A stretch of 64,000 nt of DNA, taken from positions 65,023-129,022 of the forward strand of contig JAJPHH010000202.1 of NCBI GenBank assembly GCA_021325385.1. Direction: 5' to 3'. Both the position numbers and the translations under genes were made by a program. Shown piece by piece: positions 1 to 64,000 of the stretch. Each line of letters starts with the position of its first letter. The first letter of the stretch is position 1. The notes beneath the pieces are model-generated. The model was not told the origin of the DNA and did no database searches. It saw only the letters and a list, made by a program, of their open reading frames with translations. The DNA comes from Alphaproteobacteria bacterium (GTDB lineage: Bacteria > Pseudomonadota > Alphaproteobacteria > Rhizobiales > Beijerinckiaceae).

Positions 1-375
1 CCGGCGCTCGAGCGCTTCGCGACGCTGACGCCGGATTTGGGCCTCTGCCAATGGTTCCATTTCGACGATCACCGGCTCGACGAGGCGGTCGCCTGGATGA
101 AACGGCTCGGCGTCACCTATTTGAGGACCGGCCTGTCATGGGCCGACAGTTTCCGGCCCAATGCGCTCGCCTGGTTCGACCGTCAGATGCGCGCGCTCGA
201 AGATTTCGACGTGACCGTGACGTTCTGTTTCACTCCGGCGCATCGCGGGATCGCGCCGCACCATACGAGCGCGCCCCTTCTCAAGGAGGAGTTCGCCGAA
301 TTCTGCGCGGCGATGATCAGGCGCTACGCCCCCGCCAAGGCGTCTGCGCGCCGGCGCGTGGCCATCTCGGCGTAG
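1..375 (+). CDS. 3' part of a glycoside hydrolase ('beta-xylosidase'-like, GH-A type) of the rhizo-twelve cassette; 5' end lies outside the window
   Basis: Frame is open from base 1; LCQWFHFDDHRL..LRTGLSWAD..FDRQM..FCFTP..HHTS resembles the GH of this cassette. Confidence 0.7.
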   Translation, partial: PALERFATLTPDLGLCQWFHFDDHRLDEAVAWMKRLGVTYLRTGLSWADSFRPNALAWFDRQMRALEDFDVTVTFCFTPAHRGIAPHHTSAPLLKEEFAEFCAAMIRRYAPAKASARRRVAISA

Positions 376-390
376 CGAGCGGGCCGCCCG

Positions 391-1236
391 ATGAGGGGCG
401 CGTTACAGCCTCGAGGCGAAGGCGGTTCTCAGAACCTGTTCCAGGCGCTTGGCCTTTCAAAGTTGGACGGCCGCCGCGCCATGGCCCTCGTCGCTCATCC
501 CGACGATGAGACGATCGGGCTGGGCGGACATTTGTCGGACCTGCCCGGATTCGTCATCGTCCATGTCACGGATGGCGCGCCGCGCAACATGCGCGACGCC
601 ACGGCGCATGGCTTCATCGAGCGCGGCGCTTACGCTCAAGCGCGTCGCGATGAACTGATCGCTGCGGTCGCGGAAGCCGGAATTGACCCGCGCTCGCTGC
701 TGAGCCTCGGCATAGCCGATCAAGAAGCGTCTCTGCACCTCGCCTCGCTCGCGCGCCGCGTCGCCGAGCTGTTCGAGAGCCGCCAGCCGCAGGCGGTCTT
801 CACGCATGCTTACGAAGGCGGCCATCCGGATCACGACGCGGCGGCTTTCGCCGCCAGCGCGGCGCGCCGTCTCATCGAGTCGCGAGGCGGCCGGCCGCCG
901 GCGCTGATCGATATGCCGTTCTATCATTCGGATCACGGCCGGATGGTCGCGCAGGTTTTCACGCCGACGCCGGCGGCGCCGAGCTATGAGGCGGCGCTCG
1001 GCCAACCGGCTTTGGCGATAAAGCAAGCGATGATCGCGCGCTATGTCACGCAGCGCGAGCAATTGAGACAGTTCCAGACCTCTATCGAGCGATTCCGGCT
1101 TGCGCCGGACTATGACTTTGCGCGCCTTCCGAATGAAGGCGACCTCTATTACGAGCGCTTTCCCTGGGGCCTCGACGGCGCTTCGTGGCTGAAGCTGGCG
1201 CCCGCGGCTCTCGCCGAGCTGGGCCTTTCGCCATGA
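391..1236 (+). CDS. PIG-L/LmbE family deacetylase
   Basis: AHPDDETIG and H-x-DH (GGHPDHD) metal-binding motifs; start could be ATG 481. Confidence 0.85.
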   Translation: MRGALQPRGEGGSQNLFQALGLSKLDGRRAMALVAHPDDETIGLGGHLSDLPGFVIVHVTDGAPRNMRDATAHGFIERGAYAQARRDELIAAVAEAGIDPRSLLSLGIADQEASLHLASLARRVAELFESRQPQAVFTHAYEGGHPDHDAAAFAASAARRLIESRGGRPPALIDMPFYHSDHGRMVAQVFTPTPAAPSYEAALGQPALAIKQAMIARYVTQREQLRQFQTSIERFRLAPDYDFARLPNEGDLYYERFPWGLDGASWLKLAPAALAELGLSP

Positions 1237-2279
1237 CGCTGACCGTGCTCAATGTCGCCTATCCGTTCGCGCCGGTCGGGCCGGACGCGGTGGGCGGCGC
1301 CGAACAGATTTTGAGCGCATTGGATCGGGCTCTGGTCGAGAACGGACATCGTTCGATCGTCGTCGCCGGCGAGGGATCGCAGGTTGCAGGGATTCACATC
1401 CCCGTCGAAAGCGAGCAAGGGCCGATCGACGATCTTGCCCGGCGGCGCGCCTGGGCGCGGCATCGACGAGCGATCGGGGCGGCGCGCAAGCGCTTCGCGG
1501 TCGATCTCGTCCATCTGCATGGAATCGATTTCGCCGCTTATTGCCCGTCGAGCGGCGCGACGCTCGTCACCTTGCATTTGCCTTTGTCTTGGTACGATCC
1601 GACGGCGCTGCGCGCCCGTCGCGCCGATCTTTGGATGAACGGCGTCTCGCGGAGCCAAATGCGCGACGCGCCGTCCGGCGCGCGGCTGCTCGGGCCGATC
1701 GAAAACGGCGTCGACATCGAGCGTCTCGCCGGCCGCCACGCCAAGCGGCGCTTCGCGCTTTTCCTCGGCCGCCTCTGTCCGGAAAAGGGCGCGCATCTCG
1801 CCATCGCGGCGGCGCAGCGCGCGGCGCTGCCCTTGATCATCGCGGGCCAGATCTTCCGATACGCCGAGCACGAGCGCTACTTCGCCGAAGAGATCGCGCC
1901 ACATCTCGGCCAATCCTGCCGCTTCGTCGGCCCGTTGAGCCTCGCTCGCAAGCGCCGCTTTCTCACAGCCGCGGCATGCGTCGCGATCCCGAGCCTCGCG
2001 CCGGAGACAAGCTCGCTCGTCGCCATGGAGGCGATGGCCTGCGGAACGCCGGTCGTCGCCTTCCGCGCCGGCGCCCTGAGCGAGATCGTCGCGCATGGCC
2101 GGACCGGTTTCCTCGTCGACAGCGCCGAAGAGATGGCGACCGCGATGCGCGAATCCGCGGCCCTCGATCCGGAAACCTGCCGACGAGAAGCGCGAGCGCG
2201 CTTCTCCAGGCACAGAATGACCGCCGCCTATCTCGACCTCTATGCAAGAATCGCTGACCAACGCGCTCTCTCGGCCTGA
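1233..2279 (+). CDS. Glycosyltransferase family 4 (GT-B)
   Basis: ATGA overlap with upstream stop; GGAE motif, FLGRLCPEKG, ETSSLVAMEAMACGTPV. Confidence 0.9.
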   Translation: MTLTVLNVAYPFAPVGPDAVGGAEQILSALDRALVENGHRSIVVAGEGSQVAGIHIPVESEQGPIDDLARRRAWARHRRAIGAARKRFAVDLVHLHGIDFAAYCPSSGATLVTLHLPLSWYDPTALRARRADLWMNGVSRSQMRDAPSGARLLGPIENGVDIERLAGRHAKRRFALFLGRLCPEKGAHLAIAAAQRAALPLIIAGQIFRYAEHERYFAEEIAPHLGQSCRFVGPLSLARKRRFLTAAACVAIPSLAPETSSLVAMEAMACGTPVVAFRAGALSEIVAHGRTGFLVDSAEEMATAMRESAALDPETCRREARARFSRHRMTAAYLDLYARIADQRALSA

Positions 2280-3276
2280 GCCGCCGTCATCTCGCCTCGT
2301 AGCGAGCGCGATCGACGATCTCGACGCGCTCGAGCCCGACTGGTGGGACCTGTGGCGCCGGGCGCCGACGGCGACGCCGTTCCAATCGCCGGCTTGGCTC
2401 ATTCCCTGGCGGCGCGAATTCGCGCCCGAGCGATCATGCGTCGGCGGGGTGTTCGACGAGCCAAAGCTCGTCGCCCTGTTTCCCTTCTACGCCGAGCAAT
2501 CCGCCGCCAGCGCTCGGCTCTTGCCGCTCGGCGTCTCGCTCAGCGACTATCTCGATATCCTCGTCGATCCGCGCTGCCCGGAGGCGCTGCGGGCGCTCGC
2601 GGCCTTCATCGCCGATCAGGCGTGGACCAGTTGCAGCTTCGAAGAGCTGCCGCCTGGCGCCCTTGCTGCGGCTCTGCCCGCGCCGAGCAATTGCGAGGAC
2701 CGCGTCGAGCGCCAGAGCGCTTGTCCGGTCATCGCGCTTCGCGGCGGACGCGACCTGGCCGGCTGCGCGCCGGCGCGAAAGCGTCGGCAATTGCGCCGGG
2801 CGTGGGCCGCCGCCGAACGGCTCGGCGAGGCGCGCATCGAACGCCGCGAGCAAGACAGCGAGCGCTTTCTCGCGACGCTGTTCGCGCTCCACGAAGCGCG
2901 ATGGCGCGAGCGCGGCGAGGGCGGCGTTCTCGGCGACGCGAAAGTTCGGCGCTTTCACCAAGCGGCGCTGCCGCGCCTCGCCGCCGCCGATTTGGCCCGC
3001 TGTTACACGCTCGCCATCGACGGCCAACCCGTCGCGGCCTATTACGGCCTGTTCGACCGCGGCCGCGCCTACGCCTATCTGGGCGGCTTCGATCCGGCTT
3101 TCGAAGACGCAAGTCCCGGCGCGATCCTGATCGGCCGCGCCATTGCCGATGCGATCGACGAAGGCGCGCGCGAGTTCCATTTCCTGCGCGGCCGCGAAGC
3201 GTACAAATATTCCTGGGGCGCGAGCGACCGCTGGAATCAACGCCGCCTATGGACGAGACCGGACCATGGGCGATGA
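2242..3276 (+). CDS. GNAT family acyltransferase (CelD/BcsL-like)
   Basis: TPFQSPAW, Y-LGGFDP..SPG, FLRG-E-YK--WG motifs; start uncertain. Confidence 0.85.
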   Translation: MQESLTNALSRPEPPSSRLVASAIDDLDALEPDWWDLWRRAPTATPFQSPAWLIPWRREFAPERSCVGGVFDEPKLVALFPFYAEQSAASARLLPLGVSLSDYLDILVDPRCPEALRALAAFIADQAWTSCSFEELPPGALAAALPAPSNCEDRVERQSACPVIALRGGRDLAGCAPARKRRQLRRAWAAAERLGEARIERREQDSERFLATLFALHEARWRERGEGGVLGDAKVRRFHQAALPRLAAADLARCYTLAIDGQPVAAYYGLFDRGRAYAYLGGFDPAFEDASPGAILIGRAIADAIDEGAREFHFLRGREAYKYSWGASDRWNQRRLWTRPDHGR

Positions 3277-4189
3277 GCGCGCCGACGCGAGCCAGGATTT
3301 CATCCGCGGCCTTCTCGCGAGTTGCGGGCGAGGCGAAACGCCGCCCGCGATGGCCTTGATGCGGCTCGCGATGGCCGCCGCGGACGAGGCGGCTTTTGCC
3401 GCCGCCGTCGCGGCGAGCCGAGACCTGCCCGACGCCGACGACCCAGGCGCCGCCCAGCGCCTCGCCGCGCTCCGCGCGCTCGCCGCAGGCGCGCCGGAGG
3501 CGTGGCGCTTGGTCCGTTCGGTGCTCGCCGCCGTCCCGCATGACGCGTCTGCCGACGCGACGGCGGAGGCGCGCTTGGCGGACCTCTCCGCCGCCTTCGA
3601 TCGCGCCGCGGCTTTATCGCCAGAGGCGAGCGTCGCGCTCTATTCGTTTGGCCGGCCAGAGCTTCTCGACGCTGCGACGGCGGAGGTCGCCAAATATCTC
3701 GGAGAGCTGGGCCTTCTCGGCCGCGAGCGCGCGCTGGTCGACATTGGCTGCGGCGTCGGCCGTTTCGAACGCGCGCTTGCCGATAAGGTCGGCAGGATCG
3801 TCGGCCTCGACATCTCGCCGACAATGGTCGAGATCGCGCAACGCAATTGCGCCGGCTTGGCCAATGTCGAGATCCGATTGTCCTCAGGCAAAGATTTGGC
3901 GGCGATCGCGACCGCCGGCGCCGACGCCGTGCTGGCGATCGACGTCTTCCCGTACATCGTTTCGGCTTCGCCGGCTTTGGCCGATAAGTTTTTTCAGGAG
4001 ATCGCCCGCGCCCTCAAGCCCGGCGGCGATTTTCTGCTCGCCAACTACTCGTACCGCGCAGACGACATCGCCGATCGCGCCGACGTCGCGCGCCTCGCCG
4101 CATCGTGCGGCTTTCGCGTGTTAAGGTCGGATGAGCGACCGTTCGTCGGCTGGGATGGCCGCGTCTTTCATCTTGGCAAGGAGGGTTGA
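3266..4189 (+). CDS. Class I SAM-dependent methyltransferase with a helical N-terminal extension
   Basis: VDIGCGVGR motif I, GLDIS, LKPGG; ATG 3266 overlaps the GNAT 3' end. Confidence 0.85.
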   Translation: MGDERADASQDFIRGLLASCGRGETPPAMALMRLAMAAADEAAFAAAVAASRDLPDADDPGAAQRLAALRALAAGAPEAWRLVRSVLAAVPHDASADATAEARLADLSAAFDRAAALSPEASVALYSFGRPELLDAATAEVAKYLGELGLLGRERALVDIGCGVGRFERALADKVGRIVGLDISPTMVEIAQRNCAGLANVEIRLSSGKDLAAIATAGADAVLAIDVFPYIVSASPALADKFFQEIARALKPGGDFLLANYSYRADDIADRADVARLAASCGFRVLRSDERPFVGWDGRVFHLGKEG

Positions 4190-5215
4190 GGCGCCGTTGA
4201 CGCCGGCCTTGCCCTTGCCGGACCCGCGCGTTTTCGGCAAGGCGACGGCGGCCGCCTCGGCGGCGAAATAGGCGATCGTCTTCTTCAATCCCCGCTCCAG
4301 CGAGACGCGGGGCGTCCAGCCGAGCAGCTGTGTCGCCAGCGCAATGTTCGGCCGGCGGCGCTGGGGATCGTCGACCGGCAAGGGTCGGCTGACGATTTGC
4401 GACTCCGAGGCCGCCAAGCGCAGCACGCGCGAGACCAGTTCGCGCACGGTGATCTCGGCCGGATTGCCGAGATTGACGGCGCCGGCATAGTCGCCGTCAT
4501 AGGCCATCAGGCGCAGCAAGCCGTCGATGAGGTCGTCGACATAGCAGAACGAGCGCGTCTGTTCGCCGGAGCCGTAAATCGTGATGTCGTCGCCGGCCAG
4601 GGCTTGCGTGACGACGTTGGAGACGACGCGGCCGTCGTCGGCGCGCATTCGCGGGCCATAGGTGTTGAAAATGCGCGCGACCCTGATGTCGCCGCGCCCC
4701 AATCGGCCATAGTCGAAGACAAGCGCCTCGGCGGCGCGCTTGCCTTCGTCATAGCAAGCGCGCGGGCCGGTCGGGTTGACATAGCCCCAATAGCTTTCCG
4801 GCTGCGGATGAACTTGCGGATCGCCATAGACCTCGCTGGTCGAGGCGAGCAGAAAACGCGCGCCTGTCCTCTCGCTCAAGGCGAGCAAATTGCGCGTCCC
4901 GATCACGTTGGTGAGCATCGTGTGCTCGGGATCGGCCTGGTAATGCGGCGGCGAGGCGGCGCAGGCGAGATTGAACACCCAGTCCACCCGCCGCACGCTG
5001 CGCGGCAGCAGCGGCGACAGAGGATTGATCACATCCGCTTCAACCAGGGCGAGGCGCGGCTCGCGGCGAAGCTGGCGCATATTGGCGAGGCGGCCGGTGC
5101 GGAAATTATCGATGCAGATGACGTCGGCGCCATCCGAAAGCAGGGCTTCGCAAAGGTGAGATCCGAGAAAGCCGGCGCCGCCGGCCACGACACAAGTTTT
5201 TCTTGTTTTTCCCAC
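4121..5215 (-). CDS. UDP-glucuronate decarboxylase (UDP-xylose synthase family, extended SDR)
   Basis: GGAGFLGSHL, NLACAASPPHYQ, STSEVYGDP, YDEGKR, RIFNTYGPRM, DDP-RR-P. Confidence 0.9.
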   Translation of the reverse strand: MGKTRKTCVVAGGAGFLGSHLCEALLSDGADVICIDNFRTGRLANMRQLRREPRLALVEADVINPLSPLLPRSVRRVDWVFNLACAASPPHYQADPEHTMLTNVIGTRNLLALSERTGARFLLASTSEVYGDPQVHPQPESYWGYVNPTGPRACYDEGKRAAEALVFDYGRLGRGDIRVARIFNTYGPRMRADDGRVVSNVVTQALAGDDITIYGSGEQTRSFCYVDDLIDGLLRLMAYDGDYAGAVNLGNPAEITVRELVSRVLRLAASESQIVSRPLPVDDPQRRRPNIALATQLLGWTPRVSLERGLKKTIAYFAAEAAAVALPKTRGSGKGKAGVNGASTLLAKMKDAAIPADERSLIRP

Positions 5216-5287
5216 GCCGTTCGCCTCTCTTCTGGAGCGGCCGACTCAGGAAGCGTGAGCCGGCGATCGAGGGTTCAACCGGCCGAG

Positions 5288-5312
5288 AACCGTCGAAAAA
5301 CATGAATGTTCC
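5288..5312 (-). promoter_or_regulatory. Candidate EcfG/SigT promoter for the UDP-glucuronate decarboxylase gene
   Basis: Minus strand GGAAC-N16-GGTT. Confidence 0.55.
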
Positions 5313-5349
5313 GGGCTTTCTCCGGCGGCGGACCAGCGGCGCCGGATTC

Positions 5350-5375
5350 GGAACGAATTGTGACCTCGACGTGTT
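5350..5375 (+). promoter_or_regulatory. Candidate EcfG/SigT promoter for mscS
   Basis: GGAAC-N17-TGTT, back-to-back with the divergent site at 5288-5312. Confidence 0.5.
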
Positions 5376-5443
5376 CTAAACCGGAAAAGCGCCGCCTCAA
5401 TCAGTACGAGAGGACGGCTCAAAAACGATCTCAGCGCGGGGCC

Positions 5444-6298
5444 ATGACGTTCATTCCCAACAATCTCGACGCTTTCGCTGCGATGATCTGGACCTGGGCG
5501 GCGACGTTTCTGCCGCGGCTGGCGGTGGCGATCGCGGTCCTCGTCATCGGCGTGTTCCTCGCCCAGTGGGCGGCGCGCGCCGTGGCGGCGACGTTCAGGG
5601 AGACGCACGGCGTCGACGAAACAGCGCGCCCGGTTCTCGCCGCCGCCGCGCGCTACGCCGTGCTGGTCCTCGCCATCATCGCGGCCCTGAGCCAACTCGG
5701 CGTTCAGACCGCATCGCTTCTTGCCGCGCTCGGCGCAGCAGGCCTTGCGATCGGCCTCGCTTTGCAAGGCACGCTGTCGAACGTCGCCGCCGGCGTCATG
5801 CTGCTCTGGCTCAGGCCGTTTCGCGTCGGCGACTATATCGACGCGGTCGCCGCCAACGCCATCGCCGGCACCGTCAAGGAAATCGGTCTTTTCGCCTGCC
5901 AACTCGAGACGTTCGACGGCCTCTATGTTTTCGTTCCGAATTCGACAATCTGGAGCGCGGCCCTGCGCAACCATTCGCGCAATCCCGGCCGATTGATCTG
6001 CTTCACCGTGGCTCTGCCGGCCGGGGCCGATTTCGAACGCGGCCGCGAAGCGCTTTTCGCCATGCTTCGCGCGGCCGCCCGCGAACGGCCGCCGCCGGAA
6101 GTCTTCGTCGACAATGTCAATGCTGGCGCGCCGCTCTTGACCTGCCGCTTCTGGGTCGACCAGAGCCGCGCCGGGGAAATCCAACGCCGCATTCTCGACG
6201 ATGCGAGGCTCAGCCTGATGCAGGCTTCGCCTGACCTCAAGCCGACGCAGATCACGCGCACCGTCCCGCCCGAATCCGATCCGTCGAGGCTTCTCTAA
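5444..6298 (+). CDS. mscS: Small-conductance mechanosensitive channel family protein
   Basis: LGAAGLAIGLALQGTLSNVAAG, RPFRVGDYI, VPNS motifs; ATG 5444 preferred over 5306. Confidence 0.9.
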   Translation: MTFIPNNLDAFAAMIWTWAATFLPRLAVAIAVLVIGVFLAQWAARAVAATFRETHGVDETARPVLAAAARYAVLVLAIIAALSQLGVQTASLLAALGAAGLAIGLALQGTLSNVAAGVMLLWLRPFRVGDYIDAVAANAIAGTVKEIGLFACQLETFDGLYVFVPNSTIWSAALRNHSRNPGRLICFTVALPAGADFERGREALFAMLRAAARERPPPEVFVDNVNAGAPLLTCRFWVDQSRAGEIQRRILDDARLSLMQASPDLKPTQITRTVPPESDPSRLL

Positions 6299-6319
6299 GC
6301 GCTCGGTCGGAAGCGACGT

Positions 6320-6553
6320 TCAGGCCGGCGCCTCCTCGCTCCCGCGATCGAGCGAAGCGGAGGGAGGCTGCAACCCGGCAATGAGCGACTGCAAATTTGC
6401 GACCATCAGCTCGATATTTTCGCGGCTTGCTTCGATTTCGAACACTTCGTCGGCGTCGTCGACGATGTGAATGACGAAGACGTCGCCGCTCGGCGCGGCG
6501 GCGAAGCCGACAAGCGAGCGCTTGACGCCGCCGCCGGCGGATTTCCCGTTCAT
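6320..6553 (-). CDS. Small hypothetical protein (77 aa)
   Basis: ATG 6553 preceded by GAGGGGG; globular-looking sequence; weak GGAAC-N17-AGTT upstream at 6655-6680. Confidence 0.55.
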   Translation of the reverse strand: MNGKSAGGGVKRSLVGFAAAPSGDVFVIHIVDDADEVFEIEASRENIELMVANLQSLIAGLQPPSASLDRGSEEAPA

Positions 6554-6822
6554 CTTGCTTTCCCCCTCGTGTTCGGGCGAACGGCGCGCCGCTATCGTCC
6601 TCGGCGCGCCGGTCGACATCGCGATCGGGGGCTCCTCTCGGGCGACGGGTCGACAACTGGCCTGCTCGCGCCGAAGTTCCCGGGACTGCCCACAGGCAGC
6701 CGCGCCGGCGGCGCGACGCGCTCGCCGCAAGCGCGGAAACGGACGCGAAACCGAAACCGCCAAGGCTCAGAGGATGGGCCGCCGTTCAACAAAGGCGTAC
6801 CGATAAATTTCCGCCGCTACGG

Positions 6823-6847
6823 GGAACTCGGCCGGGCGGGACACGTT
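6823..6847 (+). promoter_or_regulatory. EcfG/SigT-type promoter for the epimerase-radical SAM-GT operon
   Basis: Exact GGAAC-N16-CGTT 33 bp upstream of the start codon. Confidence 0.75.
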
Positions 6848-6879
6848 CTCAGACGGCCGGGGGGACAACAGGAGCGGCG

Positions 6880-7989
6880 GTGTCTGAACGCGTTCTCATC
6901 ACCGGCGGCGCCGGATTCATCGGCCGGCGCGTCACAGAAAATCTTTTGAGACGCGGATATCGCGTTCGCATTCTCGACAGTTTCGTCGAACAAGTGCACG
7001 GCCCTCGCCGGACCCTGCCGGACGCTCTCGCCGACGTCGAGGCGATCCCCGGCGACGTCCGCGACGAGGACGCGTTGCGAAAGGCGCTCGCCGGAATCGA
7101 TAGCGTCTTGCATCTCGCCGCCGAGGTCGGCGTCGGACAGAGCATGTACGCGATCGAGCGCTACGTTTCGGCGAACGACCTCGGCACGGCCGCGCTGCTC
7201 GAGCGCCTCGCCCATAAGCCGGTCCGCCGCGTCGTCGTCGCCTCCTCGATGAGCGTCTATGGCGAAGGCCTCTATATCGACAGGGACGGCAATCCCGTCG
7301 AGGACGCCGAACGCAGCAACGCCGTCAGCCTTTCCTGGGACCCGGTCGACGCCTCCGGCGCGCCGATGATCCCGGCTGCGACCCCGGAATGGAAACGCCC
7401 CAACCTCGCCTCCGTCTATGCGCTGACCAAATTCGTGCAAGAGCAGATGACGCTGACCGTGACGGCGGCGTACGGCATGGAAGGCGTCGCTCTCCGATTG
7501 TTCAACGTCTATGGGCCGGGCCAAGCCCTTTCGAATCCCTATACCGGGGTTCTCGCGATCTTCGCGTCGCGTCTCGCCAACGGCAAGCCGCCGCTCGTTT
7601 TCGAAGATGGCCGCCAGCGCCGCGATTTCGTCCATGTCGACGACGTCGCCGAAGCTTTCGCGCTGGCGCTCGAACATCCCAAGGCGGCCGGCAAGATCTA
7701 CAATATCGGCAGCGGGCAGGATCGCAGCGTTCTGCAAGTCGCCGAAATGCTCGCCGCGGCGATGAACAAGGCCGAGATCGCGCCGGAAGTCAGCGGCAAG
7801 GGAAGAAAGGGCGACGTACGCCATTGCTTCGCCGATACGAGCAAGGCGGAAAAGGAGCTCGGCTTCGTCGCCCGGCAGGACTTCACGCAAGGCCTGGCGG
7901 CGCTCGCCGAATGGGCGGCCGGCCAGCAAGCGCATGACCGCATCGCCGAAGCCAGAAGCGAGCTTGAAAAGCGAGGGCTTGTCGCATGA
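6880..7989 (+). CDS. NAD-dependent NDP-sugar epimerase/dehydratase
   Basis: TGGAGFIG, SSMSVYGEG, YALTK (YxxxK), RDFVHV. Confidence 0.9.
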   Translation: MSERVLITGGAGFIGRRVTENLLRRGYRVRILDSFVEQVHGPRRTLPDALADVEAIPGDVRDEDALRKALAGIDSVLHLAAEVGVGQSMYAIERYVSANDLGTAALLERLAHKPVRRVVVASSMSVYGEGLYIDRDGNPVEDAERSNAVSLSWDPVDASGAPMIPAATPEWKRPNLASVYALTKFVQEQMTLTVTAAYGMEGVALRLFNVYGPGQALSNPYTGVLAIFASRLANGKPPLVFEDGRQRRDFVHVDDVAEAFALALEHPKAAGKIYNIGSGQDRSVLQVAEMLAAAMNKAEIAPEVSGKGRKGDVRHCFADTSKAEKELGFVARQDFTQGLAALAEWAAGQQAHDRIAEARSELEKRGLVA

Positions 7990-9068
7990 ACGCGCCCGCG
8001 ATCGTCGGCTTGCGTCCGATCCTCATCACCGGCGGCGCCGGTTTCCTGGGCAGCAATCTCGCCGACCGTCTGGCGCGCGAGGGCCGGCACGTCGTCCTTT
8101 TCGATTCGCTGCGCCGGCCTGGCGCCGAACGCAACGCGCGCTGGCTGCGCGAGCGGCACCCGGAGCGGATCTCGCTGCAGCGCTCGGACATCCGCGACGA
8201 GGCGGCGGCGCGCGCCGCCGTCAACGACGCCAGCGCCGTCTTCCATTTCGCGGCGCAGGTCGCGGTCACGACCAGCCTCAGCGATCCGGCCGAGGATTTC
8301 GCCATCAATGTCGGCGGCGCCTTCGGCCTCCTGGAGGCGATCCGCAGGCAAGGCGGCGCCACGCCCTTCATTTTCGCTTCGACCAACAAGGTCTATGGCG
8401 ATCTCGCCGACATCGCGCTCGTCGAAGAGAAGGACTGCTACTTGCCGCAGGACGCCGCGATCCGCGCCAGCGGCGTTTCCGAAAAGCGTCCGCTCGATTT
8501 TCACACGCCCTATGGCTGCTCGAAAGGCGCGGCCGATCAATACGCGCTCGATTACGCCCGCAGCTTCGGTCTGCCCGTCGTCGTGATGCGCATGAGCTGC
8601 GTTTACGGACCGCGGCAGATCGGCTGCGAAGATCAAGGCTGGATCGCGCATTTCCTCATCCGCGCGTTGCGCGGCGAGCCGATCACCATTTTTGGCGACG
8701 GCAAGCAGGTGCGCGACGTTCTGTACGTCGACGACGCCGTCAACGCCTATATCGCCGCCTTGCGCAACATCCAGCGGGTGAGAGGCCGCGCTTTCAATCT
8801 CGGCGGCGGCCCGGCCAATGCGGTCAGCCTCAGAACATTGATCGCCTTCATCGAAGGCCGGCTCGGCCGCCCCGTCGACATCCATTATGACCAATGGCGG
8901 CTCGGCGATCAGCGCTACTATGTGTCGAACGCCCAAGCCGTCGAGCGCGAGCTCGGCCTGCGTCAGCCGCTGCCATGGCGCGAAGGCGTCGGCCGGCTGA
9001 TCGATTGGCTGCGCAGCGACTACTTGCCCTCGTCCGCCTCCGCTCGACATTGGGAGGCGGCGGAGTGA
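7986..9068 (+). CDS. NAD-dependent epimerase (CDP-paratose/tyvelose 2-epimerase-like)
   Basis: TGGAGFLG, AAQVAVTTS, STNKVYG, PYGCSKG, EDQGW. Confidence 0.88.
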   Translation: MNAPAIVGLRPILITGGAGFLGSNLADRLAREGRHVVLFDSLRRPGAERNARWLRERHPERISLQRSDIRDEAAARAAVNDASAVFHFAAQVAVTTSLSDPAEDFAINVGGAFGLLEAIRRQGGATPFIFASTNKVYGDLADIALVEEKDCYLPQDAAIRASGVSEKRPLDFHTPYGCSKGAADQYALDYARSFGLPVVVMRMSCVYGPRQIGCEDQGWIAHFLIRALRGEPITIFGDGKQVRDVLYVDDAVNAYIAALRNIQRVRGRAFNLGGGPANAVSLRTLIAFIEGRLGRPVDIHYDQWRLGDQRYYVSNAQAVERELGLRQPLPWREGVGRLIDWLRSDYLPSSASARHWEAAE

Positions 9069-10357
9069 GGGTTGCGCTGGTCAATCCGCCTTGGCGTTTC
9101 GACCGCAGCATCTATTTCGGCTGCCGTGAGCCGCATCTGCCGCTCGAACTCGGCGCCTGCCGCGCCCTGCTCGCCGCCGCAGGCCACGAAGCGCAGATAT
9201 TCGACGGACATCTTTGCGGCAGGGCGACGAGCGAACTTGCCGACGAGGTCGCGGCGTTCCGCCCCGCAATGACCGTCGTCACCACGGCGCCCAGCTATCT
9301 TTTCTGGCGTTGCGCGCCGCCCGAGCTCAAAGTGCCGCGCGAATTCCTGATTGCGCTTGGCGGCCGCGGCGGCCGCCGCATCGTTGTCGGGCCGCATGGA
9401 TCGGCGACGCCCGAGACGACGTTGCGCAAGCTCGACGCCGACATTGTCGTGCGCGGCGAATGCGAAGAGGTCGTCGCCTTCTTGGCCGGGGCCGCCGATT
9501 TGGCGAAAGTCCCGTCGATCGCCTTCTGGGACGGCGCCGACATTCGCGTCACGGGCGGCCCGGCCGCGGCCGCTTTCGTCGACCTTCAAGCGCTCGATTG
9601 GCCGGACGAATGGATCGCTCGCCACCATCACCATCACCACCGCTTCGAGGCCGCGCCGGATGGGCCAGGCGCCGAAGTCGAAGCCTCGCGCGGCTGTCCC
9701 TATTCCTGCTCTTTCTGCGCGAAGATCGACTATCGCGACAAATATCGCCGTCGCGCGCTGCCGCCTTTGCTCGACGAGATCGACCGGCTGATCGGGCAAG
9801 GCGCCGCCTACCTCTATTTTATCGACGAAATCTTCCTGCCGCAAAAGCCGCTGCTCGAAGCTTTGGTCGAGCGCAAGATCAAATTCGGCGTACAAACCCG
9901 CATCGATTTATGGAAACCGGACATGCTGGACCTGCTCGGCGCGGCAGGCTGCGTCTCGATCGAAGCGGGCGTCGAGAGCCTGACGATCGAGGGACGCGCG
10001 TTTCTCGACAAGAACTGCCGTCTCTCGACCGATGAACTCGCCGAGCGCCTCATCTATGCGCGCCGGCGCGTGCCTTTCGTCCAGGCCAATCTCATCAAAA
10101 TGGCCGATGACGATCCGGCGCTGATCAGGGCGTGGCGCGAGCGCTTGGCTTCGCATGACGTATGGGCCAATGATCCGGTGCCGCTCTATCCTTATCCCAG
10201 CTCGCCCGATTATCGCCGCCTATGGGGCGCGCCCGACGAGAAAGCGTGGGAGCGCGCCCATGATTACTACCTTCGTCAATTCGCGAGCTTCAGCGATATT
10301 CAGGACGAACGGCCGCTTCCATTGCCGGAACTGGAGACGTCGTGTCGCGCTTGTTGA
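9065..10357 (+). CDS. B12-binding domain / radical SAM protein (resembles the TIGR04295 rhizo-twelve family)
   Basis: GTGA overlap start (MRVALVNPPW); CxxxCxxC in RGCPYSCSFC; GEC cobalamin-domain motif; FIDEIF; internal His6. Confidence 0.88.
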   Translation: MRVALVNPPWRFDRSIYFGCREPHLPLELGACRALLAAAGHEAQIFDGHLCGRATSELADEVAAFRPAMTVVTTAPSYLFWRCAPPELKVPREFLIALGGRGGRRIVVGPHGSATPETTLRKLDADIVVRGECEEVVAFLAGAADLAKVPSIAFWDGADIRVTGGPAAAAFVDLQALDWPDEWIARHHHHHHRFEAAPDGPGAEVEASRGCPYSCSFCAKIDYRDKYRRRALPPLLDEIDRLIGQGAAYLYFIDEIFLPQKPLLEALVERKIKFGVQTRIDLWKPDMLDLLGAAGCVSIEAGVESLTIEGRAFLDKNCRLSTDELAERLIYARRRVPFVQANLIKMADDDPALIRAWRERLASHDVWANDPVPLYPYPSSPDYRRLWGAPDEKAWERAHDYYLRQFASFSDIQDERPLPLPELETSCRAC

Positions 10358-11478
10358 ACGCGTCGATCCGCCGCCTGTTGATGACCGCTGACGCGGTCGG
10401 CGGCGTGTGGATCTACGCGCTCGACCTCGCTCGCGCCCTGGCGCGCCACGGCGTCGCCGCGACGCTGGCCGTGCTCGGCCCGCCGCCTTCCGACGCGCAG
10501 CGGCGCGAAGCCGAGAATATCAAGAACCTCAAGCTGGTTCTGACAGACGCGCCGCTCGAATGGCTATGCGACGACGAAGCGAGAGTGCGCGGCGCGGCGG
10601 GTCTTCTCGCGGAGCTCGCGCGCGACGTCGGCGCGGACCTGGTCCAATTGAACGGCGCGCCTTTCGCGGCCGACGCCGACTATCCGGCGCCGGTCGTCGC
10701 GGTTCAGCATTCGTGCCTGGCGACCTGGTGGGCCGCGGTCAACGACGGCCCCGCGCCGCCGGAATGGCGCTGGCGCGCCGATCTGACCCGGCGTCATCTC
10801 GACGCGGCGGATCGCGTGGTCGCCCCGACCGCCGCTTTCGCCGACCTTGTCGCGTCGGTCTATGGCCTCGGCAAGCGGATCGACGTCGTCCATAACGGCC
10901 GCTCGCGCAGCTCGGTCGCGCCGACCGGGCGGACATTGGACGCACTCTTCACGGCCGGCAGGCTATGGGACGAAGGCAAGAATGTCGCGACGCTGGACCG
11001 CGTCGCCGCTCTGGTCGACGCGCCGTTCTTCGCCGCCGGCCCATGCGCCGGCCCGAACGGGACCCGGATCGCCAGTCGCAACCTGCAGCTTCTCGCCGAA
11101 CTCGCGAGCGACGACGTTCGCGTATGGCTGGCCAAGAGACCCATTTTCGTATCGAGCGCGCTGTACGAGCCTTTTGGCCTGACGGCGCTCGAGGCCGCGC
11201 AAGCCGGCTGCGCCCTCGTCCTTTCCGATATTCCGACTTTTCGGGAATTGTGGGATGGCGCCGCGCTGTTCGCCCCGGCGCGCGACGAGAACGCTTTCGC
11301 CTCCGCCGCGACGACCCTTCTCGAAGATCGGCTTCTGCGCCGGCGCCTGGAGCGCGCGGCGCATGAGCGCGCGCGCCGCTACAAACTCGAAGCGATGGGC
11401 CAGCGCATGGTCGCCCTCTATGACGAACTCGTCGGCAAGGGCGCTCCCGCGCCAAGCCATTCGGAGCACGCGGCGTGA
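10342..11478 (+). CDS. Glycosyltransferase family 4
   Basis: MTADAVGGVW, AGRLWDEGKN, EPFGLTALEAA. Confidence 0.88.
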   Translation: MSRLLNASIRRLLMTADAVGGVWIYALDLARALARHGVAATLAVLGPPPSDAQRREAENIKNLKLVLTDAPLEWLCDDEARVRGAAGLLAELARDVGADLVQLNGAPFAADADYPAPVVAVQHSCLATWWAAVNDGPAPPEWRWRADLTRRHLDAADRVVAPTAAFADLVASVYGLGKRIDVVHNGRSRSSVAPTGRTLDALFTAGRLWDEGKNVATLDRVAALVDAPFFAAGPCAGPNGTRIASRNLQLLAELASDDVRVWLAKRPIFVSSALYEPFGLTALEAAQAGCALVLSDIPTFRELWDGAALFAPARDENAFASAATTLLEDRLLRRRLERAAHERARRYKLEAMGQRMVALYDELVGKGAPAPSHSEHAA

Positions 11479-12584
11479 AGGTCGCTTATTTCACGCATTC
11501 CCTTGCGTCCTGCTGGAATCATGGCAACGCGCATTTCCTGCGCGGCGTCCTACGCGAGCTGATTCTTGCGGGCCATGAGGTCGCCGCCTTCGAACCGCGC
11601 GGCGCCTGGAGCTTGACGCATTTGCTCGAAGATCACGGCGAAGCAGGGCTTGCGCCCTATCGGGCCGCCTATCCCGAACTCTCTTCGATCGAATACGATC
11701 GCGATTTCGACCCCGAAGCCGCGCTCGACGGCTACGATCTCGTGATCGTCCACGAATGGAGCGAGCCGCAACTCGTCGCCGCTCTTGGCGGCTTGCGGCG
11801 GCGAGGCGCGAAATTCACCCTGCTTTTTCACGACACTCATCACCGCGCGGTCAGCGATCCTGACGCGATCCGCGCCTTCGATCTCGACTTCTATGACGGC
11901 GTGCTGGCCTTCGGCGAAGCGCTCGCCGCGGTGTACCGGCTTTGGGGCTGGGGCGACCGCGTCTTCGTCTGGCACGAAGCCGCCGACACTCGCCTGTTCA
12001 AGCCGCCGGAGGCCGAAGGGCCGCGCCATGGCCTGGTCTGGATCGGCAATTGGGGCGACGACGAGCGCTCCGCGGAACTGGAGAAGTTCCTGCTCGCGCC
12101 GGCGCAGCGCGCCGCGCTGCCGCTCGACATCTATGGCGTCCGCTATCCGGCGCACGCCCTGGCCGCGCTGCGCCGCTATGGCGCACGGCGCCATGGCTGG
12201 CTCGCCAATGCGCTGGTCCCCGCCGTCTTCGCGAAAAGCCTCGCGACAGTACATGTGCCCCGGCGCTTCTACGCCGAAAAGCTGCCCGGCATTCCGACCA
12301 TTCGGGTCTTCGAGGCCTTGGCTTGCGGCGTTCCGCTCCTCTCGGCGCCCTGGTCCGATGCGGAAGGCCTGTTCCGGCCGGGGGAAGATTATCTGGTCGC
12401 GCGCAACGGCGACGAAATGACGGCTCACATGCGCGCCGTCTCCGAAGATGGCGATCTGCGCGCCAGCCTCGTCAAGAACGGGCTCGCCGCCATTCGCGCC
12501 CGCCATAGCTGCGCCCATCGCGCCGCCGAGCTTGTGCGGATCGCCGCCCATATCAAGCAAGCCGCGGCTTTGGAGACCGCTTGA
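11475..12584 (+). CDS. CgeB/YkvP-like glycosyltransferase (DUF3880 / GT1_2 type)
   Basis: SCWNHGNAHFLRG, WIGNWGDDER, PTIRVFEALACG. Confidence 0.85.
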   Translation: MKVAYFTHSLASCWNHGNAHFLRGVLRELILAGHEVAAFEPRGAWSLTHLLEDHGEAGLAPYRAAYPELSSIEYDRDFDPEAALDGYDLVIVHEWSEPQLVAALGGLRRRGAKFTLLFHDTHHRAVSDPDAIRAFDLDFYDGVLAFGEALAAVYRLWGWGDRVFVWHEAADTRLFKPPEAEGPRHGLVWIGNWGDDERSAELEKFLLAPAQRAALPLDIYGVRYPAHALAALRRYGARRHGWLANALVPAVFAKSLATVHVPRRFYAEKLPGIPTIRVFEALACGVPLLSAPWSDAEGLFRPGEDYLVARNGDEMTAHMRAVSEDGDLRASLVKNGLAAIRARHSCAHRAAELVRIAAHIKQAAALETA

Positions 12585-13678
12585 TGGACATCGCCTTTTA
12601 TGGATCGAGCCTGCTGTCCTCTTATTGGAACGGCGCGGCGACCTATTATCGCGGCTTGCTCTTCGATCTCGCCCGGCGCGGCCACAAGATCACGTTCTAC
12701 GAGCCTGACGCGTTCGATCGTCAGCAGCATCGCGACATGGAGCCGCCGGCCTGGGCGGCGGTGGAAGTCTACCCGGCCGAAGACTCGGCGATGCGGCGCG
12801 TCGTCGCCGAGGCCGCAAACGCGGACGTCGTGGTCAAGGCGAGCGGCGTCGGAATTTTCGACGACGAGTTGCTCGACGGCGTGCTGGCGGCGTCGCGACC
12901 AGACGCGATCCGCATCTTCTGGGACGTCGACGCGCCGGCGACCCTCGCCGAAATGCGCAAAGACCCGGACCATCCGATGCGCCGCGCCCTCCCCGCTCTC
13001 GACGCGGTCCTGACCTATGGCGGCGGCCCGCCGGTCGTCGAGGCGTACCAAGGCTTCGGCGCGGCGTTCTGCACGCCGATTTACAATGCGCTCGATCCGT
13101 CGACCCATCATCCGGTCGCCGCCGATCCGCGCTTCGCCTGCGACCTCGCCTTTCTCGGCAATCGCCTGCCGGATCGCGAATCTCGAGTCGAAGAGTTTTT
13201 GCTGAGGCCGGCGACGATGCTGCCGCAGCGAAGCTTTCTCCTCGCCGGCAACGGCTGGGAGACAAAGCCGACGCCGGACAACGTCCGCACGCTCGGCCAC
13301 GTCTATACGCGCGATCACAACGCGTTCAACGCGACGCCGCGCGCCGTTCTCAATATCGCTCGCGACAGCATGGCCGAGACCGGCTACTCGCCGGCGACTC
13401 GGGTCTTCGAGGCGGCCGGCGCCGCCGCCTGCATCATCACCGACGCCTGGCGCGGCGTCGAACATTTCTTGCGGCCCGACGCTGAAATCCTCGTCGCCCG
13501 CGACGGCCGCGACGTCGCCGCGCATCTCGCCCATCTCACCGCGGAAACCGTGCGCCGAATCGGCGAAGCCGCGCGCCGGCGGATCTTGGCGGAGCATACG
13601 TACGAAAAGCGCGGCGCCGAAGTCGACGCCATCTTGCGGAGGATAGCGCAGTCGAAAGCGGAAAGGAGCGCGGCGTGA
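12581..13678 (+). CDS. CgeB/YkvP-like glycosyltransferase
   Basis: SSYWNGAATYYRG, FLGNRLPDRE, SPATRVFEAAG. Confidence 0.85.
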   Translation: MMDIAFYGSSLLSSYWNGAATYYRGLLFDLARRGHKITFYEPDAFDRQQHRDMEPPAWAAVEVYPAEDSAMRRVVAEAANADVVVKASGVGIFDDELLDGVLAASRPDAIRIFWDVDAPATLAEMRKDPDHPMRRALPALDAVLTYGGGPPVVEAYQGFGAAFCTPIYNALDPSTHHPVAADPRFACDLAFLGNRLPDRESRVEEFLLRPATMLPQRSFLLAGNGWETKPTPDNVRTLGHVYTRDHNAFNATPRAVLNIARDSMAETGYSPATRVFEAAGAAACIITDAWRGVEHFLRPDAEILVARDGRDVAAHLAHLTAETVRRIGEAARRRILAEHTYEKRGAEVDAILRRIAQSKAERSAA

Positions 13679-14862
13679 CCCGCAGGCTCCGCCTCGTCGT
13701 CATTGGCCTCGCCCTTTCCTCGTCCTGGGGCAACGGCCATGCGACGACTTATCGCGCCCTGCTCCGCGCCTTCGCCAAACGCGGTCACGAGATTACATTT
13801 CTCGAACAGGATCAGCCGTGGTACGCCGACCACCGCGACCTTGCCCGGCCCGATTTCTGCCGCCTCGTCCTCTATCGCGACGCGCTGCATTTGAAGGCTT
13901 TCCGCGACCTGATCGCCGAGGCGGACGCCGTGGTGGTCGGCTCGTACGTCGCCAACGGCGCCGCAATCGGGCGATGGGTTCAGAGCTTGCGCCGCGGCGT
14001 CACCGCGTTCTACGACATCGACACGCCGGTGACGCTGGCCAAGCTCGAGCGCGGCGACTGCGACTATCTCGCGCCCGACCTGATCCCCTTCTACGATCCC
14101 TACCTGTCGTTCAGCGGCGGTCCAGCGCTCGAGACTCTCGAACGGCGCTTCGGCGCGCCGGCCGCGAGGCCGCTCTATTGCGCCGTGGACGAGGGCTTTT
14201 ATCGGCCGCTCGCTTTGAAGCCGCGCTTCGATCTCGGCTATCTCGGCACTTACAGCGCCGATCGACAGCAGGCCTTGGAGCGATTGCTGATCGAGCCGGC
14301 GCGGCGCGCGCCGCATCTCAGCTTCGTGGTCGCCGGTCCGCAATTTCCTGACGATATCGCATGGCCCGACAACGTGACCCGCTTTCAGCATGTCGGGCCT
14401 GCCGACCATCCGGCGTTCTATGCGAGCTGCCGCTTCTCCTTGAACGTGACGCGGGCGGACATGGCGCGATTGGGTTTCAGCCCCAGCGTCCGTCTGTTCG
14501 AAGCGGCCGCCTGCGCGAGCCCGATCATCTCCGACCGCTGGCCCGGCCTCGACAGCCTGTTTCGACCGGATCGGGAGATTTTGCTCGCCGCCAGCGCCGA
14601 CGACGCGCTCGCCATCCTGCTGCACATGAGCGAGGCCGATCGACGCGCGCTGGGGAAAGCGGCGCGGCGCCGCTTGCTCGGCGCCCATCGCGCGAGCCAT
14701 CGCGCCGAAGAATTGGAACGGCATTTGCTCGAGGCGCTGAGCCGAAAGCGGCCCGGCGCGCCCGATCGCCCGTCCCTCCCCGCCCCGCTTGCGTTGAAAC
14801 CCGACGCTGCGGCCCGCGCCGCGCGCGAAGCGACGGCGCTCAGACGCCACGAACGAGCATGA
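13675..14862 (+). CDS. CgeB/YkvP-like glycosyltransferase
   Basis: SSWGNGHATTYR, YLGTYSADRQ, SPSVRLFEAAA. Confidence 0.85.
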   Translation: MTRRLRLVVIGLALSSSWGNGHATTYRALLRAFAKRGHEITFLEQDQPWYADHRDLARPDFCRLVLYRDALHLKAFRDLIAEADAVVVGSYVANGAAIGRWVQSLRRGVTAFYDIDTPVTLAKLERGDCDYLAPDLIPFYDPYLSFSGGPALETLERRFGAPAARPLYCAVDEGFYRPLALKPRFDLGYLGTYSADRQQALERLLIEPARRAPHLSFVVAGPQFPDDIAWPDNVTRFQHVGPADHPAFYASCRFSLNVTRADMARLGFSPSVRLFEAAACASPIISDRWPGLDSLFRPDREILLAASADDALAILLHMSEADRRALGKAARRRLLGAHRASHRAEELERHLLEALSRKRPGAPDRPSLPAPLALKPDAAARAAREATALRRHERA

Positions 14863-15277
14863 TGCGTCGAGAGATCATGAAGTTACGAAAAGCGAACGAA
14901 CAATTTCTTGGTCACGCGGTCCGCCTCGATCATTACCTACGTCCCAACCGGGAGAGAGAGCGCCGCTCCCGGCCTCGATCGGTCAGCGAGTCCTCGAAGG
15001 AGCTGAGAAGCGTAATTCCAAATTTTTTTCGCTCTAACGCATTGAAACCGCCAAAAACGGCAAAATAAAACCGGAAAAGCTTGGCGGCCCGGATCGCGCC
15101 TCGCGGGATCGACGAGCTTTTTTCGAACGCCGGCGGCGCGATCCTTCTTTCCGCCCCCGCAACGATTTTTGAAATCTTTTGCCGTTGCGAGCCTGCCCTG
15201 ACGCGCGGATCGCCGCCGGTACGGTCATCGTCCGCCGGCGAATTCCTGACGAGCGTCGCGCCGGAAGCGCCGCGCGC

Positions 15278-15302
15278 GGAACGTCGTCGGTTCTGTTCTG
15301 TT
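15278..15302 (+). promoter_or_regulatory. Candidate EcfG/SigT promoter for the APC permease
   Basis: GGAAC-N16-TGTT 55 bp upstream of ATG 15358. Confidence 0.55.
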
Positions 15303-15357
15303 CTTGCCGCAGGGCCGCAACGCGCGGCCGCTCGGCGCAAAACTCGAGGCGCGGCGC

Positions 15358-17262
15358 ATGGCTTGGTTAGATGTTCTGCTCGGCGCTCGCCTCGCCAATC
15401 GCGATTATGGCCGGCGCAAAATCGGCGCCTTCGAAGGCCTGCCGGCAATGGGCCTGGACGGCCTCGGCTCTTCGGCCTATGGGCCGGAAGCCGCGCTGAC
15501 CATCCTCATTCCGCTCGGCGCAGCCGGCTCGGCCTATATCGAAGGCGTCATGGCGCCGATCGTCGCGCTGCTGATGATCCTGTTCGTCTCCTATTGGCAA
15601 ACCATTCGCGCTTATCCGAACAATGGCGGCGCTTATATCGTCACCAAGGAAAATCTCGGAACGAATGTCAGCCTGCTCGCCGCAGCCGCCTTGATGATCG
15701 ACTACGTTCTCAACGTCGCGGTCGGCATTTCGGCCGGCGTCGGCGCGCTGGTCTCGGCCGCGCCGGCGCTGCATCCTTACATCTTGCCGATCTGCCTCGG
15801 CGTTCTCGTCCTTGTCACGATCGCCAATCTGCGCGGCACGCTCGATGCGGGGCGGCTCTTCGCGGCGCCGACCTATCTCTTCGTCGTCAGCTTCGTCGCG
15901 ATTATCGCGATCGGCGTCGCCAAGGCGCTGTTGTCGGGCGGGCATCCGGCGCCGGTCGCGCCGCCGCCGGCGCCGCCGCCGGCGACGGAAAGCCTGAGCC
16001 TTTGGCTGCTGCTGCGCGCCTTCGCCAGCGGCTGCACGGCCATGACCGGCGTCGAGGCGGTAAGCAACGGCATGAGCGCCTTTCGCGAGCCGCCGGTCAA
16101 GTACGGACATCGAACCCTGGCGGCGATCGTCGGCATTCTCGCCATCCTCCTCGCCGGAATCGCCTACTTGGCCAATTCCTATCGCATTATGGCGATGGAC
16201 CAGACGCAGCCGGGCTATCGCAGCGTTTTGTCGCAACTGGTCGGCGCGGTCATCGGCGAGAACGCGTTCTTCTACGTCGCGATCGGCTCGCTGCTCTGCG
16301 TCCTCGTCCTTTCCGCGAACACCAGTTTCGTCGATTTTCCCCGGCTTTGCCGGATGGTCGCCGAGGACGGCTTCTTGCCCAAGTCCTTCGCCATAGCCGG
16401 CCGGCGGCTCGTCTTTTCGGTCGGCATTCTTTATCTCGCCGCGACCGCCGGGACGCTGCTGTTCGCCTTCGGCGGCATTACCGACCGGCTGATCCCGCTT
16501 TTCGCCATCGGCGCCTTCCTGACCTTCACCCTCTCTCAGGGGGGAATGGCGGTCCATTGGCGTCGCGCCCTGCGCCGAAGCAAATCCCGGCGCGAAGCCG
16601 GCGCCCACCACCTTCATTTCTGGATCAACGCCGTCGGCGCGAGCGCGACCGGCCTCGCCTTGGCCGTCATCATCGTCGCGAAATTTCTCGAAGGGGCCTG
16701 GATCACGATTTTGGTCATCCCCGCGGTCATCGCGCTGCTGGTCAGCATCCATCGCTACTACCGCTGGGTGGCGCGAGAGGTTTGCGATCCTGGACCGCTC
16801 GAGATCGACGCGGGTTCTTCGCCGATCATTCTGATCCCCATCGAAGATTGGGACAAATTGACCGCCAAGGCCCTGCGCCTGGCGCTCACCCTTTCGCCGG
16901 ACGTCGTCGGCGTCCATCTCACGCATCTCTCCGGCCCCGAGGCGCGGGAACGCGAGGAATCTCTGCGGGCGCGCTGGCGAGGCAGCGTCGAGCAGCCTGC
17001 CGCGGCGGCCGGAATCGCCGCGCCTCGATTGATGATCCTGCAAGCGCAATATCGCGATATTCACGAGCCCGTCCTGAAGCTCGCCGGCGAGCTGGGACAG
17101 AAATTCCCCGGCCGCAGCGTCGCCGTTCTCATTCCCGAAGTGGTGAAGCGGCATTGGTATCAATATCTGCTGCATGTCGGCTATGCCGACCATCTGCGTC
17201 GCCAGCTCTTGCGCAAAGGCGACTCGCGGCTGGCTGTCATAGACGTTCCGTGGCGGCTTTGA
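15358..17262 (+). CDS. APC-superfamily permease, YdaO/KimA-like
   Basis: GLDGLGSSAYGPEA, YPNNGGAY, AFASGCTAMTGVEAVSNG, FVDFPRL; about 12 TM segments plus a soluble C-terminal domain. Confidence 0.85.
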   Translation: MAWLDVLLGARLANRDYGRRKIGAFEGLPAMGLDGLGSSAYGPEAALTILIPLGAAGSAYIEGVMAPIVALLMILFVSYWQTIRAYPNNGGAYIVTKENLGTNVSLLAAAALMIDYVLNVAVGISAGVGALVSAAPALHPYILPICLGVLVLVTIANLRGTLDAGRLFAAPTYLFVVSFVAIIAIGVAKALLSGGHPAPVAPPPAPPPATESLSLWLLLRAFASGCTAMTGVEAVSNGMSAFREPPVKYGHRTLAAIVGILAILLAGIAYLANSYRIMAMDQTQPGYRSVLSQLVGAVIGENAFFYVAIGSLLCVLVLSANTSFVDFPRLCRMVAEDGFLPKSFAIAGRRLVFSVGILYLAATAGTLLFAFGGITDRLIPLFAIGAFLTFTLSQGGMAVHWRRALRRSKSRREAGAHHLHFWINAVGASATGLALAVIIVAKFLEGAWITILVIPAVIALLVSIHRYYRWVAREVCDPGPLEIDAGSSPIILIPIEDWDKLTAKALRLALTLSPDVVGVHLTHLSGPEAREREESLRARWRGSVEQPAAAAGIAAPRLMILQAQYRDIHEPVLKLAGELGQKFPGRSVAVLIPEVVKRHWYQYLLHVGYADHLRRQLLRKGDSRLAVIDVPWRL

Positions 17263-17293
17263 CCCCGCCGCGAGCGATGGCCCTGAACGCGCC

Positions 17294-17318
17294 GGAACAG
17301 GCTGGCGCCTCTGTCGTT
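17294..17318 (+). promoter_or_regulatory. EcfG/SigT-type promoter for the CBS-PCMT unit
   Basis: Exact GGAAC-N16-CGTT. Confidence 0.75.
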
Positions 17319-17436
17319 AAGCGCTAGAGCTGGCGGAGCCTCCATTTCGCTGAGCGCCGTCGCGCATCGGCCGACTCGACGGGGGCGACCGGCGCCAGCT
17401 CGAACGATCACGCACATCCCGGAGGAGGAGATTGCG

Positions 17437-17868
17437 ATGCATGTCAGCGAGACCATGACGCGAGACGTTCAATTGGCGAGGCCGGAGCAGACGATCCAGG
17501 ACGCGGCCCGCGCAATGGCCGGAATCGACGCCGGCGCTTTGCCCGTCGCCGACGGCGACCGGCTCATCGGCATGATCACCGATCGCGATATCGCCATCCG
17601 CGCCATCGCGGCCGGCAAAGGCCCGCAAACCAAGGTGAAAGAGGTGATGACCTCGGACGTCAAATATTGCGTCGAAGACCAGGATGTCGAAGAGGTCGCC
17701 CGTAACATGGGCGACATCCAGGTCCGCCGCCTGCCGGTCGTCAATCGCGACAAGCGCCTGGTCGGCATCCTCTCGTTGGGCGACATCGCCTTTACGGCCG
17801 ACGGCAAGGCGAGCGAGGCGCTGAGCGGCATTTCGCGGCCCGGCGGCGCCCATACCCAGACCGGCTGA
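17437..17868 (+). CDS. CBS-domain pair protein
   Basis: GMITDRDI, VRRLPVV, GILSLGDI; strong GGAGGAGGAG RBS. Confidence 0.92.
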   Translation: MHVSETMTRDVQLARPEQTIQDAARAMAGIDAGALPVADGDRLIGMITDRDIAIRAIAAGKGPQTKVKEVMTSDVKYCVEDQDVEEVARNMGDIQVRRLPVVNRDKRLVGILSLGDIAFTADGKASEALSGISRPGGAHTQTG

Positions 17869-17886
17869 CGGCCCGCGCGGCGCGCG

Positions 17887-19845
17887 ATGCTCGATTTCCA
17901 GCGCGCTCGCGAGGATATGGTCGAAACCCAGATCGCGCGCCGCGGCGTGCGCGATCCTCTCGTCCTCGCCGCGATGCGCGAAGTCCCGCGCGAGACGTTC
18001 GTCGCGCCCGGCCTGCGCGACTTCGCTTATGACGACGCGCCGCTGCCGATCGGCGAGGGGCAGATGATCTCGCAGCCCTATATTGTCGCCCTGATGATCG
18101 AGACGGCCGCGGTGAAGCGCGGCGATAAAGTTCTCGAGGTCGGCGCCGGATCGGGTTACGCCGCGGCGGCGCTGAGTCGAATCGCGGCGAAGGTCTACGC
18201 GATCGAGCGACGGGCGAACCTCGCCGAGGCCGCGCGGCGACGGCTGCGCGAGCTCGGTTACGAAAATGTCGACCTGCGCGTCGGCGACGGCGCGCAGGGC
18301 CTCGCCGAGGCCGCGCCGTTCGATGTCGTTTTGGTCTCCGCCGGCGGACTCGCCGCGCCGCCGAAGCTGCGGGAGCAGCTTGCGATCGGCGGGCGTTTGG
18401 TCATTCCCGTCGGCGCGCAACCAGGCGAGCAAAGGCTTCTCAAGATCACCCGCCAGGCCGAAGATCGCTTCACGACCGAGGATTTCGGCCCGGTGAGCTT
18501 TGTGCCGCTCGTCGTCGGACGGGAGGAAAGGCGCGACGCGCCCGCCGGCGAGACGACGAGCGCGCTGATCGCCGACGCCGCCGACCTTTTGCCGGCCATC
18601 GACAGTTCCGAGCTCGGTCCGCTCTTCGACCGTTTTGCGGCTCGGCGGATCGTGCTGCTTGGAGAATCTAGCCATGGCACGTCGGAATTCTATCGAGCGC
18701 GCGCGGCGATCACGCGCCGTCTCGTCGCCGCACACGGATTCCGCATCGTCGCGGTCGAGGCGGATTGGCCCGACGCCGCGGTTATCGATCGCTTCGTTCG
18801 CGGCAAGCCCCTTCCAGCTTCCGCCTCGCCGCCCTTCACCCGCTTTCCGACTTGGATGTGGCGCAACACTGACGTCGCGGCGTTCTTGAGCTGGCTGCGG
18901 ACGTACAATAGCGGCGTCGCGGCCGACCGGCAGGCGGGCTTTTACGGGCTCGATCTCTACAATCTGAGCGCCTCGATCGCGGCGGTCCTCGCTTATCTCG
19001 ACGAGCGGGATCAAGCGGCGGCCGCGATCGCCCGCGAACGCTATGGTTGCCTGAACCCTTGGCGAGGCGAGCCGGCGGATTATGGCCGCGCCGTGCTGAC
19101 CAAAGACTATCGGCGCTGCGAAGAGGAGGTCGTCGCGCAGTGCCGCGAGTTGTTGCAACGCCGGCTGGCTTATTCCGGCGGCGACGTCGAGAGCTTCTTC
19201 GACGCCGCGCAAAACGCGCGCCTGATCGCCGCCGCCGAGCGCTATTACCGAGCCATGTATTACGGCGGACCGCAATCCTGGAATTTGCGCGACAGGCATA
19301 TGTGCGAAACGTTGGCCCATCTTCTCGACGCGCACGGCGCAGAAGCGAAGGCGGTCGTCTGGGCGCATAATTCTCATATCGGCGACGCGCGTCACACCGA
19401 TTTGGGCGAGGTCCATGGCGAGCTCAGTCTCGGTCAGCTCTGCCGTGAGCGCTGGGGCGACGATGTCGCCCTGATCGGCTTCGGCACGCATAGCGGCGAG
19501 GTGGCCGCCGCGTCCCATTGGGACGGCGAGATGAAGATCGAAACCATCCGTCCCTCGCATCGCGATAGTTACGAGCGTCTTTGTCACGAAGCGGGGCTGC
19601 CGCAATTCCTGCTCGACCTTAGGCGCGACGAACGCGTTCGCGAGCGCCTCCTCTCTCCGCGGCTCGAGCGTATGATCGGCGTGATCTACCGGCCGCAAAC
19701 GGAGCTTGCGAGCCATTACGTTCGCGCCTCGTTGCCACAGCAATTCGACGCTTATCTCTGGTTCGACCAGACTTCGCCCGTCACGCCGCTCGGCGGGCCA
19801 GCGGCCGAGTCGCGTGCGCCGGAGACCTATCCGTTCGGGCTCTGA
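17887..19845 (+). CDS. Protein-L-isoaspartate O-methyltransferase fused to an erythromycin-esterase-family domain
   Basis: N-terminal VPRE-F, ISQPY, LEVGAGSGY; C-terminal LLGESSHGTSEFY, WNLRD, VWAHNSHIGDAR, QFDA. Confidence 0.9.
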   Translation: MLDFQRAREDMVETQIARRGVRDPLVLAAMREVPRETFVAPGLRDFAYDDAPLPIGEGQMISQPYIVALMIETAAVKRGDKVLEVGAGSGYAAAALSRIAAKVYAIERRANLAEAARRRLRELGYENVDLRVGDGAQGLAEAAPFDVVLVSAGGLAAPPKLREQLAIGGRLVIPVGAQPGEQRLLKITRQAEDRFTTEDFGPVSFVPLVVGREERRDAPAGETTSALIADAADLLPAIDSSELGPLFDRFAARRIVLLGESSHGTSEFYRARAAITRRLVAAHGFRIVAVEADWPDAAVIDRFVRGKPLPASASPPFTRFPTWMWRNTDVAAFLSWLRTYNSGVAADRQAGFYGLDLYNLSASIAAVLAYLDERDQAAAAIARERYGCLNPWRGEPADYGRAVLTKDYRRCEEEVVAQCRELLQRRLAYSGGDVESFFDAAQNARLIAAAERYYRAMYYGGPQSWNLRDRHMCETLAHLLDAHGAEAKAVVWAHNSHIGDARHTDLGEVHGELSLGQLCRERWGDDVALIGFGTHSGEVAAASHWDGEMKIETIRPSHRDSYERLCHEAGLPQFLLDLRRDERVRERLLSPRLERMIGVIYRPQTELASHYVRASLPQQFDAYLWFDQTSPVTPLGGPAAESRAPETYPFGL

Positions 19846-19869
19846 ACGGCTCTCCCCGGCCGCCATTCG

Positions 19870-19894
19870 GGAACGCGGCGACGCGAAGCCCGTT
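19870..19894 (+). promoter_or_regulatory. EcfG/SigT-type promoter for the SDR-DUF6496 unit
   Basis: Exact GGAAC-N16-CGTT. Confidence 0.75.
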
Positions 19895-19932
19895 GAGATT
19901 GATCAGGGAGCTTTCGCCGCGTGGAGCTTGGC

Positions 19933-20751
19933 ATGACCCATCTCGAACCTGCCGCCGACCAGGGCGCGCCGCGCGTCCGCCGTCTCGATCGCCGCGTCGC
20001 CATCGTCACCGGCTCGGATTCCGGCATCGGCAAGGCGATCGCCGAGGCTTTCGCGCTCGAGGGCGCGGATGTCGCGATCACGTTTCACAGCGATCGGCGC
20101 GGCGCCGAGGCGACGGCGCGCGAGATCGAAAGGGCCGGCCGCCGCTGCGCGATGCGGCAACTCGATGTCGATGACGAGCGCAGCGTCGCCGCGCTGTTCG
20201 ACGCCGTCGTCCACGAGCTCGGTCCGCCCGACATTCTCGTCAACAGCGCCGGAATCGGTTCGAATGAGGCGCCGATCGCGGAGATCGAAACGCATGATTT
20301 CGATCGCGTGATCAAGACCGATCTCTATGGTCCGTTCTTTTGTTGCCGAGAATTCATGCGCCGCCGCCAGGCCTCAGGCGGCGCCGGCAAAATCATCAAC
20401 GTCACGTCCGTCCACGAGGCGATCCCAAGTCCGCGCAACGCCGCTTATGGCGCAGCGAAAGGCGGCCTCTTGACCTTCACAAGAAGCTTGGCGCTCGAAG
20501 CTGCTTCCTTGCGGATCAATGTCAATGCGATCGCTCCCGGCCTCATCCGCACGCCGATGACCGATCGACGCACCGACGATCCGGCGCGGCGCGCCGAGGA
20601 ATTGCCCAATATCCCTTGGCGTCGTCCCGGCGAACCGTGGGAAGTCGCGCGGCTCGCCCTCTATCTGGCGTCCGACGATTCCGATTACGTCACCGGTCAG
20701 AGCTTCACCATCGACGGCGGGCTGGAGATGAACTGGGGGCAAGGCGCATGA
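19933..20751 (+). CDS. Short-chain dehydrogenase (glucose 1-dehydrogenase-like)
   Basis: TGSDSGIG, NSAG, YGAAK, NAIAPG; ATG 19933 has GGAG at suitable spacing. Confidence 0.9.
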   Translation: MTHLEPAADQGAPRVRRLDRRVAIVTGSDSGIGKAIAEAFALEGADVAITFHSDRRGAEATAREIERAGRRCAMRQLDVDDERSVAALFDAVVHELGPPDILVNSAGIGSNEAPIAEIETHDFDRVIKTDLYGPFFCCREFMRRRQASGGAGKIINVTSVHEAIPSPRNAAYGAAKGGLLTFTRSLALEAASLRINVNAIAPGLIRTPMTDRRTDDPARRAEELPNIPWRRPGEPWEVARLALYLASDDSDYVTGQSFTIDGGLEMNWGQGA

Positions 20752-20784
20752 GGCGCGATTGAAGAGGGCGAGAAGGAGACAACC

Positions 20785-21150
20785 ATGCCGCAACGACAAT
20801 CAAGGCCGCAAAAGGAGACCGTGCGCCGCGTCATGCACGAGTTCAAGCACGGCGAACTCCGCATCCGGGGCCGTGGCCCCAAGGTGAAAAATCCGAAGCA
20901 GGCGATCGCCATCGCGCTGCGCGAGGCGGGCGCCTCCAATCGTCAAAGCCCGAAAGAGAAGAGCCGAGTCTTGAGAAAAACCAAGGCCAAGGAAAGGCGC
21001 GGCGAGACAGCGCAAGCGGCGGCGGAGGGGACGAAAGCGAGGCGAGCCGGCAAGACCCGTTCGGAACTCTACCGGCAGGCGCAGAGGCGCGGAATTCCGG
21101 GCCGTTCCCGGATGAGCAAGAGCCAATTGGAGCGCGCGCTTCGCAGATGA
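20785..21150 (+). CDS. DUF6496-like basic protein with a Rho-N-like C-terminal motif
   Basis: VMHEFKHGEL..KVKNPKQAIAIAL-EAG; ELY--A-RRGIPGRSRMSK-QL. Confidence 0.8.
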   Translation: MPQRQSRPQKETVRRVMHEFKHGELRIRGRGPKVKNPKQAIAIALREAGASNRQSPKEKSRVLRKTKAKERRGETAQAAAEGTKARRAGKTRSELYRQAQRRGIPGRSRMSKSQLERALRR

Positions 21151-21177
21151 GGCGCGCGCCCGCCGCGAATGTCTGCT

Positions 21178-21486
21178 TCAGCGATGCCGCGCGGCGGAAT
21201 GATCGCCGTGGGCGCGCTTCTCCGCCGTGTCGCGGCCGACGATCTTGCTGAACAGCGAATCCTCTTCGTAGACAAGGGCGAGCTGTCGCTTCTCGAATTC
21301 CTTGAAGAACTCGTCCCAGGAAATCTCCGTGAGCGCCTCGTGCTCCGATTGAGGATTCTTCGGAAACATGATCCGGATGATGCCGACGTCGCCGTCCTTG
21401 TGCGTGCGGCCGACCGCCGCCGGCTTGCCGCCTTTGGCTTCGGCCCATTTCCGAATTTTGTCGTGATCGGTCGTTGTTTCGGACAT
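21178..21486 (-). CDS. Conserved hypothetical stress-associated protein
   Basis: TTTDHD-IRKWAE--GGKPA and ISWDEFF--F motifs; GGAAC-N16-CGTA upstream at 21548-21572. Confidence 0.75.
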   Translation of the reverse strand: MSETTTDHDKIRKWAEAKGGKPAAVGRTHKDGDVGIIRIMFPKNPQSEHEALTEISWDEFFKEFEKRQLALVYEEDSLFSKIVGRDTAEKRAHGDHSAARHR

Positions 21487-21590
21487 GATGGGTTTCCCTG
21501 CGAGCGAAGCCGCTCGATGAACCGAGACGCCTCCCAGCGTTTCTCTCTACGCGCCAGGCATCCCCAAGTTCCCCGGGGCTTCTGCGATCG

Positions 21591-21995
21591 CTAAGGGCCC
21601 ATCTGCATGGTCCCCGACATCGGCGCCATATTGTGGTTCATATTGCTCATGATCCAGAGGGAGCCGCCGATCACCAGAAAGACGATCAGAACCCCGAAGG
21701 CCAAAGCCATAACGTTGTTTGTATTGTCGGGCCCGGTCGTGATGTGAATGAAAAAGACAAGGTGGACGCCCATTTGCGCGATCGCGAGCACGATCAAGGC
21801 GACCGGGATGCTAGGCGGCCAAACGAGGTTGGCTGCTGGCAGCAGGAACGAGACGACGGTCAGCAAGGCGGCGAGGACGAGGCCGACCAGGTAGCCGATA
21901 ACGCCCTGGGCGACGCCGCTTCCGTCCAAATGCTCGTCGCCCGGCGCAGTATCGAACTCTTCGATCGATGGGTCGTGCGCTTGAGCGTCGCTCAT
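21591..21995 (-). CDS. cyoD: Cytochrome bo3 ubiquinol oxidase subunit IV
   Basis: LAIAQMGVHLVFFIH, GSLWIM. Confidence 0.92.
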   Translation of the reverse strand: MSDAQAHDPSIEEFDTAPGDEHLDGSGVAQGVIGYLVGLVLAALLTVVSFLLPAANLVWPPSIPVALIVLAIAQMGVHLVFFIHITTGPDNTNNVMALAFGVLIVFLVIGGSLWIMSNMNHNMAPMSGTMQMGP

Positions 21996-22645
21996 ACATA
22001 GACTCCCATCAGGTAGACGACGGTGAACAATCCAACCCAGATGATGTCGAGCGCGTGCCAGAACAAGGCGAAGCAGAGAAGCCGCCGCATGATGTCAGCG
22101 CGAAAGCCTTTGGCGAAAACTTGCGCCACCATGGTCAAGAGCCAGAGAATTCCGGCCGAGACATGCAGCCCATGGCAGCCGACCAGCGTGAAGAAGGCGG
22201 ACAGGAACGCGCTTCGCGTCGGCCCGTCGCCATCGGAAACGAATCGCGCGAACTCGCTGATTTCGAGCGCGAGGAACCCGAGTCCCAAGACGCAAGTCGC
22301 CGCCATTGCGATATAGTACCAGCGCGCGCTGCGCGCGGCCGCGGCGATGCTGGCGAGACCGCAAGCAAAACTGGAGAGAAGAAGAAAGGCCGTCTCCGCG
22401 GCCGCGCCGCGGAGATCGAAAAGCTCTCTGCCTGACGGTCCGCCGGCGGTCCGCTCGACCAGCACCGCATAGGTGGCGAACAGCGCCGAGAACATCACGA
22501 TGTCGCTCAGGAGGAATATCCAGAAGCCGTAGCCGACGATAATCCGCTTCGAGGCGGGTCCGCCGCCGCCATGGCCCACGGCCAGGCCATGGCCGTGGCC
22601 CAGCGCGTAAGGGTCGTTGTGCGCGAGGGCGACGGTCTCGGTCAT
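21992..22645 (-). CDS. cyoC: Cytochrome bo3 ubiquinol oxidase subunit III
   Basis: GFWIFLLSD, FLSAFFTLVGCHGLHV, FWHALDIIW; ATGA overlap with cyoB. Confidence 0.93.
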   Translation of the reverse strand: MTETVALAHNDPYALGHGHGLAVGHGGGGPASKRIIVGYGFWIFLLSDIVMFSALFATYAVLVERTAGGPSGRELFDLRGAAAETAFLLLSSFACGLASIAAAARSARWYYIAMAATCVLGLGFLALEISEFARFVSDGDGPTRSAFLSAFFTLVGCHGLHVSAGILWLLTMVAQVFAKGFRADIMRRLLCFALFWHALDIIWVGLFTVVYLMGVYV

Positions 22646-24645
22646 TGATCTCGCCTTAGTCTCGCCAAGGCCGCCTCTCGCGCCTGCCGGTTGGCGCGGT
22701 CGATCCGCGCGACCGTCTCGGCCGGGATGACGTATTCGTCGCGGTCGCGCCAGGCGAAGGCGACAAAAGTCGCATAAGCGCCGACGGCGCCGGCGATGAC
22801 AAGCCACCAGATATGCCAAATCAACGAGAAGCCCATCAAAGTCGCAAAGAAGGCGCAGACGAACCCGGTCGGACTGTTGCGCGGCATCTCGACCGCCTCG
22901 TATTCCGGCTCCTCGCTCAGCTTCAGACGGTCGCGCGCGCGCTGCTTGACGCCCCAATAAGGCTCCTCCCCGGACACGTTCGGCAGGACGGCAAAATTGA
23001 AAGCGGGCGGCGGCGAGGGCGTCGCCCATTCCAGCGATCTTCCGTCCCACGGGTCCCCGGTTTCGTCCCGCAATTCGTCGCGGCGACGGATGCTGACCGC
23101 GAGCTGGACGATTTGGAGGCCGATGCCGATCGCCGTCAGCACGCCGCCGGCGGCCGCGATCAGAATCCAGGGCCGCCAAGCCGCCACATCGTAATGCTGC
23201 AAGCGACGCGTCATGCCCTCCAGGCCGACAATGTATAAAGGTACGAACGTGACATAAAATCCGGCGACCCAAAATATCGCCGCCAAGCGTCCCCAGCCCT
23301 CGTGCAGCCGGAAGCCGAAGGCTTTCGGGAACCAATAGGTATAGCCGGCGAAAGCTCCGAATATCACCGCGGCGATAATAACGTTGTGAAAATGCGCAAC
23401 GAGGAAAAGGCTGTTGTGAAGAACGAAATCCGCCGGCGGAACCGCAAGCAACACGCCCGTCAGGCCGCCTATGGCGAAGGTGATCATGAACGCGACCGAC
23501 CAGATCATCGGCGTCGCGTAGCGAATCCGGCCGCCATACATCGTAAACAGCCAGCTATAGATCTTGACGCCGGTCGGCACGGCGATGACCGAGCTCATGA
23601 TGCCGAAAATCGCATTCACGTCGCCGCCGGCCCCCATGGTGAAGAAATGATGCAGCCACACCATGAACGATATCAGGCAGATCGCCATCGTCGCCATGAC
23701 CATCGAGCGATAGCCGAATAACGGTTTGCCCGAGAACGTCGAGACGACCTCGGAAAAGATGCCGAACGCCGGCAGGACGAGGATGTAGACCTCGGGATGA
23801 CCCCAGGCCCAAATCAGGTTCATGAACATCATCATGTTGCCGCCGGCTTCATTGGTGAAGAAATGGAAGCCGAGATAGCGGTCGAGCAAGAGCATCGCGA
23901 GGGTCGCGGTCAGAATCGGAAAAGCGGCGATGATGAGCAGATTCGACGCCAGCACCGTCCAGCAGAACATCGGCATGCGCATATAGGTCATGCCCGGGGC
24001 GCGCACTTTGAGAATCGTCGTGACAAGATTGATGCCGGCGACCAGGGTGCCGACGCCGGATATTTCAAGCGACCAGAGATAGTAATCGACGCCGACGCCG
24101 GGCGAATACGTCGTTTCAGAGAGCGGCGGAAACGGCAGCCAACCCGTCCGCGCGAATTCGCCGACGATAAGCGAGAGGTTGACCAGCAAGGCGCCAGTCG
24201 CGGTCAACCAGAAGCCGACGGAATTGAGGGTAGGAAAGGCGACGTCGCGTACGCCGAGCTGCAACGGCACGACGAAATTCGCCAGCCCGATCACGAACGG
24301 CATCCCGACAAAGAAAATCATGATCGCGCCATGCGCGGAGAACACCTGATCGTAATGTTCCGGCGGCAGATAACCAGGCGCGCGGAAGGCGAAAGTCTGT
24401 TGTGACCGCATCATCACCGCATCGATGGCCCCGCGGAGCAGCATGACCATCGCCAACAGCGTGTACATGACGCCGATCCGCTTGTGATCGACGCTGGTGA
24501 TCCATTCTCGCCAGAGATAAGGGAGCCATCCTTTGACCAGGACGACGACGAGCACCGCGATCACGGTCGCGATGACGATGAGCGCGGCGAATAGCGGTAT
24601 CGGCTGATCGAAAGGGATCGCCTGCCAGCTCAATTTACCGAGCAC
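22642..24645 (-). CDS. cyoB: Cytochrome bo3 ubiquinol oxidase subunit I
   Basis: WITSVDHKRIG, WAWGHPEVY, VWLHHFFT, AHFH; GTG start with GAGGAGG. Confidence 0.95.
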   Translation of the reverse strand: MLGKLSWQAIPFDQPIPLFAALIVIATVIAVLVVVLVKGWLPYLWREWITSVDHKRIGVMYTLLAMVMLLRGAIDAVMMRSQQTFAFRAPGYLPPEHYDQVFSAHGAIMIFFVGMPFVIGLANFVVPLQLGVRDVAFPTLNSVGFWLTATGALLVNLSLIVGEFARTGWLPFPPLSETTYSPGVGVDYYLWSLEISGVGTLVAGINLVTTILKVRAPGMTYMRMPMFCWTVLASNLLIIAAFPILTATLAMLLLDRYLGFHFFTNEAGGNMMMFMNLIWAWGHPEVYILVLPAFGIFSEVVSTFSGKPLFGYRSMVMATMAICLISFMVWLHHFFTMGAGGDVNAIFGIMSSVIAVPTGVKIYSWLFTMYGGRIRYATPMIWSVAFMITFAIGGLTGVLLAVPPADFVLHNSLFLVAHFHNVIIAAVIFGAFAGYTYWFPKAFGFRLHEGWGRLAAIFWVAGFYVTFVPLYIVGLEGMTRRLQHYDVAAWRPWILIAAAGGVLTAIGIGLQIVQLAVSIRRRDELRDETGDPWDGRSLEWATPSPPPAFNFAVLPNVSGEEPYWGVKQRARDRLKLSEEPEYEAVEMPRNSPTGFVCAFFATLMGFSLIWHIWWLVIAGAVGAYATFVAFAWRDRDEYVIPAETVARIDRANRQAREAALARLRRDQ

Positions 24646-24655
24646 GTCGCCCTCC

Positions 24656-25597
24656 TCAATGCGCGCTGACGCTCGGGTTCGGCCCGCCGCTCTGAGGGCC
24701 GGGACCCGGCGGTATCTTCTGCGTTGCAATCTCCTGAAACAGGTTTTCGTCCGCCAATCGGAAGAGTTTCGGCGGAACGTTCGCGCTTTGCTTGGCGAGG
24801 TCCCTGTAAGCTTGCGCGTCGAGAACGTCGCCGGCGGCGCCAGCCTGCTGCGCCCACCCCGAAAATTCGGCCGGCGAGACCGCATGCACGTCGAAGTTCA
24901 TGTCGGAGAATCCGTCGCCGCTGAAATGGGCGGCCAGTCCGAAAAAAACGCCCGGCTGGTCAGCCTCGAGGTTGAGATGCGTGGTCATGCCGTTCATCGT
25001 GTAGATCATCGTGCCGAGTTGCGGCACGAAGAACACCGTCATCACGCTGCCGGACGTCAGGGAAAATTGCAGAGGAACGCCGACCGGAGCGATCAGCTGG
25101 TTCACGGCTGCGACCTTCTGATCGGGATAGATAAACAGCCATTTCCAATCCAGCGAGACGACCTGGATAGGCAGCGGCTTGTTCGGCGAGGCGAGCGGCC
25201 GCGCCGGATCCAGTTCGTGCGAGCCGATCCAGATGACGCCGCCCAACAGGAGAATGGTCAGAACGGGAATCGACCAGACGACGAGCTCCACGCGTCCGGA
25301 ATAGACGAAACGAGGCAGATATTGCGCTCGCGGGTTCGAAGCGCGGAACCACCAGGCGAATGCGACGATAGCGACGATCGTCGGGATGACGATGGCCAGC
25401 ATGATGGCCACCGAATCGAGCAAGATCGTCGCATTGGCCTCGCTGATCGGGCCTTTCGAATCGAAAACGGCCACGTCGCAGCCAGAGAGGGTCAGCGCAA
25501 GCGCGCCGATTGCCGCGACGCGCTCAAGGACGCGCCAGCGAGGACCTTGCTTCAATTTGGCCAAGCGAAGCCACCGCGGATGCCCGGCAAAAGCCAT
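24656..25597 (-). CDS. cyoA: Cytochrome bo3 ubiquinol oxidase subunit II (lipoprotein)
   Basis: LSGC lipobox, VWSIP, LDWKWLFIYP, MIYTMNGM, FSGDGFSDM. Confidence 0.93.
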   Translation of the reverse strand: MAFAGHPRWLRLAKLKQGPRWRVLERVAAIGALALTLSGCDVAVFDSKGPISEANATILLDSVAIMLAIVIPTIVAIVAFAWWFRASNPRAQYLPRFVYSGRVELVVWSIPVLTILLLGGVIWIGSHELDPARPLASPNKPLPIQVVSLDWKWLFIYPDQKVAAVNQLIAPVGVPLQFSLTSGSVMTVFFVPQLGTMIYTMNGMTTHLNLEADQPGVFFGLAAHFSGDGFSDMNFDVHAVSPAEFSGWAQQAGAAGDVLDAQAYRDLAKQSANVPPKLFRLADENLFQEIATQKIPPGPGPQSGGPNPSVSAH

Positions 25598-25661
25598 CGA
25601 GCTCCTCTCACAGAGCGTCCGCGCAAATGCTGCGCCGCACGGACGAACAGCTTCTAAAACC

Positions 25662-25684
25662 CTATTATATCCAGACTATAATAG
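25662..25684. promoter_or_regulatory. AT-rich perfect inverted repeat upstream of cyoA; candidate operator
   Basis: CTATTATA-N7-TATAATAG, containing TATAAT on both strands. Confidence 0.5.
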
Positions 25685-25710
25685 TAACTCCTGCCGGCCT
25701 ACGCGGCTTT

Positions 25711-25875
25711 TCAGCGCGCCGAGTCTGGCTCGGCCATTTTGCGATATTGCTCGGCGGCGAACTCGGTCTCGGTGGGCCCCGGCGTCAGACACGCGACGGC
25801 GACGCTCGTTTCTTTCAGCTCGTTGCGCAAAGCGAAAGAGAAGGAGTCGAGGAACGCCTTCGCGCCGTTATAGAT
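25711..25875 (-). pseudogene. Remnant of a short-chain dehydrogenase gene
   Basis: Translates IYNGAKAFLDSFSFALRNELKETSVAVACLTPGPTETEF-AAEQYRKMAEPDSAR*; YxxxK and PG motifs present; no start codon between it and the upstream in-frame stop at 25948. Confidence 0.75.
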
Positions 25876-25947
25876 CGTGCGCGCTTTTGCGACAGTCGAT
25901 CGATGCGGCAGGAGCGCCGCCTGCTCAAGAAGCAGACGGCGAGACGT

Positions 25948-26166
25948 TCAACCGGTGCTGCCCATATCGTCTTCCTCGCCGGTCGCCTGAAGCGCGCCCG
26001 CGCCAGGCGTGGCGTCGGGATTGGACAGGCGCGGCGCGGCGTGAGGGCCCGCGGCCGGCGTCTGGTCCGGGCGCGGCGTCTCCTCGGCTTTCTCGGCCGG
26101 CGGCGCGCCGCGGTCGCGCGGAGCCTTGGCCCGGTCGCGGCGAATGCGGGCGTCATCGGCGCTCAT
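25948..26166 (-). CDS. Small low-complexity hypothetical protein (72 aa)
   Basis: ATG 8 bp after the yciF-like stop; PRPDQTPAAGPHA..NPDATPG resembles a small rhizobial protein family (recalled, unverified). Confidence 0.6.
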   Translation of the reverse strand: MSADDARIRRDRAKAPRDRGAPPAEKAEETPRPDQTPAAGPHAAPRLSNPDATPGAGALQATGEEDDMGSTG

Positions 26167-26173
26167 CTTGTCG

Positions 26174-26671
26174 CTAAGCCGCTTTCTGGTTGACTTTGGA
26201 GGTGGCGAGCTGAGTGAGGAGCTTGTCGGTCTTGATCTCTTCCTGCAGCGTCTCGTCGAGCAGCTTGACGGCGTCCTTCATGCCGAGCTGATTGGCCCAG
26301 GTCTTCAGCGTGCCGTAGCGGGCGATCTCGTAATGCTCGACCGCTTGGGCCGAAGCGGCGAGACCCGCGTCCAGAGCCTCCGCGCCTCTGAATTCCTCCA
26401 TCACCTCCTTGGCCTCTTCGATAATGCCGATGATCGCGTCGCAAGTTTTGCCGCGAGCGGGCTTATCGACGATCTCGAACACCTGTTGGAGGCGCTCGAC
26501 ATGGCCCTCCGTCTCGTCCTTGTGCTGCTCGAACGCCTTCTTGAGCTCAGGCGAGCTCGCTTCCCTCGCCATTTTTGGCAAGGCGCGAAGAATCTGCTTC
26601 TCCGCGTAGAAAATGTCCTTCAGCGTTTCAACGAAAAGCTCCTCGAGATTCTTCCCATTCCCACTGGCCAT
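26174..26671 (-). CDS. yciF: Ferritin-like DUF892 protein (YciF-like)
   Basis: LKDIFYAEKQI, ET-GHVERL, KTCDAIIGI, AQAVEHYEIARYGTL. Confidence 0.9.
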   Translation of the reverse strand: MASGNGKNLEELFVETLKDIFYAEKQILRALPKMAREASSPELKKAFEQHKDETEGHVERLQQVFEIVDKPARGKTCDAIIGIIEEAKEVMEEFRGAEALDAGLAASAQAVEHYEIARYGTLKTWANQLGMKDAVKLLDETLQEEIKTDKLLTQLATSKVNQKAA

Positions 26672-26724
26672 TTCAGCCTCCTTTGCATAGAGCCGCCTCC
26701 CTCGCACGAAAGCAGCGGCGACAG

Positions 26725-26749
26725 AACGAGGGCGATCCGCCGTTGTTCC
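26725..26749 (-). promoter_or_regulatory. EcfG/SigT-type promoter for the yciF-like gene
   Basis: Exact GGAAC-N16-CGTT on the minus strand. Confidence 0.75.
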
Positions 26750-26888
26750 CCTGGGACTTGTCTACGCGGGCGCCGGCCGGCGAGGGTCCTCGGCAACAAT
26801 CCGCGCCGCCGAGAATTGTGACCGCTTGCCCGGCTTTTCGCGCCGGCCAACGCGCGGCCGGCGCTCAGACGCTTTACAGGAGGCCTTC

Positions 26889-27385
26889 ATGGCGACCGAC
26901 AGCAACGCTCTTCGCAAGATTTTCGTCACCGGGCTGCGAAACGCCCATGCGATGGAGGCTCAAGCCAACGAATTGCTCGAGCGCCAGATCGAGCGGCTCG
27001 ATGACTATCCCGAGCTGAAGACCCGACTCAAATCGCACCTCGAAGAAACTCACCGCCAGCAGGAGCGGCTCGACCGGATTCTCGGCGGCCTGGGCGAGTC
27101 GGCCTCGACGATCAAGGACACGGCCATGTCGCTGTTCGGCAATCTCGCCGCGGCGGGGCATATGCCGGCTCCTTCGCCAGCTTCGCCTTCGAGAATTACG
27201 AAACAGCCGCCTATAAATCTCTGATCTCGATTGCTGAATCCGCGGGCGCCAACGATGCGGTCGGGCCGCTGAAACAATCCTGCGCGGAAGAGGAGGCGAT
27301 GGCGTCTTGGCTGGACAGCCACCTGGACTCGGTAACCCGGGCCTACCTCAGCAAATCGATGCAATCGGAATCGGCGCGCGCCTGA
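26889..27385 (+). pseudogene. Frameshifted ferritin-like DUF892 gene (YciE-like)
   Basis: GLRNAHAMEAQA..SLFGNLAAAGHMPA in one frame; SFASFAFENYETAAYKSL..EEEAMASWL..SARA* continues in another frame from about 27170; the expected 'DEILKN'-like segment is absent. Confidence 0.85.
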
Positions 27386-27390
27386 ACTTT

Positions 27391-27425
27391 CGCAATCCGG
27401 GAGACGCGGAGGCTCCTGGATTGCG
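27391..27425. repeat. Hairpin resembling the inner stem of a CGTC-type palindromic repeat; possible terminator
   Basis: CGCAATCCGGGAG-N9-CTCCTGGATTGCG, 13-bp stem with one G-T pair. Confidence 0.5.
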
Positions 27426-27469
27426 TCCTCGCGAAGAAGGCCTGATCTCGCGCTGCTTGGCGGGAGAGC

Positions 27470-27495
27470 GGAACGCGCGTGTTTGAACTGGCGTT
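27470..27495 (+). promoter_or_regulatory. EcfG/SigT-type promoter for ppa
   Basis: GGAAC-N17-CGTT; it overlaps codon 27479, favouring the later start at 27536. Confidence 0.7.
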
Positions 27496-27535
27496 TAGCC
27501 GCTGCTTGCCGCCGAGCCGGCTCCGGAGAAAGACA

Positions 27536-28090
27536 TTGAGCGCCGCAATCGCCTCTCTCTCGACCTATGACGAAAATAGCGGCGATCTGCTTTGCGTGAT
27601 CGAAACGCCGAAAGGAAGCCGGAACAAATACAGCTTCAACGAGAAGCTGCGCGTCTTCGAATTGAAGAAGACGCTGCCGCGCGGCATGCTGTTTCCCTAC
27701 GATTTCGGCTTCATTCCCGCGACGGCGGCCGACGACGGCGACCCGCTCGACGCGCTGATCCTGCTGGACGAACCGGCCCCGATGGGCTGCGTCGTTCGCG
27801 TTCGCGCGATCGGCGCGATCGAGGCCCGGCAACGCGAAGGCAAGGGCGAATGGATGCGCAACGACCGCCTGATCGCCGTCGCGGTTCACGCCAAACTTCA
27901 TGCCGACGTAGAAAGCCTGAAGGACATCAAGCCAAGGCTCATCGATGAAATCGAGGCTTTCTTCCGCGACTACAATGAGCAAGAAGGCAAGGATTTCGAA
28001 GCCTTGAAGCGGAGCGGCCCGAAAGCGGCCGCGCGGCTGATCGAAGAGGCGCAGCAGCGCCGGAAATCCGGCGGTCCGCAGAAGGATTAG
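27536..28090 (+). CDS. ppa: Family I inorganic pyrophosphatase
   Basis: IETPKGSRNKY, PYDFGFIP, DGDPLD, NDRLIAV. Confidence 0.88.
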   Translation: MSAAIASLSTYDENSGDLLCVIETPKGSRNKYSFNEKLRVFELKKTLPRGMLFPYDFGFIPATAADDGDPLDALILLDEPAPMGCVVRVRAIGAIEARQREGKGEWMRNDRLIAVAVHAKLHADVESLKDIKPRLIDEIEAFFRDYNEQEGKDFEALKRSGPKAAARLIEEAQQRRKSGGPQKD

Positions 28091-28140
28091 CGGCGGCCGG
28101 AAAAGCCGATCAGCCGATCGCCGCGAGGCGGCGGCGATCG

Positions 28141-28165
28141 GGAACCTTCTGGCGCAGCAGGCATT
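28141..28165 (+). promoter_or_regulatory. Candidate EcfG/SigT promoter for the YdeP-like gene
   Basis: GGAAC-N16-CATT. Confidence 0.5.
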
Positions 28166-28193
28166 TACCGCGGTCACCGGGCGAGGCAGGCCT

Positions 28194-30467
28194 ATGGCGA
28201 GCGAAAGACGGGTCGTCGAATACAAGGGCGCGTCGGGCGGCTGGGGCTCGGTGCGCGGAATGAGTTCGACCTTGCTCAACGAGCGCGACGGACCGGCGGC
28301 GCTCGGCGAGTTGATGCGGCAGAACAAGCCCCGCGGTTTCATGTGCGTCTCTTGCGCGTGGGCCAAGCCGGCGGACTATCACGCATTCGAATTTTGCGAG
28401 AACGGCGCCAAAGCGACGCTGTGGGAGCTGACCAGCCGCCGCTGCACGCCGGAATTCTTCGCCAATCATACCGTGACCGAGCTACGCGGCTGGTCCGACC
28501 ACGATTTGGAGCAGACGGGCCGGCTGACCCAGCCGATGCGCTATGACGCAGCGAAAGACAAGTACGCGCCATGCTCATGGGACGATGCTTTCGCCGCGAT
28601 CGGCGCGGAGCTCAAAGCGCTCGATCCGAAATCGGCCGTCTTCTATACGTCCGGCCGCGCCGGTCTCGAAGCCGCCTATCTCTATGCGCTGTTTGCGCGG
28701 CTTTATGGGCACAATAATCTGCCGGATTGCTCGAACATGTGTCACGAGACGACTTCGGTCGGCTTGAAGAAAGTGATCGGCGTCGGCGTCGGGACGTGCG
28801 TCTACGAAGATCTGGTCCAGGCGGACGCGATGTTCTTCTTCGGCCAGAACCCGGGTTCGAACAGCCCGCGCCTGCTCCATCCGCTGCAAGACGCGGCGCG
28901 GCGCGGCGTCGAGATCGTCACGTTCAATCCGATCCGGGAAAAGGGCCTCGAAGTCTTTATCAATCCGCAAAATCCCGCCGAGATGCTGACCGGCAAGGAG
29001 ACGCGGATCAGCACCCAATATCATCAGGTCAAGCCAGGCGGCGACATCGCCGCGATCATGGGCCTGTGCAAATATGTCATCGCCGCCGACGACGCGGCCA
29101 AGGCGAAAGGCAAGCGCGTGCTCGACGCCGACTTCATCGAGCGGCACACGCATGGATTTGACGAATTCGCCGCCAAGGCGCGCGCGACGACCTGGGACGA
29201 GATCGAGACGGCTTCCGGCCTCCGACGCGCCGAGCTCGAAGCGGCCGGCGAGGTCTATGCGAGGTCGAGCCGCGTCATCTGCTTCTACGGAATGGGCTTG
29301 ACGCAGCAGGCGCATGGTTTCGAAAACGTCGCCATGCTGGTCAATCTCTTGATGCTGCGCGGCAATATCGGCCGCGACGGCGCCGGAATCGCGCCGGTGC
29401 GCGGCCACTCCAACGTACAAGGCCAGCGCACCGTCGGCATTACCGAAAAGCCCGAGCTTGTCCCTCTCGACAAATACGCCGCGCAATTCGGCTTCGAGCC
29501 GCCGCGCGAGATGGGCATGAACACGGTCGAAACATGCGAAGCGATCCTCGCCGGCAAGGTCAACGCCTTTATCGGGCTCGGCGGCAATTTCCTGCGCGCC
29601 GTCCCCGAGCGCGAAGCGATGGAGAAGGCGTGGCCGCGCCTGCGCCTCACCGTGCAGATCGCGACCAAGCTCAATCACAGCCATCTCGTCAACGGCGCGG
29701 TCGCCTATCTCCTGCCCTGTCTCGGCCGCAGCGAGGAGGACATTCAGGCCTCCGGCCCGCAAGCGGTCAGCACGGAGGACAGTTTCAGTACGATCCACGG
29801 CTCGATCGGCCGCCACAAGCCGGCGAGCCCCGATCTCAAATCCGAAGTCGCGATCGTCGCCGGCCTCGCCAAGGCGACCCTCCCGCCGAATCCCAAGGTG
29901 AAATGGGACGAATGGGTCGGCGACTATTCGCTCATCCGCGATCAGATTGCGGAGACTTACGCCGACGAGTTTCACGACTTCAACGCGCGGATGTTCCAGC
30001 CGGGCGGCTTTTACCGGGGCAATAAGGCGCGTGAACGCATCTTCAAGACCGAGAGCGGCAAGGCGGAATTCACGACGCCTGAAATGCTGAGCGCCGCCGG
30101 GTTCGATGACGCGCCCGGCCGGTATCGATTGATCACGATGCGCAGCAACGACCAGTTCAACACGACGATTTACGGCTTCAGCGACCGGCTGCGCGGCGTC
30201 GAAGGGACGCGGCAAGTCCTGCTGATGAATCCCGACGAAATCGAGCGCGCCGGTTTGCGCGAAGGCCAGATGGTCTCGCTGGTCAGCGACGCCGGCGACG
30301 GCGTTCATCGTCAAGCGGGTCCGTTGAAAGTCACGCCGTTCAAATTGCCCGACGGCTGCCTCGGCGCCTATTATCCCGAAATGAACCCTTTGGTGCCGCT
30401 GTCGCATCACGACCGCCAATCGAAAACCCCGGCCGGCAAAGCCGTTCCCGTCAGGATCATCGCTTAG
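28194..30467 (+). CDS. FdhF/YdeP family molybdopterin oxidoreductase
   Basis: GGWGS, C-SCAW, FEFCENGAK, NLPDCSNMCHE, PVRGHSNVQG, RSNDQFNTTIYG. Confidence 0.92.
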   Translation: MASERRVVEYKGASGGWGSVRGMSSTLLNERDGPAALGELMRQNKPRGFMCVSCAWAKPADYHAFEFCENGAKATLWELTSRRCTPEFFANHTVTELRGWSDHDLEQTGRLTQPMRYDAAKDKYAPCSWDDAFAAIGAELKALDPKSAVFYTSGRAGLEAAYLYALFARLYGHNNLPDCSNMCHETTSVGLKKVIGVGVGTCVYEDLVQADAMFFFGQNPGSNSPRLLHPLQDAARRGVEIVTFNPIREKGLEVFINPQNPAEMLTGKETRISTQYHQVKPGGDIAAIMGLCKYVIAADDAAKAKGKRVLDADFIERHTHGFDEFAAKARATTWDEIETASGLRRAELEAAGEVYARSSRVICFYGMGLTQQAHGFENVAMLVNLLMLRGNIGRDGAGIAPVRGHSNVQGQRTVGITEKPELVPLDKYAAQFGFEPPREMGMNTVETCEAILAGKVNAFIGLGGNFLRAVPEREAMEKAWPRLRLTVQIATKLNHSHLVNGAVAYLLPCLGRSEEDIQASGPQAVSTEDSFSTIHGSIGRHKPASPDLKSEVAIVAGLAKATLPPNPKVKWDEWVGDYSLIRDQIAETYADEFHDFNARMFQPGGFYRGNKARERIFKTESGKAEFTTPEMLSAAGFDDAPGRYRLITMRSNDQFNTTIYGFSDRLRGVEGTRQVLLMNPDEIERAGLREGQMVSLVSDAGDGVHRQAGPLKVTPFKLPDGCLGAYYPEMNPLVPLSHHDRQSKTPAGKAVPVRIIA

Positions 30468-30551
30468 GCGAAGCCGAAAGTTGATCTATCTCGTCGCGGA
30501 AGCGTCCCCGAAGGCGTGGCCTCGGGGCGATGATGCGCGGAGCTTGGAGCG

Positions 30552-32087
30552 ATGGACGGACGGGACCAACCTACCGAGACCGAACTGAAGCTGAATTTTC
30601 CGCCCGAGGCCGAGGCCGTCTTGGCGGGCCATCCAGCCTTGCGCTCCGCCAGCGCCGGCCCGCCGGAGAAGCGGCGCATCGTCACGACCTATTTCGATAC
30701 CACGAGCGAAGCGCTGAAGGCGCGCGGCCTGTCGCTGCGCGTGCGTCGCGCCGATTCAGAGCGCGTTCAGACCGTCAAGGTCGATGGGGATGGCGGCCTT
30801 GCCGCGTCGCGCGGCGAATGGGAATGGCCGATCCAGGACGAGCGGCCGGATTTGACTTTGCTTGAAAAAACGCCCGCCGCCGAGCGGCTGCCGCCTCTCG
30901 CCGCCAACGACCTGCAACCGGTCCTCGTCACGGACGTGGTCAGGACCCAGCGCAGGCTGCGCTTGGAGAACAACGCCATTGTCGAAGCCGCTTTCGATCG
31001 CGGCTCGATCATCGCCGGCGACGCTCGAGCGCCGATCTGCGAGTTGGAGCTCGAATTGCGCGAGGGAGAGGCCGGGCCTCTCTATCGACTGGCGCTCCAA
31101 CTCCACCAGGCGACGCCGCTGACGCTCGGGGTCGAGAGCAAAGCGGCGCGAGGCTATCGCCTGCGCAGCGGCGCAGCGCCGCATGCAAAGACCGCTCGGC
31201 CGCCGAAACTCGACCCGAAGATCGGCGCCGCCGCCGCCTTTCGCGATATTGTCGTGTCCGAACTCGGCGACCTGATCGCCAATCAGCCCGCGGCCCATGC
31301 CGGCGACGCCGAAGGCGTTCACCAGATGCGGGTCGGGATCCGCCGGTTGCGCTCGGCCTTGATGCTGTTTGCGCCTTATCTCGAGCCAAAGGCCGCGAAG
31401 CGGTTTCAAGCGGAATTGCAGCGAACCGGCCGACGCTTCGGCGAAGCGCGCGATTGGGACGTGTTTTGCCTCGAAGCTTTGCCCGCAGCCCTCGATCGCG
31501 CCGAGAATATCGGCTGGATCGATCTGTTGCGGCCGCCGGCGCAAATGCGCCGCGACGCGGCGCATGCCGAATTCGTTCGCGCGCTCGACGATCCGGCCTT
31601 TACGGCGCTCGTGCTCGGGCTCGCGGCCTGGGCGGAGGACGGATGCGCGCATGATCGGCTTGCCGGCGACAAGGCGCTGCGCCGGCCGCTCGCCCGGATC
31701 GCGCCCAAGCTGCTCGACCGCCTTTATCGCAAGGTCGAGCGTCGCGGCGGCGATGTCGAAAAGCTGGGCGATCAAGAGCTTCACGCGCTGCGCAAATCGC
31801 TGAAGAAGCTCCGTTACGGCGTCGAATATCTCGCTTCGCTCTATCCGCAGAAGGCGGTGAAGGCCTATGTCAAGCGGTGCAAGGCGTTGCAAAAGAGCTT
31901 GGGCGCGATCAACGACGCAGCGACCGCGATCCGCCTGGCGGAGGGATTGAGCGAGGGCGGCCGCGCCGATCTCGCCGGCGCCGTCGGCGCGCTCGCGCGC
32001 AGCGTCGACCGGCCCAAGCGCAAAGCGATGAAGAGCCTATCCAAGAAATGGCGCGCCTTCGATGACGAGCCGCGCTTCTGGAGATAA
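30552..32087 (+). CDS. CYTH plus CHAD domain protein
   Basis: ETELK, YFDT, LRVR, QTVK, ELELEL (CYTH); VHQMRVGIRRLRS, LH-LRK--KKLRY, LG-IND (CHAD). Confidence 0.92.
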   Translation: MDGRDQPTETELKLNFPPEAEAVLAGHPALRSASAGPPEKRRIVTTYFDTTSEALKARGLSLRVRRADSERVQTVKVDGDGGLAASRGEWEWPIQDERPDLTLLEKTPAAERLPPLAANDLQPVLVTDVVRTQRRLRLENNAIVEAAFDRGSIIAGDARAPICELELELREGEAGPLYRLALQLHQATPLTLGVESKAARGYRLRSGAAPHAKTARPPKLDPKIGAAAAFRDIVVSELGDLIANQPAAHAGDAEGVHQMRVGIRRLRSALMLFAPYLEPKAAKRFQAELQRTGRRFGEARDWDVFCLEALPAALDRAENIGWIDLLRPPAQMRRDAAHAEFVRALDDPAFTALVLGLAAWAEDGCAHDRLAGDKALRRPLARIAPKLLDRLYRKVERRGGDVEKLGDQELHALRKSLKKLRYGVEYLASLYPQKAVKAYVKRCKALQKSLGAINDAATAIRLAEGLSEGGRADLAGAVGALARSVDRPKRKAMKSLSKKWRAFDDEPRFWR

Positions 32088-32105
32088 CGACTCGCTTCGC
32101 GAACC

Positions 32106-32684
32106 TCACCTGTAATGGTCGCGCTGCGGGACGAGCCTGCCCGAATTGGCCTTGAGGCCGCGGACCAACTCCTCGAGATAGGGCAGCAGTTCGAAAAGAA
32201 GGATGGCCGTCAGGACTGAGGCGATGTAGGCGACAGGCAGCGATTGCGGCTTCGGCGCAAGCCCGAACCGCGCCGACTCCGCGCCGAAGCCGAACAAGGC
32301 GACGAATTGGCCCCAATGCAGCGAGATGACGCACAAGATCGCGGTTAGAGGGATCATCTCCAGAAAACTATGCACATGCTGCTCGATGGGCGTCACGACG
32401 CGGGTCGAGGTCGCATAGCTCACGTCCCAGAGCGCCGTCGCTTCATGGATGAAGAAGGCGGCGATCATGACGGCGATGACCAGCGCGTTAACCTCGAAGA
32501 ACAGCGCCAAGATCAGCGGCGCGCCCGCTTCCGCGAACATCAGCAGATGGATGAGCGATTCCTTGGGCCCGGCCGTCGTCTCGATCTTGGCGGCGCGATG
32601 GCAGAGCCAATCGGCGAAGCCGGCGAGAAGCCAGATCGGCAGGACGAAATACATCAGGATCAGGACGGTCGGATCGGACAGCAT
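32106..32684 (-). CDS. Conserved membrane protein of unknown function
   Basis: AAGGAG RBS; ADWLCHR, KESLIH, EQHVHSFLE; multiple TM helices. Confidence 0.75.
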   Translation of the reverse strand: MLSDPTVLILMYFVLPIWLLAGFADWLCHRAAKIETTAGPKESLIHLLMFAEAGAPLILALFFEVNALVIAVMIAAFFIHEATALWDVSYATSTRVVTPIEQHVHSFLEMIPLTAILCVISLHWGQFVALFGFGAESARFGLAPKPQSLPVAYIASVLTAILLFELLPYLEELVRGLKANSGRLVPQRDHYR

Positions 32685-32738
32685 TTGATCCCGCTCCTTC
32701 AGCGCGACCGCGCTCACGCCGTCGCCGGCGCGCCGTGG

Positions 32739-32849
32739 GCGCCAGGCGGCGGCCCAATCCCAGGTCGCGCCGCCGATGGCGCGGATATATTGCTGGGCGT
32801 AGGCTTTCGCGTCCGGCCCTTTGGAGTCATGGTCTCTTGGATTCGGCAT
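32739..32849 (-). pseudogene. Fragment of a GMC-family flavoprotein sugar dehydrogenase, in frame with the downstream membrane-protein gene
   Basis: KGPDAKAYAQQYIRAIGGATWDWAAAWR resembles the conserved 'QYIR-VGGTTWHWAA-AWR' block. Confidence 0.65.
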
Positions 32850-32882
32850 GCGCCCGGCTGACGCGCGAAGAACGCCGACGGA

Positions 32883-32907
32883 AACGTAGCAACGAAAAAC
32901 CAGTTCC
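32883..32907 (-). promoter_or_regulatory. EcfG/SigT-type promoter upstream of the GMC remnant / membrane protein
   Basis: Exact GGAAC-N16-CGTT on the minus strand. Confidence 0.72.
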
Positions 32908-33063
32908 CTCTCCGGCGCGCGATTTGCCGCAAGGGACCGCGCCGCTCGGGCGGCGATCGCGCAAATTTCGCCGATCACAAGATCGAGAGGCGGGCTTGAC
33001 GGGGCCGACGCGCGATCGCCAGCGTCGATGGCGCTTTGCGATCGCACGGACAGACGCTCAGCG

Positions 33064-33243
33064 ATGGATTCTGACGAGGACAAACACGGGCAAAGTCCGA
33101 GCCGGGCGAGCATCGCCGCGATCATCTTCGTGGTCTTGATCGTCGCCGGCTGCGTCTGGCTGTTCGAAAAGCTCAGCGCCGCCAATGACGAATTGAACTG
33201 CGTCGCCTCCGGCCGGCGCAATTGCGATCAGCTTAACCAGTAG
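33064..33243 (+). CDS. Small single-TM protein with C-terminal C-x3-GRRNC motif (59 aa)
   Basis: Hydrophobic helix followed by NCVASGRRNC. Confidence 0.6.
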   Translation: MDSDEDKHGQSPSRASIAAIIFVVLIVAGCVWLFEKLSAANDELNCVASGRRNCDQLNQ

Positions 33244-33252
33244 TCGCGCCCG

Positions 33253-33732
33253 TCAGGCGCTTTTCGGCCTTTTGGGAGAACGGACGGGACGCGCCGACGC
33301 ATTCAGCGCCGCGGCGGCGCGAATGAGCGCCTTGAACGCCTTTTCGTTGATCTTGTCCCCCTCATGGAAATCGATGGCGCGCCGCGCGGCGCCGTCGAGG
33401 CTCGAATTGAAGAGGCCGGCCGGGTCGTCCAAAGCGGCGCCCTTGATGAAGGTCAGCTTCACCGCGTTCTTATAGGTCTCGCCGGTGCAGAGGATGCCGG
33501 CATGCTCCCAGACCGGAACGCCGAACGGGTTCGACGGCTTTCGCCATTTCACCTCTTCGACCACGTCCGGGCAGGCCTCCTTGATCAGGCGCCGAACCAG
33601 CGCCAGCGTCTCGCCTCGCCAATCGCCCAGCGCTTGGATGCGGGCGTCGATCAGCCGGGAGGGAGATGCGTCCTCGCTTGCGCTCGTCGCGGCGGTCTTC
33701 ATCTGTCTGGTCGGCATTGTCGCTTTCTTCAC
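33253..33732 (-). CDS. DUF1801 (YdhG-like) domain protein
   Basis: DWRGETL, VVEEVKW, GETYK--VKLTF-KGA, RRAID. Confidence 0.88.
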   Translation of the reverse strand: MKKATMPTRQMKTAATSASEDASPSRLIDARIQALGDWRGETLALVRRLIKEACPDVVEEVKWRKPSNPFGVPVWEHAGILCTGETYKNAVKLTFIKGAALDDPAGLFNSSLDGAARRAIDFHEGDKINEKAFKALIRAAAALNASARPVRSPKRPKSA

Positions 33733-33934
33733 AACGTCTCGGCTTTGCCGCCCATCGTAAGGGAAGACTCGGCGCAGAGGAATTCCCTCGGATTGCCGTC
33801 GCGCGCTTGTCGACGCCGCCCCCGCCCTGCCCTTTCAAAGAGCCGCCGCGCGCAGCCGGGTTCAAGCGAGCGTGCAGCAACCCGGAGCCGCGCGCCTAGC
33901 GCGCCGAGCCAGGCTTAAGAATTTTTCGCCCGCA

Positions 33935-33961
33935 TGTCACACCGGCGGCGCCTGCCTCGTC
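33935..33961 (+). promoter_or_regulatory. ECF41 (SigJ)-dependent promoter
   Basis: Exact TGTCACA-N16-CGTC directly upstream of the CMD-sigJ operon. Confidence 0.8.
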
Positions 33962-33994
33962 TTGACGTCGGAACCTGGAGCAAGGAGCCCAACC

Positions 33995-34471
33995 ATGACC
34001 GCCAAACTCGATCCCTTCGCCGCCGCCCCGCAGCAGATGAAGGCCTGGCTGACGACATCGATGGCCGTCGCCGGCAGCCTCGATCCGACTCTCGTGCATC
34101 TCGTCGAGATTCGCGCCTCCCAGATCAATGGTTGCGCCAATTGCATCAACATGCATGCGGCGGACGCGCGCGAGAAAGGCGAGACCGAGCAGCGCATCTA
34201 TCTGCTCTCGGCCTGGCGCGAGGCCCCGTGCTACACCGACCGCGAGCGCGCCGCGCTCGGCTGGACCGAGGCGCTGACGCGGCTCTCGGAAAGGCCGGAG
34301 CTGGAGCGCGCCTACGAAGCGCTGAAGGCGCATTTTAGCGAGGAGGAGCAGGTCAAGATCACGCTGATGATCAACGTCATCAATGGCTGGAACCGCATCG
34401 CGGTCGGGTTCGGCCTGTTCGCCGATCCGGCGGCGGCGAAGGCCACGGCCGCCAAGGCGGTCGCCGCGTGA
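33995..34471 (+). CDS. Carboxymuconolactone decarboxylase / AhpD-like protein
   Basis: RASQINGCANCINMH (CxxC), WRE---Y, INGWNRI; AAGGAG RBS. Confidence 0.92.
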   Translation: MTAKLDPFAAAPQQMKAWLTTSMAVAGSLDPTLVHLVEIRASQINGCANCINMHAADAREKGETEQRIYLLSAWREAPCYTDRERAALGWTEALTRLSERPELERAYEALKAHFSEEEQVKITLMINVINGWNRIAVGFGLFADPAAAKATAAKAVAA

Positions 34472-35328
34472 CGACGGACGTCGGCCGCGCGGACGCGGCG
34501 GCGACATTCGACCCGCTGCGTCCCAAGCTCATGCGCGTCGCCTACCGCATGCTCGGCTCCGTGGCCGATGCCGAGGACATGTTGCAGGAGGCCTTCATCC
34601 GCTGGCTGCGGACCGACCGCGGCGCTGTGCGCGAGCCGGAGGCCTTCCTGCGCCGCACGGTCACGCGCCTCTGTCTCGACCAGCTCAAGTCGGCGCAGCG
34701 CCAGCGCGAGACCTATATCGGTCCGTGGCTGCCCGAGCCGATTGTCGAAGAGGAGGCCGACGAGGACGTCACGCTGCCGCTGATGCTCGCGCTCGAACGC
34801 CTCTCGCCGCTCGAGCGCGCCGCCTTCCTGCTGCACGACGTGTTCGGGCTCGGCTTCGAGGAGGTCGCCGCGACGATCGGCCGCGAGGAGGCCGCCTGCC
34901 GCAAGCTCGCGGCGCGCGCCCGCGACCATGTCCGCGAGGCGCGGCCGCGCTTCAAAGTCGAGAAGCAGCGCGGCCTCGAGATCGCGCAAGCCTTCTTCGC
35001 CGCCTCGCGCGACGGCGACATGAAGGCGCTCGGCGCCATGCTCGCGGCCGACGTCTCGAGCCACGCCGATGGCGGCGGCAAGCGCCCGGCGGCCATGCAG
35101 CCGATCCTCGGCTTCGACGCGGTGATGAAGGTTTTTGCGACTCTGGCGGGGCTGTTCCGCGAGCACCGCTCGCAACTCGTCCGCGTCGGCTTCATCAACG
35201 GCCTGCCGGGATTCGTCACGCTGGAGGCCGACGGCGAGCTGCAGGCGACGGCGCTGGATATCGAGGACGGGAAGGTGACGGCGATCTATGTCGTGCGGAA
35301 TCCGGATAAGCTCAGGCATCTGCATTAG
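34468..35328 (+). CDS. sigJ: ECF41-group RNA polymerase sigma factor with SnoaL-like C-terminal extension
   Basis: AYRMLGS--DAED, YIGPWLPEP, DGGGK, RNPDKL motifs. Confidence 0.92.
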   Translation: MTTDVGRADAAATFDPLRPKLMRVAYRMLGSVADAEDMLQEAFIRWLRTDRGAVREPEAFLRRTVTRLCLDQLKSAQRQRETYIGPWLPEPIVEEEADEDVTLPLMLALERLSPLERAAFLLHDVFGLGFEEVAATIGREEAACRKLAARARDHVREARPRFKVEKQRGLEIAQAFFAASRDGDMKALGAMLAADVSSHADGGGKRPAAMQPILGFDAVMKVFATLAGLFREHRSQLVRVGFINGLPGFVTLEADGELQATALDIEDGKVTAIYVVRNPDKLRHLH

Positions 35329-35394
35329 GGGGGACTTGGCTGGGTCGAGCGACCGCGCCTTCGATGCCGCCCTATTCTCTCTTAAAGCTGCCTT

Positions 35395-35423
35395 TTCAAT
35401 TTACTTACAGCTTATGTTAAAAT
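35395..35423 (+). promoter_or_regulatory. Candidate sigma70 promoter of the low-GC three-gene island
   Basis: TTCAAT-N17-TAAAAT with extended -10 TG (TGTTAAAAT). Confidence 0.55.
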
Positions 35424-35517
35424 GTCAGGACTGACGCCGGATAAATACGCCCGTAGGCTGGCTACAAACATTTAGGATTTCTTGCTACCTTCTCGCGTTC
35501 CAGCGATCGAACCGCAC

Positions 35518-36648
35518 ATGGCTGAAATCGAGCACGTCTCGCCCGACAAACTCCACTTGGACCTTCGTAACCCACGAATGCCAGACCAGGAGTTCGCGAA
35601 CGAGAATGAGGTATTAGAATACCTCATTCAGAACTATGATATTGAAGAGTTGGTGCTTTCGATTTTGGGGGCAGGATGGCTCGACTTCGAGTCCTTCATC
35701 GTATTGAAAAAGGGGATGGTTGTTCTCGAGGGCAATCGTCGTCTTGCCGCTTTGCGGCTAATCAGAGACGAAAAGCTAAGACAAGCAGTTGGGTATACGC
35801 TCCCAGCAGTAACAGCGGGCGGCCCCGGGCCTACCGGAGAAGATCCAAGAAGTAAAGACTTAAAAATTCCAGTTCGATATGTTGATAGCCGTGAAGAAGC
35901 CTATGTTTTTCTCGGATTCAAGCATATTAACGGGCCGTACAAATGGAAGTCTCTGGCGAAAGCCAAGTTTGCATCGGAATGGTTAGACACCGCAAAGGCG
36001 GATGTCGAAACGATCAGCCGGATGCTCGGAGACAGCCATAACACGGTTCTCCGTTTGATTAATGGCTGGCGAGTTTTGAAGAGGGCTGAGGACGCAGGGT
36101 TTGATCCAAAGTCGATCTCCGGGTACGAACTGCCTATCTCGCACATCTATACGGCCCTTCCCCGACCGTCGGTCCGAGAGTTTCTCGGCATTCAGAGCCG
36201 GCCTGCGGAAGTAATTTCTGAAAATGACATCTCCAACGACAACTTGCCGAAGCTGCTTCAGCTTATGACCTGGATTTATGGTCAAGGCTCGAAGAAAGCC
36301 GTGGTCCGACGTCAAAATCCTGATCTGAACGTCTTAGTAAGGGTTCTCGCAAGCAAAGCTGCTCTTGATGAATTGATAGCGACCGGCGACTTAGACCGGG
36401 CAGCAACACGTCTCACTCCGCCCGCCGAACGTTTCGACGTTGCCGTGCGAGAAGCCGCAAAGGCGACGGAAGATGCGCTTCTTCTCGTTGACGGCTTTGA
36501 CGGTTCTCGATTACTCATCGATATCGTAACCGGAATCGGTCGCACAGCGCTTAGCATGCGCAACCAAATGGAAGAGAAAATAAAAAGCGGCAATTCTGAT
36601 CCTTTAGCGACGTTCGCGGACAATGCGCCTGGTAAGCCCAAACGTTGA
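35518..36648 (+). CDS. ParB/Srx-fold N-terminal domain protein
   Basis: LHLDLRNPR, VVLEGNRRLAAL, KHINGPYKW; low GC; ATG 35518 preferred over TTG 35482. Confidence 0.75.
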   Translation: MAEIEHVSPDKLHLDLRNPRMPDQEFANENEVLEYLIQNYDIEELVLSILGAGWLDFESFIVLKKGMVVLEGNRRLAALRLIRDEKLRQAVGYTLPAVTAGGPGPTGEDPRSKDLKIPVRYVDSREEAYVFLGFKHINGPYKWKSLAKAKFASEWLDTAKADVETISRMLGDSHNTVLRLINGWRVLKRAEDAGFDPKSISGYELPISHIYTALPRPSVREFLGIQSRPAEVISENDISNDNLPKLLQLMTWIYGQGSKKAVVRRQNPDLNVLVRVLASKAALDELIATGDLDRAATRLTPPAERFDVAVREAAKATEDALLLVDGFDGSRLLIDIVTGIGRTALSMRNQMEEKIKSGNSDPLATFADNAPGKPKR

Positions 36649-37702
36649 CGCCAGCACGAGCGTTCTCGCGGACTGGTTGGAGCTTCAGTCGCTACTGGCG
36701 GGTACCCGTGGAGCAACACGCTCCGCTATCGAGTCCATCTATCGACTCACCGTCGAGGAACGAAATGTGCGACAAGAAGCGGACGAGGAAACGAACGAAA
36801 GAATTGACGGCGAAATATCAGAAACGGGCCGCGACGAATTGATTCTAGCAATCCTGGAAGAGATTGAGTGGCGACAAGCAAAGCTCGGCCCAGCATACCC
36901 GTTTGGCCTACATAGGAAACAGACGGCAACTGGGGTCAATTGGGTACTCCATGGACCCAGTGGCATTGACAGCAAGGAACACGCTCCCTACCTCACCTGC
37001 CTTATAATCGTGGCGCTTAGAAGAGGTTTATTGGATCACGAAGACGCCTCGCTCGTGACTGATCATCGGATAGGAAAGTTATTTCAAATCTGTGCTTGCT
37101 TGGCGGTAGGTGGTTACTTGGATGGGGAGGTGGTCTCTTTTGGCTGGCCACGCGCCACGGGCAATCAGTTTTTTCCGGCTCTCCGAACGGCATGGGACCG
37201 CGTCGGCCTTTACAAAATTGTAGAAGAGTATCCGGCCGGCGTACCTACGACGCTGAAGGACGGGGGAATCGACATCATAGCTTGGAAGGACTTCGCGGAC
37301 GGCCGGCCAGCTCGACTGATCGTATTTTGTCAGGTGGCTTCCGGAGACAATTGGGTCGACAAGTCCGTCGACGAACCGAGCCGTCTGTTAATTGGAAGTT
37401 TTTTTGTCGGCTACCGGCCTCGCGCAGTTATGTCCGCGACGGTGATCCCATTCGTCGCACACGAGGACGCTTCTAATGTGGGGGTAGGGATAAAAGACTT
37501 TGTACTTGGGAGGATGGCCTATTATGAGCAAGCGCATGGAATAATTCTGGATCGGATTCGAGTTGCTGGTGCCGCACATAAAGCTTTGACCCGCGCTGTT
37601 GTCGATCGCCCCAAAATCGATGGAGCGGAGAGAGTCGCAGAACTGATTGAGTGGATCGCGGCAGTTTTGCGCACTACTTCTACGCCGCAGGTGTCGGCAT
37701 GA
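36623..37702 (+). CDS. Hypothetical protein with a restriction-endonuclease-like (PD-(D/E)xK/Mrr-type) C-terminal motif
   Basis: KDGGIDIIAW..LIVFCQVASG-NW--K; overlaps the upstream gene by 26 nt; low GC. Confidence 0.6.
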   Translation: MRLVSPNVDASTSVLADWLELQSLLAGTRGATRSAIESIYRLTVEERNVRQEADEETNERIDGEISETGRDELILAILEEIEWRQAKLGPAYPFGLHRKQTATGVNWVLHGPSGIDSKEHAPYLTCLIIVALRRGLLDHEDASLVTDHRIGKLFQICACLAVGGYLDGEVVSFGWPRATGNQFFPALRTAWDRVGLYKIVEEYPAGVPTTLKDGGIDIIAWKDFADGRPARLIVFCQVASGDNWVDKSVDEPSRLLIGSFFVGYRPRAVMSATVIPFVAHEDASNVGVGIKDFVLGRMAYYEQAHGIILDRIRVAGAAHKALTRAVVDRPKIDGAERVAELIEWIAAVLRTTSTPQVSA

Positions 37703-38793
37703 GGCATCCCCTTCATGCGTTATGCCCATACTTTGCGATGTTTCCTGAAGGTTTTGTCCTGGACCAACTGTTGGCTTTTACCTCGCCGGGTGAGCTCGTA
37801 CTCGATCCTTTCGCGGGACGGGGAACTACACTATTCGAAAGCTTGTTGAATGGTCGACGTGCTATCGGTACTGATATCAACAAAGTTGCAGCCTGTGTCA
37901 CAGGGGCAAAAATTGACGTACCACAGAAGGAGAAGCTCTTCGAGCGCCTAGATGAGTTGGAGCGCGCTTTTTGGAGGATTCGGACGGTCAAGCCTTTCGC
38001 CACGAAATTCTTTTCGGCTTGCTACAGCCAGCCCACTTATCAGGAAATTGAATTCTTGCGGACTCATCTAAATTGGCGCGTCAGCAAAGTGGATCGTTTC
38101 ATAGCCGCGCTTGTCCTTGGCTCGCTGCACGGGGAATCCCATAAATCCAAACTTTGCTTGAGCAACCGGATGCCACGCACAATAAGTACAAAGCCAGAGT
38201 ATTCTGTTCGGTGGTGGAATGAACGCGGATATATTGCCCCGAAGCGGGAAACTTTTAACATCTTACGGGCAGTTGCGGAAATGCGATACGGGATTTCCCC
38301 GCCTCAAATGAAGGGCAAAATTCGCCTTGCCGATGCTCGCAGAGCCGGATCTCTTTATCGTGAGCATACCGGAGAGGTTAAGTTGGTAGTCACCTCTCCA
38401 CCGTACATCGATACGACTGACTACGCCGAGGATCAATGGCTGAGACTTTGGTTCCTTGGCGGGCCGCCGTACCCCAAGGCACGTGTAAACCGAGATGACA
38501 GATACTCTAACGTGATGTCATATTGGAGCTTCCTTTCCGAGGTTTGGGCCGGTTGTGCGCGTCTCTTTTCTCCCGGTACCACCATTGTTGTGAGAATCGG
38601 CGGCAAGTTAGATAGTCGAACATTGTTGGAGGGGGTTAGAGGTAGCCTTCAGCATGGACTTAAACAACAAGGGTTATCCGTAAAAACGGAGTATCACAAT
38701 TCTAGCCTAATCAAGAATAGACAAACTAATTCCTTTCGTCCTGGGACCAATGGCGAACGCCGCGAGTTCGACTTCGTGTTTAAGCTTCAGTAG
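37699..38793 (+). CDS. Amino DNA methyltransferase, probably N4-cytosine, alpha-type motif order
   Basis: ATGA coupling; H---PYFAMFP, VLDPFAGRGTT (motif I), then VVTSPPY (motif IV) far downstream. Confidence 0.85.
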   Translation: MRHPLHALCPYFAMFPEGFVLDQLLAFTSPGELVLDPFAGRGTTLFESLLNGRRAIGTDINKVAACVTGAKIDVPQKEKLFERLDELERAFWRIRTVKPFATKFFSACYSQPTYQEIEFLRTHLNWRVSKVDRFIAALVLGSLHGESHKSKLCLSNRMPRTISTKPEYSVRWWNERGYIAPKRETFNILRAVAEMRYGISPPQMKGKIRLADARRAGSLYREHTGEVKLVVTSPPYIDTTDYAEDQWLRLWFLGGPPYPKARVNRDDRYSNVMSYWSFLSEVWAGCARLFSPGTTIVVRIGGKLDSRTLLEGVRGSLQHGLKQQGLSVKTEYHNSSLIKNRQTNSFRPGTNGERREFDFVFKLQ

Positions 38794-38858
38794 ATGGAAG
38801 TCCGAGGAATCGAAAGCGAGCGAGTTCGATAGCTTCTCTCGAACCGGAAACTATCCGC

Positions 38859-40094
38859 TTAGTTTGCCCCGCCCAGCCCCTTCAACTCCGCCGCAGCCAC
38901 CCCTCGCTCCGGCGCGCCGTTCGGGCACGCCCTCTCCGCCGCCGCGAACGCCTCGGCCGCTTCCCCCTTCGCCTCCTTCAGCAGCGCCAGCTCGCCGGCA
39001 AACACATGGGCCTGGCAGATCTGCCATTGCTTGACGACGGGAAAGCTGTCGGGGGCGGCGCTGGCTTCGTCGAGCATGGCGCGCGGGCTCGGCTCGCCGA
39101 GAAAGGCGTGGACGGCGCTGGCCGGCCAGACGGATTTGGAGAAGTTCGCGGCGGCATCGGCGAGGCGGCCGGGACTGTGGGCGCGGCGGTCGGCGATTTC
39201 GCGCCAGAGCGCGATATCGGCGTTGGCCGGCGCGAGCTCGCTTGCTTCGGCGAAGTCGGCGCGCGCCTGATCGAGGGCGCCGCGCATCAATTCGACGAGG
39301 GCGCGATGGGCGAGCGCGGAATGGTCCTTCGGGTCGATGCGCAGCGCGTCGTCGAAATCGGCGACGGCGCGATCGAACTCGCCGCGCGCGAAATACGTCC
39401 CGCCGCGGCTTTCGGCCGCGTGGAGCGAAACATTGCGCTCGGCGGCGTCGCGAGAGGCGGCGGAGAGGCGCAGCGCCTCGCTGAAATCGGCGATCGCGCC
39501 GTCGTCGTCGCCATTCATCCGCCGCGCGCCGCCGCGGCCGAGATAGGCGCGCGCGAGGCGCGCGTCGAGCCGGAGCGCAGCGCTGTAATCGGCCTCGGCG
39601 CGCCGATAATCGTTGTTGCGGCCGTAAAGTCTCGCTCGGCCGATATAGGCGGGCGCGAAATTCGGGTCGAGCCGGATCGCCGCGTCGAAATCCTCGAATC
39701 CGCTGCGGCCAGGGTCGAAGAAGGCGCCGAGGCCGCGCGCGTAATAGGCGAAGGCGAAGGTCGGATCGAGCCGCACCGCCTCGTCGAGATCCGCGGCGGA
39801 AGCGGCGCGATCCGCCGTACCATCGTCGGGCTTGGCGGAAATCGCTTTCGCCCGGTAGGCGCTCGCCCGGTTGATCAGGGCGATGCTTTTTTCGCGCGGC
39901 GTCGCGGCGCCCTCGATGACGCGGCTGCACGCTTGGATCAAGCCGCGGGGATCGGCGATGACGAATGTGTCGGGATCGTCGAGACCGCCGCAATCGGCGC
40001 CCGTCCCGTCCGCAGCGACGGCCGGGCTCGCCCAGGCCAGCGCCAGGAGAATCGCCGCGATCAGATGTGCGAACACCATGCGCTCGTCGCTCAT
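38859..40094 (-). CDS. Exported tetratricopeptide repeat protein
   Basis: Signal-peptide-like N-terminus (AWASPAVA); repeated AY--RG--Y/A--DF--A-RLDP units. Confidence 0.88.
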   Translation of the reverse strand: MSDERMVFAHLIAAILLALAWASPAVAADGTGADCGGLDDPDTFVIADPRGLIQACSRVIEGAATPREKSIALINRASAYRAKAISAKPDDGTADRAASAADLDEAVRLDPTFAFAYYARGLGAFFDPGRSGFEDFDAAIRLDPNFAPAYIGRARLYGRNNDYRRAEADYSAALRLDARLARAYLGRGGARRMNGDDDGAIADFSEALRLSAASRDAAERNVSLHAAESRGGTYFARGEFDRAVADFDDALRIDPKDHSALAHRALVELMRGALDQARADFAEASELAPANADIALWREIADRRAHSPGRLADAAANFSKSVWPASAVHAFLGEPSPRAMLDEASAAPDSFPVVKQWQICQAHVFAGELALLKEAKGEAAEAFAAAERACPNGAPERGVAAAELKGLGGAN

Positions 40095-40104
40095 CTTCGT
40101 CCCT

Positions 40105-40575
40105 TCACATGCGTTGGCCAGGCAATTGGCTGGCCTGTTTCACCCAGGCGACGAACTGCGCTTCGTCGAACTGATCGTGCTCGCGGATGTCGAGATAGCG
40201 CGTATCCTTGCTCTTGGACTCGCCGGGCGGGACAGGCCGGAGCGACGCGCCGCGGAAGAAGGCCACCTTGACGTAATTCGTGAAGCAATGGATGCCGAGA
40301 AACCAGTCCCGGCCCTCGATTCCATAAAGCGGCGAGTTCCATTTGACCGCCTTGCGCACGCCCGGAACGGCGGCGACGATGAGCGCGTCGAGGCGGCGCC
40401 CGACCTCGCGTTTCCAGCCCGGCATGGCCGCGATATAGGCCTCGACGGAGGCTTCGCCGTATCCTTTGGCGATCCGAGGGTTGCCGCCCGCGAGAAGACG
40501 CGGCTCGGCGTCGGCCCTTCTGGAGGCGGCGGTCTTCGCGACCTTCGTTGACTTGTCGGGCGTCTTCTTGGCCAT
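40105..40575 (-). CDS. DUF1801 domain protein
   Basis: LLAGGNPRIAKGYG, MPGWK, AVKWNSPLYG, WVKQAS-LPG. Confidence 0.88.
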   Translation of the reverse strand: MAKKTPDKSTKVAKTAASRRADAEPRLLAGGNPRIAKGYGEASVEAYIAAMPGWKREVGRRLDALIVAAVPGVRKAVKWNSPLYGIEGRDWFLGIHCFTNYVKVAFFRGASLRPVPPGESKSKDTRYLDIREHDQFDEAQFVAWVKQASQLPGQRM

Positions 40576-40698
40576 CACGTTCACTTCACTCGCCCGGCGA
40601 GCGCTCTGGAGCAGGTCGGAGCGCCGAGCCGGAACCAAGGATAAGCGGCGCCAATTCTCTTCGGCAAATCGAAAGTCTCCGCCCGAGAGGACGCGCCG

Positions 40699-41697
40699 AT
40701 GAACGCCTTTTCTCCCAAAGCCGGATTTCTCGCCCTCGGCTTGACCTTGGCGGCCGCCGCCGGGGCGACGCTCGCTCCTTGCCCCGCAAGCGCGGCGCTG
40801 CTCGCCCGCGTTCCCGCCGCGCGCGAAATGGCGGTCTGCGGCGATACGCTGTTCGTCGGAACCAAGGGCGCCTCGGTCTACGCGGTGCCGCTCGGCGGCG
40901 GCGAGGCGCGCGTCGCGGCCTCCGGCTTTTCGGCGCCGAACGGGGTCGCCTGCGCGGGCGGGCGTTTGTTCGTCGCGTCGCGCGACAGGATCACGGCATT
41001 TGACATCGGGCCGGGCGGCGCTCTGAGCGGAAGGCGCGACATTGCCGGCGGGCTGGCGAATTCGGGCGTCCACAGCCTGCGCACTATCGGCATCGGCCCC
41101 GACGGCCGCCTCTATGTCTCGCTCGGCTCGCCCTGCAACATCTGCCTGCCGCGCGGGCTGGCGGGGACGATCGTCAGCATGGACCAGAACGGCGGCGATC
41201 TTCGCCGCGTCGCCTGGGGCGTGCGCAATTCGGTCGGCTTCGATTGGCGCGGCGGAACCATGTTCTTCACCGACAACGGCGCCGACCTGATGGGCGACAA
41301 TATCCCGCCCGACGAATTGAACGAGCTCCAGCCGGGCGGATTCTACGGCTTCCCCTATTTTGGCGGCCGCATCCGGCTCAAAGGTTTCGAGAATGCGGAG
41401 CCGCCCACACAGCAGATTCCGCCGGTCTTCGAATTCCAGGCCCATGTCGCAACCCTCGGAATCCATTTCTTCCGCAGCCTCGGCGGCGACGCCCTGGTCG
41501 CCGAGCACGGCAGCTGGAATAGGTCGGTTCCGGTCGGGCGCGAGGTCGTGCGCGTCCATTTCGAGGGCGGCCGTCCGGTCTCGGTCGCGCCGTTCCTCAG
41601 AGGCGTCGGCAGGCCCGTGGACGTCAAGGAGGCGCCGGACGGCGCCGTGCTTGTATCCGACGATGCGGGCGGCGCGGTCTATATTTTCAGGCGGTGA
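40699..41697 (+). CDS. Exported PQQ-dependent glucose/sorbosone dehydrogenase-like beta-propeller protein
   Basis: Signal peptide; GPDGRLYVSLGSPCN-C, GVRNSVG, DNGAD, YGFPY, AEHGSWNR. Confidence 0.85.
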   Translation: MNAFSPKAGFLALGLTLAAAAGATLAPCPASAALLARVPAAREMAVCGDTLFVGTKGASVYAVPLGGGEARVAASGFSAPNGVACAGGRLFVASRDRITAFDIGPGGALSGRRDIAGGLANSGVHSLRTIGIGPDGRLYVSLGSPCNICLPRGLAGTIVSMDQNGGDLRRVAWGVRNSVGFDWRGGTMFFTDNGADLMGDNIPPDELNELQPGGFYGFPYFGGRIRLKGFENAEPPTQQIPPVFEFQAHVATLGIHFFRSLGGDALVAEHGSWNRSVPVGREVVRVHFEGGRPVSVAPFLRGVGRPVDVKEAPDGAVLVSDDAGGAVYIFRR

Positions 41698-41819
41698 CGG
41701 GCGCCGCCGCGATGGAGCGCCGACGTACCGTAGCGCTGAACGCGCCCTCTCCGGCATGCCGTCGCCGTGCTCGGCGTCAAGCCCAAGCCGCTTCGAAGAT
41801 CAGCCGCGCGACCGAAAGC

Positions 41820-42503
41820 CTACCAAACGAACGGAATGAGCCGCCAGCGGACCCGCCTCGCGTATTCCTCGTAGCCATCCAGTCCTTCGCGCAGCGCCTT
41901 CTCCTCGACGCCGATGCGAATGGCGAAGCCGAGCGCGACGAGCGGGACCGTCGCCAGGCCCCACCAGGAGCCGAGGACGAGCGAGGTCGCGGCGACATAA
42001 AAGAGAGCGCCGAAATAGAGCGGATGACGCACGATCGCGTAAGGCCCGGTCGTGACGACCCTCTGGCCGCGCTCTTTCTGGATCTTGACGACCGGCGCGG
42101 CGAAGCTGTTGGCGCGCATCGTCCAGACCATGAAGGCCAACGCCGCGAGGAGGAGAGCGCACCCCGCCCATTGCCCGACAGGCGGCATGATCGACCAGCG
42201 CCAGCGCGCGGCATCCGCCGCCATGAAGGCCATGCCGCCGAAAAGGAGGAGCAGGATGGGGACGAGGATCAGCTTGTCGGCAAGCGGCTGGTCCTTCTGG
42301 ATCGGCGGCTTCAGCCGCTCCCGCAAAAGGCCCGGGTCGGCGCGCGCCAGAATGGCGCCCATGACGATCGAGACGGCGATCATGATGGCGAGATAGAGCC
42401 AACCGCCGAAATAGTTGATCGTCCCCGCTGCGCTGAAAATGACCGCGCCCATGAAGCCGAACCAGACGATCGTCTGGAGAATGAGATTGAGAAAGAGGCC
42501 CAT
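41820..42503 (-). CDS. Isoprenylcysteine carboxyl methyltransferase family membrane protein
   Basis: NSFAAPVVKIQ, VVTTGPYAIVRHPLY, EEKAL, GYEEY--RVRWRLIP. Confidence 0.9.
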   Translation of the reverse strand: MGLFLNLILQTIVWFGFMGAVIFSAAGTINYFGGWLYLAIMIAVSIVMGAILARADPGLLRERLKPPIQKDQPLADKLILVPILLLLFGGMAFMAADAARWRWSIMPPVGQWAGCALLLAALAFMVWTMRANSFAAPVVKIQKERGQRVVTTGPYAIVRHPLYFGALFYVAATSLVLGSWWGLATVPLVALGFAIRIGVEEKALREGLDGYEEYARRVRWRLIPFVW

Positions 42504-42654
42504 TCGCTTTTCCCGATCGAAGCGCCTTCCGGGCGCGACGCGCCGCCTTCGCATTTCGCGACATATGAGCGTGGCGAGGATATGAGCTTTGATTGGAGCA
42601 AGACAATGGGCATGGGCGCGGGCAAGCTGTCCGACGCGCTTTGCCCGTCTGGCC

Positions 42655-42873
42655 TCAAGCGGCGCGTCGATCGGCGCGCCTTTTTTCGAGATAGGGCAGC
42701 ACGAAAAGGTACAGGCCGGTCGCAAGCATCAGAAATAGCGGCGGCAGCGGCGCATAGACCACCCATGCCGGAGGCCCGCCAAGCGCCATCGCGACAAAGT
42801 TGGCGGCGACGGCGAGCGTGAAAATGATCGACAACCAGCGATGAGTCCGCCGAATCCACATGTTCCAATTCAA
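42655..42873 (-). CDS. Small two-TM membrane protein (72 aa)
   Basis: MNWNMWIRRTHRWLSI..TGLYLFVLPY; PepSY-TM-like HRW motif; follows the SRPBCC gene. Confidence 0.7.
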   Translation of the reverse strand: MNWNMWIRRTHRWLSIIFTLAVAANFVAMALGGPPAWVVYAPLPPLFLMLATGLYLFVLPYLEKRRADRRAA

Positions 42874-42916
42874 TTTACGATCTCCGTTGAAAGGATTCGT
42901 TTGAAAGACGGCGCCG

Positions 42917-43342
42917 TCACTCCGCTTGCGCCAAGACCTGCGCCAGCTGCTCGAAGAACCGCCGCCATCCCGCAATGGCGCCGCGATAAGCCTGGCTCTG
43001 ATCCGGCCGGAAGCCCGCCTGCTCCATGCGCAGGCGCGTTCCCGCGCTGGTCGGGGTCAGAGTCCAGGTGACGACGCTCTCGAGACCCATAGCGTCCCAG
43101 GTGTAAGACAGCGTCTTGTTCGGCTCGACGATGCGGACCTGGCAGTCGACGACGATGTTCACATCCGGTCGAGGGCTCCTGCGCAGATTGAACCTATGGC
43201 CTATGACGGGCCTGAAGTCGTTGCTCATGAGCCACTCCTCGATCAGGTGCGGCTGGGTGAGCGCGCGCCAGATCTTCTCCGGCGGAAACGGGAACTCGCG
43301 TTCGACGACGACGATGCGCGTTTCGTTCGACGATCCGGCCAT
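42917..43342 (-). CDS. SRPBCC / AHSA1-like domain protein
   Basis: PPEKIWRALT, EWLM, L-YTW, GTRLRMEQ-GF, GW. Confidence 0.9.
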   Translation of the reverse strand: MAGSSNETRIVVVEREFPFPPEKIWRALTQPHLIEEWLMSNDFRPVIGHRFNLRRSPRPDVNIVVDCQVRIVEPNKTLSYTWDAMGLESVVTWTLTPTSAGTRLRMEQAGFRPDQSQAYRGAIAGWRRFFEQLAQVLAQAE

Positions 43343-43393
43343 TGATCCATCGCTTTCGTCCGCCGCCGGGCAGCTGCCGCGTCGGCGCCGTCC

Positions 43394-43786
43394 CTACCGG
43401 CGCGCGAGCTGGGTGATTTGAACGAGGTTGCCGCAGCCGTCGTTCAGCTTGGCGATGGTCGCGCCGGCGACCTCGGTCGGCGGCAGCACGAACTCGACGG
43501 CGCGCGCTCTGATGCGCTCGTAATCGCCGCTGACGTCGTCGGTGAAGAACATGATCGCCGGGCGCCCCTGCTGGAATATCGCTCGTTGATACGCCTGAGC
43601 CGCCGGATCGTCGTTGAGCGCGAGCTGCAGTTCCGCTCCTTCCGGCTCTTCCGGCGACGCCACCGTCAGCCAGCGAAACGGCCCCTGGCGGAAATCGGCC
43701 TTCTTCGTCAAGCCCAGCGCTTCGGTATAGAAGCGCAGCGCTTTTTCCTGATCGTCCACATAGACGCTTGTCAATTTGATCTTCAT
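43394..43786 (-). CDS. VOC / glyoxalase-bleomycin resistance family protein
   Basis: VDDQEKALRFYT, RWLTV, D-CGNLVQI. Confidence 0.9.
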   Translation of the reverse strand: MKIKLTSVYVDDQEKALRFYTEALGLTKKADFRQGPFRWLTVASPEEPEGAELQLALNDDPAAQAYQRAIFQQGRPAIMFFTDDVSGDYERIRARAVEFVLPPTEVAGATIAKLNDGCGNLVQITQLARR

Positions 43787-43799
43787 TAAGCGCTCCGCT

Positions 43800-44123
43800 T
43801 CACTGGTCCATTCTCTTGAGCAAATCTTCGAGGCGATCGAACCGGTTTTGCCAGAAGCCGGCCATCTGACTCGTCCAGTCGATCAGCGGCGCCAAGGCGC
43901 CGAGCTGCGCGCTGTAATGCGTCTGGCGACCTTCATGGCGGTCGCGCACCAGCCCGGCCCGCTTCAGGACGACGAGATGCTTCGTGACGGCCGGTTGCGA
44001 CACCCCGGCGCGAGCCGTCAGCGCCCCGACCGTCTGCTCTCCGTCGCGGCACAATCGCTCGAAAATGGCCCGCCGCGTCGGGTCGGCGAGAGTTCTGAAC
44101 AGCACATCGTGAGCCTTCGCCAT
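43800..44123 (-). CDS. ArsR/SmtB family transcriptional regulator
   Basis: LADPTRRAI, VSQPAVTKHL-VL--AGLV, GR---Y; start ATG 44123 or TTG 44132. Confidence 0.92.
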   Translation of the reverse strand: MAKAHDVLFRTLADPTRRAIFERLCRDGEQTVGALTARAGVSQPAVTKHLVVLKRAGLVRDRHEGRQTHYSAQLGALAPLIDWTSQMAGFWQNRFDRLEDLLKRMDQ

Positions 44124-44132
44124 TCGCGACAA

Positions 44133-44174
44133 ATAACTCGCCGGTTATCGGTTGACATATAACCGTGGAGATAT
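44133..44174. promoter_or_regulatory. Candidate autoregulatory operator of the ArsR gene
   Basis: ATAAC-N6-GTTAT (44133-44148), CGGTT-N7-AACCG (44149-44165) and a partial second ATAAC-N6-GATAT. Confidence 0.55.
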
Positions 44175-44217
44175 GCGTGAGTCAAGCAGGGCTCGTCGCT
44201 TCTGGAGGCGCGCGCCC

Positions 44218-44682
44218 TTACCTCGCGGTGACGGTCGTCCTCAGCTTGAGCGGCGAATCGATCTTGCGTATCGTCTCGAAAGTGCTGCCCGTTCCGCGCA
44301 CGGTGACATTGCCGTAATTGAAGATTCGCCCGAGCAAGCTCTGGTCGACATCGACGCTCTCGACCTTTTGCATGTTCATCTCGACCGTATGCCGGCGGAT
44401 GAACCCCTTCTTGAGAATGATGCGGCGGTCGGTCACCGCGATTTCCGTCGTCATGCGCCGGAACCAAGCGCGGATGAAGCTCGCCAAGGCCAGCGCGGCG
44501 AGGATCACGACGATCGCGAGCAAGAAAGCCTCGAGGCCGGTCCCGATGAGGTTCGTCGCGACGAACAGCAGGACGAGCGCTGCGATCGCCAGCCCGATCG
44601 CTTGGCCGAAGACGGTCCAGGAGACGCTCGTGCGATAGACGACCTGCTCGCCAGGTTCGAGAATGCTGTCGACATAGCTCAT
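44218..44682 (-). CDS. Bacterial PH-domain (bPH_2) membrane protein
   Basis: MSYV--IL-PGE-V, TTEIAVTDRR-I-K-G, KVESVDVDQS--GRI--YG-V. Confidence 0.88.
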   Translation of the reverse strand: MSYVDSILEPGEQVVYRTSVSWTVFGQAIGLAIAALVLLFVATNLIGTGLEAFLLAIVVILAALALASFIRAWFRRMTTEIAVTDRRIILKKGFIRRHTVEMNMQKVESVDVDQSLLGRIFNYGNVTVRGTGSTFETIRKIDSPLKLRTTVTAR

Positions 44683-44810
44683 GAGCGCTCCCCGCCGCGG
44701 ATGAACCGGAAGCATAGCTCATTCGCGGCGTCGCGCCACCCCTGCAGTCTTCGAGAAGATCGCCCGCCGTCCTTTCGCGAAGGCGCTTCGCAGCTTCATG
44801 CGCCGAGGCT

Positions 44811-45170
44811 TCAGCCCAGCGCGGCCTGGTACGCCTCAGGCTTGAATCCGAGCAGCAGCGCGCCGCCAGCTTCGAGCAGCGGCCGCTTGATCAGGGTCGG
44901 ATTTTCGAGCATCAGGCCGACAGCCTTCGCTTCGGTCAGCCCTTCTTTGGCGGCGTCGGGCAATGCGCGGAAGGTCGTACTCGACTTGTTGAGAAGCTTC
45001 TCCCAGCCGAGCGCTTTGACCCAGCCTTTGAGTCGCGCCCGATCGACGCCGTCGACGCGATAATCGTGAAAGCGATAGGCGACGCCGCGGCCGTCCAGCC
45101 ATTTGCGCGCCTTGGTCGTCGTCTCGCAAGTCTTGATGCCGTAGATGACGACCTCTTTACCCCCGGCCAC
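44811..45170 (-). CDS. ArsC / Spx / MgsR-like protein (YffB-type)
   Basis: YGIKTCETTTKA, LLNK-STTFR, NPTLIKRP; GTG 45170 at good spacing from GAGGAGG. Confidence 0.88.
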   Translation of the reverse strand: MAGGKEVVIYGIKTCETTTKARKWLDGRGVAYRFHDYRVDGVDRARLKGWVKALGWEKLLNKSSTTFRALPDAAKEGLTEAKAVGLMLENPTLIKRPLLEAGGALLLGFKPEAYQAALG

Positions 45171-45257
45171 GTTCAAGCCTCCTCGAGACTGGGATCGTCG
45201 AGATAAGGTCGGCCAAAACGGCGCAAAAGTCGACCAGCCTCGCCAACCGACCGGCGC

Positions 45258-45962
45258 TTACCCCCGCTTCGGGATATCCAGCCCCCGCTGCACCGCCGGC
45301 CGGGCCAGGCAGCGGTCGAGCCAGCGCGGCGTGCGCTCCAATTCGTCGAACGCGACGAGGTCGCGCGCGCCGTAAAAGCCGATGAGATTGCGCACCCAGC
45401 CGAGCATCGAGACGTCGGCGATGGTGAACTCGTCGCCCATGATCCAAGGCGCGCCGTCGAGCCGCGTCTCGACGACGCGAAGCAGGCGCTTCGATTCGGC
45501 GCGGTATCGCTCGAGCGGCCTCTTGTCCTCGATCTCCTTGCCGCCGAATTTGTAGAAATAGCCGAGCTGGCCGAACATCGGGCCGATGAACGCCATCTGG
45601 AAGAAGACCCACTGGATCGTTTCGTAGCGCCGCGCCGGATCCTTCGGCAGGAGTTGGCCGGTCTTTTCGGCGAGATAGAGGAGGATCGCGCCGGATTCGA
45701 ACAGGCCGATCGGCTTGCCGCCGGGGCCGTTCGGATCAATGATCGCCGGGATTTTGCCGTTCGGATTGAGCGATAAGAATTCCGGCGTCCAGCTCTCGTT
45801 CCTGCCGATATCGACGAGATGCGCTTCGTAAGGCAGCCCGATCTCCTCCAGCATGATCGAAACCTTCACCCCGTTCGGCGTCGGCAGCGAATAGAGCTGC
45901 AGCCGATCGGGATGCCGCGCCGGCCAGCGCTTGGTGATCGGAAAGGCGGAGAGATCGGGCAT
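45258..45962 (-). CDS. Glutathione S-transferase (YfcG/YghU-like)
   Basis: TPNGVKV, NPNGKIPAI, FESGAIL, GPMFGQ, TIADV. Confidence 0.92.
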   Translation of the reverse strand: MPDLSAFPITKRWPARHPDRLQLYSLPTPNGVKVSIMLEEIGLPYEAHLVDIGRNESWTPEFLSLNPNGKIPAIIDPNGPGGKPIGLFESGAILLYLAEKTGQLLPKDPARRYETIQWVFFQMAFIGPMFGQLGYFYKFGGKEIEDKRPLERYRAESKRLLRVVETRLDGAPWIMGDEFTIADVSMLGWVRNLIGFYGARDLVAFDELERTPRWLDRCLARPAVQRGLDIPKRG

Positions 45963-46097
45963 TCACGGCTCCGGAGGCGGGGGAATGGGATGCAACATAG
46001 TGCGATTTCCGCAAGGCGCAATCCCGGCCCGCGCCGATTCCGTCCAAGCTTGGGCGGGAGCGCCGCCCACGGCGTACGCCGGACCAATTTTCCGACC

Positions 46098-46760
46098 TCA
46101 TGGCCGCGGCGCCGGGACGGGAGCGGGGAATTGCGCGAGAATGGCGGCGACTTCGTCGTCCGAAAGTTGGCGGAAGTCGCGATAGAAGGCGCCGATCGCG
46201 CCGAACCTTTCGTACTCCTCCAGGCAGACGATCTCGTCGGCCTCGGCGCGGAGCTCGCGCAACGCAGCGCTGGCCGCCACCGGCGCAGCCAGGACAAGTC
46301 TCGCCGGATTTTGCCGGCGCGCCGCGCGCAGCGCCGCTCGCGTCGTCGCCCCGGTGGCGACGCCGTCGTCGACGACGATGACGGTCCTGCCGCCCCAATC
46401 GATCGGCGCGCGACCGGCGAGATATTTTTGGCGGCGACGATGGATTTCGGCAAGTTCGCGATCGCGTATGGCGGCGAACTCGCCCTCGGTGACGCCGGCG
46501 ACGCCGATGACCTCCTCGTTCCGTACGGTCAGCGGCGCGGCGCCGTCGACCACTGCGCCCATCGCCAGTTCAGGCTGGTACGGAACGCCGATCTTCCGCA
46601 CCAGGATCAGATCGAGCGGCGCTTCGAGCGCGCGCGCGATTTCCGCGGCGACCGGCGCGCCGCCTCGGACCAAGGCGAGGACGACCGGATGTTCGTCCTT
46701 GTAGCCGGCCAGAGCTTTGGCGAGGCCGCGCCCGGCCTCCGCGCGATCCCGGAACGGCAT
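46098..46760 (-). CDS. Phosphoribosyltransferase domain protein
   Basis: F-DR-EAGR-LA, VRKIG-P-QPELAMGA, VVDDGVATG, IG-FY-DF-Q--DDEV. Confidence 0.9.
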   Translation of the reverse strand: MPFRDRAEAGRGLAKALAGYKDEHPVVLALVRGGAPVAAEIARALEAPLDLILVRKIGVPYQPELAMGAVVDGAAPLTVRNEEVIGVAGVTEGEFAAIRDRELAEIHRRRQKYLAGRAPIDWGGRTVIVVDDGVATGATTRAALRAARRQNPARLVLAAPVAASAALRELRAEADEIVCLEEYERFGAIGAFYRDFRQLSDDEVAAILAQFPAPVPAPRP

Positions 46761-46771
46761 ATCCGCCCTCC

Positions 46772-47446
46772 CTAAGCCTCATGCGCCCGACGATCGATAT
46801 CGCGCCGAACATAGCTCGCAAACCATTCCGCCGCGTAGCGACCGACCGCCTCGAGCGCGCCGGGCTCGGAGAAAAGATGGCTGGCGCCGGGCACGACGCG
46901 CAAAGCTTTTGTGCATTTCAGAGCGGCTAAGGCCTGCTCGTTCAAATCCAAGACGATCCCATCGTCGCCGCCGACGATCAGCAGCGTCGGCGCGCGCACA
47001 AGCGGCGCGGCCTCGCCGGCAAGATCGGGCCGGCCGCCACGCGAGACGACGGCGGCGATGCGATCGCCGAGCCGAGCGGCGGCTTTCAGCGCCGCCGCGG
47101 CGCCGGTGCTGGCGCCAAACAGGCCGAGCGGCAATTTCGCCAATTCCGGATCGCGGCCGATCCATTCGATCGCCCAGTTGAGGCGCTCGGCCAACAGGTC
47201 GATGTTGAACACGTTGCTCCGGTCGCGCTCCTCTTCGGCTTTCAGCAGGTCGAAGAGAAGCGTGGCGAAACCGGCGCGATTGAGCCCGTCCGCCACTGCG
47301 CGATTGCGCGGGCTCAGGCGACTCGAGCCGCCGCCATGCGCGAAAACGACGAGGCCCTTCGGCTCCGCCGGCGCGGCGAGGTCGCCTGGCAGGTCGAGCG
47401 GGGCGATGCGAATCTCGCGGCTGACTATCTTCGGTTCGCGCAGCAT
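46772..47446 (-). CDS. Dienelactone-hydrolase-like alpha/beta hydrolase
   Basis: FAHGGGSSRLSPRN, FGASTGAA, SRGGRPDLA, GASHLF-EPG. Confidence 0.9.
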   Translation of the reverse strand: MLREPKIVSREIRIAPLDLPGDLAAPAEPKGLVVFAHGGGSSRLSPRNRAVADGLNRAGFATLLFDLLKAEEERDRSNVFNIDLLAERLNWAIEWIGRDPELAKLPLGLFGASTGAAAALKAAARLGDRIAAVVSRGGRPDLAGEAAPLVRAPTLLIVGGDDGIVLDLNEQALAALKCTKALRVVPGASHLFSEPGALEAVGRYAAEWFASYVRRDIDRRAHEA

Positions 47447-47557
47447 GAGCGCAGGCTTATCCCAACGGACAAGGCCTGATATCCCGCCTCCGTCGCGACG
47501 CTTCGAAGGGCCGCAAGCGTGGCGAGATCGGCCGAGACGCAGTCTCGTCCGCCTTCA

Positions 47558-47582
47558 AACAGGCCGCGAGGCCGTCTGTTCC
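47558..47582 (-). promoter_or_regulatory. Candidate EcfG/SigT promoter for the hydrolase-PRTase unit
   Basis: Minus strand GGAAC-N16-TGTT. Confidence 0.55.
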
Positions 47583-47663
47583 TGGGGCCCGCTCAGCGCC
47601 GTTTCCGCGATTCGCGGCGGCGATTTTCGCCAATTCGCCTCGTTGCGGCGCCCAAATCGCCGA

Positions 47664-49709
47664 TCAATCTTTGGGAACGTTCTCCTCCAGTTCGGCCAGC
47701 CAGATATCGGCGCGCGCGTCGGACGGGGCGCGCCAATCGCCGCGCGGCGATAGCGAGCCGCCGGCCGTGATTTTCGGTCCGTTGGGCAAGGTCGAGCGCT
47801 TGAACTGGTTGGCGAAGAAGCGGCGGAGGAAAAGCGCCAGCCAATGTTTGATCTCGGCCAGCGAATAGGCGCGCTGGTCCTCACTCGGGATGTCGACCGG
47901 CCATGAGCCGCGCTCGGCGTCGCCCCAGGCGTTGAGCGCGAGGAAAGCGATCTTCGAGGGCCGAAAGCCGTAGCGCGTCAGATAGAACAGATTGAAATCC
48001 TGCAGCGCGTACGGGCCGACGACCTGCTGCGTCGACTGGATCGGCCGGTCGGCCGAGGGCGGCGTCAATTCGGGCGAGATTTCGGTGGCGAGAACAGCGC
48101 GCAGCACGGCGGACGTCGCTTGATCGACGTCGCCCGATCCAGCGACGAAACGGATCAGATGCTGTATCAGCGTCTTCGGCACCGAGGCGTTGACGTTGTA
48201 ATGCGACATGTGATCGCCGACGCCATAAGTGCACCAGCCGAGGGCGAGTTCGGAAAGATCGCCGGTGCCGACGACAATGCCGCCGCGCTGATTGGCGAGA
48301 CGGAACAGATAGTCGGTGCGCAAGCCCGCTTGTACGTTTTCGAACGTGACGTCGTAGACCGGCTCGCCTTTGGCGAAGGGGTGACGCATATCCGTGAGCA
48401 TCTGCTGCGCCGCCGGCCGGATGTCGATCTCTTCGCCGGTCGCGCCGAGCGCGCGGATCAGCGCCCAGGCGTTGGCCTTGGTCTTTTCGGACGTGGCGAA
48501 ACCCGGCAAGGTGTAGGCGAGCACGTTCTTGCGCTCGCGGCCGAGCAAATCCATCGCCCGCGCCGCGACGATCAGCGCCTGGGTCGAATCCAAGCCGCCG
48601 GAGACGCCGATGATTGCGCGCTCGGCGCCGGTCGCGGCGAGGCGTTGGGCGAGGCCTTGCACCTGAATATTGTACGCTTCGTAGCAATCCGCGCGCAGCT
48701 TGGTCGGATCCGCCGGCACGAAGGGAAATCGTTCGATCGCGCGTTGCAACGCGACCGGCTCGTTCGGCGCGTCGAGTTGGAGCGTGGCGGTTCTAAAAGG
48801 CGGCGCCCTGCCGAGCTCGGCGCGCGCGCAATCGCCGAAACTGTTCATCCGCATCCGCTCCTGGCGCAGACGGCCGAGATCGATATCGGCGACGGCCATG
48901 GCGGGAGCGCGCGGAAAGCGCTCGGTTTCCGCGAGCAGATCGCCGAGTTCGAACACGGCGGCGTGCCCGTCCCAGGCTAGGTCGGTCGTCGACTCGCCGG
49001 GACCCGCGGCGGAATAGGCGTAAGCGGCGATTGCCCGAGAAGACTGGCTGGCGCAGAGCAGCCGTCTCGTATCGGCCTTGCCGATCGTGATGTTGCTCGC
49101 CGAGAGATTGAGAAGCACTTCGGCGCCGGCCAGCGCCGCGGCGGTCGAGGGCGGCGAAGGAACCCAGATGTCTTCGCAAATTTCGACGTGAAAAACGAAC
49201 GGCGCCGAACCCGTCGAGCGAAACAGAAGATCGACGCCGAACGGCGCTCTTCGTCCGGCGATCGTCGCCTCGCGCCCGACCACGCCGGCGCCGGCGGTGA
49301 AGTGGCGGCGTTCATAAAATTCGCGATAGTTCGGCAGATAGGCCTTCGGCACGATGCCGAGAATTGCGCCGCGATGGACGATCACCGCCGCGTTGAACAA
49401 TCGGCCCTCGATTCTCAGCGGCGCGCCAAGGACAAGCGCCGGGAACAGGCCGCGCGAGGCTTCGAGGATCCGATCGATCGCCTTCTCGACGGAATCGAGC
49501 AGCGCGTCTTGAAACAAGAGATCGTCGATCGCGTAAGACGAGAGGCCGAGCTCCGGAAACAGCATCAGCGCGGCCTTGTCTCGATCGCCGATTTCGGCGA
49601 GCCGCAACGTCGCCTCCGCGGCGAATTCCGGATCGGCGACGCGCGCCTCCGGCACGCAGGCCGCGATGCGGATGAAATCGTGTCGATACAGCGAAGAAAA
49701 CGCCGTCAA
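47664..49709 (-). CDS. nadE: Glutamine-dependent NAD+ synthetase
   Basis: Nitrilase domain ([22 protein letters not shown]) plus SGGLDS, ENVQA, GTGDLSE, FKRS--PNGPK; TTG 49709 preferred. Confidence 0.95.
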
Positions 49710-49863
49710 AACTGCAAACCTTTCGCTCGATACAGCCGTTTCGCCGCGCGCGAAGACGGCTGGCGACGATAAAGCTTGCCGCCCGATTCTCAAAACCCGA
49801 GGAGCCGAAGATTGATCCTCGCCGCCCTTAAGGGTTAAGAGGCGATCAGTTCAGAGAGGTTCT

Positions 49864-51261
49864 ATGTCCTCCTCGGTTCCCGACCTGGTCGGTCTGATCG
49901 ACGTCCTTTTGGCCGGATGGGTGACGTGCCACGTCCTGCTGCATAAGCGGGACGTACGCGCCGCGATCGGCTGGATCGGCATCGCGTGGCTGGCGCCGTT
50001 CCTTGGCGCGCTGCTTTATCTCGGGTTCGGCATCAGCCGCGTCAAGCGGCGCGCCCGCCGCCTGATGGGCGTCGACCGACCAGTCGACTCCTTTTTCGAC
50101 CGCGACGTCTCTTCGGACGATCCCGTCGAACGGCTGAAGATCGCGGTCGGCAGGATCACCGGCGAGGAGATCAGCCTCGGCAAGGCGGTCGCGATCTTGG
50201 ACAGCGGCGACGAAGCTTATCCGCATATGATCGCAGCGATCGATGGCGCGAAAGCCGAAATTGCCCTTTCGACCTATATATTCCGCACCGACGAAGTTGG
50301 CGGCCAATTCATCGAGGCGCTGACCCGCGCGCGCCGAAGAGGCGTCCGGACGCGCGTTCTGATCGATGGAATCGGCGGCGGATTCCTGTTCTCGCGCGCC
50401 TATCGCCGGCTGCGCAAGAACGGCGTCCCCGCCGCGCGTTTTCTCCATTCGGCGCTGCCTTGGCAAATGCCGCTTTTGGATTTGCGGCTGCACAAGAAGA
50501 CCCTCATAGTCGATCGTGCGGCGGCCTATATCGGCGGCTTGAATATCGGCGCCGAGAACCTGAGCGGGACGCCGAAGCGAACCACGGTCCGCGACCTCCA
50601 TTTCCGCATCGAAGGCCCGGTCGTTCGGCAAATCGCCGAGGATTTCGACGAGGATTGGGCCTTCGCCGCCGGCGAGAAGCCAGCCGCGGCCGCGCCGATT
50701 CCGGCTACGCCGATGAGCGGCGACGCGGCGCGCGTGATTGTCGCCGGCCCCGACCAGGAGGAAGACCGGCTCGCGCTTGTGCTTTCTTCGGCGATCAACT
50801 CCGCCCAGCGTTCGATCCGGATCGCGACGCCCTATTTCCTACCCGACGAGCCCTTGGTCACGGCGCTTCAATTGGCCGCCTTGCGCGGGGTCAGCGTTCA
50901 GATCGTCCTGCCGGCTGTCAACAATCATCCCGTCGTCGCTGCGGCGACGCGGGCCCATATCGAGCCTTTACTACAGGCCGGCTGTCGGATATGGCGAGGA
51001 CCGCCGCCTTTCGACCATAGCAAGCTGCTGACGATCGACGGCGAATGGAGCCTGATCGGCAGCCCGAACTGGGATATCCGCAGCCTGCGCCTCAATTTCG
51101 AGATCGCGTTGGAATGCTACAGCGCCGATCTGGCGCGCCGTTTGAGCGAGATTTTGGATCGAAAGCGGATCGAGCCGGTGACTTTGCAAGAAATCCAGGG
51201 CCGCCCCGTTCTTATCAAGCTGCGGGACGCTGCAGCGCGCCTCTTAGCTCCCTATTTATAA
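49864..51261 (+). CDS. Cardiolipin-synthase-like phospholipase D
   Basis: Two HKD motifs (HKKTLIVD, HSKLLTID), GGLNIG, PYF-P; N-terminal TM segments. Confidence 0.9.
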   Translation: MSSSVPDLVGLIDVLLAGWVTCHVLLHKRDVRAAIGWIGIAWLAPFLGALLYLGFGISRVKRRARRLMGVDRPVDSFFDRDVSSDDPVERLKIAVGRITGEEISLGKAVAILDSGDEAYPHMIAAIDGAKAEIALSTYIFRTDEVGGQFIEALTRARRRGVRTRVLIDGIGGGFLFSRAYRRLRKNGVPAARFLHSALPWQMPLLDLRLHKKTLIVDRAAAYIGGLNIGAENLSGTPKRTTVRDLHFRIEGPVVRQIAEDFDEDWAFAAGEKPAAAAPIPATPMSGDAARVIVAGPDQEEDRLALVLSSAINSAQRSIRIATPYFLPDEPLVTALQLAALRGVSVQIVLPAVNNHPVVAAATRAHIEPLLQAGCRIWRGPPPFDHSKLLTIDGEWSLIGSPNWDIRSLRLNFEIALECYSADLARRLSEILDRKRIEPVTLQEIQGRPVLIKLRDAAARLLAPYL

Positions 51262-51284
51262 AAAGGGTCGATAATCCGCCCGTC

Positions 51285-52007
51285 ATGAAAATCGCATCGT
51301 ACAACATTCACAAATGCCGGGGCGCCGACGGCCGGGTGCGGCCGGACCGCATCGTTTCGGTCATCGGCGAAATGTCCGCCGATCTTATCGCCCTGCAGGA
51401 GGTCGACGGCCGCTTCGGACGGCGCGGCGGCCTGCTTGATCCAGCCGCGATCCGGCGCGAGACGGGCATGCATCTTCTGGTCCAGTCGGACGCGCCCGAC
51501 CGGCATGGCTGGCATGGCAATGCGCTGTTGGTTCGCGGCGAGCCGAAATCCTATCGCCGCGCGCGGCTGAAATTGCCGGGATTCGAACCGCGCGGCGCGA
51601 TCGTCGCCGAACTCGACCTCGGCGAGGGCGAATTTCGCGTCATCGCCGCTCATTTCGGCCTGCTCCGCCGCTCACGGATGGACCAGGCCCTGGCGCTGCT
51701 CGCCGCCTTCCGCGATTTGCCGCCGATGAACACGATCCTGCTGGGCGATCTCAACGAATGGCGCCGCCGAAGGCGCTCGGCGCTCGAAATTCTCGAACCG
51801 ACCTTCGGCCCGGCGCCGACGGTCTTGAGCTTTCCCTCGCGCCGGCCGGTCTTGCCGCTCGACTGCATTTTCGGCTGGCCGACCGGCTTGATCGGCCAAA
51901 TCGCCGCCCATGACACGCCATTGGCGCGCCGGGCGTCGGATCATTTGCCGCTGACGGCGCGGGCCCATCTCGGCGCCGAGACGCCTCTTCTGCAGGAAGC
52001 GGCTTAG
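51285..52007 (+). CDS. Endonuclease/exonuclease/phosphatase family protein
   Basis: SYNIHK, ALQEVD, GDLNEW, LD-IF, ASDHLP. Confidence 0.92.
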   Translation: MKIASYNIHKCRGADGRVRPDRIVSVIGEMSADLIALQEVDGRFGRRGGLLDPAAIRRETGMHLLVQSDAPDRHGWHGNALLVRGEPKSYRRARLKLPGFEPRGAIVAELDLGEGEFRVIAAHFGLLRRSRMDQALALLAAFRDLPPMNTILLGDLNEWRRRRRSALEILEPTFGPAPTVLSFPSRRPVLPLDCIFGWPTGLIGQIAAHDTPLARRASDHLPLTARAHLGAETPLLQEAA

Positions 52008-52020
52008 CCTTCCCCGAGAC

Positions 52021-53124
52021 TTAGGAAACAATCGGCCGCCGCGGCCGCCAGCCTGGCTGCGCGGATTTGATCATCATGATCTCGGTCAGGCTCTGACGGG
52101 TGAAGAGCCCGACCAGCCGGCCGGACGGATCGACGACGCAGAGCGCGGCATCGCGGCTCGGGGCGAGCCGGTCGACGGCGGCTTCAAGCCCAGCCGTCGG
52201 ATTCACGGTCACGGCCGGCTTGAGCGCAAGGTCGGACACCGCCATTTCATTGTCGTTCCGGCCGAGGGCGGCGATGATGTCGTCGCGGACCAGGACCCCG
52301 AGCGGCCGCCCGGCGCCGTCGACGACCGGGAATTCGTCCTGGCCTGTCGCGAGCAGGATCTGAACCGCATCCGCGACCCTGGCGCCGGCGGGTATGGCGG
52401 TGAAGCGCGTCTCCATGGCGTCCTGCACGGCCAAGCCGCGCACCGCGTCTTTCAGCCCCGCCATTTGCGCTTCGCCCGCCGCCGCGACATAGACGAAGAT
52501 CGCGATGAAAATCAGCAGAGGATTGCCGAATAAGCCGAGAAAACCCAGGGCGAAAGCGAACGCTTGCCCGATCGAGGCGGCGATCTGCGTCGCCCTGGCC
52601 GCGCCGAACCGCATGGCGAGCAGCGCCCGCAACACGCGTCCCCCGTCCATCGGGAAAGCGGGGATCAAATTGAAAATGACCAATGCGAGATTGGCGGCGG
52701 CGAGCCGGGCGATCAGCGAAATATGCGGATCGTCGAGTCGCGCCGCCGCGTCCGGATCGATCCGGCCGATTATGGCGAACAGGACAATGGCGATGACGAC
52801 GTTGACCATAGGTCCGGCGATCGCCACCGCCAGCTCCTGGCTCGGCTTTTCGGGAATGCGCTCGAGGCTGGCGACGCCGCCGATCGGCAGAAGCGTGACC
52901 TCGGGCGTGTGGACGCCGTAGCGCCTCGCCGCCACGATATGTCCGAACTCGTGCAGAGTGACGCAGACAAACAAGAGAAAGACAAAGAGGATGCTGCGCC
53001 ATGCGGCCGCAGCGCCCTCTTGAAAAAGCGCGCTGAACCAAATCCAAGCCAGGAACAGCAAGAACGTCGCGTGAACCTTCACCGCCGTTCCGCCGAAGCG
53101 GCCGATCGTGACCGACCATCTCAT
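52021..53124 (-). CDS. Site-2 protease (M50) with CBS domains
   Basis: HEFGH, AGP-VN, FNLIPAFPMDGGR; C-terminal CBS pair. Confidence 0.93.
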   Translation of the reverse strand: MRWSVTIGRFGGTAVKVHATFLLFLAWIWFSALFQEGAAAAWRSILFVFLLFVCVTLHEFGHIVAARRYGVHTPEVTLLPIGGVASLERIPEKPSQELAVAIAGPMVNVVIAIVLFAIIGRIDPDAAARLDDPHISLIARLAAANLALVIFNLIPAFPMDGGRVLRALLAMRFGAARATQIAASIGQAFAFALGFLGLFGNPLLIFIAIFVYVAAAGEAQMAGLKDAVRGLAVQDAMETRFTAIPAGARVADAVQILLATGQDEFPVVDGAGRPLGVLVRDDIIAALGRNDNEMAVSDLALKPAVTVNPTAGLEAAVDRLAPSRDAALCVVDPSGRLVGLFTRQSLTEIMMIKSAQPGWRPRRPIVS

Positions 53125-53369
53125 TGTCAGCTCCTCGACGACGCGGAACGAAGGCGACGCGAAGCCTATCTTAATTGCCTCCCCGCCAAACGCCGAGTCG
53201 CCGCCGCATCGACCCCACGAGAGAGCGGCGCGGACGAGTCGTCATCATCGATGCGCCGCGCGGACGCTCTCGATTCATGTCGATCGGCCGAGCATTTGTT
53301 TCTGGCCGAACGTTGGCGTCGCGGCGGGGGAAAGCTTGGCGTGGCGCCCCGGCGCCGAACCGGTTACTC

Positions 53370-53394
53370 TGAACACGCGTCGAACCTTCGCGTT
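53370..53394 (+). promoter_or_regulatory. Candidate EcfG-like promoter for hsp20-lon
   Basis: TGAAC-N16-CGTT (one mismatch). Confidence 0.45.
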
Positions 53395-53422
53395 ATTTGC
53401 GGTTAGCGCCGCGGGCAGGTGA

Positions 53423-53828
53423 ATGATGGATTCGCGCTTCTCCCGTTATTGGACGTGGTCGGAAGCTCTGGACATGCTGGCGCGCGCCGAGCGCATGCAT
53501 CGGCAGTTCATTCGGCCGACCGGCTCGCGCGTCGCGTGGGAGCCGCCGGTCGACGTACTGGAGACCGACCGCGCCGTCTTGGTGCTCGTCGCGTTGCCGG
53601 GAGTCGACCTTGACCAGGCTCAGATCACGCTCGACGGCGGCGAATTGGTCTTTTCCGGGGTACGCGAGTTTCCGGCCGAGATGCGGACCGCAATCATCCA
53701 TCGCCTCGAATTGCCGCAAGGCCGTTTTGAACGCCGCGTTCGCCTGCCGCCGGGGCGATACAGCGCCATTCATCGCTCGGATGGGAAGGGCTGCCTTCTG
53801 GTGACATTGAAGAAGTCGGGAGCCGAGG

Positions 53829-53836
<8 letters not shown>
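53423..53836 (+). CDS. Hsp20 / alpha-crystallin small heat-shock protein
   Basis: WEPPVDVLET, VALPGV, G-FERR--LP, G-L-V-L-K. Confidence 0.9.
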
Positions 53837-56234
<2,398 letters not shown>

Positions 56235-56240
56235 CCGTAC

Positions 56241-56385
56241 CCGTCATCGCGAGCGAGGCGAAGCGATCCGCTCTAAGGGCTCGGGCTTATGAATGGATCG
56301 CGTCGTCGCCATAGCCCTGCCTCGGCGGGTCGCGTCTATGGACGACGGGCGCGATGCGCATCTCTGGCTCCTCGCATTGAGGCGG
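56241..56385. repeat. Degenerate/composite CGTC-type palindromic repeat
   Basis: CCGTCATCGCGAGCGAGGCGAAGCGATCC ... TGGATCGCGTCGTCGC, then about 55 nt of extra sequence, then GCTCCTCGCATTGAGGCGG. Confidence 0.65.
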
Positions 56386-56407
56386 AGCGCCCTTTTTTGG
56401 CTTGGCC

Positions 56408-57015
56408 TCAGCCTTTCCCCGCCGGAATCGGCTCGCCCAGCGATAGCATCAGGCGATTGGCCCAACTGAAGAAGGCCGCGCTGTAGACGACGTCGACGAT
56501 GGCGAGATCGTCAAGCCCGTTTCGACGCAGCTCCTCCACTTCGCCCGTACCGAACGAAGCCGGCGTGCGGGCGAGCGCCGCCGCGGCGGCGACGATCGCG
56601 CGCCAGCGTTCGTCGAGATCGGCCTTGACGCCCTTGTCGAGCAGGCGCTGCACCTCGCGGCGCCGCTTCGAATAGGTCGAGGCGAAGCGGGCATGGACCG
56701 AGGCGCAGAAGATGCAGCCGTTCTCGCGCGACACGGCGGTCGCCGCCAGCTCGCGCTCGGCGCGCGGCAGGCCGGCGACCGGATTGTAGAAAATATCCTT
56801 GTCCGTCTTGGTGCGCGCCTCGAGAATTTCCGGATCGCGCGCCAGCAGCATGAAATAAGGCGATTTCGCCCGCGACGCGTCGACCAACCCGGCCCAGTGG
56901 CGATCGGTCAACTGATCCTCCGACAAGGGTTCGAGCCAGGGCCTCCAGCCAAGCTCGTCCTGCGTGAAGGCGGCGGGACGATCGCCCTGCGATTTGCGAT
57001 GACCTTCTCCGTCAT
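56408..57015 (-). pseudogene. Alkylhydroperoxidase/CMD-domain gene (Avi_7169-like) with an apparent 1-nt frameshift near its 5' end
   Basis: ATG 57015 with GAGG RBS is 608 nt from the stop (not a multiple of 3); the conserved FTQDELGW-PWL..SRENGCIFCASVH frame has no nearby start. Confidence 0.75.
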
Positions 57016-57026
57016 GATGCGCCTCG

Positions 57027-57641
57027 TTAGTCCTTTTCTGTCGACGCCGCCTGCAGGGCGCGCAAGCCCACCGCCGCTCGAATCTGGAACGCAAGAAACG
57101 AGACGAGCTGCGACAATGTGACGATCTCGTTCGTCGACCAGCCGGCGTCCAGGAGCGACTGCAGCGCCGCCGGGCCCGAATCGCGCGGATGAAAGACAAG
57201 CAGATGCGCATGTTCGAACGCCGCGGCGAGACGCGGGCCGAGCGCGGCCCGATTCGCTTCGGCGATGCGATGCGTCGGCCCAGCCTTGTCCTCCGCGCTC
57301 AGTGGTCCTCGCGGATAGGCGCCATAGGGGCCCTGGCCTACGCCGCGCGCGATCTCCGCCTCGATCGCTTTGATCAGGGCGTCGCGCCCGCTTTTCGCGG
57401 CAAGGCCGCTCCGATAGAAGGCGAGCGCAGCGGCGTCACGATGCAGACCCGCGACGAATGTCGCGACCGCGTAGCGCTCCGCGACCGTCACGCCGCCTGG
57501 ATGCTTCGGCGCGAAGAGCGTCTGAAAGCTCTTCTGCGCGTTCTCTCGCGCCTCTTGCCGCTGCGCGCGGACCTCGTCGAGACGCGAGCCTTTCTCGACG
57601 CCGGCCAAGACATCGATCACGTCAGGCTCAGTTTCGCTCAT
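57027..57641 (-). CDS. CMD-domain protein (Avi_7170-like)
   Basis: DVID-LAG, R-QAREN-Q-SF--LF, HAHLLVFHP, IVTLSQLVSFL-FQ-R. Confidence 0.85.
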   Translation of the reverse strand: MSETEPDVIDVLAGVEKGSRLDEVRAQRQEARENAQKSFQTLFAPKHPGGVTVAERYAVATFVAGLHRDAAALAFYRSGLAAKSGRDALIKAIEAEIARGVGQGPYGAYPRGPLSAEDKAGPTHRIAEANRAALGPRLAAAFEHAHLLVFHPRDSGPAALQSLLDAGWSTNEIVTLSQLVSFLAFQIRAAVGLRALQAASTEKD

Positions 57642-57661
57642 GAGCAGTCCCTTCCTTCGCT

Positions 57662-57744
57662 GTCATTCCCGCGCGCGCGGAAATCCAGGAGCCGCTGCGC
57701 CCAAAAGAGGAGCCGGGCTCGATTGCCTTCCGCGCGGAAACGTC
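57662..57744. repeat. CGTC-type palindromic repeat inside the 3' end of the monooxygenase gene
   Basis: GTCATTCCCGCGCGCGCGGAAATCCAGG arm matches the 62325 element; opposite arm degenerate. Confidence 0.75.
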
Positions 57745-58757
57745 AAACCGCGCTCAAAATAGCCGAGCGCCGGGGCGACTTTCTCGGCGATCAACTCGAT
57801 CGAGCGCAGGATAAACGGATGCGGAGGGTCGATCGAGTGGACCTGGAAAACGATCTCCGTGGCGCGCTCCAGAACGCTGTCGGCCCGGAGGGAGGCGACG
57901 ACGTCGTCCGGCGATCCGACATGGACGTCGAAAGCGGCGATGAGGTCCTCAAGCGATCGTCCCGGAAGGACCTGCCCCATGGCGACGAAATGGTCGACGA
58001 CCCGGCGCAGCCCAATATCGGCGAGACGCAAAGCCTCCTCGCGGTCGTCGGCGACGAACAGCGTGCGCGATGCGAGGATGCGCGGGCCGCGGCCTTGCGG
58101 CAGGGCTTCGAGATAGGCGTCGATGATCGGATGCTGCAGATCGGCGAGCGAGGCGCTCGGCGCATCTTTCGGGCGCGGCTGGGTGCGCGACAGCATCAGG
58201 CCGTCGCCGGCCTTGCCGGCGCGAATTCCGCCGCCGACCGAGAAGGTCGCTTGCCAAATTCGACCGAGGAGATGCGGCGCGGCCGGGTAGAGCCTGTTGC
58301 CGCCGCCAAGCGGCGCGCCGGCCAGCGCGTCGCGCACCGTTTTCAGGTGCTTGTCGAAGATCGCCGCGCGATCCGCGCTGTCATGGCCGAAGGCGGCGAA
58401 GGCGCTCGCCGTGCCGCCTGAGCCGAGCCCCAATTCCAGGCGGCCGCCCGAAATAAGATCGAATACCGCCGCGTCCTCGGCGACCCGCACCGGCTCTTCG
58501 AGCGGCAAGGTTACGATGCCGGTGCCGAGACGAATGGTCGAGGTCCGCGCCGCCGCTTGCGCGAGAAAGACGAAGGGCGCCGGCAGACCGCCCTCGTTCT
58601 CGTCGAAATGATGCTGCGCGATCCAGGCGGAATCGAAGCCGCGGCTTTCGGCGTGAACGATTTGCTCCGTCGCCAGGCGATAGCGCTCGACGGCGCTGGT
58701 TCGGTCGAGCAATCTCGTAAAGAAGCCCAGCTTCTTGGGTTCAACGGGTGCGGTCAT
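57663..58757 (-). CDS. FMN-dependent luciferase-like monooxygenase (KPN_01858-like); last 26 aa repeat-derived
   Basis: LGFFTRLLD, AWIAQHHF---EGGLP-P, GRLELG-GSGG, FQVHSIDPPH. Confidence 0.9.
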   Translation of the reverse strand: MTAPVEPKKLGFFTRLLDRTSAVERYRLATEQIVHAESRGFDSAWIAQHHFDENEGGLPAPFVFLAQAAARTSTIRLGTGIVTLPLEEPVRVAEDAAVFDLISGGRLELGLGSGGTASAFAAFGHDSADRAAIFDKHLKTVRDALAGAPLGGGNRLYPAAPHLLGRIWQATFSVGGGIRAGKAGDGLMLSRTQPRPKDAPSASLADLQHPIIDAYLEALPQGRGPRILASRTLFVADDREEALRLADIGLRRVVDHFVAMGQVLPGRSLEDLIAAFDVHVGSPDDVVASLRADSVLERATEIVFQVHSIDPPHPFILRSIELIAEKVAPALGYFERGLTFPRGRQSSPAPLLGAAAPGFPRARE

Positions 58758-58772
58758 AAGATATCCCCAGCT

Positions 58773-58861
58773 CCGTCATTGCGAGGAGCGCAGCGCCGAA
58801 GCAATCCACTCGCAAGCCTCAGTCCTTCGAGTGGATTGCTTCGCTTCGCTCGCAATGACGG
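58773..58861. repeat. Intact CGTC-type palindromic repeat (REP/MITE-like)
   Basis: Perfect 13-bp terminal IR CCGTCATTGCGAG/CTCGCAATGACGG plus 15-bp inner stem GAAGCAATCCACTCG/CGAGTGGATTGCTTC. Confidence 0.9.
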
Positions 58862-58890
58862 CGCGTTGATGACCATAGTCGCGCCCTCCT

Positions 58891-59619
58891 TCACGCCGCC
58901 GCCGCGCCGCCGAGATAGGCTTCGCGAATGCGCGGATCGCCGCGCAGCAGCGCCGCGGCGCCCTGCAAGACGATCCGTCCCGTCTGCAGCACGTAACCCT
59001 CATGGGCGATCTGCAGCGCGAGATTGGCGTTCTGCTCGACCATGAAGACGGTGACGCCCTGGCGATTGATCTCCGCGATCAATTCGAGCACCCGATCGAC
59101 GAAGAGCGGCGACAGGCCCATAGTCGGCTCATCCATCAAGATGAGCCGCGGCCGCCCCATCAGCGCGCGCGCCATAGCCAGCATTTGCTGCTCGCCGCCG
59201 GAAAGCACGCCGGCGCGCTGGTTGATCCGCTCGGCGACGCGCGGAAACAACGTCAGCATCCGCTCCAGGTCTTCGCCGACCGCTTTGCGGTCGGCGCGGC
59301 CATAGGCGCCCATCAGCAGATTTTCGCGCACGCTCATCAGCGGGAAGATGCGCCGCGCCTCCGGCACCGAACCGATTCCGGCGCGGATCACGCGATGAGT
59401 CGGCCAACCGTCGATCCGGGCGCCGTCGAACTCCACTGTTCCCGAGCGCGGCGCGAGGAGCCCGAGAATGATTTTCATCGTCGTCGACTTGCCGCTGGCG
59501 TTGCCGCCCAGAAGCGAGACGATGCGGCCGCGGCCGACTTGCAGCGACAGGTCGAAGTGAACCTGCACCGGGCCATAGAACGTGTTGACGCGGTCGAGGC
59601 GGAGCAGCGCTTCGCTCAT
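58891..59619 (-). CDS. ABC transporter ATP-binding protein, LivF-like
   Basis: GGNASGKST, LSGGEQQMLA, DEPTMGL, VEQN. Confidence 0.93.
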   Translation of the reverse strand: MSEALLRLDRVNTFYGPVQVHFDLSLQVGRGRIVSLLGGNASGKSTTMKIILGLLAPRSGTVEFDGARIDGWPTHRVIRAGIGSVPEARRIFPLMSVRENLLMGAYGRADRKAVGEDLERMLTLFPRVAERINQRAGVLSGGEQQMLAMARALMGRPRLILMDEPTMGLSPLFVDRVLELIAEINRQGVTVFMVEQNANLALQIAHEGYVLQTGRIVLQGAAALLRGDPRIREAYLGGAAAA

Positions 59620-60461
59620 GACGCGACCACCTCGACGGAGGATGCAGCGCGGCCGATTTCGCGATGGCCAAGATAGGCTTCGATCACGGCCGGATCGTTT
59701 CGTACTTTCTCAGGCGGCCCTTCGGCGATCTTGACGCCGTCATCGAGCACATAAACCCTGTCCGAGAGCTGCATGACCAGGTCGAGCTTGTGCTCGATCA
59801 GCAGGATGGTCACGCCGCGACCCTTCAGCGTCGCAATCAGCGCCTGCATTTCGGCCGTCTCGGTCGGATTCATGCCGGCGGTCGGCTCGTCGAGCAGCAG
59901 CAGCCTCGGCCTGAGCGCCAGCGCGCGGGCGATCTCGACCCGCCGCCGGTTGGCGTAGGAAAGACTATAGGCGGGATGATCGAGCCGCGGCGTCAGGCGC
60001 TCGCCGAACAGATTGAGAATCTCGCGCGCTTCGGCCTTCAGCGCTTGCTCCTCTTTCTTGACCGCGGGCGGGCGAACCAGGGCGAGAACGAGTTCGGCGA
60101 GCGGCCCGATGACGGGCAGGCGCGGCTTCACCGCGCGCAGCCGCGTATGCGCGCCGAGCAGCACGTTGTCCTCGACGCTGAGATTGGCGAAGACGCGGCC
60201 GTGCTGGAACGTGCGGGCGAGGCCGAGCGCCGCGATCGCTTCCGGCGTCAGGCCCTGGATCGAGCGCCCGGCGAAACGGACCTCGCCGCCGTCCAACCGT
60301 TCGAGGCCGCTGATCATGTTGAACGTCGTCGTCTTGCCGGCGCCGTTCGGCCCGATCAGGCTGACAAACTCGCCCTCGCCGACCGTAAGGTCGAGCGCCT
60401 TGACCGCGACGACGCCGCCGAACCGGCGCGTGAGCCCGCGAATGTCGAGCAGCGGCGCCAT
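59616..60461 (-). CDS. ABC transporter ATP-binding protein, LivG-like
   Basis: GPNGAGKTT, RTFQ, DEPTAGMN, IEHKL, V-EAYLG. Confidence 0.93.
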   Translation of the reverse strand: MAPLLDIRGLTRRFGGVVAVKALDLTVGEGEFVSLIGPNGAGKTTTFNMISGLERLDGGEVRFAGRSIQGLTPEAIAALGLARTFQHGRVFANLSVEDNVLLGAHTRLRAVKPRLPVIGPLAELVLALVRPPAVKKEEQALKAEAREILNLFGERLTPRLDHPAYSLSYANRRRVEIARALALRPRLLLLDEPTAGMNPTETAEMQALIATLKGRGVTILLIEHKLDLVMQLSDRVYVLDDGVKIAEGPPEKVRNDPAVIEAYLGHREIGRAASSVEVVAS

Positions 60462-60464
60462 CGC

Positions 60465-62288
60465 CTAGACCGTACCCAGCAGGCCTTGCGGCCGGAAGCG
60501 GATCAGCAGCAGCAGAACGACGCCGTAGATCAGAATGCGATATTCAGCAGCGACTCGAAACAGCTCGGGCAGTCCGACCAGCGCGACCGCGCCGACAATC
60601 GCGCCAAGCACATTCCCCATGCCGCCGAGAATGACCATGGTCAGAGCGAGCAGCGAGAGCTGCGAATCGAACGTCTGGTTGTTCAGGTACGAATAGAGGT
60701 GGGCGGCGATCGCGCCGCTGACGCCGGCGCCGAAGCCGCCGAAGGCGAAGGCCAGCCCCTTATAGCGGTCGAGCTTGATCCCATAGGAGCGCGCGGCGAT
60801 CTCGTCCTCGCGCACGGCGCGCAACGTTCTGCCGAAATGCGAATTCAGGAACCGCGCCTGCAGCGCCGCCAAAGAGACGACAATGGCGAGGCACAGCCAG
60901 TAAATCGCGCGATTGGAGAAAATGTCCTGACCGAGAAACGACAGCGGCGGGATGCCGGTGAGCCCCATCGCCCCGCCTGTCAATCCCTCCCAATTGAGGA
61001 TGACCAGGCTGACGATCTCGCCGATCGCCAAGGTCGCGATGGCGATGTAATGGCCGCGCAGGCGGAAGGCGGGAAAGACGAGCAGCGCGCCGAGCCCGGC
61101 CGTGATCAAGCCGGCCGCCGGAATGGACAGGATCGGCGGCGCGCCGAGATCGAGCGCGAGCAGCGCCGAGGCGTAGCCGCCGATCGCCAGCAGCCCGGCA
61201 TGACCGAAGGAAATCTGCCCCGCCGTGCCGGCGATCAGCGTCAGGCTCAGAGCGAGCATCGCCGCGAGCCAGGCGTTGGTGAGAGTCTGCAACAGGTATG
61301 GCGCGCTCGTCGCCAGCGGCAGCGCGAAAGCCGCGAGCGCGAGCGCGGCGACGGCCCAGCGCGGCAGGCGAATGGGCCGGCTCGGCGCGATGAAGGAGCC
61401 GACCAGGGGCTCGCTCTGGATCGTCGCGCGGCCGCCGAACAGGCCATTGGGCAGCCAGAGGAGAAAAGCGATCAGCAGCACGAAGGCGAAGAGATTGCGG
61501 TACGTGGTGCCGAGCAGCGCGATGCCGTAGCTCTCGGTCAGGCCGAGCAGCAGGCTGCCGACGATCGCGCCCGGCACATTGCCGACGCCGCCGATCACTT
61601 GCGCGACCACCCCTTTCAGGGTCGCCTGAAAGCTCATCGCCGGATCGATGTGGTTGTAATACATGCCGACCAGCAGGCCGCTGAGGCCGCCCAACGCGGA
61701 GGCGATGGCGAAGACGGCGCTGTTGACCGCGTCGACATTGACGCCCATCTGCTGCGCCGCCTCGCGATCCTGGGCGGTGGCGCGCACGGCGAAGCCGAGC
61801 TTGGTGAAACGCAGGAAGACATAGAGCAAGGCCGCGCTGGCGAGGCCGACCGCGGCGATCAGAATGTCCATCGCGCCGATCGAGCCGTCGCCGACGGCGA
61901 GCCGCCAGTCGGGCAGATCGCTCGGCACGGCGCGCGGATCGGGCGAGAAGACGAGCTGGACGAGTTGATCGAGGACGAAACTGAGGCCGATCGTCGCGAG
62001 CAGCGGCGCAATCCGCGCCTTTCCCTGCAGCGGCCGCAAGCCGACGCGCTCGATGACGACGCCTAGGCCGGCGCAGGCGACGAAGACGATCAGCATCGTC
62101 ACGGGCAACGGCGTATGCAGAAACGTAACCGCCGCCCAGCCGATATAGGCGCCGAAAGTATAGACCGAGCCATGGGCGAAATTGATCAGGTTGGCGACGC
62201 CGAAAATCAGCGCCAGCCCGACCGCGAGCAGCGCATAGATATTGCCGACGACCAGGCCGTTGACGGTGTAATCGATGAACGAGCTCAA
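60465..62288 (-). CDS. Fused LivH-LivM-type ABC permease
   Basis: N-half INFAHG, G-AVRA---D; C-half [24 protein letters not shown]; TTG start. Confidence 0.9.
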
Positions 62289-62324
62289 GGATGCTTAAAT
62301 CCCCGACGATCAATGAAACGCGCT

Positions 62325-62408
62325 TGTCATTCCCGCGCAAGCTGGGATCCGGGCTGAGCTGACCTTCAAGCGCAACGGCTCTGGATTCCCGCTTTCGCGG
62401 GAATGACA
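62325..62408. repeat. CGTC-type palindromic repeat (TCATTCCCGCG family)
   Basis: Terminal IR TGTCATTCCCGCG/CGCGGGAATGACA; ATTCCC-N8-GGGAAT-like arms. Confidence 0.88.
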
Positions 62409-62427
62409 TTGTCGATTGGCCGGAGCG

Positions 62428-63603
62428 TCAGCCCGCCGAAGGCTTCTTCCCGTCCCACAGTGTGAACTGGCCATTCTTGACCACAAGATAAACCGCCCGC
62501 GCGCCGGCGACGCGCCGCGTCTGCGGATCGAACGTCGCCTTGCCGTAGATCACGCTCGGCACGTCCTTGATCTTCGCCAGCCCGTCGCGGATCGCCGTGC
62601 GGTCGATCCCATATTGGTTCATCACATCCGCCAGGAGAATGATCGTGTCATAGGCGACAGCGTTGAAATCGTCAGGCTCCTCGTTGTACTTGGCGCGGAA
62701 TTTTGCGACGAAGTTCTGCACTTCCGGCCGGGAATCGCCTGGGAAGAAATTCGATTCCGTGTAGACCCCGTTGCCCGCTTCGCCGGCGAGCTCGATGAAT
62801 TTCGGCGAATAAATCGAGCCCGAGGCGACGATCGGCGTGGTCAGCCCGACCGAACGGATCTGGCGCGTGATCAGCGCGCCGTCCGCATAGTACGAGATGA
62901 GCACGATCGCGTCCGGCTTGGCGTCGCGGACCCGCACCAGAGTCGAGCGGAAATCCTTCTCGTCGGGCTGATAGCCTTCCGAGGCGACGACGTCCATGCC
63001 ATAGCCCTTGGCGGCTTCGCCGAAAATTTTCTCGCTCGCCCGGCCCCAATCGGTGTTGAGATAGAGTACGGCGAGATGCTTGAAGCCGAGATCGGCGGCG
63101 TATTTGGCGAGCCGCGGCTGCTCGTCGGCCTGGCTGACCGAATTGCTCCAGATATAGTCGCCGCCCTTGGTGAAGTTCGGATGAGAATTGGTGAAGCCGA
63201 ATTGAACCAGCCCGGCGCGCTGATAGATTGACGAAGCCGCCATCGAGGCGGTGCTCGAGAAATCGCCGACTTCGACGACGATTTTCGGATCGCTGACGAA
63301 TTTCTGCGCTATGGCGACGGTCTGGCGCGGATCGGCCTGGCTGTCCTCGAACACATATTGCAGCGGCCGGCCTTTGACGCCGCCCTTCGCATTGACCTCT
63401 TCGAGGGCGAGGTCGAAGCCCTTCTTCCATTGCGCGCCATATTGCGCGTTCGGCCCAGTCAGCGGCCCGCTGACGCCGATCGTCACCGGCTCGCCGCTCG
63501 CCGCCTGGGCGAGGGCCGCGGCCGCGCCGAACGCGCTCAGGGCCGCGGCGAGGGCGGCGCGCTTCGCCAAGCTTCCGAAGGCGGAAAGAGAAAAGATCGA
63601 CAT
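62428..63603 (-). CDS. LivK-type ABC substrate-binding protein
   Basis: Signal peptide; IGVSGPLTG, GG--GRP, EDSQADP, G-FSS, AYD. Confidence 0.93.
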   Translation of the reverse strand: MSIFSLSAFGSLAKRAALAAALSAFGAAAALAQAASGEPVTIGVSGPLTGPNAQYGAQWKKGFDLALEEVNAKGGVKGRPLQYVFEDSQADPRQTVAIAQKFVSDPKIVVEVGDFSSTASMAASSIYQRAGLVQFGFTNSHPNFTKGGDYIWSNSVSQADEQPRLAKYAADLGFKHLAVLYLNTDWGRASEKIFGEAAKGYGMDVVASEGYQPDEKDFRSTLVRVRDAKPDAIVLISYYADGALITRQIRSVGLTTPIVASGSIYSPKFIELAGEAGNGVYTESNFFPGDSRPEVQNFVAKFRAKYNEEPDDFNAVAYDTIILLADVMNQYGIDRTAIRDGLAKIKDVPSVIYGKATFDPQTRRVAGARAVYLVVKNGQFTLWDGKKPSAG

Positions 63604-63979
63604 GCTCAGGCCTATGTTTTTCGAAACGGGAGATTAGCCGCGCCGTCGCTGGTCCGCGTTACAACGCGCAGAGCCCCATGCGAGGAGAGCCGATCGCGGC
63701 TGAATGACCGCTTTTTGAAGCTAGAACCGGCGTCCAACAGGTGTCAAGATAAACTATAAAGTCAGTAGACTGATCCGCCCATCCGGTCAGCGAAGACGCC
63801 GTCCTCTGGTCGAAAGACTACCGCATGGCGCGGCGCTCGGAGAAGGTCTGCGCGTCGCCGATCCGGTTCGGCCTCGCCGCCGCTCGCGCCCGTATCGCGA
63901 ACCGAGCAGGCGAATCGAACAGGACCCGTTAGAAGCGCGTCCAGAGCGGCGCCACGGGCCTTGGCGAGGTCTCGCCGAA

Positions 63980-64000
63980 TTATTCCGCTGCGACGGCCGG
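63980..64000 (-). CDS. Probable 3' end of a minus-strand gene entering from beyond the window
   Basis: PAVAAE* - 'AAE*' is a common rhizobial C-terminal ending; only 7 codons visible. Confidence 0.35.
   Translation of the reverse strand, partial: PAVAAE

Follow-up and report, generated by a model that had tools for sequence, protein, structure and literature searches.

Is the run of GGAAC...CGTT motifs in this stretch of alphaproteobacterial DNA (64,000 nt; here, the window) a set of promoters for the general stress sigma factor EcfG, and how far does it extend? In Alphaproteobacteria, to which EcfG is confined, PhyR-NepR partner switching controls this ECF15 sigma factor, also named SigT, RpoE2, or RpoE4, and examples include the system of Sphingomonas melonis Fr1 (PMC6599016), RpoE2 of Sinorhizobium meliloti, SigT of Caulobacter, and EcfG of Bradyrhizobium. 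An earlier note had assigned the motifs to EcfG and proposed that most of 5 to 33 kb and parts of 46 to 56 kb form a co-regulated stress island. As set out below, the window very likely holds part of an ~46-kb cluster of EcfG general-stress promoters.

Results

Motif sites in the window and in the genome

The window contains six exact GGAAC-N16/17-CGTT sites (6823+, 17294+, 19870+, 26725−, 27470+, and 32883−). Shuffled versions of the window are expected to contain 0.86 such sites and reached six in 0/100 trials, and the genome-average density is 1.5 per 64 kb. Together with these, the earlier note had listed eight one-mismatch sites (5288−, 5350+, 6655−, 15278+, 21548−, 28141+, 47558−, and 53370+) and had described all 14 as correctly oriented and ~20 to 200 bp before a start. 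All of them were found where listed, in non-coding DNA and oriented toward the downstream gene; the first plausible start codon follows the −10 element by 26 to 120 nt at all 14, and several of these starts have clear Shine-Dalgarno sequences. The eight one-mismatch sites are a selection from 32 such matches in the window, and seven of them retain GGAAC and differ by one −10 base. The sites are as follows.

5288–5312, minus strand: GGAAC-N16-GGTT; candidate, upstream of a NAD-epimerase/dehydratase gene (4121–5215)
5350–5375, plus strand: GGAAC-N17-TGTT; candidate, upstream of an MscS-type mechanosensitive channel gene (5444–6298)
6655–6680, minus strand: GGAAC-N17-AGTT; candidate, upstream of an orphan 77-aa ORF (6320–6553)
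6823–6847, plus strand: exact, GGAAC-N16-CGTT; predicted EcfG-type promoter of a seven-gene glycan operon (6880–14862)
15278–15302, plus strand: GGAAC-N16-TGTT; candidate, upstream of an amino-acid-permease-family transporter gene (15358–17262)
17294–17318, plus strand: exact; predicted EcfG-type promoter of genes for a CBS-pair protein (17437–17868) and a PCMT-erythromycin-esterase fusion (17887–19845)
19870–19894, plus strand: exact; predicted EcfG-type promoter of genes for a short-chain dehydrogenase (SDR; 19921/19933–20751) and a DUF6496/Rho_N protein (20785–21150)
21548–21572, minus strand: variant GGAAC-N16-CGTA; predicted EcfG-type promoter of the gene for a 102-aa protein (p102) with no assigned family (21178–21486)
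26725–26749, minus strand: exact; predicted EcfG-type promoter of a DUF892 (YciE/YciF-like) gene (26174–26671/26707) and a 72-aa ORF (25948–26166)
27470–27495, plus strand: exact, N17; upstream of a second-copy family-I inorganic pyrophosphatase gene (about 27536/27596–28090)
28141–28165, plus strand: variant GGAAC-N16-CATT; predicted EcfG-type promoter of a molybdopterin oxidoreductase gene (28194–30467)
32883–32907, minus strand: exact, N16; upstream of an orphan membrane protein gene (32106–32849 or 32106–32684)
47558–47582, minus strand: GGAAC-N16-TGTT; weak candidate, upstream of genes for a dienelactone-hydrolase (DLH)-like protein (46772–47446) and a phosphoribosyltransferase (PRTase; 46098–46760)
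53370–53394, plus strand: near-match TGAAC-N16-CGTT; upstream of an Hsp20 (53423–53836) and Lon protease (53829–56234) operon

In the genome-wide enrichment scan that the earlier note had proposed, the exact motif was above background only at the N16 and N17 spacers, with 74 and 52 matches, respectively, compared with 9 to 41 (mean, ~23) for thirteen control spacers (N10 to N15 and N18 to N24). Among intergenic matches, the counts were 55 and 33 (controls, ~8), and in promoter-like positions, they were 32 and 13 (controls, 3.4). The false-positive rate was estimated at ~11% for the exact N16 class and ~26% for the exact N17 class; these values are approximate because the underlying gene calls were crude (GC3-based, covering 74% of the genome). 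One-mismatch matches as a whole were not enriched genome-wide (993 for N16 and 779 for N17 versus 824 for control spacers). Two variants only were enriched, i.e., GGAAC-N16/17-(A/G/T)GTT and, to a lesser degree, (A/T)GAAC, in which the TGAAC class was just about twofold enriched. In promoter-like positions, we counted 12 sites versus 1.25 in controls for GGAAC-N16-GGTT, 8 versus 1.4 for GGAAC-N16-TGTT, 5 versus 1.4 for GGAAC-N17-TGTT, and 3 versus 1.0 for GGAAC-N17-AGTT. By these counts, the −10 element in this genome is effectively NGTT with a degenerate first base, as is the case for the experimentally derived GGAAC-N17-20-GTT motif of Sphingomonas melonis (PMC6599016). Intergenic exact sites also cluster: 28 pairs lie <5 kb apart versus 9.5 ± 3.3 expected, a count reached in 0/3,000 simulations.

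Promoters supported by relatives

Comparisons with relatives support six of the predicted promoters (6823+, 17294+, 19870+, 26725−, 28141+, and 21548−). The 6823+ site lies 32 nt upstream of a GTG start with a caggag ribosome-binding site, and the operon encodes, based on Pfam, two NAD-epimerases/dehydratases, a B12/radical-SAM enzyme, a GT4 protein, and three Glyco_trans_1_2 proteins. An orthologous cassette was found in only 1 of 60 relatives (G056; 70% identity), in which GGAAC-N16-GGTT is located just 5′ of a p102 homologue followed by two epimerase genes and the radical-SAM gene. Upstream of the PCMT-erythromycin-esterase fusion gene, GGAAC-N16/17-NGTT occurs at a distance of up to 100 nt in at least 12 alphaproteobacterial orthologues but in only 1 of ~40 non-alphaproteobacterial loci, that one being in a MAG labelled Comamonadaceae. 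Among genus orthologues, the motif is directly upstream and on the correct strand for 9 of 10 DUF6496 genes, and GGAAC-N16/17-NGTT directly precedes 12 of 14 DUF892 genes even though the flanking DNA is unalignable; in the window, 26725− is followed after 53 nt by an ATG with an aaggagg ribosome-binding site. The molybdopterin oxidoreductase gene has the motif upstream in five of six orthologues, of which the four close ones (71 to 72% identity) have exact GGAAC-N16-CGTT, and 28141+ probably also drives the gene for a CYTH-CHAD protein (30552–32087). Finally, across many families of the order, a correctly oriented GGAAC-N16/17-NGTT lies no more than 100 nt before the p102 gene in at least 14 of 25 family members.

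Together with these six, 27470+ and 32883− are well supported as putative EcfG promoters; for the latter two, the motif and its position argue for this assignment. The second pyrophosphatase copy is rare, and the motif is absent at both homologues found (G017 and G214). The orphan membrane protein (32106–32849) matched no Pfam or NCBIfam family, and its shorter version (32106–32684) begins at an internal ATG preceded by the ribosome-binding site gaaggag. Its homologues have no right-strand site directly upstream, the nearest being ~700 nt upstream in G251.

Variant sites and the Hsp20-Lon promoter

The five sites with a changed first −10 base (5288−, 5350+, 6655−, 15278+, and 47558−) are plausible candidate EcfG promoters. 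Among orthologues of the MscS-type channel (56 to 59% identity), 0/4 have the motif; two orthologues of the permease-family transporter have GGAAC without a correctly spaced −10 element, and the 77-aa ORF has no homologue in 300 genomes of the order. The motif at 47558− was found in 0/5 DLH and 0/5 PRTase orthologues, and three of the five DLH orthologues instead have in common the palindrome GATTGACGCCGGTCAA.

Site 53370+, the one near-match that lacks GGAAC, is somewhat better explained as a sigma-32 (RpoH) heat-shock promoter of the Hsp20-Lon operon. The consensus sequences of sigma-32 (xTGAA...CTTAT) and EcfG (GGAAC...CGTT) overlap, which would account for the resemblance to an EcfG promoter. 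Pfam assigns the downstream genes to Hsp20 and Lon, which form a classical pair of heat-shock genes, and TGAAC belongs to the weakly enriched class. Where the site aligns in 20 genus orthologues of Hsp20, the shared sequence is GATGAAC-N17-CTATTGA, and both GGAAC and CGTT are missing. The groES and dnaK promoters of the same genome provide a local consensus of CTTGA-N16/17-CTTATnT. The site in the window aligns with the sigma-32-like promoters of its orthologues and reads TCTGAA-N17-CGTTATTT, an imperfect match to the sigma-32 consensus. It differs from alphaproteobacterial sigma-32 promoters in its −10 element, CGTTATTT, which is also compatible with the EcfG −10. Against a purely heat-shock promoter, this change generates CGTT, a perfect EcfG −10, and the site may be recognized by both sigma factors or may have switched from RpoH to EcfG.

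Extent and nature of the cluster

On its left side, the cluster extends 12.7 kb beyond the window, and it totals ~46 kb (C208:52.3–98 kb). The left flank has exact sites at C208:52321 and C208:60014 and a GGTT variant at C208:58365, and the operon behind the second of these continues into the window:

1–3276, plus strand: tail of an operon with an exact EcfG-type site outside the window (C208:60014)

Outside the window, this operon encodes an inositol-3-phosphate synthase, a phosphatase, a GT, a nucleotidyltransferase, and a GH-like protein, and inside it, a PIG-L deacetylase, a GT1 protein, and a FemAB-like acyltransferase. In total, ~14 of the 250 GGAAC-N16/17-NGTT matches in the genome lie within this 46-kb stretch. 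Accordingly, the proposed stress island holds for ~0 to 33 kb, except for the quinol-oxidase operon at 21.6 to 25.6 kb, which contains no motif site; the part at 46 to 56 kb is weak because the 47558− motif is absent from all five DLH and all five PRTase orthologues examined.

The cluster is not a special island, as it is one of three such site clusters in the genome and the third densest. The other two and the left flank carry genes for Ku, LigD, PRC-barrel, DUF883, DUF1328, PfpI, and DUF892 proteins. It is not syntenic in relatives. We also considered and rejected a horizontally acquired genomic island: the GC content of the cluster is 65.2% versus 64.8% for the genome, and the window has no tRNA and no integrase or transposase among its Pfam matches. 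Separately, a low-GC insert (51.8%) at 35.4 to 38.9 kb, the only such stretch, is unrelated to the cluster.

PhyR, NepR, and EcfG are encoded on another contig

No gene for a general-stress regulator is located within the window cluster. The genome has one canonical phyR/nepR-ecfG locus in divergent arrangement on another contig (C193), encoding PhyR (NF006623, 356.6 bits; cut-off, 240), NepR (PF18557, 48.9 bits; cut-off, 25.7), and an EcfG-type sigma factor (NF009199, 230.5 bits; cut-off, 219), and only one close copy of each gene. GGAAC-N16-AGTT is located at C193:22651–22675 on the minus strand, 128 nt upstream of the NepR ORF, and seven exact sites within 15 kb around the locus form the densest cluster in the genome. 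Such sites, before nepR-ecfG and in its surroundings, are the usual signature of self-regulation. Like the C193 cluster, the window cluster is a dense block of putative EcfG promoters before small stress genes; it differs in being a satellite on another contig, longer, and enzyme-rich. Two further ECF sigma factors were noted: a distant EcfG-like protein on contig C104 (36% identical), which could share or split the promoter set, and an ECF with a C-terminal extension encoded in the window (34468–35328).

The regulator locus, the spacer-specific enrichment, and the six conserved promoters thus provide in silico support for the reading of the motif as that of ECF15 promoters of the PhyR-NepR response. 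In principle, these sites could be used by another ECF sigma factor whose specificity resembles GGAAC...GTT, be it the C104 protein, a paralogue of EcfG, or a factor like ECF12/SigH, given that many ECF groups use a GAAC-type −35 with a CGT-type −10 and that both further ECFs are available. We consider this improbable, since the densest exact-site cluster surrounds phyR/nepR-ecfG and includes the motif upstream of nepR-ecfG, the motif upstream of the PCMT-erythromycin-esterase fusion is, like EcfG, essentially limited to Alphaproteobacteria, and the cargo agrees with published EcfG regulons. Least probable, and very unlikely in our view, is that most sites occur by chance given the GC richness of the genome, the island then being an artefact of selecting intergenic matches. 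In favor of this reading, one-mismatch matches do not rise above background overall, eight were picked from 32, and a conserved coding segment of the PCMT-erythromycin-esterase fusion matches GGAAC-N17-GTT in many phyla via protein conservation alone, but the shuffles, the restriction of enrichment to N16 and N17, the non-coding, correctly oriented placement of all six exact sites, and the simulated pair counts speak against it, and the spacer controls together with the six promoters kept upstream of orthologues despite unalignable flanks have largely refuted it already.

Discussion

Our analyses support that the window carries about ten EcfG promoters before stress-protection genes, a solid but unremarkable instance of regulation that is already well known; no new regulatory principle is revealed. 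The motifs, their statistics, placement, and conservation, and the genes for the regulators are directly observed; we infer the transcription start sites of the window promoters and their dependence on EcfG. Following the established model, stress would cause phosphorylated PhyR to sequester the anti-sigma factor NepR, and EcfG, once freed, would guide RNA polymerase to promoters in which a −35 GGAAC and a −10 (C)GTT lie 16 to 17 nt apart. The window promoters would then switch on ~20 to 25 genes together, including the rare radical-SAM glycan operon, the CBS protein with the protein-repair/esterase fusion, the SDR with the DUF6496 protein, the DUF892 protein, the spare pyrophosphatase, the molybdoenzyme with the CYTH-CHAD protein, and small orphan proteins.

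Known EcfG regulons have the same −35 and −10 elements and spacer, as well as the same regulator trio and gene arrangement, and the mechanism here does not differ from theirs. The gene content of the window is typical general-stress cargo, and common targets in those regulons include genes for DUF892, CBS, Ku/LigD, and PRC-barrel proteins, small orphan proteins, and glycosyltransferases. What differs is part of the cargo, namely the radical-SAM glycan cassette, the second pyrophosphatase, and the orphan genes, which are lineage-specific and seldom found in relatives. For motif scans, the results call for caution, as most one-mismatch matches are background, and among the listed sites, one is probably a sigma-32 promoter.

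For the organism, an alphaproteobacterium of an uncultured type, ~20 to 25 poorly annotated genes gain a shared, testable context, i.e., predicted general-stress induction, and several targets are conserved well beyond this genome, i.e., the PCMT-erythromycin-esterase fusion, the YdeP-like molybdoenzyme, the DUF6496 protein, and the unnamed 102-aa family. We tentatively suggest, as a possibility that we would not yet favor, that the regulon of this lineage grew as accessory operons that are rare elsewhere accumulated under EcfG control in one non-syntenic neighborhood, for which the two adjacent glycan cassettes (inositol-phosphate-synthase/PIG-L/GT/FemAB-like and B12-radical-SAM/epimerase/multi-GT) would be the clearest cases. 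If so, the lineage would make a previously undescribed inositol-containing or modified glycan under stress, and the EcfG regulon would count among its core members the widespread, unnamed 102-aa "TTDHDxIRxW" protein.

Motif enrichment in the window and genome

The source genome (5.35 Mb, 209 contigs, 64.8% GC) contains 126 exact GGAAC-N16/17-CGTT sites, corresponding to 1.5 per 64 kb. In the window (contig C208, 65023-129022), a pattern search returned exactly the six sites listed in the earlier note (6823+, 17294+, 19870+, 26725-, 27470+, and 32883-; window position and strand), whereas dinucleotide-preserving shuffles averaged 0.86 and never exceeded 3. The eight one-mismatch sites that it also listed (5288-, 5350+, 6655-, 15278+, 21548-, 28141+, 47558-, and 53370+) are all present, but they are just 8 of 32 such matches in the window. 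As had been claimed, each of the 14 sites has a plausible start codon on the same strand 26 to 120 nt past the -10 element, several with clear ribosome-binding sites.

For the genome-wide scan that the earlier note had proposed, the functional control was the same motif with control spacers of N10-15 and N18-24. The exact motif was enriched over these controls at both N16 and N17, and, from the counts at promoter-like positions, the false-positive rate comes to roughly 11% at N16 and roughly 26% at N17. The one-mismatch class was not enriched genome-wide and remained at background level (993 matches for N16 and 779 for N17 versus 824 for controls), except for variants of the first -10 base; at promoter-like positions, [A/T]GAAC variants were more weakly enriched than these.

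Matches by spacer (N16; N17; control spacers)
Exact motif, all matches: 74; 52; 9-41
Exact motif, intergenic by crude GC3-based gene calls: 55; 33; about 8
Exact motif, promoter-like positions: 32; 13; 3.4
GGTT -10 variant, promoter-like positions: 12; 10; 1.25
TGTT -10 variant, promoter-like positions: 8; 5; 1.4
AGTT -10 variant, promoter-like positions: 5; 3; 1.0

Based on the enriched first-base variants, we used GGAAC-N16/17-NGTT as the working consensus, in agreement with the experimentally derived Sphingomonas melonis Fr1 motif GGAAC-N17-20-GTT (PMC6599016). An extended position weight matrix of the 88 intergenic exact sites held hardly any information beyond the core, except for a preferred G before CGTT, and was therefore of no use for ranking sites. 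In relatives, the reversed pattern was as common as the motif (97 versus 113; 112 versus 147) and is therefore an uninformative control, leaving the spacer controls as the valid one. A scan of 14.5-34 kb for sigma-70 promoters and terminators gave no signal above shuffles.

A GGAAC-N17-TGTT match at 37822-37847 (+), in a gene of a low-GC (51.8%) restriction-modification-like insert, is most likely due to chance and outside the regulon. In the gene for the PCMT-erythromycin-esterase fusion (PCMT-Ere), a conserved coding segment approximately +1430 nt into the gene matches GGAAC-N17-GTT in dozens of genomes (e.g., loci L035:7418, L053:7436, and L086:7397), including Gammaproteobacteria, Gemmatimonadota, and Myxococcota; this match is a false positive that arises purely because the protein is conserved, and it could lead motif scans astray.

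Regulators of the general stress response

The genome encodes one close copy each of PhyR, NepR, and EcfG, and a 36%-identical ECF sigma factor on contig C104.

C193:22388-22492, NepR (anti-sigma), match above the Pfam cut-off
Immediately downstream of NepR, ECF sigma factor (EcfG) passing NCBIfam NF009199 (230.5 bits versus 219)
Upstream of nepR-ecfG and divergent, PhyR (anti-anti-sigma) passing NF006623 (356.6 bits versus 240)

Upstream of nepR-ecfG is a GGAAC-N16-AGTT motif, and the locus has seven exact sites no more than 15 kb away. Together with the spacer-specific enrichment and conservation of six sites in orthologues, these regulators support the proposed reading of the sites as EcfG promoters, except at 53370+, which is more probably a sigma-32-type promoter. 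Judged from sequence, the predicted system in the window is the PhyR-NepR-EcfG general stress response; sequence features point to regulon membership, with orthologue support for six sites, not all.

Conservation of sites in relatives

The genus is divergent, with coding DNA 65-78% identical and promoters unalignable, and motif conservation is therefore informative. The same divergence explains the few DNA-level matches for the CBS/PCMT-Ere/SDR region; orthologues were searched with concatenated-protein queries in place of DNA-level queries, and conservation in other genomes was checked by DNA pattern search and DNA alignment.

Sites supported by relatives
26725-, DUF892: motif directly upstream in 12 of 14 orthologues
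19870+, SDR and DUF6496: motif in 9 of 10 DUF6496 orthologues
28141+ (CATT), Mo-oxidoreductase: motif in 5 of 6 orthologues, exact GGAAC-N16-CGTT in the four close ones
21548- (CGTA), 102-aa protein: GGAAC-N16/17-NGTT directly upstream, within 100 nt, in at least 14 of 25 family members, from many families of the order
17294+, CBS protein and PCMT-Ere: motif within 100 nt upstream in at least 12 alphaproteobacterial orthologues versus 1 of about 40 non-alphaproteobacterial loci
6823+, glycan operon: GGAAC-N16-GGTT at the sole orthologous cassette in 60 relatives (genome G056)

In the G056 cassette, the motif lies 34 nt before a homologue of the 102-aa protein, followed by the same epimerase-epimerase-radical-SAM genes. 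The 102-aa protein itself (21178-21486, minus strand; MSETTTDHDKIRKWAEAKGGKPA...) matches no Pfam or NCBIfam family, and its homologues span at least 20 genera of the order (e.g., L177:5793 onward and L183-L207); by its upstream motifs, this unnamed family is apparently a widespread EcfG-regulon member. Divergent from the intact DUF892 gene is a second DUF892 ORF at 26826-27224 (+). This ORF is truncated to 132 aa (HMM positions 2-86 of 159), lacks its own EcfG motif, and is probably a paralogue in decay.

For five sites, relatives gave no support. The motif was absent from both homologues found of the spare pyrophosphatase (27470+), from all four MscS orthologues (5350+), and from all five dienelactone hydrolase (DLH) and all five phosphoribosyltransferase (PRTase) orthologues (47558-); none of four homologues had a correctly stranded site directly upstream for 32883-, and the ORF downstream of 6655- is an orphan with zero homologues in 300 genomes of the order. 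For 15278+, two orthologues of the permease gene carry GGAAC but lack a -10 element at the right spacing. Upstream of three DLH orthologues (L149/G045, L150/G041, and L152/G005) is a conserved palindrome, GATTGACGCCGGTCAA, probably a transcription-factor site, which is absent from the window's DLH copy. In G008 (C16:318057-321296; L153), PCMT-Ere directly adjoins the DLH and PRTase pair, 27 kb away in the window, supporting a functional association of the fusion with the pair; an EcfG motif was not found at that locus.

A probable heat-shock promoter at 53370+

53423-56234 (+), Hsp20 and Lon protease genes, overlapping by 8 nt

At the position aligned with 53370+, 20 Hsp20 orthologues of the genus carry GATGAAC-N17-CTATTGA without GGAAC or CGTT, and groES and dnaK of the source genome carry CTTGA-N16/17-CTTATnT. 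By sequence, the most likely reading of 53370+ is a sigma-32-type heat-shock promoter lying by coincidence one base off the EcfG consensus, although it may be in dual use by sigma-32 and EcfG. Hsp20 and Lon probably form one heat-shock operon with a sigma-32-like promoter conserved across the genus.

Clustering and predicted regulated units

The 88 intergenic exact sites are clustered, with 28 pairs at most 5 kb apart (9.5 +/- 3.3 expected) and 44 at most 10 kb apart (16 expected); 0 of 3,000 simulations with random intergenic placement attained the observed count at either distance. With the relaxed motif (NGTT), 14 of 250 genome matches lie within C208:52-98 kb versus 2.1 expected.

C85:3830-30580, eight exact sites in 27 kb, the genome's densest EcfG-motif cluster
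C193, seven exact sites in 15 kb, regulator locus
C208, six exact sites in 27 kb, this window

Genes downstream in the C85 cluster encode PoxB-like, PRC-barrel, Kef-type, aldehyde-oxidase small-subunit, PfpI/DJ-1, and DUF4142-like proteins and Ku. The window's cluster extends leftward beyond the window:

C208:52321, exact; predicted driver of a nucleotidyltransferase/phosphoesterase/aldolase/HAD operon, then LigD
C208:58365, GGTT variant; predicted driver of Ku
C208:60014, exact; predicted driver of an eight-gene operon ending in the window (C208:60014-68298; window -5009 to 3276)

Horizontal acquisition was rejected in view of an ordinary GC content (65.2%) and the lack of tRNA and mobility genes. 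Synteny with relatives was likewise rejected: in G022 the DUF892, Mo-oxidoreductase, and MscS orthologues are separated by hundreds of kb, and in other relatives they fall on different contigs. The near-complete assembly of the relative G044 has no cluster of comparable density.

Predicted regulated units
1-3276, promoter outside the window; well supported
6880-14862, seven overlapping glycan genes including a B12/radical-SAM enzyme; well supported
17437-19845, CBS protein and PCMT-Ere; well supported
19921-21150, SDR and DUF6496; well supported
21178-21486, 102-aa protein; well supported
25948-26707, DUF892 and a 72-aa ORF; well supported
Approximately 27536-28090, pyrophosphatase; listed as well supported by exact site 27470+, though without relatives' support
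28194-32087, Mo-oxidoreductase and CYTH-CHAD; well supported
32106-32849, membrane protein; listed as well supported by exact site 32883-, though without relatives' support
4121-5215, 5444-6298, 6320-6553, 15358-17262, and 46098-47446; plausible

The proposed stress island stands for units within approximately 0-33 kb but not for the cyo-type quinol-oxidase operon (21.6-25.6 kb) or essentially all of 33-64 kb; the low-GC insert (35.4-38.9 kb) is also outside.

The C208:60014 operon encodes inositol-3-phosphate synthase, a histidine phosphatase, a GT, a sugar-phosphate nucleotidyltransferase, a GH-like protein, a PIG-L deacetylase, a GT1, and a FemAB-like acyltransferase. These genes recall inositol-glycoside (mycothiol-like) pathways, a pathway type that would be unusual for an alphaproteobacterium.

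The cluster, correctly recognized and here refined, is an ordinary case of known general-stress regulation. Its residual novelty would lie in rare glycan cassettes under predicted EcfG control and in the unnamed 102-aa family, apparently a widespread EcfG target.
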